Shown here: positions 1 through 63,977 of the stretch, one piece after another
Layout: each line of letters begins with the position of its first letter
Position numbering within the stretch: the stretch's first letter is position 1
From: Guillardia theta CCMP2712
Taxonomy: Eukaryota; Protista; Cryptophyta
NCBI RefSeq assembly: GCF_000315625.1
Contig: NW_005434613.1
Location: 342,441-406,417, forward strand
Length of the DNA stretch: 63,977 nucleotides
Reading direction: 5' to 3'
The notes under the pieces: generated by a model
Databases searched by the model: none
What the model saw: only the letters and a program-made list of their open reading frames with translations
What the model was told of the DNA's origin: nothing
Made by a program: the position numbers and the translations under genes

Positions 1-97
1 GGGAGTAGTCAGTGAAGAGGGATTGAGGATGGGAAGAGACAGAGGAGAGGGAGGTACATGTTCTTGATCAACATCTTTGTGAATGTTTCTCCTCAAG

Positions 98-1041
98 GTT
101 TGCAAAGACTCACCGATCGTTGGAGAAGTGAGAGGTTGTGGGTTGATAGCTGCCATCGAGCTTGTCAAGGTAAGCTTTCTCCCTGCTGCTTATTTCTCTA
201 GCCCCCCCCCCCTCCCCCCCCTCCCCACGACCTGCTCCCTGATCCCTGCTCCCTGCTCCCTGCTCCCTGCTCCCTGCTCCCTGCTCCCTGCTGCATCCCT
301 GCTGCATCCCTGCTGCATCCTGCTCCCTCCCTGCTGCTGGCCGTTGCTTCCTCCTGGGCTTCCTTGACTTCCTTGTTTCTTGTACTTCTCCTTCCCTTGT
401 CGGATCTGCTCCACCCTCTCTGCGCTCATCTTTTTGATTGCTTTCACTCTCACCCTCCGCTCGTCCTCCCTCCTCTTCTCCTCCGCCTCTTTGACTTTCT
501 TTCCCTCCAGGATCGAAGAACTAAAGCTCCTTTTGACGCGTCGAATGGCGTTGGAGCGTTTTTCTGTGAGAGTGCGAGGTACGAGATGAGAAGGAGGAGG
601 AGGAGGAGGAGGAGGAGGAGGAGGTCGATACTGAATCCTATCAGGCGGCATGGAGTGATTGTCCGGGCCATTGGAGACGTTTTGGCATGCTCGCCTCCTC
701 TGATCATAACGAAACAAGAAGTAGGTTACATGTTTGATTGTTGCTGCTGCTAAAGAAAGAAGAAAAAAAGATGATGATGATGATGGTGATGATGGTGATG
801 ATGGTAATGGTGATGGTGATGATGATGATGATGATGAGGAGGAGGACGATAATGATAATGGAGATTGAGATGGTGATAGAAACAAGATTAACACACGATG
901 TTGCAGATCGAGAAGGTATTGGGAGGTTATCAACAGGCTTTGAAAGATACAGAGAGGATGGTCATCGATCGGGGTATCTTGAAACAAGAAGATTTGATGG
1001 GATCTTCTACCAAGCTGTTCGATTCATCTTTGCAAGTCTGA
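98..1041 (+). CDS. 3' part of a class-III PLP-dependent aminotransferase (GABA transaminase/omega-aminotransferase-like); 5' end lies outside the window
   Basis: GT-AG exons ~98-169, 511-578, ~645-720 and 907-1041 splice to ..SPIVGEVRGCGLIAAIELVK/DRRTKAPFDASNGVGAFFCESARRHGVIVRAIGDVLACSPPLIITKQE/IEKVLGGYQQALKDTE..*. This matches the GEVRGxGL...G(V/M)xVRxxGD...SPPLII C-terminal signature of the family. Confidence 0.85.
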
Positions 1042-1183
1042 AGACAATCAGCACAAACATCTCGAGATGCTGTTGTGTCATTGAGAGTGGCCAAGATTCC
1101 AGCGAGAACAGTGAGAGGCGAATGTGTTGCACAAAATCGCATCGAGAGCAACAAGAGCATGAGAACTTTGAGTTTGAAAAAAA

Positions 1184-3058
1184 TTATTTCTTCTTCATCT
1201 TCATCCTCCTCCCCTTGGGACTCATCTTACTTGACTTGTGCTCGCTTGCCCGCACCGCATGCCTCAGACCGAGGACCTGAAAGACAACAAGGGGAGCAGA
1301 AGGTGAGAAGGAGGAGGAAGACAGAGAACAAGAATCATTACCCTCTCTCTCTTGACTTGGCGGACTTGCTCCCGCCTCTGTGTCTTCCAGCTTTCAAGGA
1401 TCTTTTGGAAAATATCATGAGAATGTTTCAAGCTCTCCCCCTCCTCCCTCCTCACCGAACTCTCAGATTCTGCCTGCCTGAAAAATTTGGAGCCTCCGGA
1501 CTGAGTGGAAGCAAAAGACAAGGATGATGGCAATGGTTTGTTCTGATCTTTCTTGCCGCCTGTTGGACTTTTGTGTTTCTCCTTCTCTTTCACTTTCTCT
1601 TTCTCTTTCGACTTCTTCGCCATCTCATTGAAATTGAACGAAAAAGATTCTGTTGACAAATTCTTCTCTTCCGAACTTGTTTGTCCGAATAGAGAAAATC
1701 CTGACGCATCGCCTCCTGCCATGAAAAACTTTCAGGTGTTCATGAAGAGATGTTATGGTCCATCATCGACCTTTTGTCAAGATCCCTCCCCACGCCTGCA
1801 AAATTGAGTTAGGAGGAGATATGTCCAAAATGAAATGACAGTGTCATCATGAATTTATAGATCATCTTGAAAATTATCATCAACACTACCGTCTCCATCT
1901 ATCATCATCATCATCATCTCAATCATCATCATCATCTCAATCATCATCATCATCATCTCTACGATCATCTCCATCATCCTCTTCATGATCAAGTTGCACG
2001 TACCCTCAATCCGAGCATATCTCCATTCACTTGCCATTGACTGTTCTTGTTCTGATCTTCAAACCTCTCCTTCAGATCAAAGCAAAAGAAAAGAAATTCA
2101 AATAATACCTGTTTTCTCCTGCTCTTCGCTTGTCTTTCCGCCATTTTCCTGCATATCAGTGTGAGAAAGTGATAAAGTACATCTTCGATTCTTACAACAT
2201 CGTTTGCTCCATCACCTACCATTCGTCACAAAAGTGTAACATTGCAGAGTCAAGATTTACCTTCACTGCTTTTCCTCTTACCCTTCTCTTTTGTTTTCTT
2301 CTCTTCAACCCCCTTCTTTTCTTTCTTCTTCTTCTTCTTCCCTTTTCCCTGTTCATTGTCAGTCTTCAGCCTTGGCAAAACTTAGCAGTCTCTACCTCAT
2401 CTTCTTCGCTGATTGCAGAAAGTTTTCTCTTTGACGTAGCAGGATCTGATGTTGCCTGATAGTTTCCCTCCTTCGAAACATCCATAACAACACTGCAATC
2501 GAAAGTTTCTCTACTTCTCACCTCGTTATTGTTTGTGTTTGTTACATGTGCTTGGAGTATTTCATCTCCATTCACATCTCCTTCAACATCCTCGTCAGTT
2601 CCACCCCCGTCTCTATAACAATCACCAGAGAAGAAGTCGGCAGCGGAGCACGCATGCTTGCATGGACTAGGTGTTGCATGCAAGGGGCTCGTTTGCTTGT
2701 CGTTGCTGTGATGCTTCAAGAAGTTTGACATCTTTGACCTGATCTCATGCCGAGATGCAGTTGAAGGTGTTGTTTGAACAATCATCTTCTGTCGGTCGTC
2801 GTCGTCGCTGTCGTCTCCTCTTGTATCCTCCTCTGAACTGAGGTCAGAACTTGACGATGGTGCTGACTGTACAGTCTGAATCTTTTCTGGTCTGTTTGCA
2901 ACTTTTCTCTCTTGGCTCGCGACGACTTGGCCTGTACAAAGAAAAGATGATGAATCAGAGATGTTGAGAGAGCAAACTATAATGATGTGACGTTTTTGGA
3001 TGACATCTACGACATTGTCGTGGATATTTATGTTGTTGTTGATTATGATTAATGTTAT

Positions 3059-3150
<92 letters not shown>

Positions 3151-4511
3151 GTTGTTGTTGAAGATTGAGATCATGACGGAGAGGACGCAGATGAATAGGA
3201 ATAGAAATACAGACCGGACAAAGAAGAAACGAGAAGAAGAAGGGAGGAGAAGAGAAAATGATATCGAGATCATGATAAGAATGACAACGATGGTGATAAC
3301 GTTCAACTTTCACCTTTGTTCTCATTCACTGCTTCAATCTTCTTGGGTGTTGTCATCAAGACCGATCCAAGGATTGAAAATCCCTTCTTGACATTCTCCC
3401 CACAGATATTTTTCAACTGCTCCGCTTTCGATCTCACCTGCAAAGAACAGCAACAAACAAGGAGGAAAATTCACTGGAAGAGCAACTCATAGAGATCGCA
3501 ACCTACCTCAACATCGTTCTTGACCACGGGAACTTTCTTCTCCTCCTCGTTTTGAACCTTGGACTTCAAAATCCCTCTGGGAGGCTCCTCTTTTGCATTT
3601 TGCAACGTATCCGTCTCACCATCCTCGAACTGTTCCGCAATCTTCACTTCTTTCTTCTCCTTCTCCTTCTCCTTCTCCTTCTCCTTCTTCCCTCCTCTTC
3701 CTCCATTTCCTGTTGTTTCCTCCCTTGCTCCCTCCGCAGCCTTGAAAGCACCTCCCGCCTCTTTCTCCTCTTCATCCTCCTGATGTTGAAAAGTTTCTCT
3801 TTGCTGGCTCTTGGCGTTCTCTTGCAATTTCTTCTTTCGCTTCCCTGCCATGTCGGACGGGCGAATGCCTTGCTCCTCCCACCTCGCAAGTCGCTCGATC
3901 TCATCATTGTACTCCGGCTGAGGCAAGGGAGCGAGGAGAACGAAGGCAGTGAATCAGAGGGAGGGAGAGGCGAGGAGAGGAGAGGAGAGGAGAGGAGAGG
4001 AGAGGAGAGGAGAGGAGAGGAGAGGAGAGGAGAGGAGAGGAGAGGAGGAAGAGTGAGGGAGTGAGGGATAGGGAGAAGGGAGGGACAGAGAGAGGGAGGG
4101 AGGGAAAAGAGAGTAGAAAGTCAGGGAGGAGAGAGAGGGAAGGGAGTGAGGGAGAGGAAGTGGGGCAGAAGCGAGGGAGGGAGCAAGGGAGAAACAGGAC
4201 ACCATGTCAGCAGAGCATGCCGTCTACAACGAAATTCTCTCACCTCTTCCGCCCATTCTCTCAGTGTTCGTTGCCTCGTACTTCCATCCTTGCAAACCTT
4301 GTCCAACACTGACAGGGCAAGACTTTGCTCCTTCTTTGCTTCTTCCCTTGTCTTCTCATCCAGATGCTTTGGAGGTTGCTCATACGCCTCGAAACCCTGA
4401 CATGATGGAGGCTCCACGATCTCAAGCTGCCAGGAAACCGAATTCACATCATTCCAGGACATGAGGCGAGCAATTAGATCAGGTACAAGATGGGAAGAGA
4501 AGACACTAAGG

Positions 4512-4542
<31 letters not shown>

Positions 4543-6218
4543 GAGAGGGAGAGGGAGAGGGAGAGGGAGGGAGGGAGGGAGGGAGGGAGGGAGGGAGGGG
4601 GAATAGCAAAAAAACACGAGAGGTCTGGACAAATAAAAATAGATAAATGCAATCAGGCACAGCAACAACCTCGTGGTTCTTGAATTGCAAGTTTCTTTTG
4701 TTTGTATCTTTCTTCATCTTCCCTTCTGTCAGTTCTCGTCACTCGCCATGGAAATCGTCATAAGGTGTTGTCAAGCTCACTTGCGTCTTTGTCTGGAAGT
4801 GCCTTGAAGAAGTGTTCTTTACTTGTCCCTGCAGGGACCTCGTCCTTGTCGTCCTCACTCGGAATGCTCTCCTTCTTCGATGGTTCATCATGTGTTTTCT
4901 CATCCTTCACAGCTCTCTTCTTATCCTTCTTCTCAACAGATGACAATGGCTTTTCAATATGCTTTGGTTCTTTCTTCACCACAACCTTCTCCTTCTCCTC
5001 AGGTTTGGTTTTCTGCTACACATGTCAATGGGGCAAGAGACTGACAAACACAAATGTCACTTTGTCTGCAACAATCATCGCCCTCAACTTCTTTGACAGA
5101 ACAGCCGCCTTCTTCTCTCTCGCTGCAAAAACAACCTTCACTCGGACTGACATATCCTCCATCACATCTCGACATTACCTTTGTCCCTTTGCTCTTTCTT
5201 CTCGAACTCAATCTTCCATTCTTGTTCTGTTCAAACATCACATCGCACCAATGACTCCCTCCTGCATGCATCACCGAGTTTCTCGATGTAAGAAACCTTT
5301 GCTTTCTCAACTCGCACATAGCTCCCACTCCATTTCGTTCCCGTGTACAACTCTAGAACAACGTGAATGGTGTTTGTAAGGCAATGAGGAATAGATCAAG
5401 TCAAGATGTGTAAAAAGGTGGATCAGGTTGCAAGATATTACAGTCAAGGAGCAGACCAAATATTCAGAGAGAGAAGAAAAGGGACAACAATCCAACATGA
5501 GACACACCAAACATGTCAGAGGGTACGAGTGAGATGAAACACAATGAGGGATAGAGTGAGTGGTGAGAAACGAGGAGGACGGAGGTAAAAGTTGAAATCT
5601 GACGGGGAGTGGAGGAACAAGAAAATTATTCTCACCTTTGAAACGTTGAATCTCTGCAGGAGGACCGAACACACTTGCATACGCAAATCTCTAGAGACCA
5701 AAATTTTTCAGATGACAGGGAGGAGGGAGGAGGGAGGAGGGAGGAGGGAGGAGGGAGGAGGGAGGAGGGAGGATGGGACGGGACAGGATGGAAGGAGGAG
5801 GAAGCTGAAACATTGACAAGGGGAAGAGGAAGGAGCTGATGGGATAGAGAGGAGGGTAGCGAGGAGAGAGTTGGTGGGAAGAAGAAGGGGGGGTAGCTGT
5901 TCATGCTCACTTTGGAATTCGATGTTTCGTCTCCGGCGTCCACCCTTGAGACGTAAATGTCTCTGACCTGCGAGCAAGTCAACATCATCCTAGACTGTTA
6001 CAAGGTCCTTCATCCTTGCTCTCTCACCTCTAGGAGAGGGAAGGCGGAGAACCGGTCTGTGATCTGCCTCGTGTTGACATTCAACGGAACTCCTCCAATG
6101 AAGAGCCTCTCCAACACGCTCGCCTCCGCATCCCCGTCTGAGGAACAACTGAGTACCTGGACATGGCAGGGTTGTTTGGAAGACCTGTATGGGACGAGTC
6201 CGCAACCTTTCCCGGCAT
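1184..6218 (-). CDS. NOL8-like nucleolar protein: N-terminal RRM followed by a long charged low-complexity region (multi-exon; start and internal exons approximate)
   Basis: The spliced N-terminus reads MPGKVADSSHTDGDAEASVLERLFIGGVPLNVNTRQITDRFSAF (RNP2) ... RFAYASVFGPPAEIQRFKELYTGTKWSGSYVRVEKAKVSYIEKL, resembling the NOL8-type RRM (FAY...TKWxG..xxxAKxS). The C-terminus is basic (ESWKTQRREQVRQVKRERVLGLRHAVR...MKMKKK*). Confidence 0.65.
3059..3149 (+). repeat. (GAT)~30 microsatellite in a putative NOL8-like intron; similar SSRs at ~770-838, 3972-4046, 4515-4600 and 60531-60600
   Basis: Directly visible; these give the poly-S, poly-H and poly-M pseudo-ORFs. Confidence 0.95.
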
Positions 6219-7467
6219 CTCACGACTGTTGAGCGTCACTGCAAACACTTTCATTTCGAGCATGAGATAGACATGCGGTAGAGCCACATGTACTCTTTCA
6301 TCTTCCCATCGCTCTCATCAACCGTATTGTTCATTGTTACTTTGTGTTTGCATACAGCGTCATCGTTGCTCCTGTTATGCTGTTGTACCCGGTCTTACAA
6401 CACAGCATTATCCTATCGCTGCCTTGAATGTTTCCAGCAAGTCTTTCTCCGCTTTTCTTCAACCTTCTGCTACAGCTCCTCTCTTCGATCACGGTCTCAT
6501 CTGTGCTTGTACTTGTCTGTGTACTTTCCTCGTCTCGCCTTCTCCTCCTCCTCCCTCCCCTTCGATCTCCTCCCCCATCTTCACGTGCGCTAAACCATGG
6601 CGAAGATTCGTCGACAATTCAGGGGTAGGGTGCGGATATCTGGTTGGTGGGGTACTGGAAGTACCCCCATATTTCACTACAAATATACCGGTAATGGATA
6701 GGGTTTTGTTTGTATTGACGGTGTTTTTTTGGGACTTTGGGGTGGGGTAGTGATCGCCCGACAAGCCCTTGACGAACAGAGCAAGCAGAGAGAGAGAGAG
6801 AGGGTGAGGGAGAAGAAAATCAGAGGACATAAGACATGTCAATGTTTGCGGTTGCGCAGTAAGCTGTCAAGCCATCATTGGGTGCAACTTGACTGCAAAA
6901 GATGACATTTTCTCTCAGTCATACACACGATGTGGTGCAGTCAGTATAGCTTAGCTCAGGTCCTGTGTGCGGTTGCAGAGTACATCAACATGATAGTTTC
7001 TCACACTGCAGTCGTTAGACATAATTGATCCCTGCACAACATGAGATGCCATTGGAATGAAATGCCACGGAACAGAGTCGTGAAGGAAATGAAGGAAACT
7101 CCACTGATGAGCAACGAGAAACTAGCTTCCTCATTCTCTCTTCCCACAGAGAATCTGCCAGGCATCATCTTTTGCTCATTTCGCTATCCTGCAATCTCAC
7201 AATTCACGATCCTTCCCATCACCATCCAGCCAGCTCAACCACACATCCACTCAGCTTCTGCAGTTAGTAAGTTTACAGTCGCTGCGATCAAATCCAGTCA
7301 ACAAGGTCAGTCTCTTTCCCAACTGTATCTTCTGGAGTTCCAACTCGTAGACACGCTTCAAGGTCGCCATCAACAAGGTCAAACATCGGTGTTTACTGGC
7401 TCATTTTCTGTAGTTTCATATGGTATAATGTTGAACACTGCACAAGAGAGAAGCATGCAGTGAAGCA

Positions 7468-8023
7468 TTACATGATGCTGGTGTCGACAGACCCATCGAA
7501 GAGATGCCATCCACCCTCAGCAGCTCCTGTCACACCAGTACCGAAGCCTCCGCCATACTTGGTGTTGATAGAGATCGGGTTCCAGTATTCTGGATCGCTG
7601 ATACCAGTGTTGTACTTATCCTCGATGACAAACCCAGAGTTACCACTGTAGGCTGTTATTGGAAGAAATATGGTTAGATTCTAGACGAACATGCAATCGA
7701 CGCTCATATCATACTCGACACAGCAAGGCGCGACAAACGTTATTACACATGTACCATTTTGACATCATAGTGCAACAATTCTAACCTCAACATGGATATG
7801 TTAGGCAACGATGCTACATGAACTGATCATTCAATCAATCCATCATCAGTATCAATCTTCAATGCCAAGAAGCATGCCTCTGTCCCGTTCACAACCCGCG
7901 CCGCTGGGGTGATATACACTTACATATCTCTCTCATACAGCAACAACAAGCTTGCAGCAGAGCAAGACAGTGACGCGGGAGCGAGAGAGAGAGAAGATAA
8001 AACTTACTGAGATCTCCTGTCAT
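7468..8023 (-). CDS. cryptic ~66-aa Gly/Asp/aromatic-rich microprotein, putative two exons (8023-8008, 7652-7468)
   Basis: ATGACAGGAGATCTCA|GTAAG donor and AACAG| acceptor join in frame to MTGDLTYSGNSGFVIEDKYNTGISDPEYWNPISINTKYGGGFGTGVTGAAEGGWHLFDGSVDTSIM*. Exon 2 looks protein-like. Absent from the ORF track. Confidence 0.55.
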
Positions 8024-8099
8024 GACCATCCCGTCATTGCGCGTGAAGGACGAGGCGAGCGATCTGATTGGAAGCAGCAGCATTATTAGGCGCTACTTT

Positions 8100-8530
8100 G
8101 GCACTACTACCCTTGCGGTTCCCGGAATTTACCACCCCACCGTCCGTCATCACCACATATGACTACCCTACCCTTTCGTGAAAAATCTTTGGATTTCCTA
8201 CTACCCCTACAATCTTCACCTGTCTGCAGGTCTTATCAGGACCCTACCAGTCTTGAATGACCACCGGTCTAGGACTTTTTCCCAACTCACGCTTTGTGGG
8301 GTAGTGATGCTAGTCATCTTTTCCTATATCTCCTTTCAACAGTTTTCTCGTCCCCATCTTACTCCACTTGCCAACCCGCACAGCAAACGACCACCCACTA
8401 CCCCTACCTCCTAACCTCCTGCTTTACATACCCCTACCCAATGACCAGGAATACCCTACCATACCCAACTGCTCCAACACCACCCCATACCCCTACCCCC
8501 TAGTCTATCCACCCCCGTGGTGTGGACTAC
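8100..8530 (+). promoter_or_regulatory. TACCC(C)-rich upstream tract, candidate promoter region of the ASCH gene (representative of several such tracts)
   Basis: Dense CTACCC/TACCCC words in non-coding DNA 5' of the gene; equivalent tracts precede most other genes in sense orientation. Confidence 0.45.
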
Positions 8531-8701
8531 CTCCGTCCTCGAAGAGTCAAGTAGCCTCATCCCCTCACTGACCAGGCGACTCTTCCGGACTGCCGGGCCG
8601 CTGTAGCTGGATCCGGGCCGTGAGTTCGAGTGCCATATCCTCAAGGATACATCTGATACTTGAGTCATCGTCTTTGGGAACTTCAGGATCCCTGGCGCTC
8701 C

Positions 8702-10096
8702 ATGGCAGCACCCGGCGGGCAATGCGTGCGGCTGCCATGCATGTCGATGAGAGAGCCGTTCTGCTCACTGGTGATGATGATGGAAATGATGGAGATAAAG
8801 GAGATGAAGATGGAGATGATGGAGATGATGATGATTATGGTGGCGGAGATGATGGAGATGATGGAGATGATGGAGAAAAAACGAGGAACGTGTTGTCGAC
8901 CACGAAGATGATGACGATAATGATGGTGGAGACGATGGAAACGAAGACGATGAAAGAAAATAGAAAAGGTTTAATCATGATGTTTATGATGAAGATGCAC
9001 ATTAGGTTCTGAATGGATGGAAGAAGCTCGAGACTAGGAAATGGCCGATGCTGGATGAAGTTTGTGGGTCGGTAGGCTTGAAATTCAATAACTGCGTCTC
9101 TGACAATATTTTCCCTCTCCCTTCTCCCCTTCTCTCCTCTCCTTCCTTCCCCACTCCTCTCGTTCCCATCCTTAGCATCAGCTGAAGCAACCTCAGGCCC
9201 TTGCCGTGCATCGTGCGTACCGAGATTGGGAGAGTTACACTGAGGTCTACGGCACGACCAAGTCTGTGCACATGACTTGGTAGTTGTAGGCAATGGATTT
9301 TGTGCAAGAGGAGCTGGGAAACCAAACAGACGCTGCCACGAGGGCACCGCACGGCATGCCGAGAGGAGCAGTGAGCATCTCGCCGTCACTCGATGCCAAA
9401 GTGTGTCGTATGATGGTCGTTTAAGGTGGTTGGCATCTTGCTGCGTGTTGGGCCGACTTGGAATGTTGTAATGGGGCAGGAGACGCGAGAAGAGCGTGCG
9501 GAAGGTGATTATTCTTCTGACTTCACGACTGAATTGATGGTGAAATGTATTTGAAGAATTTGAAAATCCAGGAGAGAGTCGTAAGAAAGAAGATGAAAGG
9601 AAGGATTGGTGGCATGAAATCATGTCTCCGGAAAATCTCGTACACTCGGAAACAGACTGCTATGTCGTACCAGCATCAACATCGATATCGACATCAACAT
9701 CTACGTCGTTGGTCACGGATGGCTCAATCCATGGGATCAAGACGTCACTGAGAAACATTCAACGACAGGCCCTGTATATCTCTGTCTCCTTTGCTGTCTC
9801 ATTGTCTCCTAACACTGTCTCGATGTCTTAAGTCTGCAAGATATCCAAGGTCGCTGCGTGACGCCTGTGGAACATCCGGTGACGCATCTTTCACAAGGAA
9901 ACCTCTGATTTTGTGCTTGTTCGTGTGATAGGTTTGGCTCAAGGAAGGAGTGAGAATGAGAGGAAGTGCTGGAGTTTTCTTCGTGGACATACCGCATAGT
10001 TGCATACCGGAAGAAGCGCTACAGGTGATACTGGACATGCAAGACACGACGAGGGCTAAGAAGAAGCAGAAAAGGGAAGAAAGCGAAGAAATATGA
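8702..10096 (+). CDS. EOLA1/CXorf40-like ASCH-domain RNA-binding protein (about 8 exons)
   Basis: Spliced product contains CMSMREPFCSL/VLNGWKKLETRKWPML..ALAVHRAYRDWE..RGAVVGILLRVGPT..IQRQALLQDIQGRCVTPVEHP/VWLKEGVRMRGSAGVFFVDIP. This is collinear with the recalled EOLA1 pattern [56 protein letters not shown] and includes the ASCH GxKxxExR motif. Confidence 0.85.
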
Positions 10097-10376
10097 TTCA
10101 TTTATATGTTACTCGAAGAGTCACTTGAAAGATTTTGTTAGGAAAGTGTACAAGTGCCTGCAACGACACACTACAAGTATCAGCCGCTCTAGGGATCCCT
10201 CGCACTCTCACATGAAGTATTCGAACGAGTGGACAAGGATAAAGACAAGTGACCGCTGCTCATCGGATGAGACAAGACATCAGCCCGATCAAGATAACGC
10301 CAGTGCCGTCCATGTAGAGAATGTCGCCAGTTCCACAGACGGACGAGAGAAGCAAGCTTTGTCAGCTTGACACATC

Positions 10377-12328
10377 TCAATCATCGCTCTTCTTCTTCTT
10401 CTTCTTCTTCTCCTTCTTGGTGTCCTCCTCCTCTTCCTGCAATTGATCCGTCAACAACGTCTCCTCTTTGTCATCAGGGTTTCACCTCTTCGGCCTCACG
10501 ATCCTTTCTTTTCTTTTTCTTGTCGCTCTTGACCTTCTTCTGCTTGACCAGTCATTGCACAGTCATACACGCATACTTATGATACGGTACCTCTTTCTCC
10601 TCCTCCTCTTCCTCATCGTCATCGTCCTTCTTGCTCTTCTTCTTCTTCTTGCTCTGCTCCAAACATTAGCGCTAGTAAAAATATCACAAGCTCTCTCACC
10701 TTCTTGTCCTCCTCCTCATCTTCCTCCATAGCCTCGGCCTTCTTCTATTGCAGAGATCAGCATAACACAGGGCGACAAGCTCTCAGTACCTTCTCCTTGT
10801 CCTTCTTCTTCTTCTTCTCAGACTTTGGTGCTTCGCCAGCGAGCTGTTCGCCATCGATGAGGTCCAAAACTCCACAGCAACGAAGTTTACCTTCATGGCA
10901 TCCCTCATGACGTCCAGATTCTTTCTCGGGGCGACTCCTGGAGCAAGAGAGGATCAGCAAGGGAGGCAGCCTACTGAGACTCTGCGTACCAGTGTCGTAG
11001 AACGCAAGACGCTCCTCCACCTGCTCCTTCAGCTTCTCTCCGAAGATCGTGCTGCACAACAGTTGGTCACTCCTCCTTCCCACCTCTCTCCTCTCTCTTC
11101 CCCAGCTTCCTTCCCATCAGCTCTGACAAGAAGTTCAGACTCACTTGGGGGTCTCTGAGAAGCAATCGATGCGCGAGGCAATACTGCACTTGTTGGCCAG
11201 GTACCGGGAGATCCTGCCCTTGTTCTTCTGGGAGGCTCTTCCGATGAAGGAGGAGTGAAAGATCAACCCATACTTGGGAGTGTTTCCTTTCGTCTTCAAG
11301 GCTCTGAACAGAGCCTTTTCTGCTCCAAGGATCTGAACAGTAGACGCCGGGTACTTGGCCAGGTTGGTAAGGCTGCCAGCATGGGAGATGAGTCGTGCAC
11401 CCACAATCTCACCAACGAGAGAGGACAAGTTCGGAGCCACGGAGTGCATTCGCTGGTTGAGGTACTCGCGGAGGCGCTGACGGTACTCTTCGAGGTTGAT
11501 CACGCGATCGGCAAAGGTCTGGATATTGAGCATGTCGATGTCCGAGATGTCGTAGCCCATCGAAGTCTTGGAGGCCTCGACGATCTGCTTGGCAAGGCCT
11601 TCATCGTCGTCCAGGATCTCCTGGAGGGCATCCAGGCTCTCATCGGAGAGCGAGGTTCGAACCTTGATGGCCTTGCACAGGCGAGCGTACTTGTAGTTGT
11701 CGCCCACGATCTTGACCAGCTCGGGGAAGTGCCAACCGTACCACTCCTTCACGCGCATGGCGAACGTGTTGATGTCCTTGTCGAGGGTGTCGAGCAGGCA
11801 GATGCACTGGATGATCATGTTGTCCTGACGGTTCACGTTGAACTTCACCTTGGAGCGAGAGTAGGAGTGGGCCAGACCAAGGGAAGCCCTGGTGAGGTCG
11901 TTCTCCTCCAGCTTCTTGACATACTTGGCAAAGTGCAGGCGGACTGCGCGGATGAGCTCAGGCACAGGATCCTTAGTCGTGCAGGAGATGCCGAGCTCGT
12001 CAGAAATGGCAGAGGCAAGCTTGGTGTCGAGGACTCCCAGCTGTACCTTACCTTTCTTGTCCTTCTTCCCTCCGGTGGGGAGGTTCATCTCCAAGAAGTT
12101 CTTGAGGTACTCGTTCAAGATGCCCTCAGAGAGATCGTTGGCAGCAGTGAGCGCCTCCTCTGCGCTCTTGAAGGGCATGAATGCCTTGAGCTTGATCACT
12201 TTGCTCATGCGGCTGATATCCGCCATGGCGTCCTGCATTTCTTCGAGGAACTGTCCGATTTCATCGCTTTCGGTCTGCTCGAAGAGAGCGAACCCGCTTG
12301 CACTCTCGTAGAGCACGAACAATGACAT
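10377..12328 (-). CDS. NOP56: nucleolar protein 56, box C/D snoRNP core subunit
   Basis: First exon of ~1.18 kb reads [102 protein letters not shown]. Short downstream exons encode [19 protein letters not shown] and a Lys/Glu-rich tail. Confidence 0.97.
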
Positions 12329-13130
12329 GTTCGTGTAGAGTAGATCAAGAAATCCTGTTGTAGGATGGGAGATTCAAGTCAGAAATCGCCTGGGATCCTT
12401 AGCAGAGCTTTGACTAGTTGTGAGCGGGAGGGGAGAGATGAGGGAGGAGGGGGTGGAAGAAGCAGCGAGACAGGAAGATCTCGAAGCTAGGAACTCAAGT
12501 CCACGAGGCAGGACTGGGGGCTGAAGGCGAGGAGCAGCAGGGGGGGGAGGAGCGGGAAGGGGGAGGGGGAAGCGAGCGAGAGGGAGGACGACCGGGGCAC
12601 GTGCTGGGGGTTCGATCAATTGAGGGAGGACGGTGGGGGTACGCAAGTTTATTGTGGGGTGGTAGCTAAGGGGGTGGTGGAAATGTTTGGTCAACACACC
12701 CAAGTAATGCTGAACTCCAGGAAAATTTTCAGGGAAAATGTTGCGTTGACCACTCATAATGATCATGTAGGGGTGAGTGAATAATTGTGTGGGGTTATCA
12801 AGTGAGGGGGTGGATTTGCCATTGAATAAGCGAAAAATAATAGTATAAATATTAGCTAATATCAGATCATTGGTACTAAGTCCTTCTACTGGTACTAATT
12901 GTTTGGGGTTTGAGGTGCAGGGTTACTCCTGGCTCAGCATCTATACTGTATTTTAGTTAATATTGATGTATACGGGCAATTTGGCAAATTGGTACAAAAT
13001 TCTTTAAAATTGAGTAATCACAACGGAACCCGCCTCAGGCACTGCGAGGGGGCAAGATGCTTATCAATGAACGGAGGGTGGGACAGTCGAAGTGGAGGAT
13101 GGAAGGTTCGGGGAGGGAATCAGTCTGGGA

Positions 13131-13284
13131 GGATCAGGATCAGGATCAGGATCAGGATCAGGATCAGGATCAGGATCAGGATCAGGATCAGGATCAGGAT
13201 CAGGATCAGGATCAGGATCAGGATCAGGATCAGGATCAGGATCAGGATCAGGATCAGGATCAGGATCAGGATCAGGATCAGGAT

Positions 13285-13316
<32 letters not shown>

Positions 13317-13322
13317 AGAGCA
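13131..13322 (+). repeat. (GGATCA)26 hexanucleotide microsatellite followed by (GGAGCA)n
   Basis: Directly visible perfect tandem array; it produces the spurious RI, DQ, GS, PD and IL dipeptide ORFs. Confidence 0.97.
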
Positions 13323-13766
13323 GGAATGGACGGGGAGGTTACGGAGCACGGTAATGACAATGAGATGATAATGTGCATTTAAAGTTTAAGCAGGAATGAA
13401 GGACTGCACTGCAAGCTGAGTGATTAGTAGTTGAATTTAATTGTAGCAAAGAAATCATGAGAGCAGTCATTTCCATCAAGAAGTGATATCTGCCTGAGGA
13501 TGATACAGTAGCTTTTTAACACCGGCAAAACCTTAGCTTCGAAGGCAGACATTGCAAAGATCGGTGACAACTATGAGTGTGTTATGCCGTGGGCAAAGAA
13601 ATGGAGGGAAGAGTTATCTATCTGACACGAGGGAGATGTGAAGATTTGATGGGCGGAAGTATTATGGATGTTTTAACGTTTTTGTGCACTAATCTCCTGG
13701 AGGGATTATTGGGCTAGACTGAAAGGATAGTTGGTCAAGATTAGCGACTGACGTTTAGCGACTCAG

Positions 13767-14204
13767 ATGCTGTTTCCGTCGAGGACAAGATTTACCATGC
13801 TTGCCCCTGATCCTGCCTACGACGCATATGTGAAGGAGGCTGGGATTGACGGTGAGTTTTCAGATCTTTAATCACCTTCTTTATGTTCTATCAGCGACTC
13901 ATGGATTTTGCTGTCAGGATCTACGGATTTCCACATCAATGGATTTTACAAGAACTACAACGGATGGGACTTTCCTTCTGTACGCTCTCCTGCATAGTGG
14001 TGGCTCCTCTTAATCGTATCGCAGAGCAAGGGAGTTCCTGTCTCGGTGTTCCAGTTTGGATCGCAGCCTCTGGGTGATCCTATCCTAGCTAATCCTGACG
14101 GTACTTCTTAGTCTCTCCTCTTGTCCTGTGTAGTGATATGGTTGTGTTGGACAGGATACAATCCTGACCCTCCGGTGTGGGACGGAATTCTCCGAGGGCC
14201 GTGA
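13767..14204 (+). CDS. cryptic 90-aa four-exon microprotein (13767-13851, 13918-13979, 14025-14100, 14155-14204); further upstream exons are possible
   Basis: Three canonical GT-AG introns (66, 45, 54 nt) give a stop-free frame: MLFPSRTRFTMLAPDPAYDAYVKEAGIDGSTDFHINGFYKNYNGWDFPSSKGVPVSVFQFGSQPLGDPILANPDGYNPDPPVWDGILRGP*. Confidence 0.7.
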
Positions 14205-14836
14205 TTGCGAACTCATGGTTCGAAGCAGAGTGTGCAGATCTCGATTTTGTTCTTGTAAAATAATTGGTAAAGCACGTCGTTGTGTCGGTTGAGTAGAAGT
14301 CAAGGTTGGAAGGAGGTAGATGAAAAGGAAGCATAAGCGTACAGGACGACGGCAACACTTGCGCCTACAACGCTCCTTCCCCTCCTACAGCGCTTCCAAC
14401 CTGTTTCAGCTTCGGCATGTTGACCTTGCCATCATTTTCCTCTCCCTCTCCCCCGTTCCTGCCTTGTTCCCTCAGCCTCTTCTGCGCTCCCTCCCCTCCC
14501 CTTCCTCGACGCATGTTCGTGCATGGCGTTGCTTTCCTAGCACGAGTTGTTCCAAACAAGGGCAGGTGGTAGGGGTAGTAGGTTCCAAATCTTACTTGGG
14601 GGTGGGTACCGTTTGAAGGTCTGGGGAGTACTACCCTACCCCTGAGGCCCTGTTGAGTTCGAGCCGTACCCCTACCTTCTGGGAGCCCTTGACGGACCCG
14701 CTATCCATATACATATCTCAGAAACCCTACCCTACCCCACCCTATTTGGCTTTCAACCCCTTTACCACGGTCAAACCACCCACACCTACCATTCTGAATG
14801 ACCCACCCTCCCCTAGCTCCACCCAGACCTCCCGCC

Positions 14837-17474
14837 ATGCCATGGTGTGTGGAGTGTGAGGACGTCGGGGCGTCGGTGAGATGCGAGGAATGCGGCGACG
14901 AGCTGTGCGGGCTCTGCTTCCAATGGCAGCACAGATCGGGCAAGAGAGCCAAGCACTCGCCCACCCCCCTCCCCGGCATGCAGATGTTCCGAGAGCGAGT
15001 GGAGGGTACCACAGCCCATTTCATGCAGCTGCACAAAGGCAGTGGTGGAGCAGCAGATGAGAAGGAAGCTCCTTTGGTCGGGGACGAGGAGATGGCTGAC
15101 AACAAGGAGGGAGCTGGTAGGGGAAAGAGCGAGGAGGACAGCGGCTCTGTGGAGTCAAAGGCCATGAGGTCTGCCATTGCCGATCGCCTCATAGAATCTT
15201 CAAAGTATATCCCCTTACGTGTGTCCGGGGAGGAGAGGACGCTGCTCAAGCTGCTGGTGAGTGTCACTAGCTCAGTTGTTTGAAAGGTGGATGGAAGGAG
15301 CAGACAATGGAGGAGGAGGAGGCGGAAGAGGAGGAAGTGCAGGTGCAGGTGCAGGAATTGAAGCAGGAGCAGCAGCAGGAGCAGCAGCAGGAGCAGCAGC
15401 AGGATGAGGTGGTGTCTGGGTGTGGGGGGGGCTGTGAAATTTGGGCGTTGAAGGACATGGGGTAGAAGGAAAAGGGGGGGTGTTGGTGGGAAAGAGGGAG
15501 AGAGAGAGAAGGGTCGGGGGGGGAGGGGGGTGAAGGGGAAGGCGACTCACCGTGGCACAGGAGGGAGCTCTTGAGGTATCGGAGTATACCGACAAGGTGG
15601 ACGTCGTGAGAGGTTGGAGCTTCCGCAACACGAAGGCAGATGTCATCCGGGAGGAGATTGCCGACCTCCTTCAACTCCTTCTTGGACTCATCGTAGCTGG
15701 TAACCCAACCAAGGGCAGGTAGATGTTGACTTGAAAGTTGAACGCTCGCGCGCTGACAAGATTCGGTGTAGTGAGATCGTTAAGAACAAGCAGATCTCGC
15801 AGAACGAGGAGTTCTTTCAGCGTGTGCTGGAGATCGGAAGGCGGTTCAAGATCACCAACCCTGAGAAGATGCGGTGCACGTATGGGAAGCTGATCTATCT
15901 CATGCAGGTCTTTTTGTCGCTCTGCTCCATCCATGAATGCTGAAAGATGATATCTTATGCTAGGACGCTCCTTCAGCCATCGACCTCGATGTGGCGGCTG
16001 ATATCCACACCGTCTACAATTTTCTGGAGGCTCGAGATGCTCTGGAGGTCCTCGCAGACGAAGACATCGGGACGGCGATCATGGCTGTATCGTCCTCTGA
16101 AGGAGGCGTGCAGCGGTCCCGTGCTGAGTTGGAAGCGGATTCATCGAACAAGCAGGTCGAGATACTTGTTGAGATGCGGAGAGAAACAGATGATCTGAAG
16201 GATACATGATGTTTTGCAGAAAGCGATAAGGTCGATTTCTGAACGTTACGCCAACGACAAGATATCCAAGGAAGAAATTGAGTATTGCCTCTTCTCCATG
16301 GGAGATTTTCACGCTTATCTTGAGACAAACCGCCGTCCGGTGCTCGACCTCTTGTCATCCGGAGATCTTCTAATGGATGTGCAGGTTGATGAAATGATAG
16401 CCCTTCTCACAGCAAACTTCGATCCGAACAAGGCTGAAAATCCTTATTCCCTTGAGATCTGTTCGGGTTTGCGAGGCAAGTTTACCTTTGGATTGCAAAA
16501 AGATGAATTCTCACTGGTGTTGTGACGTGTTCTTACAGGCTCGAAGCTCTCTCACACTCATTCTACTCAGTACACCTTTGTCTTGCAATCTTTGCAGCTT
16601 TGGAGACATGTCACCCAAGAGATGTACGTCGTTCTTCTCCAACTTGTGCTTCGCAACTGATATGGTTCATGCCGCAGGTTCAGACTCTGGATCCTTGCAG
16701 AGAAAGATCTTCTCAACCCGGATAACCAGTACCGTCTCATGAACACAGGGCAGGTGTGTAATATGCTCCTTGTCCGTTCAGACTGTGAGGTGGAAGCAGG
16801 GGATGAATCGAGTCCAGAGCGCACCGAAAATTGCGCACGCCATGCATGCTATCCTCTCTAAGGTCCAGTCGAAGTGTGGAAGGTGAGGCAGGAGACTAGG
16901 AGGTCAGTCGAGCTCACAGCATGACAGTTGGGTTGGTCTCTCTGTGGTCCATCTGGGAGATCGAGATGTGCCCAACGCGCTCGTTTTCATCGACAAGTAC
17001 ACGCAGGTAAAGACTCTTCTCCTCCTCTCTTTCGACTCAGCATCCTGACGTTTCACAACTTTCTTCCTCCCCTCCTGCTGCTGTCCTGTCTTCTCTCCCC
17101 CCACTAACCCCTTCCTCTTCAACCACGAAGATTGCAAGGTTGCTCGGGCCCATCGTTCACACCGTCCGGTCACTTCCAAGACTGGCGAAGGTGCGGAAGG
17201 AGCTTGTTGTAGTCACATTCACAAACTCTCGCAGGACCCTGCGACGAGCAAGATCGTGAACGAGGAGTTCGGAGGGCCTGATGTCATCAGAAGGACTATC
17301 CTCGCCGACTTCTTCAAGCATGGCTTCGATGGGTCGGGCAGCGACGGAGGCTCCTGCATCGACGGACGTCTGACGAGCGCATGGAACTGGTGCAGCAAGT
17401 TGGAGAAGAAGAGCTACTACCCGATCTTCCTCCTCGCTGGTTTCCAGGGTTTTGATGGAGATTTTCGGAAATGA
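14837..17474 (+). CDS. UPF0652/DUF2009 family protein with an N-terminal B-box-type zinc finger (multi-exon)
   Basis: N-terminal [37 protein letters not shown], then [77 protein letters not shown] and [29 protein letters not shown]. Confidence 0.88.
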
Positions 17475-17681
17475 ATTTAGAAACTCGGACTTATGATGCT
17501 GCCTCTCGTCGAGATCTCAAGTGAACAGGAAGGGGGAGGAGGAGGAGGAGGAGGAGGAGGAATGAACTGTGGGGGACGGAGTACAGAGTAGCTTGTGAGA
17601 TTGGTTGTAAGCGTGGGGCTTGGAAGAAAAGAGGAGAGAAGGAAGATAAGGTCTGCAAGAGTCGTATCTCTATTTCTTCCA

Positions 17682-19529
17682 TCATGCCTGCATGTACATG
17701 TTCGTCACACCCCTGGGAACGTTCCTCTCCACTTCGATCTCGTCCTCCTGCTCCGCTCACGTCATCACTAATTCCTCTCTCTCCTGCTCAATCTCACCTC
17801 CATGGCAGAGAGCAGCGGCAGCTCGTCATTCTCCCCCTGCTCGCAATCTGACAGTCAACCAAGAACCATGAGGGAAGACAAGACCTCATGCTCCCCATCC
17901 TCCTCTGTGCTGTCCACCTTGAATTTCGCTGAAACCTGCTCGCACATCCCTCAGCATCTTGACACGCCAAGGGAACACTGTTTGCTGTGGGCCATACCAG
18001 GTTGTCGATCTTTGGGAATTTAGCGTGTTTGGACAACCTGATAGAAATGTTAAATTCTGTTTCAACGCTTGAGAGGAATTCTCACTGTTCTTGGACCCAA
18101 ACAAGCATCTTGAGGCTGTTGAGAAACAGGTCATGGAACAGCAGCAGCAGCACTACCGATAACAAGAACGAGAAAGAGGAGAAAGAAGAGGACGGGGACG
18201 AGGATTGGAACGTACAGGAGGGGCAGCTTGGACTCCTTGTCCTGATCCTGTCCAATGCTATTAATCCACCAATGGGATACCTTCAAACTTCTCAGCAGCT
18301 CTGGTCTACCTGGCTCGCCAAGATCGCAGCGTTCAAGCTCGTCGCTGTCTTGTGCCTGAAGGAAGGCTCGAGAAGCTGCTTGAGCTCGGAAGGCAACTGC
18401 TGTTCTGCATGATGACGATCAGGACTGCAAAGTCGCGCACTCTCTTCATACTCCCGCCATCATCGGCTCCAAAATCCGCTCCTTGTGCTGTGGACATGTC
18501 AAGAGAACACAGGAGGGTCTGAGGGAGACAGGCAGACTTGATAAGTTCTCGAACGCCAGCAGCGACAAAGTCGTCTCTAGCTCAAACAACAGATCCTTCA
18601 CCACCATTTTCAGCTTGCCGACATTGTACATCGACAAGCATACGCTGTTGTTCTCGCAGAGAGTCAGCAGCTCCTCTTGGACGAACCCTAACGCCTCTTG
18701 GACCTTGACAGGCTGCTCAACTCCAGGACGAGAGGGAAACCTCTCACCTTCCCCTCCCGGATCATTTCTATCAGGCGCTGCTGTTGGAGTTTGAAGAGCA
18801 GGCCGACGTTCCTGTTCAGCACGGTGAGGACGTTGTCGTCTTTGAGACACACTCACGTCTCTAAGATCTCAGGATTCAAGTCGTTCACTCGCTCTATCGC
18901 GTCTGCAATGTTCCCATGATGCACCTGATGGCAGATATGCACTTGTAAGAGGGAAATAACCAATACCAACAAGTCCTGCATATCCTCCTCTTCCTCTCCT
19001 CCTCTCCTCCTTCCCATCCTTTCCTCCCCCTCCTTTCCTCCCCCTCCTTTCCTCCCCCTCCTTCCCTCCCCCTCCTCTTCTCTCCTCCCCCTCCTCTCCT
19101 GCCTTCCTCTCGTTCCTTTCTTCTCATCCCCTTCATCGCTCCGCATTGACCTACCGCAGCCCTTATCTGCATTCTGTCGCCTATCGAGTTCAGGTCCACA
19201 TCAGCCTTCGTGCAGGATTCCTTTGCAAACTTCTCTGCCGTATCCTACACAGCTACACTCAGTCTTGCACGTCGAGCAATCAGAACTTTTCGTGTGACCT
19301 TGTACCCTTCGATCACGAGAAAGTTCAGCACCAGACCTGCAGACACGCATTTTCACTCTCTTCATCATCACAAGCACCTCCTCTCAAGTACAATTCAGAT
19401 CCTCCTTGGATATGTTCACTGCGTCCAGCTTCTCCTGCCAGGCCTCCATGCCGATCACCTTCAACCATGTCTGGTCACGTCGCCGACATCGTACAGCACG
19501 ACAACCTCCTTCTTCTTGTTGCTTCCCAT
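17682..19529 (-). CDS. GID8: GID8/TWA1, LisH-CTLH-CRA subunit of the GID/CTLH E3 ligase (multi-exon; stop approximate)
   Basis: MGSNKKKE/VIGMEAWQEKLDAVNISKEDLN..LVLNFLVIEGYK (LisH), GNIADAIERVNDLNPEILE..LLFKLQQQRLIEMIREGK..ALGFVQEEL (CTLH) and RHKTATSLNAAILASQ..LLKMLVWVQEQ (CRA). Confidence 0.9.
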
Positions 19530-19894
19530 CCTTGGCCCCGGTCCCAGCAACAGCCTTTCAATCTCTGCGAGAACCTGTCAGCTAGATGAAACGCCCTCTG
19601 GTGAAGGAACGCGGTCAATGCGTGTATGCTGATGCATGATTATCAAGTCCCTACGATGAGTTCATACTCCTGCTCCAGCAACATCCTTGCTTCTTACATT
19701 ACCTCCTTTCTATTTCAACTCTCTCCCCTCCTCTCACTCTGCCTCCGACCATCACTTGATGCTCTCGTCTCTCCCTGCTCCCATTACATCTCCTATAAAA
19801 ATCTTCAAAATTCATTCCCCCTCTCTCCTCGCTTGGCTAAACCATGACTGAAATACCCCTTCCTCACATTTCCATCCGTCCTCTCCCTCTCCAT

Positions 19895-20036
19895 CTCCCT
19901 GCTCCCTGCTCCCTCTCTCTCCCTGCTCCCTGCTCCCTGCTCCCTGCTCCCTGCTCCCTGCTCCCTGCTCCCTGCTCCCTGCTCCCTGCTCCCTGCTCCC
20001 TGCTCCCTGCTCCCTGCTCCCTGCTCCCTGCTCCCT
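19895..20036 (+). repeat. (CTCCCTG)n heptamer array; a second array lies at ~231-335 inside an aminotransferase intron
   Basis: Directly visible tandem 7-mer; source of the SREQGAG/LLPAPCS ORFs. Confidence 0.93.
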
Positions 20037-20690
20037 CCTCCCTCCTCCCTCCTCCCTCTCTGTCCGCTGGCACAAAGTAGCATGATGCAACTCTGGGCAG
20101 ACAGATCTGGAGGTTTTTTTTGTTTTTATTTGTTCTTTTTTCCTCTTTTTTTTCACTGCAGACCATAGGGTGGGGTAGTAACATAATACGACAGATACGT
20201 AGAACAGGGGTACTTTGACTGAGTATATGGGGGGTGTAGAGGTGATATGGTGAATGGTGGCAGGGTAGGTGGGGTAGGTTGGTTGGAGATGCGAGGAGCA
20301 TGGAGGCAGAAGCAGCTGATGGGCGGGGGGGCGGGGGCGAGGGAGGAAGGGAGGGAGAGGAAGGGGGGAGAGAGAAGAGTAGCAGGAGAAGAGAAGAGGG
20401 GCAGAAAGGGCTCGATGGAAGCAGTAGAATGAGCAGCAAAGTGGAGCTCCTCCTCCTGCTTCTGCTGCTGCCGCAAATGCAGAAAGGGAGTGAGAAATGG
20501 GGGATGGCAATGATGCTTGGGGACGAGAGAGTTTGAAGACTGAAAGGAAGAATGAGTGCCGCTGGCTAGATCAATATGCAGCTAAGGGTAAGGTATGGAT
20601 GTAGGTCAGGAGGTTGTTCAAGGAAGCAAACAGGCAGAACAGCGCAGAAACTTGACGTTTCATGTTCATACGCACGAGTGAAAGTCAAGC

Positions 20691-21229
20691 ATGTGGTTTG
20701 ATCTTCTGACCAAGGCTCTTCTCCGCTCTGGCAGGAACATCAAGATGGCTTCACGGCGAGTTGTGTGGGGAAAGAGCTTGGTGGAGAAGTTGGCAATGCT
20801 ACCGCAGGGAGCCTTCCCAACGAAGCGCGAAGACGCCCGGCCCGGCATGAGGCATTGGACGAAGCCTCTCTTCTCCAAGAGGCAGCTCAAGGAGCTGAAG
20901 AAGGATGCGGAAGCAGAGGGTCTGGCATGGCCGTGAGTACCTGATCTGTCCCTCCCTACCTCATGTGCGAGCCTGACTTTGGCTATCCCAGTTTGGCTGC
21001 GCAGGAGAAGCCAGCTCCGGGACCCTTGGAGAGCTTCTACGAGAAGACGATCTTTATGTCTAAAGGAAGCAAGAGGGAGCGAATGTACGACGAGAGGAAG
21101 AAGAAGATCCAAGAGAAGATGGCTGAGATGCCGAAACTAATCCAGGAGCATCGCGAAGCGCAGAGGCAGAAGCGATCCAAGACTGTCCTGCAGAAGCTCA
21201 TGGAGATTCCGAGGAGGTTCCGGAGGTAG
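20691..21229 (+). CDS. mitochondrial large-subunit ribosomal protein mL59 (MRPL25)-like; intron 20933-20991; start may instead be the ATG at 20745
   Basis: Small basic protein containing FPTK..RHWTKPLFSKRQLKELKKDAEAEGLAWP..KGSKRERMYDERKKKIQEKMAEMPKLIQEHR, which fits the recalled mL59 pattern W..PxxSxRxxxxL / KGxKxER...M.EMPK.I. Confidence 0.7.
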
Positions 21230-21318
21230 AGGAGCAGGTGTTGTTGTTGTTGCTAGACAAGTGCAAAGGGAATCGAAATCTCAGGAGCTGCACGGGGGCT
21301 GGTCGGTTGCAGCTTGCA

Positions 21319-24172
21319 TTAAACGCACTCTTTCATCATCTCGCGAATCGCACTAGTTGCATAACAGCTCTTGGGGAGGTTGAAGGAAAGTAGCAAATCC
21401 CAGCTCTGCCCACCCTGTCAGCTCTTCATGTGGAACAGTCAAGTCATGTACCTTTCCCTCCTCATGTGCTGTAGGGTATATCACCTCTAGCTGCTGTTTT
21501 CGGAAGATAACGCAGTCGTCAAGAACACTAGCAAGTTCATCATCTGAACATGTAGATCACCTTGATGTACTCAACGACTTGTCTGTAGCCTCCAGGGCAC
21601 TGCAAGAGTGGATCAGCGACCTTTCATCCCTTCTCTCTCACTTCATACCTGAGATGCAAAGGGTCCTAGCTTCGCAGTAGGGTCCTGAAAGTCGACGTCG
21701 TCTTGTGCGAGCTGAATGTGTAGAGGTGAGAAACATGACGAGGTGGGAAGGGAGGGAGGGAGGTTCGAGGAGACGAGTACGAGGGAGGTTCGAGGAGGAA
21801 GTTTGAAGGGAGAAGGAGGTGGGAAAAAAACTCAACATGACAAGCAAGGGGCAAAGTTCAACACAACGAGCAGGTAGCAATCAAGACAAAGAGAAGGGGT
21901 TGAAATTCGACCAGCTTGCGATACTCTTCCTTCATCTCGTTGTCCGGATATATGACAGATCTGCTTCGACTTGAGCTGCAAGGAGAGGAAAGAGAGTCGA
22001 GAACCTCCCAGGGAGTGGAAGAATGACGTCCTGCAAGTTCAAGCATGGGTCAAAACTTCAGATGACTACACCGATCCACACACCTGAATCCCATACGAGC
22101 CAGAAGCAATATCCTCCTGCGAGGGAGTAAAGGAACATGTTTAGAACTATCTGGAAGGGTTGTGATAACCTTGGTCAAAGTCTTGATCCTCTTGTTTTCT
22201 GCCGTATCCGTCCCTTCTGCATGATTCTTGCTCTCAACCACACCGTCTTCATCCTCCTCTTGCCCGACGAAACTCCCCCCATCAAGTTTCCTCCTCTTCC
22301 CACTCCCATCGGCACACTCCGAGAGCAACTCCAACCTCCTCTTCCTATCCGCCATCCTCTCGCTGCTCCATACAAGATCTCCTTCCACAGCCTGCCTCCC
22401 AAACTTCCTCATCCTCAATGACACCATACAGTTGAACACGAAGCTCTGATAGCTCTGTAAGTGAAGCGAGCGGATCCCGTGCGGAAGAGCCTTGATAGCC
22501 TCCAAGTGCGCTTCGTGCCCGTTCCTCTGCAGAGCCTTGAGGACGATCTCCTGGACTCTGCTGCCTCGCGGGAGCATTTTCAACGCTTTCGAGATGTTCT
22601 TCGTTTCATAGTAGAAATCGATCGCTTGCCTGCACTTCTCCTTGTTGTCTCCCTGTCCGTAGAGCAGGGTCTTGAGGGCAGTTTCGAAGTCCCCTCGCAT
22701 CATACTCGCTCCAACTCTGTGCGGCATCAGATGGTCAGCCGAGTACCGTCCCACCCTCTGCGAGCCAAAGTAGTTGAAGAATCCGCTCCTGCCGAGCTCT
22801 CCAACCGCACCCTCCACCACCTCCCTCTTCGCTGAAATTTCTCGGATTCTGATCTGAAATCGATTTCCCAGCAGATGGCCTAGCGATAGCGGCTGTGCGT
22901 AGGACGACGTGGAGATTTTCCCTATCCTAATGCGGCTGATCTTGTTGCTGATACCAGCAAGCCTCTCTCCCTTGACTCCCCTCACTGCGAACAGTTGAGT
23001 CGTGATCCCCACCTTGTCCTTTGTGCCGTGGTAGCTGAAGTAGGAGGGAGGCACTTGCAGGGCATCGGCAAGGCGAGAGATTGCTTCGAGGTGTTCCACA
23101 TGCTCTTTCCGCAGGACGAAGGCAGTGTACCAGTATCCTCCATCCTCTATCTTGAACTTCTGAGGCCTCGTCCCCCTCCTCTCATTCTTCTTGTTCAGCT
23201 CAGAGCTCTTGATATGCTTCATCTCCTTCCTTTCCACCCGTATGGCGCTGGCGCCGCCCTCCTCCCCCGCGCTGCGCTTGGTCTCCGTGGTGCTGCGGAA
23301 GAAGGGAAGGCAACGTGAGATGCACTGATGGATCTTCGTACGACAAGCTCTGTCAGCGTTCTGTCCTATCAGCACAAACGAGCTCGCGGCATCTACTCCC
23401 TCCTGGCACTTCTTCTGGTTCATCCGCCTTGTTGTCACGGCGAACAGCTGCAGCTTCTCAAGGTCGTCTTTCACCAGGAGCTCACTGATCTCGTCGAAGA
23501 TCGCATCCTTCTCTGCCTTGATGAACTTCCCGTCGACAGTCGTCGTCTTGATCCACGGCCACCTGGTCTTCATTGCGTGATGGCATGCCGATCGGAACAG
23601 CTTCGTCACTTGAGCAGAGATCTCTGGAGCTGCAGAGACATCAGGCAAGTGTCTTCGCAGGAATGCTTCAGCATCAGGGATATCTATCATCACACCCTTG
23701 CTCTTCACATCGTCAACCTTGTCATCCCCTTCCAATGTCTGAGCATAGGTTTCAACCTGCTTGATCGCTTCCTCTGAAATCAGATCTTTCAGCTCTGCCT
23801 TGAATAGGCTCTCCTCAATTTGCTCTAACAGGACACTGGTTCGTTCCCCTGCGCACTCTTCCTCGACTTCGGCTTTCTTGACTGCTTCCGGGCCAGACGA
23901 AGTTTGAGTATCAGCTCGCAAGACTCTCAAGTATGAACAGCCTGAATAGTCGAACCTCGATCCAGTTTCGTCCTCCTCCAGCTTTATCACGTTCCCATCG
24001 AGATCAATTTCGTTGACAACAAAGTCCTATCATGCAGTTCAGCTCAAACATCCTTTCAAGCATAAGATACCTCCGCAGAGTCCTTCAAGCTCCCTTGGAA
24101 TCCCTTCGATTCGTTCATGAAAGATACCATCCCCCCATGTTGCAAAAGTTCTTCCCATGTTTCCGAGTCCAT
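21319..24172 (-). CDS. PUS7/PUS7L (TruD family) pseudouridine synthase (multi-exon; could start at 24284)
   Basis: GFQGSLKDSAE/DFVVNEID, catalytic YHGTKDKVGITTQ, LGHLLGNRFQIRIRE, GFFNYFGSQRVG, QSYQSFVFN and C-terminal LSFNLPKSCYATSAIREMMK. Confidence 0.93.
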
Positions 24173-24469
24173 GCCCTGCAAGACAGTCACTCAAATCTAG
24201 ATCTCTCACAATTGTCTGGAGGAAGCAAAGTGTTTCTGGACAACCGATGGGTGTACTGGTCCAGATAGACCCTCTACCTTGCATTATCGCGTTTTCATAT
24301 ATAAATCAACGAGGGCTAAATTCATAGGACTTGGTTTTGTTCATTCTATGCAAAGCCTCAATTCGTAGGTCAATCCCTACACTCTTCTCCCTTTGTCTCT
24401 CACGCCTCGCATGCGTTGTAGTCGTACGAATCGCGATCCCTGTCTCCTTTATCCTCAAGACTACTTAAT

Positions 24470-25748
24470 TCAGTGGTGAAATCGAGTCGATGGTGCCTGC
24501 CCCTGCCCCTATCCCTGCTCCTCTTCCTGCTCTACTGCCCCTGCCCCTGCCCCTGCCCCTGCCCCTGCCCCAGCCCCGGCCACGGCCTGTGCACCTCCCT
24601 CAGATCCTACCGTGCCACATACGGGCGCTACAAAATCATCTTCTCCGCCTCCTAGCACGTGAACTAACATCGAGAAGTGATACCTCGTCCTCGCGGACCT
24701 GGACGTGGACGTCACCATCTTAATTTCTGTATGGCCGGTCGGCGGTACACGATGCTCGACCCCGAGGTGAAAATGGATCATTGGCGTTCAATGAATTCGA
24801 CGAATCTACTCTACCGAGACTTGATCTACTCCTGCACCACTCTCTCCGACCTCGACCCTGACCCCCCCGCTGGCGCTCAGGCTGGCAAACGACCCTNNNN
24901 NNNNNNNNNNNNNNNNNNNNNNNNNNNNNNNNNNNNNNNNNNNNNNNNNNNNNNNNNNNNNNNNNNNNNNNNNNNNNNNNNNNNNNNNNNNNNNNNAGCC
25001 CCAGCCCCAGCCCCAGCCCCTGCCCCTGCCCCTGCCCCTGCCCCTGCCCCTGCCCCTGCCCCTGCCCCTGCCCCTGCCTCTATCCCTCCTGCTCCTGCTC
25101 CCCTGCCCCTGCTCTCACACCTTCCCCATTGCCCATCTCCGATGCGTCTGCTCATGATCAACACTACAGACTTGATCATCAAAACTCTGACTCGGACTCA
25201 AGCTCCTCAGAATAGCTCCACGAACCGGAAGATAGGCGATCTCTGGCTTTCTGTCCTTCGCACTCATGTCTGGACTGGGCTGGTTCTGGACGTCATGACA
25301 ACTCCTCCCTACACCAACAATACAAGCCCCGTTGGCCTCCCTGCGCTCTCTGAACCAGCCCAACAAAAGACTTCGGATCATAATGTGAGCTGTGCCACCC
25401 ATCGCCTGCCTCAGGCCTTTCTTCCCATCCCTGCAGGTATGGATGAACTTGTTCACGCTGAAACCTTGATGGAACTCCGGTACCTGCCGTAACTCCATGC
25501 AGCAACTCTGATAGCGGAGTAGGATGGATGCATCCAGGAGGCGGTGCATGGGGACCCTTCGTTTCATCGTCTGCATGATCGCACGCTCCGGAAGTATCGA
25601 GCTGATATGGGTCTCGCCGTCCTCCTCGCATGACCCATGCGCTCCTGCTCCTGCTCCTGCTCCTGATCTGGTTACCTCCGAGACGCTGCTGTACGTGGTT
25701 GGTGAGGAGTTGCTTGCTGCCTTCTCAGTGTTTCGAGATGAACTCTGA
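24470..25748 (+). CDS. hypothetical multi-exon gene interrupted by an assembly gap; boundaries uncertain
   Basis: Protein-like segments (..RHHLNFCMAGRRYTMLDPEVKMDHWRSMN.., ..IGDLWLSVLRTHVWTGLVLDVM.., ..LRFIVCMIARSGSIELIW..) are separated by splice-like sites and (CCCCTG)n tracts. No family recognised. Confidence 0.4.
24897..24996. other. assembly gap (100 N) next to (CCCCAG/CCCCTG)n
   Basis: Run of exactly 100 N, a typical placeholder for a gap of unknown size. Confidence 0.99.
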
Positions 25749-27714
25749 GGCGAGCTGGTTTTTTTATCTGACTGATTTTTATTTCGTTTTGAGTAAAATT
25801 ATTACTCACAAACAAGTTTTTTTTTTTAAAAATGAGAAATCTTTGGAAGTGAAAAATAAACAAAACTCCATGTTTTGAGGAAACTATTTTCAAAATTTCA
25901 GTGTTTTCACCAACCACCATGTTTACCTTCGTCCTATTTTTCAAAAATCATCAATAATATTCAAATTTTGGATTATGTTTCGCCAACTTCGCTCAAAATG
26001 TACCCACCCTCCTATCCTATATGCAAAGGCGGAGAACGGCAGGGTAGAGACAGTGTTCGGGCAATTCACAAAGTCAACTCCCACCTTACCCCTTCATTAC
26101 CCCCAATTTACTACGTGTTGTATCTCAATAGGGGGTGGGTATCCTCGGAGGGGGTCCCTTCTCCGAACACCCACCCCCCTTATAGTACCAATCTCGTACA
26201 ACCTGACTTCAATTTGAACCCTTTGGGGTGTATATTAATGTACCCCCTACCCTACTTTAAGACTTCGAAACACAACTTTACCCCCTTACTTCTATACAAT
26301 TTGGAGGGTACTTTGATAACCCTACCCTGTGATTCGAGTTTTGGCAATACCCCCATCCCCCATGTACGAAATTTCAATTTGTACTCCAAAGATTCTACCC
26401 TTACGAAATACTACAAACGTTGATCACCCACCCTGTCTGAAATAAAAATGAATAACTCACACCGGTACTTTTTAGTAGAGGTACCCCAATTATCTATGAT
26501 GAAGGTACCCCTTGTGGTCCAATCCACCCCTTAATTATGCACCCCACCCACCTATTTGCACACACGACCTCCTTCCTCATTATGGCATTCTGATCAGGCG
26601 TTGAACGAAAATGAGTTGGAGAGGGGAAGGAGGGAGGGAGGGAGGCAAGAAGAATCAGAATAAGAGGATACGAGGACGCTGCTTACAAGGAAGCAAATGG
26701 CTACAAGTAGCAGAAGTACCTGTAGATTGTGACCTCAACAGCAATGAAAAGTGGGTTGGAATCGCGGATAGTGGGGGGAGGATGTAAATTGAATTGGAGG
26801 GATACAGGCAGGGGAGGAGGAAGGAGGCGAATATCAGAAAATAAATTGCGACAAGCACGACCGACAATGGCGGGAAGGGGAACGGTATGTTGTGCGGAAG
26901 ATCAAAGTTGGACTGCGTGAGGGATGCGGTGAAGAATTTAGGGCGAGAGCGCGGTGCGTTTGCCTTAAGATTGTTGTTGAGTACATCACAAGGATAGATT
27001 GATAGAGCTTTCCAAGGAGGGATATCGGAGGAAAGAGAGAGCCGAGCCGCCATGCGTGCCAGTGATTGATAGGGAGCGGAGAGAGTACAGCGAGACTGAC
27101 AGGCAACAAGGGAAGACCCATACCCGCACGATGGGGTGTTGGAAAAAGTCACCTTTGTATTTGACACTGATTGTCATCCATCAGGGCGAAAAGACTGAGA
27201 GGAACACGCTCTCATGAGCAGCAAAGGTGCTTCTCGATCCTATGGCGTCTCGAACAATGCCCTGACTTGGGCATCGCAGGATTTGCGCGTTGGATTTAGA
27301 ATTATCATTGGCTCCAATGGGCTGCAATTGGTCAAAGTCCGCGAGGTCTTACAACAGATATGCCTCGTGTTGTGTTTTCTCATTCATTCCTCAATTTGAA
27401 CAGCATCCAAGACGAACCGTTGAACACCTCGGACAGTTGTGGTTTGCAAGTCAACGTGCCATATGAAAACGAAGGTTGGACGATACGCTTTCGTTGGGTT
27501 GGACTGAATGATCTTTTGTGCAATTTCACAGAGTATGACTTGGTCGGGTCTGCCAAATCGACTCCGAAGCAGCGACCTGATTCGAAAGGATCATTGAGGT
27601 GGAAAGTGTACGAAAACATCACAATTTCTCATGTGTCTTTCCAGTCGGTTCTTTTCAGGAGAGCCATCGAAGCTGAAGGTTGAACTTGTTCTCATCAATT
27701 TTTACCGATGCTGA

Positions 27715-30450
27715 ATGTCTGAGCAGCCCATTGCTGTGGAGGATCCAAGTTATCCCTCTCCTGAAAGAGACGATAGACCTCTCCTGTCGCCAGCAGATTT
27801 GCGAAGTCGTCAGAAACTCGATCTCCGAGAAGAAACAGATTTTGGAACTAGAGCTTCAAACTTTGTTTGCAAGAAGCTACATCTTACAGGTAATCTTAGC
27901 AGCAGAGTCTACTGATTGCGAATGGTCTAAGAGATCTGTGTTCCTTTCGCAGGCCTAAAACCTCTCCCTAAGCGCCGACACCATGAAACTCATTTGGCAG
28001 CGGACGGGAGCGAAGCTAATGAGCAAGCGCATGAGGCTGCTCCTCCAAGTTTGAAACTTTTGAAGCAATCGGCAGAGCAAACGGATGTCAGCAAGCCGTC
28101 TATCAGCCTCAACATCTCCAAAGCCCTGGAGATCCCTCGAGAAAAGACAGAAACAGAACTCCGGGCAGAAAAATTGAAAAAGTTTGAGAATGAGTGCACA
28201 CGAGTTGAAGATTTCTTGTTCGTTGGTGGGGTTGCAGTTGCGCAGAATCTTGAGCTTTTAAAGGGAGTTGGAATAACGCACATTTTGAATTGCGCCGGAT
28301 TGTCTTCGGAGAATTTTTTTCCAGAGTCATTTCAATACACTACTGTGAGTCGCTACTAGGCACGAATTTTCTCATCTAACACGTCCTGCAGCTTTACTTG
28401 AATGATGCAGCCTCTGAAGACATCACTTGCCACGTCTACAGGGTATGATTCGTAGATGATGGCCGTGTTGAGATGATTGAGATTGGTTTCAGGTTGTGCG
28501 ACTCATTCAAGCTGTAAAGCAGACGGGAGGGAAGATACTTGTACATTGCCATCAAGGGGTCTCAAGATCTTGTGCATTCTGTATAGCTTTCTTGATCCAC
28601 GATTATTCTTTATCCTACGAGGATGCGTTTCTACGGGTGAAGGTAAACTCTAGGAGGACAAACGTGAGGTCGTGCTCAGTCACCTCCAAATAGGAGAGAA
28701 GAGGCATCTGTAACCCTAACGCTGGCTTCGCTGCTCAACTGATGACGTGGAGCAAGAATCTGGAAGCTTACAAGCAGGTGCGTTTGATATTGACACGATG
28801 AGAGTGTGGAGAATTGATACCTCGAAAACAAGGGGGGAGTTGACGCCCACCGGATGAGGGCGTTTCATGTGCATTACTACTTCAGGTGAATCCTGAAAGC
28901 TTCTTGACGAGTAAGGTTGACCTTGCCCTTCAAAGGGGAGATGTACCAGAAGGAGGGGCGCAGATAAAAGACACAAAGGACTGCCTTGCGTCAAAGTTGC
29001 TCGGTCACTGGGATGGAAGGAATCAAGACATGTCGAGCCAGGAGGAATTCGACGAGAATCACCTGTATGTGCTGCAGCCGGATCAGGTGAAGCTGACGCG
29101 TCTACCTCTTTCCTACATGGTGACATGCATGCTCAAGGTCTACATCCTCGAGACTGCAGAGGAGATGTACGTGTGGATCGGCGATAGGAGCACACTGGTT
29201 GCTCGGCAGGTTGAACCGTCACGGGCGATGCTGAACTTCATTCGACAGGAGCACAAGGAGTTTGCAATGCAGTGTATCGGAGATCTTCAGAAATTTGAGA
29301 ACGCCTGCGAGAAAGTTGTGATTGTGAATCATGGCCAGGTAGAGCAATCGAATGATCTCTTTCTCATTCCATTGGTCGTAGTGGCTGACCCCTCGTGGTA
29401 GGAGAGTCAACAAGTTCTGGACCTGGTAGCTAAGCTGCAGTGTAGACTACCCAAAGGTCTCGACTGGCTCGCGACCTCCTAGCTTCTCATGCCTTGTGCA
29501 GGATCGAAGGAGTTGGAGTTGAAAGATGCCGGGATGAACTTGAGGTAAAGTCGCTCGATGATTTCCCTTCGTCTCTGCTCATCGACTTGTCAACAGCCTC
29601 TCAAGCATCCAGGCAGAACGACCTGTCGTCCCCTCCCTCCCTGCTGAACCCCGGGGAGTGGGCAAGCGAGACTCAGGGAGGAGGGAGGAGGGTGTGAGTG
29701 GGCCGAGCGGTCCAGGTCCTTCGCTCCTCCTATCGCAAACCTCACCGCAGGTCTTGTTGCCTGTTCGTGAGGTGCTCGTTCACCTTGTACCTTGCAGCCT
29801 GTTCAGTCTTTCGTCCCGCCGCTCTCCGCAGGGTGGAGGAGAATGGACAAGGAGGAGGTCAAACAAGAGGAGAAACCAGCGGCGGCCTCGATTCCAGCAG
29901 AGGAAGCTGGGGAGGAGGGGGAAGAATCTGGTCCTCGAGTCAGGATGTTTGAGATTGTCGGATGGGATGACGGAGAGGGCGATGTTGAGTTTGAGGTGAG
30001 GGGCCCAAGTGCGAAGAGCAAATGGAAGTGACCTGGTCATGGCAGGAGCTTGAGAACTTTGACTCAGACGATCTCTGGACAAGCAAGGTGAGGAGGAGGA
30101 GGAGGAGGAGGAGGAGGAGGAGGAGGAGGAGGCAGGTTACCTGATAGTATTTCAGGCGTTCTTTCTTGTGCGGGGAGGGGAGGCAGCATCGATCTTGTGG
30201 ATTGGAAACGAGTTTGCTGACGTGAGATCCATTTTACTCCCTCGAGCTTGTGACGGCTGTGAGCAGGGGCTGGACGACGAGGATAGGTTCGCAGAGGTGG
30301 CGGTGTCGCGTTTTGAGAAGGTGAGAGCTTTTCTCTTTCGCGTGCTTGTAAGAGTTTCTGCAGCATCTTGGACGAAGTGTGAAGTGCGAGGAGAGACTGA
30401 GGGAGGGGGATGAGGAAGATGAATTCTGGGACCTGTTTGAGCTGGGATAG
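27715..30450 (+). CDS. dual-specificity (MAP kinase) phosphatase with gelsolin-like repeats, plant MKP1-like (multi-exon)
   Basis: FENECTRVEDFLFVGG..GITHILNCAG, catalytic VHCHQGVSRS and RRGICNPNAGFAAQL. Downstream VYILETAEEMYVWIGD..VVIVNHGQE and ILWIGNEF..EEDEFWDLFELG* look like gelsolin-type segments. Confidence 0.88.
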
Positions 30451-30822
30451 CTACTTTCTCTGTTGTGATTATTGTTTTTTACACTCTTGTCAAAATTCCT
30501 GAAGGCTACATGCACGTTGATGGATATCAGTTACTGTAACATGGACAAGTCACATGTACAGAAACAGCAGATGAGAAGAATGCATGTAGATACATACACA
30601 TGTATGGATAGATATCATCTGCACGCACATAGTTGAATATTATACACCAATCAGAATGAAGACAGTACTGGAAGGCGAGGAGATGGCCGAGAAAGGAGGA
30701 GATTTCTGACAGTTTGAATAGGAATGCATGACAAACGATGAGACAGGTAGAAAGCTTGTTCAACTCTCAACCTCTGCCAAGAAAACGTTTCGAGTACCAA
30801 CTCATGTGTTTATGAAAGGTCT

Positions 30823-33800
30823 TCAGTTGGTAGCGACGCGCTGATTGATAGCAAGCGCGATGGAATCTAAAACCGAATTCTCGTTGGCCAGCAGATCCTT
30901 CTGCAAGCTGATGATGCTTTGTACGCTCCCTTGCACGTGCTGCCCACTCAAGCTCTCAAACTCAGCCTTTGCACCCAGGCAGATCTTGGAGGAGTAGGGG
31001 AAGGGATGTAGGAACGATCCTCCGATGTAGAGGCACGTTCCCACCCTCGTTATGCTCGTCACGCTCCCGTCCACTCCTCCTCCTATCGTCGCCCACACTC
31101 CCGTGAACACATGGAAGCGAGCGATGTGCGGGTAGGAGAGCCCGTCGACGCTAACGAAGTCTCCTCCTACATACAGGTAGTCTCCTAGCAGCGACAGGGC
31201 CTTCACGCTAGCGTCGAAGTCCCCGAGGCTCTGCCATGCTCCGTCCTGAAGCCTGCACAAGTTGCGCTCCCCCGTCTCTCCTGCGAGCCTGAAGGCTCCT
31301 CCGATGAAGAAGTGCCCTTGCTCTAGCAGAAGCTTGTACACTGTCCCTCCTTCGATCCTGCTCCCCACTCTCTGCCACTGGCTCCCATCGTAGTAGCACA
31401 CGTACTGCAGCATACGACATTAGCAACATTTTCTCCCGCTCTCTCCCTCCTCCTCACCCGACATCCGTTGGGGTCCCGTGACTTGAACTTGCCGGCAATG
31501 TACAAGTTCTGACCCGCGACGGCCAAGCTGAAGACAGCTCCTACAAGGTCTTGCGGACCAAAGTTGACCCACCAGCTACCGTTCCATGCGATCACTCCTG
31601 CGCATGCCATGGACGTGCTCCTGACCTGCGAGGAAAGGTCATGGAGAGGAAGGGGGGAGAGATGGAACAGACAGGAAAGATTCTTGTGAAAGATCCTCCC
31701 AGGATGAGAAGGTCGTTGTAGACGACCATCGTGTTAACCGCTCCATCCAGACTGTAAGCAAGCAACTTCTGACTTTGACCGTCAACTTGCATGACCTGGA
31801 GTAGTCGTGAGCAAGGCACGACCAGCACGCTCGAGTGTGTTACGTTAGGAGAAGTTTCGCCGGTCTGACTCTCGAAGACGGAAGAGAAGTAGAGCAGATC
31901 TTTGTACATCACGGTGGATGTGACGGTTGAGAAAGATGCGCTAACCAGAGGATAAAAGGAAGAGTTGGAAGCTGAAGCGAAAGTTTCAGTACAGAAAGAG
32001 CCAGTGAACAGGGAGCAAGGAGAGAGAAGATTGGAAAGAGAGGAGGAGAAGAGAGGAAAACGTGAATGAGGCGAATCGTAGATAGCAAGGAGGAGGAGGA
32101 GGAGCAAGAGGAAGAGGAGCAAGAGGAAGAGGAGGACGAGTAGGAGTAGGAGGATCAGGAGGTGGAGGAGGTGGAGGAGTAGGAGTAGGAGGAGAAGGAG
32201 TAGTAGTAGGAGGAGGAGGAGGAAGAGTAGGAAGGAAGAGGAGTGGGGGGGGGGGGGGGGGGAGGGAGGAGGAAGTACATTACCATTCTTCGAATCCGCA
32301 ACCTCCAGTGCGATGAAACCAGAACCGGACGATTTCAAACCAGCAACGACCGATCGGCCGAACAAGAATGGTTGCTGCATCGCGTCTAAGCGCTTACAAG
32401 GCAGGAGACAACAATTTACCTCAACGTTGCTCGATCTCGACACCTCCCCCTCCTTCACTACCACCTGCACGTTCACCGACCCTGACAGGGGAGGCGTGCG
32501 ACACTCGATGATCCCCCCCACCAGCGAGACGTCGAGGCAATAGGAGGAGCCCAGCAGGACCTGGAGCTCGAAGGAGGAGTTGGTCAGCCTCGGCTCCACA
32601 AACAAGGCGTTGATCTGCACGGACGTGTTGCCCTGCATGTTTGCTAACGAAGGGGCGACGCTGAGGATCTTCGGCCTTGGCAAGACCTCCACTCGAACTT
32701 CGTGCAACGCACTGGTATCCTCTCCTCCAAACGCCGTCCCGCCGTTGTCCAGCGCCAAGATCTGCAGCACGACAACTCCGAACTCCTCAGGAGAGGTGGA
32801 CAGGGTAAGAGTGCCGTCTTGACGCAACGAAGGCATGTTGGTGAAGAGGTAGGAGCCATCGGGAATGACGCTGACTAGGAACGTGACACTCTGAAACGCC
32901 TCCATTCTCGTTCCAGGACTGATGTCCGTCGCAAACTTGGGCAGGCTGTATTCAGAACCCTGGATGACTTTGAGGTCGGGCTGAGGGATGGAGAACGAGG
33001 GCGGCTGGTTGACGATGAGGAAATTTAGAGTCAGAAGGAGCTTGTCGCTCGAGTCCCTTCCTCCCCTGAGTGTCCCGCCGTCGTCGACGAGGACGACGCT
33101 GACGTCACAAGTCCCCTGCCAGAACCCTTGCCAGTCGAAGTTGAGATACCCCGACAGGTTCACGTGCGGGCGCTGGACAAACAAGGAGGAGTTGCAGTCG
33201 CCCAGGAGCGAGCTGATGAAACTCAGCTTCTGATTCCTCTCGTCCAGCGGCTGCTCAACGAGCTGCAGGACCTGCTTGCTGTACGTTCCGCTGTCAAGGC
33301 TCGGGATGATAAGGTGATTGAAGAGAGTGCGGAACGAGGGCGCTGTGTTGACAGGCTGAACGTGGAGGGAAAAGGTGGAGGTTGTGAGGTCAGAACCATT
33401 CCTTGCAGTCCCTCCGTCGTCTTGCAGCGTGACTGTGACGTCAAAGTCTCCGTTGACATACTGACCAACAGAGAAGCAGAGTGTTCCGTTGAGCGACAGG
33501 TGGAAGGAAGAGAACACTTGGCTCCCGTTCCAGGCGCTGGCAACAGCAGCAGTGTCCCTGAGCGAGAAGGTCATGCTCTGGTTGGCCTCGAACCAGGGGC
33601 CTGGCGATATCTTGGTAGCAAAGTTAAGGTAGCAATGAGACTCGGTGCCTTCCAGGATGGCTATCTGCGGGAGGAGAGTGAACGAGGGAGGAGCGTTGGG
33701 GCTGAACAGGAGGAGGGTGAACGTTTGCTCGAGCGACCTGTTGTAGTTTCCTGTCGCGGGATCTCCCGGCCCGTTGTCGGAGAGGATGACGCGGAAACGA

Positions 33801-36800
33801 GCAGAGCCGAAGGCGAACCGGGCGGTAGAGAAGGACAGAGTTCCCACCAGCTGACCCCCGTCAGCTGAGAAACCGAGAGATGGAGGGTCGACGAAGAGCT
33901 CAGGAGAGTCGAAATTGAACGACCAGGTGAGCGACTGGTTGACATCGTTCTCTCCAGCTGAGACATTGTGCGCAAACACAAGCAGCTGCCTCGCTCCTGA
34001 GATGCCGGTAACGTCAGTCGCCTGGAACGTCGGGATGTGATTGGTGGGCAGGACTCTGATCGTGAAGTTGTGGAGAGGACTTGTCAAGTCGACCTGAGGG
34101 ACGTTGAAGTTGAAAGCGTGGTCGGAGATGCTAGCAGAGAACGACGACTCTCCTCTGATACCCCTGGACGTGAAGCAGAGAGTTCCATTCGGGGATATCG
34201 TCGGCATCTCTTCCAGAACAAGTTGCCAGTCTTGACTCTGTACGTGAAACTCCACACTCTGACAAGGGAAGTGCGAGGCCCCGTTCTTGCAGCACAACCT
34301 CTCATCGGGGAAGGTACTTCCAAACACAGCCACAGTCGTCATGCTGGAAGAAGTTTGTTGGATGTACATCCCATTCACTCCCATGTAAGCTCCGGTTGTT
34401 GAATTCCGCGGCTGCAAACAAGTCTGTGCGTTGCAGCGCCAACCAGAAAAGGCGGTGCTGGTAGCAACTTCAGCGAAGGACGCGATGGCATTGTTGATGC
34501 CGTTGGCTACCATGATACTCTTTCCCTCGTCGTCCGAGACGACAGAAACAGCACCGATGAGCGAGTCAACCTTGTTGAAGTAGAAGGAGTAGACCACCAC
34601 CCCATACTCCAGGCTCATGGCCATGAGCTTCGGGCCAGAGTTTGACTCGTAGTACTGCCATTCAGTGATCCCTCCTGCATCGATCCTCAGGTTGTAGCCA
34701 TGGTGGGAGACTTGATACTCCGTCAGGTCCCTGTTCCTCAGCCGCAAGTTCTCGTACTCAGTGATTGAGCTCATTTCAGTAAACTTCTTCAGCTGCACGT
34801 TGTACTGCAAGATCGTTGACTTCGGCTGCGCGTTGACACTCGCGACTTGCCCGATCGCCAGGTAAGTCGTGCCATCGGACACGAAGCTGTACAACTTCTT
34901 CACCCCGCGCAAGCAAGGAGTTGAGAAATCGGTGTCGGAATTCAGACAAGTCGGCAGGCAGAACAGTTTGCGGCTGTAAACATCAGCTCTGATCGTGGGA
35001 ACACTCTTGAATTCACTTCCAAGGTTCTGAAGGAACACGTAGGTCCTGCTGTCGGAGTCTAGAATGTAAACTGGTAACGAGACGCATTTGGCCTGCCCAG
35101 GAGAATTTCCCAAACCCACAACAAGGAGGTCCGTCATTGTGTTCTTGTAAGACGCTTTGACCACCTCGATGTCAATGTTCTCGGCCTTTGGCAGGGAGAA
35201 GCTGTTGTACCTTGCGAAGGTGATGTTTGAACATTGAAGCTCGTTCTTGACGATCCCGTTCACAATGTCGCAGCTCGACACGTTATAGTCGATCATCCAG
35301 AACTGAATGTCATACTGCGTCTCTTCCTCTATCGACACGATGAGATGGTTCAACCTGTCCAATCTTGCCAAGGAAGCATTCACGTTGGCGACCCTGTTGA
35401 CTTGTTGAAATTTTAGCTCCGTAGAACTCCAGGAATACAGGGCGGATCCGGAGCAGTTGAGATCTGAGGCATGAATGTAGGAGAACAAGAGATAGTGATT
35501 GATCTTGTTAAATCTCTCATTCGTAAAGTAGTTCAGCGCACTCAGACTCGGATTTTCTTTCCCATCGCACGTCAGATACGGAACACACTGAATCTCTTCA
35601 AACTTGTCACCCATCAGGCGATAAACACAGGTCTTATGTGCATATGCAACGTAGAAGCAATACATCACAGTGTCTGGATAGCTCGTCGGCGACATGTCTC
35701 CGAACTTGACAAACATCGCTGGCTCAGAGTTCTGAATCACTTGCGCAGCTGTAAACTCGTCATTCTGCCTGCGCATGATCACGATGTCTACGGAGTTGTT
35801 GGAGCCCACGACGGTCTGGTTGGCGATCAGCAAGAAGTTCTTGCTCCCGGCAGAGAACTGGTGGAAACCCAGGGAGCGAGAAGTCCACAAGATCTTCGGG
35901 CACGCCTTGGGGTCAAGGCAATCATTGAAGGAATCCTGGATATGCGTGATCAGCATCAGATGTGACAGACAAGACAAGATGTAACAGACAAGACAAATGT
36001 ATCATAGAAGACATCTCACCTTGAAGTCGTTGAAGTTTCTTTCCCCGTCCTTGATGACGTCGATGTATCTCAACTGCCCGTCAGCATCTCGGCTGAACGA
36101 GGACAAAGCGCCATCGTAGAAGGAGGCGACGACGACGCGGGTGCCATACCCACTTACAAACACACTGTGCGCTCCAATCAGCCCGTCGACAACACGATTG
36201 TTGTCTGTTTGATCCCCATCGGTGATCTTTCCCATGAAGGAAAGCATTCCTGTTGTACTATCCACTTGGAAGATCATAACAGTATTCAGCAAGTCAGACA
36301 CTGCATACAGATTCTGATAGTCAGAGGAAATGGCGATGCTCTGCAAGAACAACAAGTCAGTATCTACTCCTGCATCCTGCCATGGCTCTACCTGCAATCC
36401 CAGAGCTGAATCGTACAAGACGGTGTCGTTGTTCTGATGAAGTTGTCCACTCTCCGGATTCCTCGAAAACAGCAGAATTTTCTTGATTCGCATATCAGAA
36501 CAGACAAGAACAACCCAGACATATACAACCTGAGACTCTCTTGCAGCTACATACACGCTGATGTTGCTTGCAACGATCGAGACAGGTCCCTCAAGGTACT
36601 GAACTTTGCTGTAGATCGGTTTCCAGGTAAGCTCTGATATCCCGCTCACTGCGTCTCGGGTTGCAAAGATCAAAGAGACTGAGGCATCCAGGTAGTCTTG
36701 CAGCAGCTTGACTGAGACAGCGTTGGGAGTAAGAATTGCCTGACCGCCCCCGAAGTCAGTTCGAGATGGACATTCTTCAAGCTGTAAGACCCTCGTCAGT

Positions 36801-39800
36801 CGAGCCTGTTGCTAAACACAACAAGAACAACCTCAAGGAAGAATCCATCATTCCATCGCAAGAAGAGGGAGGCGCTGGAGCCCTGAGGGACCACTAGGAA
36901 AATCTCCCTTGACCATTCGTAGAAGGAAACCTGTTTCAAGTCAAACTTCATCGCATCTTGACTTTCTCGTTCTTGCTCACCGATTCAGCCATTGTTGTAG
37001 AAATGTTCTGAACTCGCAGACATGTCAGAGCGTTGCTAGCAGAGCACTTGTAGACGAGCGAGGGTTGCTGAAGCAACACAGTCAGGAAAACAGGAACTAT
37101 AAAAATTCTACTATTGAGCTCACTGTATCATCAAGGATGGATATCACAACATGCAGATAGTTCCCAATAATCTTCGTAGCAACTCCAGAAGCAAGTGGCG
37201 ATGCGTCGTTGAGGGTGAGAACTTTGTCAAGAACTAGTCCTTCTGAATCTGCCCAACAAGCTTACTCCTTGACCTTCAATGAAGCTGAACATACCTTGAA
37301 CAATACGATACAACGTCGCTAGAGGACATGATGGACAAGAGGGAGCGAACGAAGTCAGTGCGATGTAATCTTGTCCGCCATATGAGAAGTTGGTGATAGC
37401 AGATGAGTGCTGATTGTCTATTTCTGTTCTGTTCGCCAGTGCAAGCGAAATAGAACCTCCATCCTCAATGATCGGGTACGCATAACTTGATCCAACATAG
37501 TTGACGACGATAGCATACTTCATCTGCGTCATGTTATGATCGATGATCGTCCACTGTAACAATCACATCTCAGTCATGATCACATGAATCGCTCAGAGGG
37601 TACCTGTCTTGCTCCGTTCGTGGGAACGGCTTGAATCTCATAAAGAAGACTGTTGGAGCGATTGAAACCAAACAGGTAAGAATGCACTTGTAATGATACT
37701 GAATCCCAGCTCCTTGCCGCGAGGAAATAATCATTCCCGCCGACCTCGAAATGTAGAAATGAAGAATATCCACAGGATTGGAAGGGCGCTGGTGTCGAGG
37801 CCTCCCAGTTTTCTCTGCTCAACGACCAAGGCAGCAGAGTCGTGACGAAAGTCCAGGTCGAATCATTCGCTGCCCTCTGGTAGACTTCGCTAGATGTCAG
37901 GAAGTAGAATGAAGTGAAAGTTCCGGTCAGGTTCTGATTGAGGTATCCTGCCGCTGTCGTGTACCACAACCTGGTCGTGCGCTCAGTCGTAGGAATGAAT
38001 CCGCAGTCTCGCTGCAGGCAAACTCGCTGTATTAAGGGAATCCATCCCCAGTCCGTCAGGTTGCTTTCTTGTACGAACCTCTCAACAGAGACTGAAGTAC
38101 GTCTGAAGCCAAAGTCCCAAGGAGGGGTCACACAAAAGATCGAGGTACAGGACTGGGAGGAACAGGACAGGTTGGCCTCAGCAGAAACCATCGAGTGACT
38201 GCCGTATGAGAATCGGCAACGATATCGCTGAGGAGTCGGAGGAGTCAGTGGACACGAGGAGACGGTCGTACGAGCTCACCTCGTTGGCCTTGAAGTTACC
38301 GATGACCTTCATGCTCGCGTTTGTCTCGATGGGACTCCACGTAAGAGAAGGAGAGTTCCATCCGTTGGGTAGAGGACTTCTCGTGCTGACCCAGTACTCT
38401 TCCTTGAACGGGAAGACTTTGGGGATTTCTCCCTTCGCCCTGGTAGCAAGTCAATCGGACGAGAGCAGACAGAGCTCGGAGGTGCAGTACCATTGATACA
38501 TGGAGACAACCTGGTCTCGTGTCAACGAGCTCTTGAAGATCTTTACGTGTTTCAGCAGGCCAACGTGCGGGAAAACATCGCCAGTCTCCCTGTCCTCCAG
38601 GTTTCCAACTGTGAAAGGGACCCTAGAGGCTGCGCACTTGCGCTGAGACATGAAAGGGTACGTGATAGCGCCACATTGCTGCTGTCCACATGCATGGACG
38701 CTATGAACCTGAGAGGTGAAGTTACACATGACCATGATTTCATCAAGAAAGCAAGATTCACCATCTCGCCATTGACAAACAGCGTCACGTTCCTTCCATC
38801 GTAAGTACCAACCACGTGAGTCCATCGGTAGAGGTCAAGAGCAGGAGTGACGGCGTGGACCAGTCTGGCTGTACTGCCCTCTAGGGACATCTCGAAGAAG
38901 AAAGTCGTCGAACCTCCGTTGGCGTCCATGATGTTACTGTACGCTAGCCTCCAACCTGACAGGCAGTCTGGGTTCTGCTGGTAGACTCCCACCAGCCCGG
39001 AGAACGGGGTTGAATCTCGCTCCATGGTGAAGAGCACTTCAACGGCTAGGCTGCTGCTGGGCAGCTGATTTCTCTTGAAGGGATCCAGCAGCTCAATGTC
39101 GTCAGTGATGTAGAGCCCGACATTGAGGTTGCCGTCGAGCTGCATGCTCTCGAACTTGCCGTTGTTGACCAGAAAAGTGCGAGAGCTCAAGGGGAGAGGA
39201 GCTGCCACGTCCAAGTGAAGAGAGCACCTGTTGACGCATCCCGTCAGCCTTCGTCTCAACCTGACTGCGCTCTTACCTTGGGCCTGTCAGCACCAACCCT
39301 CCAAGTCCTGAGCTGGAGTCCGTGAAGACAGCATCAGCGATGGTGGTGTCAGAAGATTGGCGGCAGTCACTAGCGGTGCTGCTCCGGATGTAGGTGCAAG
39401 ATTCTCCAGTGCAGGACACAGTTTGACCCGAGCTGAAGTTGTTCACTTGATCACTGACGTGCGAACGTTGCAGACTTTGACCGTTGAAATCCCATGACCC
39501 AACACAACTTGTTGGCAGAGGTATGCCTGCGTTCTGCTGTGGGCTTGCAGAAGAGGCGAGCTCAGCTAGAGTCGGGCAGCCGTTTGCTGATATCAAGAAA
39601 GTACTGTTGCCACTGCTGAAACTTTCCCATCCACAGAGGAACGATAGAAATTTGGACCCTTGAGGCATATCAGTGCTGACCTTTTCCATCTTGATCCTCT
39701 CCTCCCCTACAAACACACTTAAGACGAGAAATTTCTCCATATGTACAACAACTTACCATCAACAAGTCTGTCGACAAAGATATTGCTCCCTGTGATGTTG

Positions 39801-42800
39801 AGCCTGTAGATTGAAATGGAATTCTCATACATATCCACACCATACACGTATCTTCCGTCGGGACTGAAAGCTGCAAAGAAAGGTCAGCAAACTTGTCATG
39901 ACACGATACTTCACATCACCTCTGGCCTGCGACGACAAAAGTCCCTGCTCTTGGCCGATCTTGTCCACTCCATGGGAAACATAGTTCAACCAACCGTCTG
40001 AGGACAGGTTGTACCTAGACAAAGATGCTGGCAGGAAGCATTTGGCTGTTGAGATCATGGTAGCAAAGTTGTCCACACATAGTGACCTGACGTTTTCATA
40101 GACTTGAACATGTTTGACCTGCTTGTCGCTCATGCAGACTTGATTGGTCATATCTGACACCCAAAGGCGATCGGCGGATACGTTGCCCTGGTCAACATTT
40201 GCGAACTGGAAGTCTGGCGGGTCATTGATGGAGACAATCTGCAATGAGAAATGATGTACAATGCTGAATGGCTCATCTAGCGGCAGACCCGACGCTCCGT
40301 TGTCTTTAAGCCGAAAGTCGATGGAAATGTTGCCCGAGAAGAATGGAGTGAAGTACAACACAAGCTCTCCAAACTTCGCGTTGAATGTGAGAGATGGGAA
40401 CTTGGCAAACGCGTTTGGCGGGAAGATTCTTTCGACGACCAAGGACAGTGTCTGACTTGCTTCGTTGGCTGGCCCCGGGCTGACGTCAACAAGGAATTGC
40501 GACAGGATTGCTTTGCCATGGTTTTCAGAGAGCTGATAATTGGAGTACTGTGAAGATATGGCAAAGGACGGCGGATCATCAACGCAAGTGACATTTAGCA
40601 TGATCTGATAGATGGAAGTTGAGTTTTGTCCACGATACATCGTACCTCCATCATCCTGTAGTGATAAGTTCACGTATGTGATGCCGCAGTAATTTGGGTC
40701 TGGGATGACTTGGATGTAGCCAGAGCCATTGATGATGGATGTGTTGACCAGAAGCACGTCGGACGGAGCAGCAGAGGTGAAGAATGAAACAGTTTGAGAC
40801 GGTTCGTACATGCTCGCATGACCGTCTGAGCTGATGTTCTCCGCGAACAGGAGCAGGTCGCTTCTAGAGTCTTCCAAGAATGAGATCTCAGGAAGCACAA
40901 GTTGAAAGGCAGGCTGCAAGTTTTGAAACAGAACATCGATGGTCAGCTTCAATGCCCTCGACATCTTCTGCGTCCCATCAGCCGTATGGTTGTCTTGAAG
41001 GTAGACTGAGAAAGAGATAGTCCCTGATACATGCGGTTTCAAGGTAAACGACAGGCTCCCGTCCGCATAATCCAGAGCAGGTTCTGAATCGAAGATCGCT
41101 TTGCTTGCGTTCATGTCATCAGGGACAATAAAAAAAGTAGCTGTTTGCGTTTCGCACGAGTACCTCTCCGGGCAGTTCTCAGAGCCAGTTCCATCCTCGA
41201 ACACGCCACATGAGATGGCGTAGGCAAACGAGGAGTATCGATGCGACAAGGAGTTGTAGTCCGTGCAAGACCTTTCCAGCGGAGGCTGAAAAATATCTCC
41301 GGCAGGACCAAGACAGCCTGTATCTTCCACAAGAGCAAACCTGTCGGTCACGAGCTCGAAGTAGGGAGGATCATTGACAGGCAAAACATCAATCGTGATG
41401 TTGGAGATCGGACTTGAATCGTCTCCTCCTCCGCTATCACGCAGGTACAAGCTGTACAAGGCACTCCCAAAGCGATGGAGGACTGGCTTGATGATGAGAA
41501 CCCCAAACTCTCCGTCCGTTACCATACTCTCGACATCCAACAAGCCCGGCTCGCCTTCAACGGGGTAGATCACCCATGTCAAGTCCTGAGCTTGTTCGTT
41601 CCAACCTCCCCGAGAAACGTTGCCTGCAACTTTCAGTCGAGTTTTGTCAGCATCCTCCTTGATTGTGACGCTCTCGTTGAGCAGGGAGAACGTCGGCGGC
41701 TGGTTGACCTCCAGGATTCTCAAGTTGACGCGATAGGGCACCACTGAGCCCTGGACGCGTTCGCAGCTGTCGGAGAAGTTCCTCTCCAACGTCAAGTCGA
41801 ACACGATGAGACCATTCCGCTGAGGGGCGAGGGGGCATGTGATGTTTCCGTTGAGGTTGGCCGTACAACCAGCCTCAGATGTCAGCAACCAGTACTGCCG
41901 ATCGCTCTGTGCGATGTCGAAGAACGTCACGTTGGTGGTAGCGTTGGCCTCGTAGGGGATCCTTACCTCGAAGACAGAGAGGGCTATGAAGTACTTGTTG
42001 TTCAAGGGCAAGACCGCAAGATCTTGAAAGGCTGAGAGAGTGAAGGTGCCGTCTGAGTTTTCAAGGACTTGGTAATCATGTTGGACAAGGTACCAGTAAG
42101 GCTCGATCTCCACCGTAAAGTTGTGTGGCTCCGACCTGTTCACCCCGCCGTTTTCTGTTCCCCCGTTGTCCTCGAGAAAGACGTGAATCACAAACTGACC
42201 GTATGATGCTGATGTGTTGGGAGCTCGGACCGTGATATTCCCCTCTTTGTTTACCTCTATCTCAGTTTCTTGAAACAGACTGAAGTCGCCGTCAGCAAAT
42301 TCGACCCGGAAGCTGTAGTCCTGAAATTCCTCCAACGGCCCAGTTGTGATGTTTTCTGCAACTCGCCCTCGTTGCCAACGGGCTGAGTACTGCACGACCA
42401 GACATGAAAGAAGTTGTGAGAACGAAGGTTGGTTGTTGACGGGCACGATCGTCAAGATGAGATAGTGAGGTTCAGAAGTGTTGATCCCCCCGTTGTCCCA
42501 TCCACCATTATCAACAAGAACAAGCGTCAACATCGCTGCTCCATCCAGAAAGCTCTTGAGCTGGAATGTCAAGTTCCCTTGCCCATTCACAATCTCTACG
42601 CTGGGCTGGATCTCGAACAAATCAGATGCGTTTGTTGTCACCTGGAACGACAAGGACTGGTTGACTTCATCGTAGGCCGTCAGGGGTCCTGGTCGTATAT
42701 CAGAGAGGACGTCTGTGTTGCTGTACAGCTGACTCGAACTTGAAGCTTCCAACACGGCCAGAGTTGCAGTGCAATTGAAGGTAGGAGCATCATTCACAGC

Positions 42801-45800
42801 TGAGATAGTGACGTTCACGACGTGAAGTTCGGAGACATTCGTTCCTCCGTTGGCTGTTCCTCCGTCGTCAAACAGAAGAATTTCAAGAGAGACAAACCCA
42901 TTCTGGTTGGGTTTGGAGTAGAGGAGGTGGGTACCATCGCTGCCATCCTTCTCTACATAAGGAATCTGATCGAAGATGTCAAGACAGTCGAACTGCAAGC
43001 AGGTTATCACGAAGCTCAACGACTGAGACTGCTCGTCACTCGGCCCAGAGCTGATGTTATGGAAGATAGCTACCGAGTTCGTCCCAAAGTCCTCAAGCAG
43101 GGGGATCTCCGTCTGACTGATCTCAAACGTGGGGGCATCGTTCACCGGGATGATCTCGATCTCGATCCCCGTCACCTGCGACACGTTCTGCCCCCCGTAC
43201 TCTACGCCTCCGTTGTCCTGTAGCGTGATGTTGAAGTAGAAGTTCCCGTTCACATTGTGACCCGTCCTGAAGATCAAGTAGCCTGTCCTGTTCTGTATCT
43301 CGATGTACGGAGCAATGTCGAACATGCCCGTGTATGGCTCAGCCCAGTCGAAGACGAAGGTCAGCTGCTGGTACCACTCGTTGTCGGCTCCAGGCGAGAT
43401 ATTCTCTACGAAGGACTGGTTGTACACGCCGAAGTCTTCGATAGCCGAGGCTGTGGAGTTAGGCACCTCGAACGTGGGGGCGTCGTTCACCGGAATGATC
43501 TCGATCTCGATCCCCGTCACCTGCGACACGTTCTGCCCCCCGTACTCTACGCCTCCATTGTCCTGTAGAGACATTGATTGTAAACTGACCATTCTCGTTG
43601 TGGATCAGCGAGATATTCAGCATCGAGTATCCCTTTCCCAAGTTTTCACCGTCGTGGACGAAGATTAGTGTGGGTGACTCTACAAGTTTCTCCTCGCCTG
43701 TCGTGACCAACAAGGAGAAGGTGAGGTTTTGAAACCTCTCGTCGTACTGCTGATGACCAGCAGAAACGTTCAGCAGGAACCCGTTGACCTCCATCATGTC
43801 CTCGTACAAGAAGTAAGAACCGTTGAACTCGAAGAACGGCCTCAAGTTCTTAGGGATCACGTTGAGGTTTAGGATGTGCCATGAGTCCCCCAGGCTGATG
43901 TTGTACTCTACAAATCCGTTGCGGGATTCGCTCGCCTGGACCTCCAGGTCGGCGGATCGGCACATGGGATCGCATACGGGCTTGAAGGTGAGAACAAGAA
44001 TGCCAGGATCAACTCCATCAGCAGGTTGTAAAGCATCACCAGTGTACGCCCGATATGTCACGGCGATGACTGAGAACTCAACGATCTGCTGACCTTGACT
44101 GTTGACATAGGAATCCCTTGGAGGGAATTCAATATTGATGAACTGTGTCTCCTCTATCAGACCTCCTTGCTTCAGATCCAACGAGTCGTTACGTGTTGTG
44201 AAGGTGACATCGCTGGAATAATTCGACCTCGCATGCAGAGAGAGCGACAGGTTCGTGAAGTTCAAACCAGGCATCACAAACTTCTGCTCAAAGTTTGACA
44301 GGTAGTCAAACACCTTCTTGATGTTTGCAAACAGCGGATTGCGAATCTCAAAGATCAAACTTCCATTGCCAGGCCCCTCCATTGATCCAACCTGTAGCAC
44401 TTCGCTCGTGAACGCAACTTGCTTTGTCTCACTTTGAAGCCACTCCTTCAACTTCTGACAGATGCGATCTCCCGGTATCAAAGAATCCATCGTGTACTGA
44501 GGATACATGATGAGTTGGATGTAATACCGCAGTACGCTCAGCGTGAGGTAGTGTGTCTGTGAAACGTTGATCCCCCCATTCACGGTACCCCCGTCGTCGA
44601 CCGCAAAGATTTCCAGCTCAGCAACGCCGCTAGTCCAGGGCTTCAGCAGGAATTCAAAGACGTAGAAGTCGCTGACGTTTCGTATCTGAATGTCGCTAAC
44701 GAGGTCGCTGATCGACTTTGACGTGTTCAGGACTAGCGATCCGTTGACAAAGTCCTCCTGAGTGACGTTGGCGATGATACTGAAGGTCAGGAGCTGCTGC
44801 CTTTCGTTGTCTATCCCCTCCTTGTTCTGGTTTCCTTTCAGCACGTGCGTTACTACTGATCCATCGCTGACCTGCCTGTCTCCTTCCCACACGCTGTAAG
44901 CTGAGCCACAGCAGACCCCGGCTTCACAGCACGTCGCTCCCTGCCCTCCTTGGCAGAGGTCGAAGCTCGGTTGCTGATTCACTGCCAGACTCTCGATCTC
45001 TAGCTTGAAGGGGCCGAACGTGTCAATCCCTCCGTTCTCCGTCCCTCCGGAGTCTTTTAGGAACACGTCGACCGTCTCTTGGCCGGTAGAGTCCAGCTCC
45101 AGGCAGAAGGACACGCTCGCCGCCTTGCCTGCGTCTTCGATCAGGAAGGAGAGGTTGTAGATCTGAAGCCCGGAAGTAGAGGAGGAGTTATAGTACATCC
45201 AAATGCTCTGGTTGCCCTCCCCAGGGACCCCAGGGGCGGCAGAGGAAAAGTTGTATAAGGGGAGTGGGAATTTTTCAAGGCAGAGATCTGGCCCCGGGCA
45301 GTCAATGCAATTCTGCAGGACCTGAAGTTTACACGCATAGCTCGTGATGTTGTCACAATATTCACAAGACAACTTGGGGTAGTTTGCATTCTCAGCCTGG
45401 CAAAGAAATTCCATGAAGGGAGGATCATTCACTGGCTGGACATCGATGGAGAAATGGTACATCTTGGAGGTGTTCGATCCTCCATTAAGAGTTCCTCCGT
45501 CGTCAAAGGCGTACAGGGAAATGTTGGAACTCCCGAACGCGTTGGGCTGAGTTGCGAAGTTGAGAGTACCGTTGGCGAACAGAGCAGGAACCTCACCAAA
45601 CATATCGTAGGACAACGTCAAAAGTGAGAAACTGACAATCTGAAGAGCTTCCGGCCAGTCCTCGTTCTGCGGTCCGACTGTTGTGACGTTGATGGGACCT
45701 GGAAACTTCTGGGCAAAGTCATAGAAAGCCTGACCGGCATCCCATTGGTCTTCGAGTCCAGAGAGCATCAGGTTGGACAGGACGATGTAGGGAGGATCGT

Positions 45801-48800
45801 TTCTTGGCAGTATGTTGATGTAGAAGTTGATCACCTCGGATTGAGTGAGGACGTTTGAGCTCGTGTCGAGAATCACTTTCTGAAATGTCAATGATAAATT
45901 TCCAAAGACATAGGGTCTGACATTGAACAGCAGGTTGCCGTAGCTGTCGATTGTTGGTACATGAGAGAAGTAATCTTCAAGGGCGTACTCGAAAGGAGCG
46001 CTAACGTTGATGATGAAAGAAACTTGCGACATGAAGTCAAAAACACTCGAGGAGTCGAGGTTGGAATAAAACTTCGGCACCACATATTCCTTCTCAAAGT
46101 TGCTCTCGACAACATCAAACGAAGAAACAGAGATGGGAAGTTGCTTCGTTGCTTCGATGACAATCATAAATGTCTGCGTGAACTTGTCGTAACCTCCGTA
46201 TTCGGTCCCTCCGCTGTCTTGCAAAGTGACGTCGATTTCCACGGCTCCTGGGATGGCAGCGTCGAATTCAAGATTTCCTTGTGGGTCCACGGAAGGAAAT
46301 TTCGTGAAGATGCTGGATTCAGCTAAGTTCGTGCCGGAGAGGTAGACACGGAATGTGATATTCTGACTGTTTTCATACGCTATCGCCTCTCCGTTGTAGT
46401 AACCCGCGTGAATGTATGTAGCCCATCCTGCAATCCTTTCCTGTCCAGTCGAGAAGACCGACTTTCCTCGGAAGAACGGAGGAGAGTTTATCTGGACGTA
46501 CTTCAGGACGTCAGCGGCTTGGAAGCTTGATGACTTGGGAACTTGTGCCCTGTTGCCATTTACAGCAAAGATAGAGACCTGAGCCTGGACCTCGTACCCT
46601 GCTGACCACTGAATCAGGGAGATATTCAATACTGGCACCTCACAAATCAGCAGCTTTGTGCTCGAGAAAGCGCAAGGGAGGGAGAAATTGGGGAAGTTCT
46701 CATTCAAAGTATAATCGACGTTGTATGTCTTGGTGTATTCAAACCCAGCGCCAGATACCTCCAGGACAGGCTGAAGGACGTACTTGTTGAGGAGATCGAC
46801 GGACTTGGGTGTAAAATCTTCGATGATGGCATTGTAACCAAAGTTTTGAAACCTTGCTATCTCGTTGGAAGTGATTGCTGGGCAATTCAAGAAACTTGTT
46901 CTGACAACTACATCTACCAAGTTGATGAGGCCGTCTTGTGGTGGGATGATAAATTCCATGGTCTCTTGACTCTTTACTTGTACTGGCAGCTCATTCTGTC
47001 GCACAACAACAAGATAAACGTCCGGAACTGAAGCAATGAATCCCACTCCAGAGATTGTGATGGTAATGTTTCCTGTACCAGGGGCTCTGTTAGGGTTGAT
47101 TCCCAGGAACTTTTCGATCAGATAAAGATTGATTGGCTCAAAGTCTGGAAGGTTGATATCGCCGGAAGACAGCTGAAGTCTCATGGTCAATTTCGCCTCA
47201 CGTTCAAACTTACCGATGCTGTAACACACCATGGTTGTGTGATTGACATAATCTACACGGCCGTATGAAACCACCTGATCCTCAGGTGAAAGAAACGAGC
47301 AATTGTACACGAGCATGGGATCGAAACCAAACCCACTAAGAGTGATGTTGGGGTTGTTGAAAGCTCCTATACAGGGATAAACATTGCCCGAGCTCCACAT
47401 CTGAATGAACAAAAACGCTCGACCGCTCTCCACACCTCTGAACCTGACATCTTGCGACTGACTCTGGAGGGAAACTTGCAAGACAAACTCAGAATGATTG
47501 ACCGTGAGCGCAGCTGGGTACATGGTCCCCCATGGTGGAGTGACGCAAAGCAGACGATTCGGCACTGTTGCTGACGCAGCATCGACAGTCCAGCTTGAGG
47601 AGGTGTTGACTGCGGTGAATGTACATTGATAAAAATACTCAGGGTTCAAACCGTATGCTTCTACTTGCAACGTCTCCCCTCCGTTGGCGAATCCCACGGT
47701 AGAGTTAAGTTGCCTCCAGGTCTCAACGACCGTTACGACGTCGGAGCATGTCTGGTCAAGAATGCTGTAAACCTGCGATCCGTTGTAGAGGACGGAGACA
47801 GAGTAATTCTTCGCTACGAGCCCCTGCGTCTCATTGAACTGGAAGATAAGAGTGCTGTAGTTGACAAGCGAGGCTCGCGCGCTGAAGGTGTTATTGGCTG
47901 ACGACAACGAAAGAACGTAACTCCCTCCCGTCACAAACCCAGCACCGACCACCGTCAGTGTTGGACTCGCTGCTTCAGCGATAGTCGGGGAGATACATCT
48001 CCATCCCTGGATAACTGTGAACAGGGCAGAGCCCTGAGCCAACGCCGAGTTGTTGAGATTTTCAAGTTGAACCCGGAAGGTCCCGGCAGGGTAATGCCAG
48101 GAAGTCACATCCACGACAAGGTCAGAGTAGCTCTGAAAGCTGACAGCAAACTCGTTTAAGGAGACGGTCGTGTTGTTCTCTCCGAGGAACTGAACGCCGT
48201 AGACGTCGCTCCCATCGAACCCGCAACCGAACAATCCCAACTGTGAGATCCGAAGCGCCGACACGTTGGTCGGGTAGAGGCTGGAGAAGACTTCAGCAAA
48301 CTGAAACTCGTCCGCACCGGCGAGCTCCAGAGGAATAACTGTATCCCCTGACAGCAGACGGACTGAGATCGGAACTCCCAGGTACGCAGGTCTTGAGGTG
48401 CCCCAACTTGAAACGTCGCAGATGATCTCTTTGTCGCTCACCACAACTCCCGGCAACGACACGTTTGTCTCTTGTCCCACCTGTAACGAGCAGTTGTAGC
48501 TCCGCGTCCAATTGAAGGCGTACCCATGAACCTTGAGCTGAGACCCAGAGCCGCAGGAGGGAACGTTTGACAAGTCCGAGGTTGACGAGAAGGAAATTTT
48601 CTCCCACATCTCATAGAACTCAAACTGTATCGTCGCCCCGCTCAGGAGTATACCAGGATCCGACCCGATCCTGAACTGCAAGGTCACATTCTCAGCCTTC
48701 GGCCAGTCAGGCAGCTTGCAAGCCCACGCTCCCCTGGTTTGGTTCAGCGCTTCATTGTTTTTCTTGGTTCCCGACGTTCCCTCGTACAAGCAGTAGAGCT

Positions 48801-51800
48801 TTGAGGTGTAGGTGAAGAGCTCTCCTGTAACAGTTATCACCGCTCCTCCCTTTGCAGGGAAGCGAGGTGACATCGGCTCGTACGTCCTCCAGTACGGCTC
48901 GAGGGTCAGGAAGCAGTCGGTTCCTGCGCTGCAGCAGATGATGCGATCCTGGAGCAAAACTTGCACAGAGAGGGAGGTAGAGTTCTCATTGACAGATGCA
49001 GGCAAGGCACATACTAATCTCGATGGACTCACTACCGTCGCATCCTTCATTATCCCGACCTCAGGAAACTTGCAATAATACTGCAACCCGTCGGTGAATC
49101 CTGCTCCTGACACTTGAACAATTTGAGTATCATAGTTGGGCGACAAGAAGCTCCAGTACGAGGAGAAATTGACACATTTGGATCCTCCGGGGTTGTCCAA
49201 CAATCCTATAGCTCGTACTGGGTCCGATAGATTCAAGCTGAAACATTTCCCGTCCATGGTTTTCTCCGATAAGATGGTCACGAACTGTACTGTACACGTG
49301 ATCGAGGATTGGCTGTTCCAGGTTACTTGTGTCGATGTCGTGGCAGGATCCAGAATGTCGGTGAGGGACTGACTGGTACTGTCTGTATAGAAGACACAAC
49401 GATACTGGTTGACTGGTTTGAAACCATACCCTGCGATCTGCACAACGAAAGACTTGTTGCCCCTCTGGCAAGGGAGCGTAACTTGGTAATCTGAGATAAC
49501 CTCCAGAAATTCGACAGTTTGCCCGGTTCCAAAAAGATCAAAGAAATCAATGACAACAGAATCATTGGTGATGATGTTCAGATTCGTGATATTCGCTGGG
49601 TAGTACCAGACTGGTGTACATCGCAAGAGTGAGCTATTGACAAATTCAACATCGGTGATTTTTACGTTTGTCCCGTCACTGAATTTACAATGGTAAGTGT
49701 TAGCAGACTCTGTGAAGCTTGACCCGTAGATTTCGATCGTTTGCCCGCTACATAAGACTCGATTCGGCGTCACCCGCACCCAGGCAGGGAGAATCTCGAA
49801 GGTTTGGTTCTGTGCCGAGTAGACAACGGTGGAGTTGGGCATACGGTAGAGGATCAAGTACCCAAAGTTGGACTCCTGCTGACGCTGGGAGAAGTCAGGA
49901 GTCTGGAAGACGATCGACGTAGTCGAGCTCGGCTGCTGCTCTGCACCCTCGATGGCCTCGCCGTTGATGTAGAAGATGCACTTGTACGGCGCCGTCGGGT
50001 CGAACCCGCTCCCATTGATGCTGTAGCTCTGCCCTCCATAGGCGTGCCGACTGATGACTTCGACTACGAAGTGAACGGCTGTGAACTTGACAGTGCAGTA
50101 AGGGTTCTCAAGGGTACAAGTGACATTGTAAGATTCCATGCTTGTGAAGGCGAGGACCTGGTCGTCACAGATCAATGAGACTTGTACAAGCTCCTCAGCA
50201 TAATCTTTGCCCCATTCAGGTGTCAACCCTTCCAGTATGGTGTCGCTCTTGATGGTAACATCTGCGTACATGTGGTTCTCAACACCGAATCGACACCTGC
50301 AGGAAGAGAAACTTTGAAAACCATAGCCGTAGATCAGGAACACCTCGTTGCCTGCGGCAGAGGCAAAGTCCGTTGTCAAACTGATGTTATCCCAGCCAGC
50401 AAACAAGTTGACTTGATGGTTGTTGAGGTTCAAAAACTCCACTCCTTCCACTTCGATGACGATCTGCGCAATGCCTGGAGTGAAGAAAGGGACCAAACAT
50501 CGGATTTGCCGCAACGCGACGATCTCGAACGTCGCGTCCTTACTCGCGTTCCTGACTGTGACGGTGATCAGCATGTCGGCAGAGAACAGAAATCCATTGA
50601 TGACAAGGTAACCGCCTTTGGACGGAAGCGAGTACCGATCGATCTCCAACCAGACAGGCTTGTACAAGAAAGATTGAGACTGCGAGCTCGAGCAAGGGGA
50701 GATTTGAAGGGTTTCTGACACCAGCAACGTGACGTTTGACAGCTTGAAGTCATACTCCGTGGACAGAAACGTCAAGGCTCGCAGACTGACAGCAATAGAG
50801 CTTGAAGTTGTCAAGTTGTCGCCAGTGGAAAATTGCAAAGTGAGCGGCTGGGAGGACGGAAAACCAAAGCCAGAGACTTGAACGACTTCTCCTCCATTCG
50901 CAAACGAGTCTGTCTTGTTCAGCGAGCTCCAGCACGTCTGGAAGGCAACGGGCCAAGAGGGAGTTTCGTCGATGTATCGCACCTTGGTGAAGGTTGACAC
51001 CGTCTCGTTCCCACAGACGAGATTCGATTGCGATGGGAACCTGCAAAGGAATGAAGTCAAACAACCGCATGGGAACCAGCAAAACTTCTCAAATTCTCTC
51101 ACCTTTTGCTTCTTGCCAGTAAGTTGATTGTCTTCTGATCAGCTCCGAACTCAAACGTGAAGTACTGACTGCCGATAGCTATGTAACCAGCCTGACCCAA
51201 CAGATCGGAGCTCAGCACCACTTCCATGCCGCTTGTGAACTCGACGCAACCCGCGGTACCAGAGACAAGTGAGACGGTAGAAGATGCTGCTAACTTGTAC
51301 AAGGATGCGTCGATGAACGTGCTGACGTCAGTCAGGTTGTAGTTTCCAACAAAGAACTCTCCCCATGCTACCGTGTAGTTAGACACTATCAGTTGCCTGC
51401 TCTCCACCGTTCCGTCCACCATAACCATCTCGTCTCCCCTGACAAACGCAAAGACGTACGTCAAGGATGGGTTGAACCCGGCCCCACTGATAGTGAAGAT
51501 CGTGTCTCCCGCAGCCGTGGAGGTCGTTGGGTATATTGGACTCTGTATGGTCTCGTAGACACTGTAGTCGATGTAGTCCGGGCGCGTGTCGTTGAGCTCG
51601 TAGTAGAAGCAACCGTAACCGAAGCAAGAAGAGCAGAGGATATCAGAGCAGTTGGTTGTATCCTGCATCCGGTCGAAGGTCTTGAGCTGTCTTTCGATCA
51701 CCTTGACGTAAGGATAGGTCGAGAACATATCTAGTCGCGCCACCATGATCTGTAGCAGACCGCTGTAGCCCTCCCACAAAGGAGTGATACAGTAAGCTTC

Positions 51801-54800
51801 AGTGTCGCTCACGTACTCGATGCTCGTGTTCTGATGGAAGGAATCCTGCCAGTAGTAGCACTCATACCGATGGTCGACCCAGTCAGCCACGTTGACTCCA
51901 AAGCTCAGGGTCAGGTTGATCCGATCGCCTCCTACCGCACTGCCTTCTGAGTGCGCGACGATATCAGCGAGGTATGAGAACATGTAGAAGTCGGTCGTGA
52001 AGGTGGAGGAATTCTTGCCGTTGACATCAATCCCTTGCAGTGCAAAGTGCAGTATCTCTTCGCCGTAGTGCCAGGGTGGTACGATACAGTAGAAGGTGCG
52101 GGTAGGGCGGGTGAGGGGGTAGAGGGAGATAGCATCTTCCGTTAGCAGCGCCGTAGTCGAAGAGTACAGTCGGGAGGAGGATTGGAAGTGACAGGAATAT
52201 GAGTAGCCGTCGATGGCATGACTGACGTAAGAAATTCTGCCGATGAACTTCTTGGGAGTGCTGGAATCTCCGATAACATTGGAGAACTGAACAGCTGAGC
52301 CTGTCGTCTTCATCTGGGAAAGAACGCCAGGGAGTATAGCAACGAAGTCGTCAAACTCAGTCAGCTCAACACTTGAAACCCCGTAAGTAAGAGACGCGTC
52401 GCTGTAGATTACGATCCCGTACTTCTTCCCTCCTTGCAGGTACAGCGGGACCACCATCTCTATCTTCACATTGCTTCCATCGGCAGTGATATTGATATCC
52501 AACTCAGTCCAAACGTCGGAGTTGAATTCGTTGTTTTTGAACCCGCAGTTTGTATCAGCAACGCCGCAGCTCTTCATGAAAAGCCTGAAATGCGAATCTG
52601 CGCTCGAGGCAAGAGTGAAACTGGACACGTTGATAGATTTCTTCGCATCAATGTCGAACATAATCCCCCAGTACAAGTTCGCACCTGAGACAGCAATGAC
52701 GTCTGTGGTCCCAGCTATGTCAAGTTGTTTGGTTTGAGGAGGAACTGTCAGGTTCAAACCCGCGGTCGACATCACCAACAAGGTGTTTCCATGCAGAGGC
52801 GCCTGAGTTGCGCTCAGGTTGTACCAAGCCTGGATGGAGACAATCGGAAACAGACCGGACTGAACAGGGAGCATGACATAAACGACAAGGTCTGAGGGGT
52901 GAGGCAGACTTGCAGTCCCGGCTACTCCTCTCATTACGATGGTGCAATTTCCATCAACCCGCTGCATCATCATCATCTCGTTCTCTACGCGCAGGAAAAC
53001 TCCGGGCTTGAGGACTTGCGGCTGAATCAGCTGTACGAAGCACACGCGAGTGTCGCTGCTTGAGATCTGATCCTGCAGCGTTAGCGTCTGTGCGTAGGAG
53101 ACGCCCAAGTTGGCGTCACTGGCAGGATACAACCATTCTTGGAGTGTGCACAACATGGAAGTCTCCGAGATGTTGGTTGACGGCGATGGAGCGCAAGGAA
53201 GTCCAAGCCAGACGTAGCTGGGGTCAGTGACGAAGAAGTGGCAAAGGTAGGAGACCGAGGGGTCGAAACCAGAGCCGAAGACCGTCACAGGAGACTGGTA
53301 GCTCTCAATACTGCGAGGGGAGGCGCGACTGACAGAGGGGAGAGTCGAGACGTTCAGCTCGGTCCCCGTTACGTTGTAACGAGATCCAACCTTGCATCCA
53401 AAGTCCACAAAGGTTATCTGCGTCGGCTGCGCCACCAGCCTTGACTGTACAGTAAGAACAGCCTGTGAGCCAGTTATGGAAGGAGTGGTGCAAACGTCCC
53501 CCTCTAGTCTTGACGTGACTGTCTGCCCTGTGCTGAGACGGAAACAGCAGAAGTAGTCAAAGGCTCCTGACGTGTCCTTGCCGACAAAAGTCAGCGCTAT
53601 GGTTGAGGAGTTGGATTGGACCCAGATAGAGCCAGACTGTTGAGAGTAGCAGAGATCAAAAGTCTGGAGGTAGTTGTTGGCAACGGTCTTGATGGACAAG
53701 ACAAGGGAAGTGAAGTGGATGGAGGAGCTAACAATCGCATCAGGGTGGGCCAGGGAGGATCCTGGATCAACCAGCACCACAGACCAAGTGGCTGAACCCT
53801 TGACAGCCTCGGACAACGTAACTTTGACTGTGTTCTCTGTGCATGAGAGGGCTGGCAATGAAGCGGTGAAACTGTCGTAGGCAAGGTTTGAGATGGTGTC
53901 GATCACCACCTGACTGGTCGTCCCTCCCCTATTGCAGGCAAACTGAAACTGGTACGACCGTTGCGGGTTGAGCCCCCTGCCATAGAAGCGCAACTGAGAG
54001 TCCAACAAGCTTGAAATGGACGGCTGGACTTCGAACCACCAAACCGCCAGGTACTTCATGTTGGGCTTCAAGAACGAGGAGAAGGCGACAGTGTGCGAGC
54101 ACGCGGCAGTGTCGCTGTCCTTGCAGAGCGTGAGGGAAACCTCGCTCGCCTCCCTTGGCCAGGTCGGGATAGTGAAGGAGAGCCGACGGGAGTCGAGAAC
54201 GATCGCAGGGTCAGTAAGAAGCGAGAAGGTGGAGCTTGAGAGGTTGAGCCTATACGAAACGTTGCCGAACCCGTACCCTTGCAAGATCAGCAGCTGCCCA
54301 CCTGACGTGTACATAGAGCAGACCCCATCCGTCTCCTGCTCGCACGCGATCGCCGTCCAGAACTCGCTCAACATGACATGGCTGCTGTCCGAGTTGACCC
54401 ACCCTAAAGTACCCATAGAGCTGTACAGGTCAAGTCGGTACTGCACATCCGCTCTGTAGCCGATCAGCAAACTTTGATCGAACGTGCACTTAACAGCGCT
54501 CAGGTTCTTGAACTCCCCTGCTGTCTCGTACTTACTATTGCCTCCGGATATCTTGCAAGTCAGCGGCAGGTCTCCCCTGATGCCGCAGCCCTGCACGTTG
54601 AAGACCGTTGAAGGGCAGCGAGGGGAACAGAAGGGAGGCCAGGAGACGGCGTAGCTGACAAGGAGCGGCTGCATGTCAAAGAGGTATTCGTTGCCACCTA
54701 CGTTTTCAATCTCGGTCTCCTTCCCTCCTTGAAGCGAAAATGTTTTGACTATCGCCTCCTCTGCTTCGTAGGGCCAGCTCGGTAGGACAAGGTGGTAGTA

Positions 54801-57800
54801 TGGAGGGGTCGAGCTGTTTCTCAGCTGAACGGTGACATTCCTTCCCGACAAACCCACGAACTTGGCAATGTAAGTCAAGGAAGGGTCCCATGCAAGCACC
54901 ACGAGAGTGAGGTTCAAGTTCGAGCAGACGGTCCTGGTGTGAACACTGGAGGAAGCGTTGAAGTAGTCGGCAAGTCGGACGAAGAGGGGGATGTAGCTGA
55001 ACCTCAGGTCCATTCCTACGCTCGTAACGTTGTTCAGCTCGATGTCAACTTTGAACCGGCTTGGCATGCGGTAGTCGGGGGTAATAGCTGGAACCTGACA
55101 GACGACGCTGCGGTTGCTCTGGTAGACGCCCGACGAGGAGAAGCCGTTTGAATATCTACAAGTGACCGTGTCAGCATCGTAGAAACCGAAGCCGTAGACG
55201 GTCACGTCCGTCGACTGATCTGCCACTCCTTCTGAAGGCGAGAGACTCTCCAAGTACTGCACAAAGTTGACGATGCCTGCGGCCGTTGACGGGGGGGAAC
55301 CGACAGGCTTCCAGTCACTCCCTGACGACTCCAGCAGGAGCAATTTGGCAGAGGGAAAGTTGCAGGACCACCTGGTGAAGGAGCAAGCGAGGGAAGTGTC
55401 GTTGACGTACTTACAGCTGCAGCTCTCGAAGCAGCCCAACATCGAGCCGCAGCGTCCAGAGTCTGTCAGAGTGAAGTCACACCGGTAGTGGCACGGTAGG
55501 CTGGGGGATGAAGCCTGGGAAGCGCAGAAATTGAATCCTCGGACGATGAAAGAGTCAGAAGCGGCGGAGAAGACCTGATCTTCTACTACCCACGTTGAGT
55601 TTGATACATGCAATTGACCGATTCCCTCCTGAAGGGAAGGAATATTCACACCGTCAACGTCGATGTACAGACGTAGGTTGAGCTGTTGCGATGCAGCCTG
55701 TAAGGCTGGAGATGTACAAGTCAGCCGCTGGTCGCTCTGAAAAGCTGCTGGCAGGAAGATTGAGATTTGTGAGTTCGAGAAATGACAGGAATAGTTGCTG
55801 GTCTCGACGAACCCGAGGCCTTGGACGGAGACGATTGAGCCTTGTCGGGATATTGACAAGACACATTCATTCTCATCGCGGACTTGAGTGTTGGTCCATT
55901 GCGGGATGATAGACAAGAGAGAATGATCTGAAGTGGCTTCCAAGAGAAGACAGGAGTTGGAAACCAAGCTGTTTGTAACGCAAACACTGAGGCAGAAGTA
56001 TGAGTGACGGTCAATATTGGGAGCATCACATGCGAGGCTAGTGCTGTTAATGAAAGATGCCTGAGACGAGAAGTATGCGCTTGATTGGCAAGAGCAAGTA
56101 GAGTTGCAAGTATCCTGAGAACCTATCCGGTTCCATTGACATGTGTAAGCTTGATTGGAAGAAAACCCATATCCATTCACGTATATGGCATTTGACGAAT
56201 TGACCAGCACGACACTTGGTGAAATTCCGCGCCAAAACTGTACAAACGTGAAGCTCAGCTGCGAGTTGGAGACTGCAGGCACAAGGCGGGATGTTCCTGT
56301 CTCTTGGAAGAGAGAAACGTTCGCTGAAGAATCGGAGGAGAAGAAAGATTTGGGGATCAAACACGTCATGCTCGTGCTCGACCAAACTTGACAAGGTCCT
56401 TTGACTGATAGCACACTCTCGTTCATCGCTGCTTGTCTGAATTCCAGCAAGTAAGGTGAGATGGTACTGAATCCGATCCCAGTCACGTTGATTGAAAGCC
56501 CTCCCTCCGCCAGGCCCTCCACTGGCGATATAGACGACACACCACCTGCCTCGTAGTAGACGTCATAGTTCTCCATGCCATCAGTCTGTCTCAGCAACGA
56601 ACCCTCTTCTAGCACCTTAACGTCAATATTGCTTGACTGGACTGACATCGGCCATTGAGGAGCAAAAAAGTGAAGCTCGTTGTCAGCAATGTATTGGAAG
56701 ATTGAGGAGTTGACGGAGACGCCGTTAGAGTCTGAGAGAGAACAGCTGTACTGCTTGTGATTATCAAAGCCGCCACCTCTGACTGTCAGCGTGTAACTGC
56801 CTCCGTTGGGGAAGACGGCGCTGTAGATCTTTTGCACAATGGAGTAATAGAGAAATGAGTTTGAGTGCGTGCTCGATAAAGGGAAGCCCTGCCGGAAGAG
56901 CTGGACGCTAGCAAGGCATGCATGATATCGCCATGTCGGTACTCTACATAGGACGACGGCTGGGGAGACTGCAGCAAGTTTGATGGGCGAGTTTCTGGTA
57001 AAATTGCCACAGGTAAAAGAGCAACTGAAAAGGATTTCATCTGGATTGGCAGAGCTGAAGTAAAATCCACCACCGCTGATCGTGATCAGCATATTCCCCA
57101 AAGACGAGCCGGTGCTGGGAGAAAGGCTTCTCCATGAGCCTGTGTGAACTGGTCAAAGAAGAGGAGGAACTATCAATACTTCACCCGTGAAATAAATAGG
57201 ATGCTCCTCCCCACGATTCGTGACAACCGAGAAATTCTCCCCCCTGAGCAGGGTAAAAGTTGCCATGCTCTCTGTACGGTTCCAATACGGAGCTGGACAA
57301 AGCACGGTGAAGAATCCGACCACGAGAGCTTGAGTATCAAACGGCGAATTTCCATCAAGTGGCGAATATCTACCAAGGCACAAGAGTTTCAGAAGAGTAA
57401 AGAGATGTAACTAAAAGGGAGTACCGGCAAGTATATGAGAAATTCTCATTGAAACCGAATCCATCGACACGGACTGCATACGGCGAAGTTGACAGCAGGT
57501 ATGTTTCATTCGCACTCGTCCAACCATCTGTGCACGAGATTTAGGAATTGAGAGGTCAAAAGCAATGTACCTAGAAAGTGGATAGTTTGATTTATGGCAT
57601 CACCGACAAAACTCAAGTCAGATCCCCCGTGTTTGACAACAACTTGCACTAGAGTAGACGCCTTATCCCACGCAAATGTTCCACATCTCAGCAAACTGTC
57701 GCTTTCATATGATGCGGTAACATGTGTCTCCATCCCAAACCAACATTCATAATCCAAACCACTGAGGAAATTATTCCCGGAAATCAAAACTGAAACATCG

Positions 57801-57943
57801 ACGTTGGCATCCACTTCTCTTGGGGAAATGGCATAATATGTGTTGTCCGTGATATCAATGCTAAGGGTGACAGGTAAAAGTAAAAGAGCAAGAGCATTCG
57901 CGATCCTCGCCAGGCAACGGGATCGAAGATATGAAATCTTCAT
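30823..57943 (-). CDS. giant secreted repetitive adhesin/matrix-like protein (~8,000-8,500 aa): signal peptide, IPT/TIG repeats, cadherin-like repeats, LamG, EPTP-like and other beta-propellers; frame break near 43570
   Basis: The minus-strand ORFs 57506-57943, 57153-57383, 51099-57101, 43459-51102, 39825-43592, 39273-39740, 38552-39259, 37580-38191, 37227-37562, 36002-36673, 31592-35977 and 30823-31413 are collinear. The junctions I checked join through ~45-62 nt GT-AG introns (e.g. 51041-51102). The N-terminus MKISYLRSRCLARIANALALLLLPVTLS is signal-peptide-like and N-glycosylation sequons are abundant. Confidence 0.8.
43122..43568. repeat. near-identical 102-bp direct repeat (43122-43223 and 43467-43568; period 345 bp = 115 aa) inside the giant gene
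   Basis: Both copies encode LQDNGGVEYGGQNVSQVTGIEIEIIPVNDAPTFE; 4 synonymous mismatches counted by eye. Confidence 0.93.
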
Positions 57944-59321
57944 TGATCTGGTTGTTTTGGACTTCAGGTTCTCAAGACAGATCGTCGAACACGGGTTGGA
58001 AATTCATCTCCACTAAAGGCAGACCTAAACAAAATTCAGTATTCTGTGGGATTAATACATCAAGGTATGAATTCTGAGGCTTGCACATTTTACGCTCATG
58101 AGATCAACAACAACAGAGATTCACGATCACGACTTCCTTGCGAACACATGTTCGCAAACATAGGAAATAAGGAATCATGAAGGCAACAAAGATATGCGGG
58201 AGAAGGAGGAAAAGGACCAAAGGAATGAGCATGCGAAGGCGAGAGAAGAGGAGGCGGAGAGGGAAAGGGAAAGGGAAAGGAAACTAACAACGAATGAGCC
58301 CAGGAGGAGCAGGAGGGTCACGAGGGTTAGCGGCAGCGGTATATATTGGGCGCGCGGCGATTCAGCCATGCTGTGCCCTAGTCATATTGACAAGTACTCC
58401 ACGACTGAGGGGTATACCATGAGACATGTAGGGGGGGTGTTTGATAGAGTACCCCTCCATTTTAGGTGAAATTATACGGTAACAAGGATTGTAGAATCTG
58501 TAGAAAGGGGTAGGGGTGTTAGAAGGAGGGTAGTGGGAGGGGTGGTGTCTCTTGGTTTGAAGGGTGCGAGTCATGGACCGCGAAAGATGGAAGACCAGAA
58601 GTGCCCTGACCGGGCCGGCCGGGCCGCGCCGCAATGCGGCGTGACGGTCCGGCACAGCCCCGAGGCCGGGGGCGGGCCACGCGGCGGCGCGGGGGCTGCG
58701 GCCCCCGGGGCCAGGCTTCAGTGTCCAGGCCATCTCATCAGTGATCGCGTAAAACTGTATGAATACCTAGCTCAGCGGCATTTGTGACTCGGATCGGAAG
58801 GCCGCTGAGTGCTTGGCATATTAGCCGATGATCACTATAGTATGGCATGTTGTGTAAGAAGCTTGCCATGATGATCAAAGATAAACCAAGCCCAGGCTGG
58901 AAAATGCATAGCGAACTTCCGATCATCGAAATCCCCATTCAGAAAGAAAGCAATACTGTGACTGAGACGCCGGAAAGTTCGTCATCACGGCATCGCGGCT
59001 CCGAGTGGACTGAGGCTGCAAACCATCATGAAGCTGCAATACCCACGCGTAGCATCGAAGCGCGGGGTTTGCCACTCCTCTTCTAGCACGCGATAGGCTT
59101 TGATTCGACCAGGCGACTTTAGAAGCTCTGGGTCAAGGGGCTAGATACCCTACCTAGACATCCCTCGCCGCCGTTGACAGAACCAGCCTCGAGCTCCTCC
59201 TCTGCCTTGAGCCAGGCTTCCACAGGAAAACGGCCACCAGTACCGGCTTTATTCACAAACATACCATACCATGCTCAGAGATCTATCAGTCGGACTATCA
59301 CACATGCTACGTCACACGCAA

Positions 59322-59846
59322 TCAATGGAGAAATGCTCGCCAAGCACATAGCGCCACACAAATCAAGGACGTCAGGCTCCAGCTGGTGAGGGTCCTGGGA
59401 GCAGCGCTGTAGGTGTAGCCGGCTTTAGTGACATCTGCCTCTGTCATGGCGCACCCCTGATACTTGACGTAGTCGCCACCAGTACCCTTCTCGCAAGGAG
59501 CACTGGCTGCAACCTTGGAAACAGTAGAAGTCGGGGCTCCGGTGCAGCCTGAGGCGGTGTAGCTCTCGAAGTTGAACACGCCGCTGGTCGTGTTGCAAGT
59601 CATCTTGACATAGTATGTGGTCCCGCTGCTGATCGTGGGATAACAGTTGCCGGTCTTAGCAGTGGACTCCAAGGAATTCTTGGCAAGGTAGACATCATCC
59701 ACGGCCAACTTCTTAGAAGACCCAGTGCAGGTAGTGTCAGAGGACGAGTAGGAGAGGTACTCGTAGAAGACAGATGGCTGTGCCTCTGCCACCGTAGCAA
59801 GCAGGCAGCACATCACAGCCAAGGAAGCAGCTAGTCTCGCAGACAT
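59322..59846 (-). CDS. intronless 174-aa Ser/Thr/Cys-rich secreted protein, probably GPI-anchored
   Basis: Signal peptide MSARLAASLAVMCCLLATVAEA, six Cys in the mature region, and C-terminal small residues (SAA) followed by a hydrophobic tail with no cytosolic domain. Confidence 0.8.
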   Translation of the reverse strand: MSARLAASLAVMCCLLATVAEAQPSVFYEYLSYSSSDTTCTGSSKKLAVDDVYLAKNSLESTAKTGNCYPTISSGTTYYVKMTCNTTSGVFNFESYTASGCTGAPTSTVSKVAASAPCEKGTGGDYVKYQGCAMTEADVTKAGYTYSAAPRTLTSWSLTSLICVALCAWRAFLH

Positions 59847-60407
59847 GGCGTTCGTACCCTCCGCTCCTCCTGCCCGTGCCAAATAAAAAGCGAAACCCCC
59901 CGATATTCCCCCACCCGTACATTCCCCTATTCTCCACCCACCCTGCCAAGAGGTAGCCCTCAAAGCGTCCTACCCTTCGAGGATTAGAGGGGTCACTGCC
60001 ATCACCACCCCTTGATCAATCAAATTGGAGCAGTCAATTACAGGGGTGGGGTGCATGTCGGCCCAGAGGGTGGGGTAGGGTCTATAAACAAGTTCATCAC
60101 TGACGGGTGCTGAAGTTGACAAGAAGTACCACCCCACCCCCGATTGGTGAGGGATCATCGGATCTGACGGGGGTGCAAGGGGGTCCGTTGTTGTCAAGGC
60201 TGCTAGCTGTCTGGCTAGCTGCTGTTCAACGGTTTGACCCTTCTCCTCGAGTAAATTCTACGGTTGACACTGCCAGGATGGACCATCATGGCATTGCTCT
60301 CAACTACTTCTACTCTGCCATACGAGGCTGCTGCACTCGCACTGCTCCTGCGACAGTTCGACGGCTCTCGGATAGTCTTTCATGTAGGAGCAGGGATACA
60401 TAGCCGT

Positions 60408-63363
60408 CTATTGCCAGGAACCGACCGAGTCATGCCACTGACTTTGACATCGGCTTTGAATTTGATATCCGTTGATATCGGCAATCCCTGAAAGAGCCGG
60501 TGATGTACGTGTGGAGAGACTCGCGACAAAGGTGGTGGTGGTGGTGGTGGTGGTGGTGGTGGAGGAGGAGGAGGAGGAGGAGGAGGAGGAGGAGGAGGAG
60601 GGAGGAGAGAGGAGGAGAAAGTGCAAGGATAGGAAGAAGAAGAAAATGAGGTAGAGGACGAGGGTGTAGAGGACGATGACGTAGTGGACAGAGATGCTGA
60701 AGATGAGGAGGTGGAGAACGAGGAGTTACGGAGGGGAAAAAGTAGAGATGGGAAGATGGAATAAAGTAGCAGGAGGAGGAGGAGCAGGAGGAGCAGGAGC
60801 AGCAGGAGGAGGAGCACGAGCACGAGTAGGAGGAGGAGGAGGAGGAAGAAGAGGAAGAGTACGAGTAGTAGTAGTAGGAGGAGGAGGAGTAGGAGGAGGA
60901 GGGAGATAGGCTTCAGCTCACCACTGGCTTGATCGATCTTGGAGAAGTCCAGCTTGCCGATACAGGACGCTGGCTCAGCATTCTTCTTGCTCTCTTGCCC
61001 TTCAGCAGGCACCTGCTTGCTCTCGTTCTCCTTGTTCGCAGCCTTGACAACTGCCATCCGTCAGTCATCCCTTGCTCCTCCCTGCCTCCCCTCCACCAAC
61101 TCCACGGACATGCCCTCCACTTCCCCTCCATAGCCTTCCCACTCTGTCCTCCTCCCTCTCAGTTAGCTCCCTCTCCATCCCACCTGAGCTCACGGCCGAC
61201 CGGAGCTTGGAGATCGCCGAGTGCGGAGCTGACTTCTCAGCAGGAGTCCCATCCCCAGCTGCCCTCGAAGGTCCTCGAGGGGTCGCGGAGGTTTGCGGGA
61301 CCGCGGCCTTCCCTCCCTTCTTCGCTCTCGCCTCCTCCTTTGCCTTGCTGATGGTCTTCTCCTCCTCCTCCAGCTCCTCCAGCGTCCTCACGCCGTTGAG
61401 CTGGAACTTAATCTCGTACGCCTCCTCGAACTCCACGATCGCAGCTTTCAGCTTCTCCCGCAGCTTCGGCAGCTCCTTGTTGACCATGTTGCGCACCTTC
61501 TCCTCCTTCTTCAGCTGCTCAGCCATCCCTCGTCCGCGACCCAGCAGGCGGTTGGGGTCGGCGAGGGCCTCCTTCATGGCCTCGTCCTCTTGATGGATGA
61601 AGGCCTTACGGTCCACCAGCTTGATGATCGGCTGCATGGCGGCGAGCCGGTCGCGGGACTGAGCGAGGTACTCCTCGTGAACAAAGAGCGCCTGCTCGGT
61701 GAAGACCTCCTGCTGGGCAGGAGCGAAGGACTTCCTCTCGTCCTCGGTCAACCTCATCTCGTCCCACACTTGGCGGATCGACTCTCTCACTTCCTGGATC
61801 AGCTCCTTCATCATCGCACGCTTCACCTCCTCCAGCCTTCCGATCTCGCTCTCCATGCTGCTCAGGATCGCGCGCGTGATGCCCTCGTGCTGCTTCTTGA
61901 ACTCTTCCACCTCCGCCTCCTCCGCCCTTGTCCTCCCCCACAAGGCGTGCAGAGTCTCCATCAGCTCCCTGTGCTTCTCCTTCCTCCCGCTCTTCTCCTT
62001 CTCTAGCTCCTCCAGTCGCACCTGCAGCAGCCATCACGGCGACGTCGGGCAAACAAACTCTTCCTCACCTGAAGGGTGTTGAGGTTTTCCAGCGTCAGTT
62101 TGATTTCCTCCACCGCCAGCAGCTTCTTGTCAACCTCGCAAACTCCCTCCTCCTGCACGTCTCCATCACTTTCTCCAACGGACAAGGTAGAGTCTGTCGT
62201 CACCGACTGAGTGTACATGCCAAGTTCGCACCACAGGGCCTGATGTATCAATCAAGGGCAGCACAGCAAGAAGCATCGCTCAACCTGGATCTCTTTGATC
62301 AATGTCTCTCTCTTCTGGGATCGGTTTTGCTGCTCAACAACATCATCGCGAGCAAGGCACGCTTGACAGCCTTGCCTTCTCCTTCTTCATCTCCTGGATC
62401 CTCGACTCAAACTGCTCGATGCGGTTGAGAGTGAAGTCCGACAGAACCTGAAGGCCCCAGGGGTCAGCGACAGGAGACCTCACGACAAATCGACGGCATC
62501 TGCATACCTTCAAGAACTTTGTTTGCTCTGTGGTAAGAGTATCATCCAGGTCATAGTACAAAGCACTCAATTCCTCCGCCTGTCCCCAAGTCAGGATCAT
62601 TCTCTCGCTCTCTTCGGATTACCCTCGACGACAAGATCGCCGCTCGTTCAGCCTTCTTGGCCTCCAAGACTTCCAAGTACTCTGCCAATATCACTTCACC
62701 GATCTCTCACCATCTCATCTCTCCCCCACCTTTGTGTGCCGTAAGGCAAGCTCGTAGGGTATCATGAGCTTTCAGCTCGTCGATCTTCGACGGCTCCCCT
62801 ACCTCCAGCTCGATCGTGCAGACCCGAGCTCCGACAAGGCGCACCTGACTGACCAGGTTGCACTTGACCTCTTGCGTGCTGCTCAGCTTCGTCTCGAAGA
62901 CTCGCTTCACCTCCGCAAACATCTCAGCCTTCGCGTTGTCGCACTCGTAGTCTGTATAGCCGATCTCGTTCCACAACGACTTGAGGGTCGTCAGAGCTGC
63001 TTCTGAAAGCCGAACTAGATCCTCGGGTTGTCCACAAGCTTGAGTTGCACAGAAGTTTTTCAGATCCTGGGGTGTTGTCTCATGGACCTGCATGATTTCT
63101 GGATCATTACACACAGCAATTGCTTCCTCCGAGCCTGCAAGACCATCTGCTTGCTGTGAAATATCATCCTTACAATCATCGCTTGCGCCTTCAGCTCCAT
63201 CTTCCTTGTCGTCAACCACCGTTTGCACAACTTCCTCACTGGGCTGAACAGCCTCGGTTGTGCTATCTTTGTTTTGATTGTCGAGTATTGGAAATTTCCA
63301 CTCCACTCTTTCAGAGTCTGTCGCAACACTGGGACTCTGATTCACTATATTCTCCATCTCCAT
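60408..63363 (-). CDS. MAP65/ASE1/PRC1-family microtubule-bundling protein (multi-exon; last exon inferred)
   Basis: LTTLKSLWNEIGY, IHQALWCELGM, LHALWGR..EIGRLEEVKRAMMKELIQEVRESIRQVWDEM, DPNRLLGRGRG..LKKEEKVRNMVNKELPKLREKLKAAIVEFEE..FQLNG. Confidence 0.92.
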
Positions 63364-63554
63364 CCGTCTGATTTGCCAAAATAACTTCTGCAAAGAAAGG
63401 ATCAGTGAATACCTAGATGTCACACATAGGATGAAAATAAATCATGTCTGTCTCGTTCCAATCTACGACAAATGTCTATGAAGGGTAAAGACATCCAAGA
63501 GAAAGCAGAGTAGGAAGCGCAGAGGAAAGCAATACACCGTGATAAATTTCTGCC

Positions 63555-63920
63555 CTATCCCTCCTAGTCTCTCCTCTCTCCCTCTCCCTTCTAGTCTCTC
63601 CTCTCTCCCTCTCCTCTCCCTTCTAGTCTCTCCTCTCTCCCTCTCCTCTCCCTTCTAGTCTCTCCTCTCTCCTTCTCCCCCCTACTCCCCTCCTCCCTCG
63701 CCCAGTCTCCTTGCTCCCTATCCTCTCCCTTCAAGTCTCTCCTCGCTCCCTCTCCTCTCCCTTCTAGTCTCTCCTCTCTCCCTCTCCTCTCCCTTCTAGT
63801 CTCTCCTCTCTCCTTCTCCCCCCTGCTCCCCGCCTCCCTCGCCCAGTCTCCTCGGCTCCCTCACCTCTCCCTTCTGGGCTCTCCTCTCTCGCTCTCCTCT
63901 CCCTTCTAGTCGTCTCCTCC
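63555..63920 (+). repeat. polypyrimidine minisatellite with a ~32-bp unit (CTAGTCTCTCCTCTCTCCCTCTCCTCTCCCTT) and ~141-bp higher-order periodicity
   Basis: Repeated CTAGTCTCTCC anchors; a variant block recurs at ~63655 and ~63796. Confidence 0.85.
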
Positions 63921-63977
63921 CTGCGCCCTCCACGTTGCGGGGTGGGTCTCGTGTGGGGGGGGGTCGGGTACGGCTCG

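What the first reader, a model, noticed from the sequence alone, without database searches (positions are those of the whole stretch)
30823..57943. ~27-kb gene for a giant mosaic secreted protein built partly from bacterial-adhesin-style repeats
Seen, N to C: a signal peptide; >20 Cys-containing repeats of the form P..G...GG..I.V.G.GF....Y.C.F (~57860-46500); a block of ~115-aa repeats with D[NDS]GGxxxGGx[ND]...PVNDxPxF (~46500-40190); propeller/LamG/EPTP-like segments (~40000-34400); a second DxGG block (~34300-32680); one more TIG; and a C-terminal propeller (DGAVNTMVVYNDLLILGGSF, GDYLYVGGDF, GGGVDGSVTSI) with no TM helix. Known: these patterns match IPT/TIG domains and the cadherin-like Ca2+-binding repeats of giant bacterial surface proteins. 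Inference: a very long extracellular filament or adhesin (cell covering, scale, mucilage or prey capture) of an architecture I do not recognise as described. Best candidate for a novel system in this window.
Basis: partly seen in the sequence, partly recalled or inferred. Interest (0 to 1): 0.85.

Follow-up and report, generated by a model that had tools for sequence, protein, structure and literature searches.

The report
Giant secreted TIG–cadherin-like protein gene
A real, about 27-kb, roughly 21-exon gene of a cryptophyte-type alga encodes a protein of about 8,500 residues that looks secreted and adhesin- or matrix-like; it is built from known domain types and belongs to a conserved family that nobody has characterised, so it is noteworthy but not a new kind of system.

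Summary
On the minus strand, 57943 to 30823, a signal peptide is followed by:
- at least 27 IPT/TIG domains
- 15 cadherin-like units of about 115 aa
- a LamG domain plus beta-propeller segments
- 5 more cadherin-like units
- one TIG
- a C-terminal Rax2/DUF5122-type propeller

No membrane helix was found. The pieces thread into one reading frame through short GT-AG introns. My provisional model has 21 exons and 8,541 aa.

The cadherin-like reading is supported. A two-repeat AlphaFold model (pLDDT 95.8) matches tandem cadherin EC domains. A profile of the repeats finds 10,440 proteins; the best hits examined are giant bacterial adhesin-type proteins carrying Big_9, Cadherin_4 and Cadherin_5.

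The architecture is not unique. Guillardia theta GUITHDRAFT_143231 (6,649 aa, annotated hypothetical) and two metagenomic proteins are colinear with it at 22-35% identity. A Hanusia phi transcript is a 69% identical orthologue.

Three caveats remain:
- There is almost no RNA in the one run I could lay, and no RNA run holds the sequence.
- The assembly has a 2-nt frame break at 43567/43566, at the edge of a duplication that is probably collapsed. Two other DNA sources have 73 letters where the window has 71.
- Exon borders between 39.3 and 36.0 kb are provisional.

Function (a calcium-stiffened extracellular tether or matrix fibre) is inferred, not shown. The scan holds no earlier report of this gene on other DNA.

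The parts
30823..57943 (-). Whole gene: ATG at 57943, stop at 30823-30825. The provisional model has 21 exons, 20 GT-AG introns and 8,541 aa, with one X at the frame break.
   Evidence: ORF maps; splice threading and manual junctions; colinear homologues.
57860..57943 (-). Signal peptide: a basic N-terminal region, then a hydrophobic core (residues 11-29).
   Evidence: Translation; it contains the hydropathy peak that starts at residue 11, and the two other peaks look like beta-strands inside domains. No signal-peptide predictor was available.
46489..57830 (-). N-terminal array of at least 27 IPT/TIG domains, probably about 30. It is interrupted by four short introns (57570-57528, 57424-57370, 57184-57140, 51102-51041) and by an unassigned insert of about 380 aa at roughly 53250-52100.
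   Evidence: Pfam TIG; own-repeat HMM. TIG domains are split across introns 1-3. The insert was not identified.
40224..46488 (-). Cadherin-like block 1: 15 units of about 115 aa with the consensus N-x-x-P-x-F ... E ... NE..Q.L.F ... L.DNGGT..GG ... PVN. It also holds a Cys-rich spacer and an unassigned insert of about 230 aa.
   Evidence: Own-repeat HMM; alignment A1; Pfam Cadherin_4; AlphaFold model of 43487-42792 at pLDDT 95.8; Foldseek best matches are cadherin EC pairs.
43566..43567 (-). Frame break. The assembly is 2 nt short at the 5' edge of a near-identical 105-nt segment (43570-43465, repeated at 43225-43120).
   Evidence: Sequence; offset identity. Contigs of two other DNA sources have 73 letters where the window has 71, at 43496-43566. 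DNA read depth is 2-3.5 times the local level over 43101-43500.
39757..39870 (-). Small exon that encodes a lactonase-type propeller blade (motif FSPDGRYVYGVD), flanked by introns of 49 and 50 nt.
   Evidence: aligned to the homologous blade of P0123. 7 of the 19 differences to a related strain in this contig fall within the 49-nt intron.
38471..39185 (-). LamG / concanavalin-A-like lectin domain, spread over two exons. The Pfam-matched part is about 39070-38711.
   Evidence: Pfam Laminin_G_3 at 38.3 bits; colinear with the LamG of G. theta P0059 and with P0123.
34300..38416 (-). Central beta-propeller region with many small exons whose borders are provisional. It holds EPTP-like repeats at about 37553-37337 and a Lactonase-type propeller at about 36331-36068. 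A propeller-like segment of about 600 aa at 35935-34300 is assigned only from weak leads.
   Evidence: Pfam Lactonase 24.8 bits, PD40 15.8 bits (below cut-off), EPTP 12.9 bits (below cut-off); atlas leads point to FG-GAP/propeller families at a score of 0.80 only; colinear with P0123 and P0059; the Hanusia orthologue covers 35767-32282.
32675..34288 (-). Cadherin-like block 2: 5 units.
   Evidence: 69% identical in the Hanusia phi transcript.
32435..32674 (-). A solitary IPT/TIG domain that follows block 2.
   Evidence: Pfam TIG at 22.1 bits, residues 1110-1189 of the 36001-31595 piece.
31972..32283 (-). Intron 18 (312 nt), the longest in the gene. It is filled by a CT-rich microsatellite that reads as poly-Leu in frame. 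Intron 17 (32419-32375, 45 nt) lies just upstream.
   Evidence: Sequence. The G. theta paralogue lacks about 140 aa here. The Hanusia transcript loses similarity at exactly these two positions, which looks like unspliced intron.
30826..31971 (-). C-terminal beta-propeller with five or more blades carrying a GG-x-F motif, over three exons. There is no hydrophobic tail.
   Evidence: Pfam Rax2 at 30.8 bits and DUF5122 at 17.6 bits, below its cut-off; 35% identity to the C-terminus of G. theta P0059; hydropathy.

Best explanation
This is one intact nuclear gene of a cryptophyte alga, probably Guillardia theta or a very close relative. It encodes a modular protein of about 8,500 aa (about 0.9 MDa) that looks secreted.

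The signal peptide would send the protein into the secretory pathway. No transmembrane helix or hydrophobic C-terminal tail was found, so it would leave the cell or stay attached non-covalently. It carries 186 N-glycosylation sequons and 189 cysteines.

About 30 IPT/TIG domains and 20 cadherin-like domains would form long rod segments. By analogy with cadherins, conserved acidic and Asn residues at the repeat borders would bind calcium and stiffen the rods. A central cluster (LamG lectin-type domain plus propellers) and a C-terminal propeller would be the binding modules.

The most likely role is an extracellular tether, adhesin or matrix/surface fibre that is expressed only under particular conditions or life stages.

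Shown: the gene, its domains, the cadherin fold, the family, and purifying selection. Inferred: secretion, calcium binding, rod shape and the adhesive or structural role.
For: **One gene**
- The switch from TIG to cadherin-like repeats happens inside one uninterrupted 2,559-codon ORF.
- The well-supported introns are canonical GT-AG, 43-62 nt long, and split single domains.
- The G. theta protein P0059 and the metagenomic proteins P0123 and P0131 are colinear with the model over 4,700-5,500 aligned columns (alignment length including gaps). In P0123 and P0059 this includes the small-exon region.

**A functional gene rather than a relic**
- Among the listed differences to a related strain in a metagenome, 21 are synonymous, 11 are non-synonymous, and 7 lie in one 49-nt intron.
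- A Hanusia phi transcript is 69.5% identical over 1,193 aa with no frame breaks.

**Domains and fold**
- Pfam hits for TIG, Cadherin_4, Laminin_G_3, Lactonase and Rax2.
- AlphaFold model of two repeats at pLDDT 95.8. Most of the 50 best Foldseek matches are tandem cadherin EC domains, at probability 1.0 and E about 1e-7.
- A profile of the repeats aligns in register with C-cadherin EC4, but only at E = 0.12.

**Repeat family**
- 10,440 representative proteins match at E <= 0.001.
- The top hits checked carry Big_9, Cadherin_4 and Cadherin_5, and one also has a type IX secretion signal (CHU_C). One sits in a bacterial genome assembled from a metagenome.

**No membrane anchor**
- Hydropathy scan of the model. 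The paralogue P0059 also lacks one.
Against: - **No expression evidence in this organism.** One RNA-seq run gave 2 reads on 6 kb, with about 6% of the run read. About a dozen runs guessed to be RNA hold next to none of the gene's words.
- **The frame is broken in the assembly at 43567/43566.** The repair rests only on a length difference (73 against 71 letters) in contigs whose letters I could not see.
- **Exon borders between 39.3 and 36.0 kb come from an ad hoc splice model plus weak homology (23-26% identity).** That model over-called in-frame introns elsewhere.
- **Secretion, glycosylation, calcium binding and rod geometry were not tested.** No signal-peptide or transmembrane predictor was available, only a hydropathy scan.
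- **About 1,000 aa remain unassigned.**
Confidence: 0.62

Rival explanations
1. The locus is a decaying or permanently silent pseudogene: a relic of a giant gene, broken by a frameshift in the cadherin-like block.
For: There is a 2-nt frame break at 43567/43566. RNA is almost absent in the run that was laid, and no RNA holder was found.
Against: - Apart from that one break, ORFs of 2,017, 2,559, 1,259 and 1,469 codons are intact.
- Differences to a related strain are mostly synonymous (21 against 11) and are enriched in an intron.
- The break lies exactly at the edge of a near-identical duplicated segment with 2-3.5 times the local read depth, which is typical of a collapsed repeat.
- Two other DNA sources have two more letters there.
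- The orthologue is transcribed in Hanusia phi.
Confidence: 0.12
2. The interval holds two or more separate genes that only look continuous, for example a TIG/cadherin-like gene ending near 39.9 kb and a propeller/cadherin-like gene from about 39.7 to 30.8 kb.
For: No transcript evidence joins the pieces. Exon borders in the 39.3-36.0 kb region are provisional. In 27 kb, a GT-AG thread can often be found by chance.
Against: - Homologues P0123 (6,780 aa) and P0059 (6,649 aa) run colinearly through the cadherin block, LamG and propeller junctions as single predicted proteins.
- The lactonase blade, LamG and TIG domains are each split by the short introns.
- No internal signal peptide was found by the hydropathy scan. 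I did not look specifically for alternative start sites.
Confidence: 0.1
3. The product is a membrane-anchored receptor or cell-cell recognition molecule, like Dictyostelium Tgr proteins or true cadherins. Its anchor would have been missed, either in an unrecognised 3' exon or through attachment to a membrane partner.
For: A second G. theta giant with the same repeat type, P0083 (5,723 aa), has a signal anchor and a transmembrane helix at residue 5406, followed by a tail of about 300 aa. TIG arrays are typical of receptors.
Against: The reading frame ends in a stop inside the last propeller exon. The colinear paralogue P0059 ends at the same place, also without a helix.
Confidence: 0.12

Closest known systems
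Guillardia theta hypothetical protein GUITHDRAFT_143231 (XP_005826832.1, 6,649 aa), with metagenomic kin P0123 (6,780 aa), P0131 (5,866 aa) and P0128
   Same: P0059 has the same order of modules: TIG array, cadherin-like array, LamG, EPTP/propeller region, second cadherin-like block, single TIG, C-terminal GG-x-F propeller. It is colinear with the model over about 4,700 aligned columns (gaps included), and P0123 and P0131 over about 5,300-5,500, although the two metagenomic proteins break off before the C-terminal part. P0059 has no transmembrane helix.
   Different: Identity is only 22-35%, so this is a paralogue or distant family member, not the same gene. The G. theta model has far fewer recognisable TIG domains and no clear signal peptide, so its N-terminus is probably mis-annotated. 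None of these proteins has been studied; no paper cites the locus tag.
Hanusia phi transcript-derived protein (EukProt, P0163, 1,254 aa)
   Same: It is the orthologue of the 35767-32282 part, at 69.5% identity over 1,193 aa. It includes cadherin-like block 2 and the last TIG.
   Different: It is only a fragment. It appears to retain unspliced sequence where this gene has introns 17 and 18.
Giant bacterial surface proteins with Big_9 / Cadherin_4 / Cadherin_5 repeats, such as the type IX-secreted 'gliding motility-associated' protein P0012 and the bacterial protein P0008 (from a metagenome-assembled genome)
   Same: They share the same repeat family: 30-40% identity to bacterial units, 10-37 units per protein, and the same conserved N-D-A-P-x-F / DDGGT.NGG / PVN motifs. 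Some also combine the repeats with Lactonase-type propellers.
   Different: The gene here is eukaryotic. It has spliceosomal-type introns, a eukaryotic-style signal peptide in place of bacterial secretion signals, housekeeping eukaryotic neighbours, and an N-terminal array of about 30 TIG domains that is absent from every listed bacterial hit.
Metazoan cadherin superfamily (classical cadherins, protocadherins, cadherin-23, CELSR, FAT)
   Same: The predicted fold and tandem arrangement match EC-domain pairs. The unit length is about 110-115 aa, and the linker motif is close to D-x-N-D-N-A-P-x-F. A profile of the repeats aligns in register with C-cadherin EC4.
   Different: There is no Pfam Cadherin (PF00028) hit, no transmembrane or cytoplasmic domain, and sequence identity to EC domains is only 11-18%.
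Fibrocystin / PKHD1 and PKHD1L1; Dictyostelium TgrB1/TgrC1 (from general knowledge)
   Same: These are large extracellular proteins with arrays of IPT/TIG domains behind a signal peptide.
   Different: They are membrane proteins. Fibrocystins also carry G8 and parallel beta-helix repeats, which Pfam did not find here, and none of them has cadherin-like arrays.

Membership tests
Cryptophyte giant TIG/cadherin-like/LamG/propeller family (type: G. theta GUITHDRAFT_143231) | Colinear domain order from the TIG array to the C-terminal propeller | tested here: met
   The BLASTP chain pairs model 3310-4927, 5245-6979, 7495-8107 and 8315-8543 with P0059 768-2438, 3119-4972, 5664-6307 and 6377-6601. Pfam on P0059 finds TIG, Laminin_G_3, EPTP and TIG.
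Cryptophyte giant TIG/cadherin-like/LamG/propeller family | Significant similarity outside the repeats (LamG, propellers, C-terminus) | tested here: met
   P0123: 265 bits, E = 3e-75, over the LamG/propeller region. P0059 C-terminus: 35% identity, 133 bits.
Bacterial-type cadherin-like repeat (Pfam Cadherin_4 PF17803 / Cadherin_5 PF17892 / Big_9 PF17963) | Match to the Pfam models above the gathering score | tested here: inconclusive
   The whole block 43604-39828 scores 39 bits on Cadherin_4 (cut-off 25.1), but no single stretch passes on its own. Single repeats give no significant Pfam hit.
Bacterial-type cadherin-like repeat | Homology to members of the family by profile search | tested here: met
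   The profile of 14 of the gene's own repeats finds 10,440 proteins at E <= 0.001, and the top hits reach E = 0 with 10-37 full-length matches each. The three top hits that were scanned carry Big_9, Cadherin_4 and Cadherin_5.
Cadherin fold (EC-type beta-sandwich in tandem) | Predicted three-dimensional structure matches solved EC-domain pairs | tested here: met
   AlphaFold2 with a 72-sequence alignment gave pLDDT 95.8 and pTM 0.82. The Foldseek top list is dominated by cadherin-23, N-cadherin, CELSR1 and protocadherins, at probability 1.0 and TM 0.45-0.54.
Metazoan cadherin superfamily (membership) | Pfam Cadherin PF00028 repeats, plus a transmembrane segment and cytoplasmic tail | tested here: not met
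   No PF00028 hit. No hydrophobic segment other than the signal peptide.
Metazoan cadherin superfamily / calcium-dependent rods | Calcium bound at inter-repeat linkers | not testable with these tools
   Conserved N1, E17, E37, D91 and N116 positions exist in 90% or more of aligned units, but no coordinates or ion modelling were available.
IPT/TIG domain proteins | Pfam TIG PF01833 above the gathering score, repeated | tested here: met
   110.7 bits and 76.4 bits in the two largest exons and 22.1 bits for the late TIG; the first-exon hit (19 bits) is just below the 20.9 cut-off. The own-repeat HMM finds 27 units.
Fibrocystin / PKHD1 family | G8 domains, PbH1 parallel beta-helix repeats and a C-terminal transmembrane helix | tested here: not met
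   None of these is reported by Pfam at E <= 0.01. No transmembrane helix.
EPTP/EAR propeller | Pfam EPTP PF03736 above its cut-off | tested here: inconclusive
   12.9 bits against a cut-off of 21 at 37562-37230. The colinear position in the paralogue P0059 scores 28.6 bits.

The most novel reading that the evidence does not exclude
This gene and its kin (G. theta GUITHDRAFT_143231, the Hanusia orthologue, and relatives known only from metagenomes) would form a lineage-specific family of megadalton secreted fibres. These fibres would build the still molecularly undefined fibrillar or surface layer of the cryptophyte cell covering, or a stage-specific adhesion apparatus. The family would have been assembled by fusing a eukaryotic TIG array to a cadherin-like-plus-propeller cassette acquired from bacteria.
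Probability: 0.15. Interest if true: 0.65.

Novelty: new variant of a known kind. Interest (0 to 1): 0.42.

Why it matters
If expressed, this would be among the largest proteins of a cryptophyte-type alga. It shows that the widespread bacterial cadherin-like/Big_9 repeat, sometimes together with a lactonase-type propeller, has been built into a conserved eukaryotic giant extracellular protein behind an array of about 30 TIG domains.

It also gives a concrete candidate for extracellular adhesion or surface-structure biology in a group where, as far as I know, such molecules are unidentified. And it adds a non-metazoan, non-membrane case to the question of how cadherin-fold rods are used outside animals.

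The value is limited because every domain type is known, the family already sits in public databases as hypothetical proteins, and there is no evidence of expression in this organism.

Tried and rejected
- **Single-sequence AlphaFold of three repeats** gave pLDDT 34.6 and was useless. Only the run with an alignment worked.
- **Pfam on individual repeats** gave nothing significant.
- **The dynamic-programming splice model** is useful as a thread, but it over-called in-frame 'introns' inside long ORFs, for example 56954-56889 and 47213-47145. I rejected the latter because removing it would cut strands out of a TIG domain.
- **Word-indexed homologue searches** with the TIG exon, and with the middle of P0059, found almost nothing because of length and word limits.
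- **ESM Atlas look-ups** for the propeller region and for the 380-aa insert scored only 0.80, which is at chance level.
- **A tree of 197 repeat units** was unresolved. It says nothing about whether the eukaryotic repeats have one origin or which way any transfer went.
- **Two metagenome scans** meant to fetch the related strain across the frame break found nothing.
- **Literature searches** found no paper on the family or on the G. theta locus tag.
- **Bacterial contamination** was rejected: the gene has introns, it has eukaryotic neighbours (Nop56/58, PUS7, MAP65), and its orthologue is cryptophyte.

Full report
**1. What is in the sequence**

On the minus strand between 57943 and 30823 there is a chain of very long stop-free stretches:
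- 57152-51102 (2,017 codons)
- 51138-43462 (2,559 codons)
- 43604-39828 (1,259 codons)
- 36001-31595 (1,469 codons)
- smaller pieces at 57943-57509, between 39752 and 36005, and at 31419-30826

Translation shows an N-terminal Met followed by a basic stretch and a hydrophobic core. After that come many repeats with the core G-x-G-F ... Y-x-C-x-F, then repeats carrying D-N-G-G ... G-G ... P-V-N-D-x-P-x-F.

Pfam gives:

| Family | Score | Where |
|---|---|---|
| TIG | E = 3.5e-32 and 1.8e-21 | the two largest pieces |
| TIG | weaker hits | first exon, and residues 1110-1189 of the 36001-31595 piece |
| Cadherin_4 | 39 bits (cut-off 25.1) | 43604-39828 |
| Laminin_G_3 | 38.3 bits | 39286-38555 |
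| Lactonase propeller | 24.2 bits | 36811-36005 |
| Rax2 C-terminal propeller | 30.8 bits | last exon |

HMMs built from the gene's own repeats count 27 TIG-like units in model residues 41-3698. They also count 15 + 5 cadherin-like units of about 115 aa, at 46488-40224 and 34288-32675.

**2. Gene structure**

The pieces are joined by short canonical GT-AG introns. Junctions I could fix by eye split single domains and restore the expected repeat pattern:
- 57570-57528 (43 nt)
- 57424-57370 (55 nt)
- 57184-57140 (45 nt)
- 51102-51041 (62 nt)
- 39919-39871 (49 nt)
- 39756-39707 (50 nt)
- 32419-32375 (45 nt)
- 32283-31972 (312 nt, filled with a CT-rich microsatellite)
- 31672-31626 (47 nt)
- 31457-31405 (53 nt)

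A simple dynamic-programming splice model threads the whole interval. Refined by hand, it gives 21 exons and 8,541 aa. The borders between 39.3 and 36.0 kb are provisional. That model also proposed in-frame introns inside long ORFs, which I rejected.

The neighbouring genes are ordinary eukaryotic housekeeping genes: Nop56/58, PUS7-type pseudouridine synthase, MAP65/ASE1 and a B-box protein.

**3. The frame break**

The 2,559-codon and 1,259-codon pieces overlap in different frames. The shift lies at 43567/43566, where the repeat pattern (G-x-F-x-I-N-V-S then L-Q-D-N-G-G) needs two more bases. This is exactly the 5' edge of a 105-nt segment (43570-43465) that recurs almost identically 345 nt downstream.

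Laying reads gave three relevant results:
- Contigs of a 2011 DNA run labelled as the same species (coded X2), and contigs of a freshwater metagenome (coded X6), both have 73 letters where the window has 71 (43496-43566).
- Raw DNA reads (coded X10) pile up to 2-3.5 times the local depth over 43101-43500.
- The 38-nt raw reads could not show a 2-nt indel at the 95% likeness threshold.

The simplest reading is a collapsed and slightly mis-joined tandem repeat in this assembly, not a real frameshift. I could not see the 73 letters, so this is likely rather than proven. In my working model the break is read as a single X.

**4. Is it one gene, and is it alive?**

There is no transcript support in this organism. 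The one raw RNA-seq run (X9) gave 2 reads on 6 kb, with about 6% of the run read. No run recorded or guessed as RNA holds the gene's words.

Four lines of indirect evidence nevertheless support one functional gene:
- **a. Shared ORF.** The change from TIG to cadherin-like repeats occurs inside one uninterrupted ORF.
- **b. Colinear homologues.** Guillardia theta XP_005826832.1 (P0059, 6,649 aa) and the metagenomic proteins P0123 (6,780 aa) and P0131 (5,866 aa) are colinear with the model over 4,700-5,500 aligned columns (gaps included). In P0123 and P0059, conserved motifs line up across every small exon of the LamG/propeller region.
- **c. Purifying selection.** Of the listed differences between the window and the related strain in X6, 21 are synonymous and 11 non-synonymous. 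Seven more fall inside the 49-nt intron 5. In that contig this is about 14% divergence in the intron against about 2% in the flanking exons.
- **d. A transcribed orthologue.** A transcript-derived protein of Hanusia phi (P0163) is 69.5% identical over 1,193 aa to 35767-32282. It has no frame problems, and it loses similarity exactly where I place introns 17 and 18.

**5. The organism**

Its identity is hidden from me. The closest orthologue is from Hanusia phi, which to my knowledge is closely related to Guillardia. G. theta proteins appear only as 23-36% identical paralogues, and the DNA is held by 2011 runs of a strain-labelled organism. I therefore infer Guillardia theta or a very close relative. 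One oddity is that a metagenome labelled 'freshwater' holds 40% of the words at 95-99% identity.

**6. What the repeats are**

- Single units do not reach Pfam thresholds.
- A profile of 14 of the gene's own units searched exhaustively finds 10,440 representative proteins at E <= 0.001 and 2,304 at E <= 1e-30.
- The best hits are proteins of 2,000-6,900 aa with 10-37 full-length units each.
- The three top hits that were scanned carry Big_9, Cadherin_4 and Cadherin_5. One also has a CHU_C type IX secretion signal and is named 'gliding motility-associated-like protein'. Another sits in a bacterial metagenome-assembled genome next to a second giant gene, and both combine these repeats with Lactonase-type propellers.
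- Units of this gene are 27-40% identical to the other units in the alignment (30-40% for the bacterial ones). That is as close as they are to each other.
- With a 72-row alignment, AlphaFold2 models two consecutive units (43487-42792) at pLDDT 95.8.
- Foldseek against the PDB returns mostly tandem cadherin EC domains (cadherin-23 EC12-13, N-cadherin EC1-2, CELSR1, protocadherins, desmocollins) at probability 1.0.
- The sequence profile aligns in register with C-cadherin EC4, starting at the N-x-A-P-F-F motif, though only at E = 0.12.

So 'bacterial-adhesin-style, cadherin-like repeats' is correct. Membership of the metazoan cadherin family is not met, because there is no PF00028 hit, no membrane span and no tail. 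A tree of single units was unresolved, so origin by transfer from bacteria is plausible but untested.

**7. The remaining parts**

- The LamG hit, the lactonase-type blades (including the small exon 39870-39757) and the C-terminal GG-x-F propeller (Rax2/DUF5122 type) are supported.
- The C-terminal propeller is 35% identical to that of P0059.
- EPTP is sub-threshold here, although the G. theta paralogue passes at the colinear position.
- Three segments stay unassigned: a 380-aa insert in the TIG array, a 230-aa insert and a Cys-rich spacer in block 1, and much of 35935-34300.

**8. How it most likely works (inference)**

- A signal peptide, no other hydrophobic segment, 186 N-x-S/T sequons and 189 cysteines point to a secreted glycoprotein.
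- From general knowledge, Ig-like and EC domains are about 4-4.5 nm long. On that basis, about 30 TIG and 20 cadherin-like domains could span roughly 200 nm if extended.
- Positions N1, E17, E37, D91 and N116 are conserved in at least 90% of aligned units. They lie at or near the repeat borders and are candidates for calcium ligands that would stiffen the rod.
- LamG and the propellers would be the binding heads.
- I therefore favour an extracellular tether, adhesin or matrix/surface fibre that is expressed conditionally.

**9. Comparison and novelty**

All domain types are known. The repeat family is very large in bacteria. The full architecture already exists in public data as unstudied hypothetical proteins; no paper in the library cites the G. 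theta locus tag. I rate it a new variant of a known kind (a giant modular extracellular adhesin-like protein) and of moderate interest.

Noticed in passing
window 43101-43500: Raw DNA reads (X10) and the metagenome contigs (X6) show 2-3.5 times the local depth over the 345-bp repeat unit. The assembly probably lacks one or more copies, so the true protein may have more cadherin-like units.
   Followed up: partly
window 41130: A contig of the 2011 DNA run X2 lacks one letter here, but 0 of 6 raw reads of X10 show it. This is probably an error in that contig, not in the window.
   Followed up: no
window 31972-32283: This intron is about six times longer than the gene's usual 43-62 nt. It is filled with a CT/CTC microsatellite that stays open in frame and reads as poly-Leu, which makes it easy to mistake for a transmembrane or low-complexity coding segment.
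   Followed up: yes
P0083 (Guillardia theta GUITHDRAFT_108698, 5,723 aa): A second G. theta giant carries the same cadherin-like repeat (up to 36% identity) but has a signal anchor, a transmembrane helix at residue 5406 and a tail of about 300 aa. It is a membrane-bound counterpart of this secreted type.
   Followed up: partly
L003 (bacterial metagenome-assembled genome GCA_964445695.1, contig CAYULF010000003.1): Two adjacent giant bacterial genes combine Big_9/Cadherin_5 repeats with Lactonase-type propellers. This is the same pairing of modules as in the central part of the algal gene.
   Followed up: no
P0163 (Hanusia phi transcript), residues about 1120-1160 and 1194-1254: The transcript-derived protein reads through what look like unspliced introns at the positions homologous to introns 17 and 18 of this gene.
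   Followed up: partly
window 11144-12373 (-), 22053-24026 (-), 61068-62033 (-), 14798-15280 (+): The neighbouring genes are Nop56/58-type (Nop + NOP5NT), PUS7/TruD pseudouridine synthase, MAP65/ASE1 and a B-box zinc-finger protein. These are ordinary nuclear housekeeping genes.
   Followed up: partly
window 24897-24996: There is a run of 100 N here, which is an assembly gap.
   Followed up: no
run X6 (labelled freshwater metagenome): This run holds about 40% of the sampled words of the gene at 95-99% identity. A close relative or strain therefore lives in that sample, which is odd if the organism is the marine Guillardia theta.
   Followed up: no
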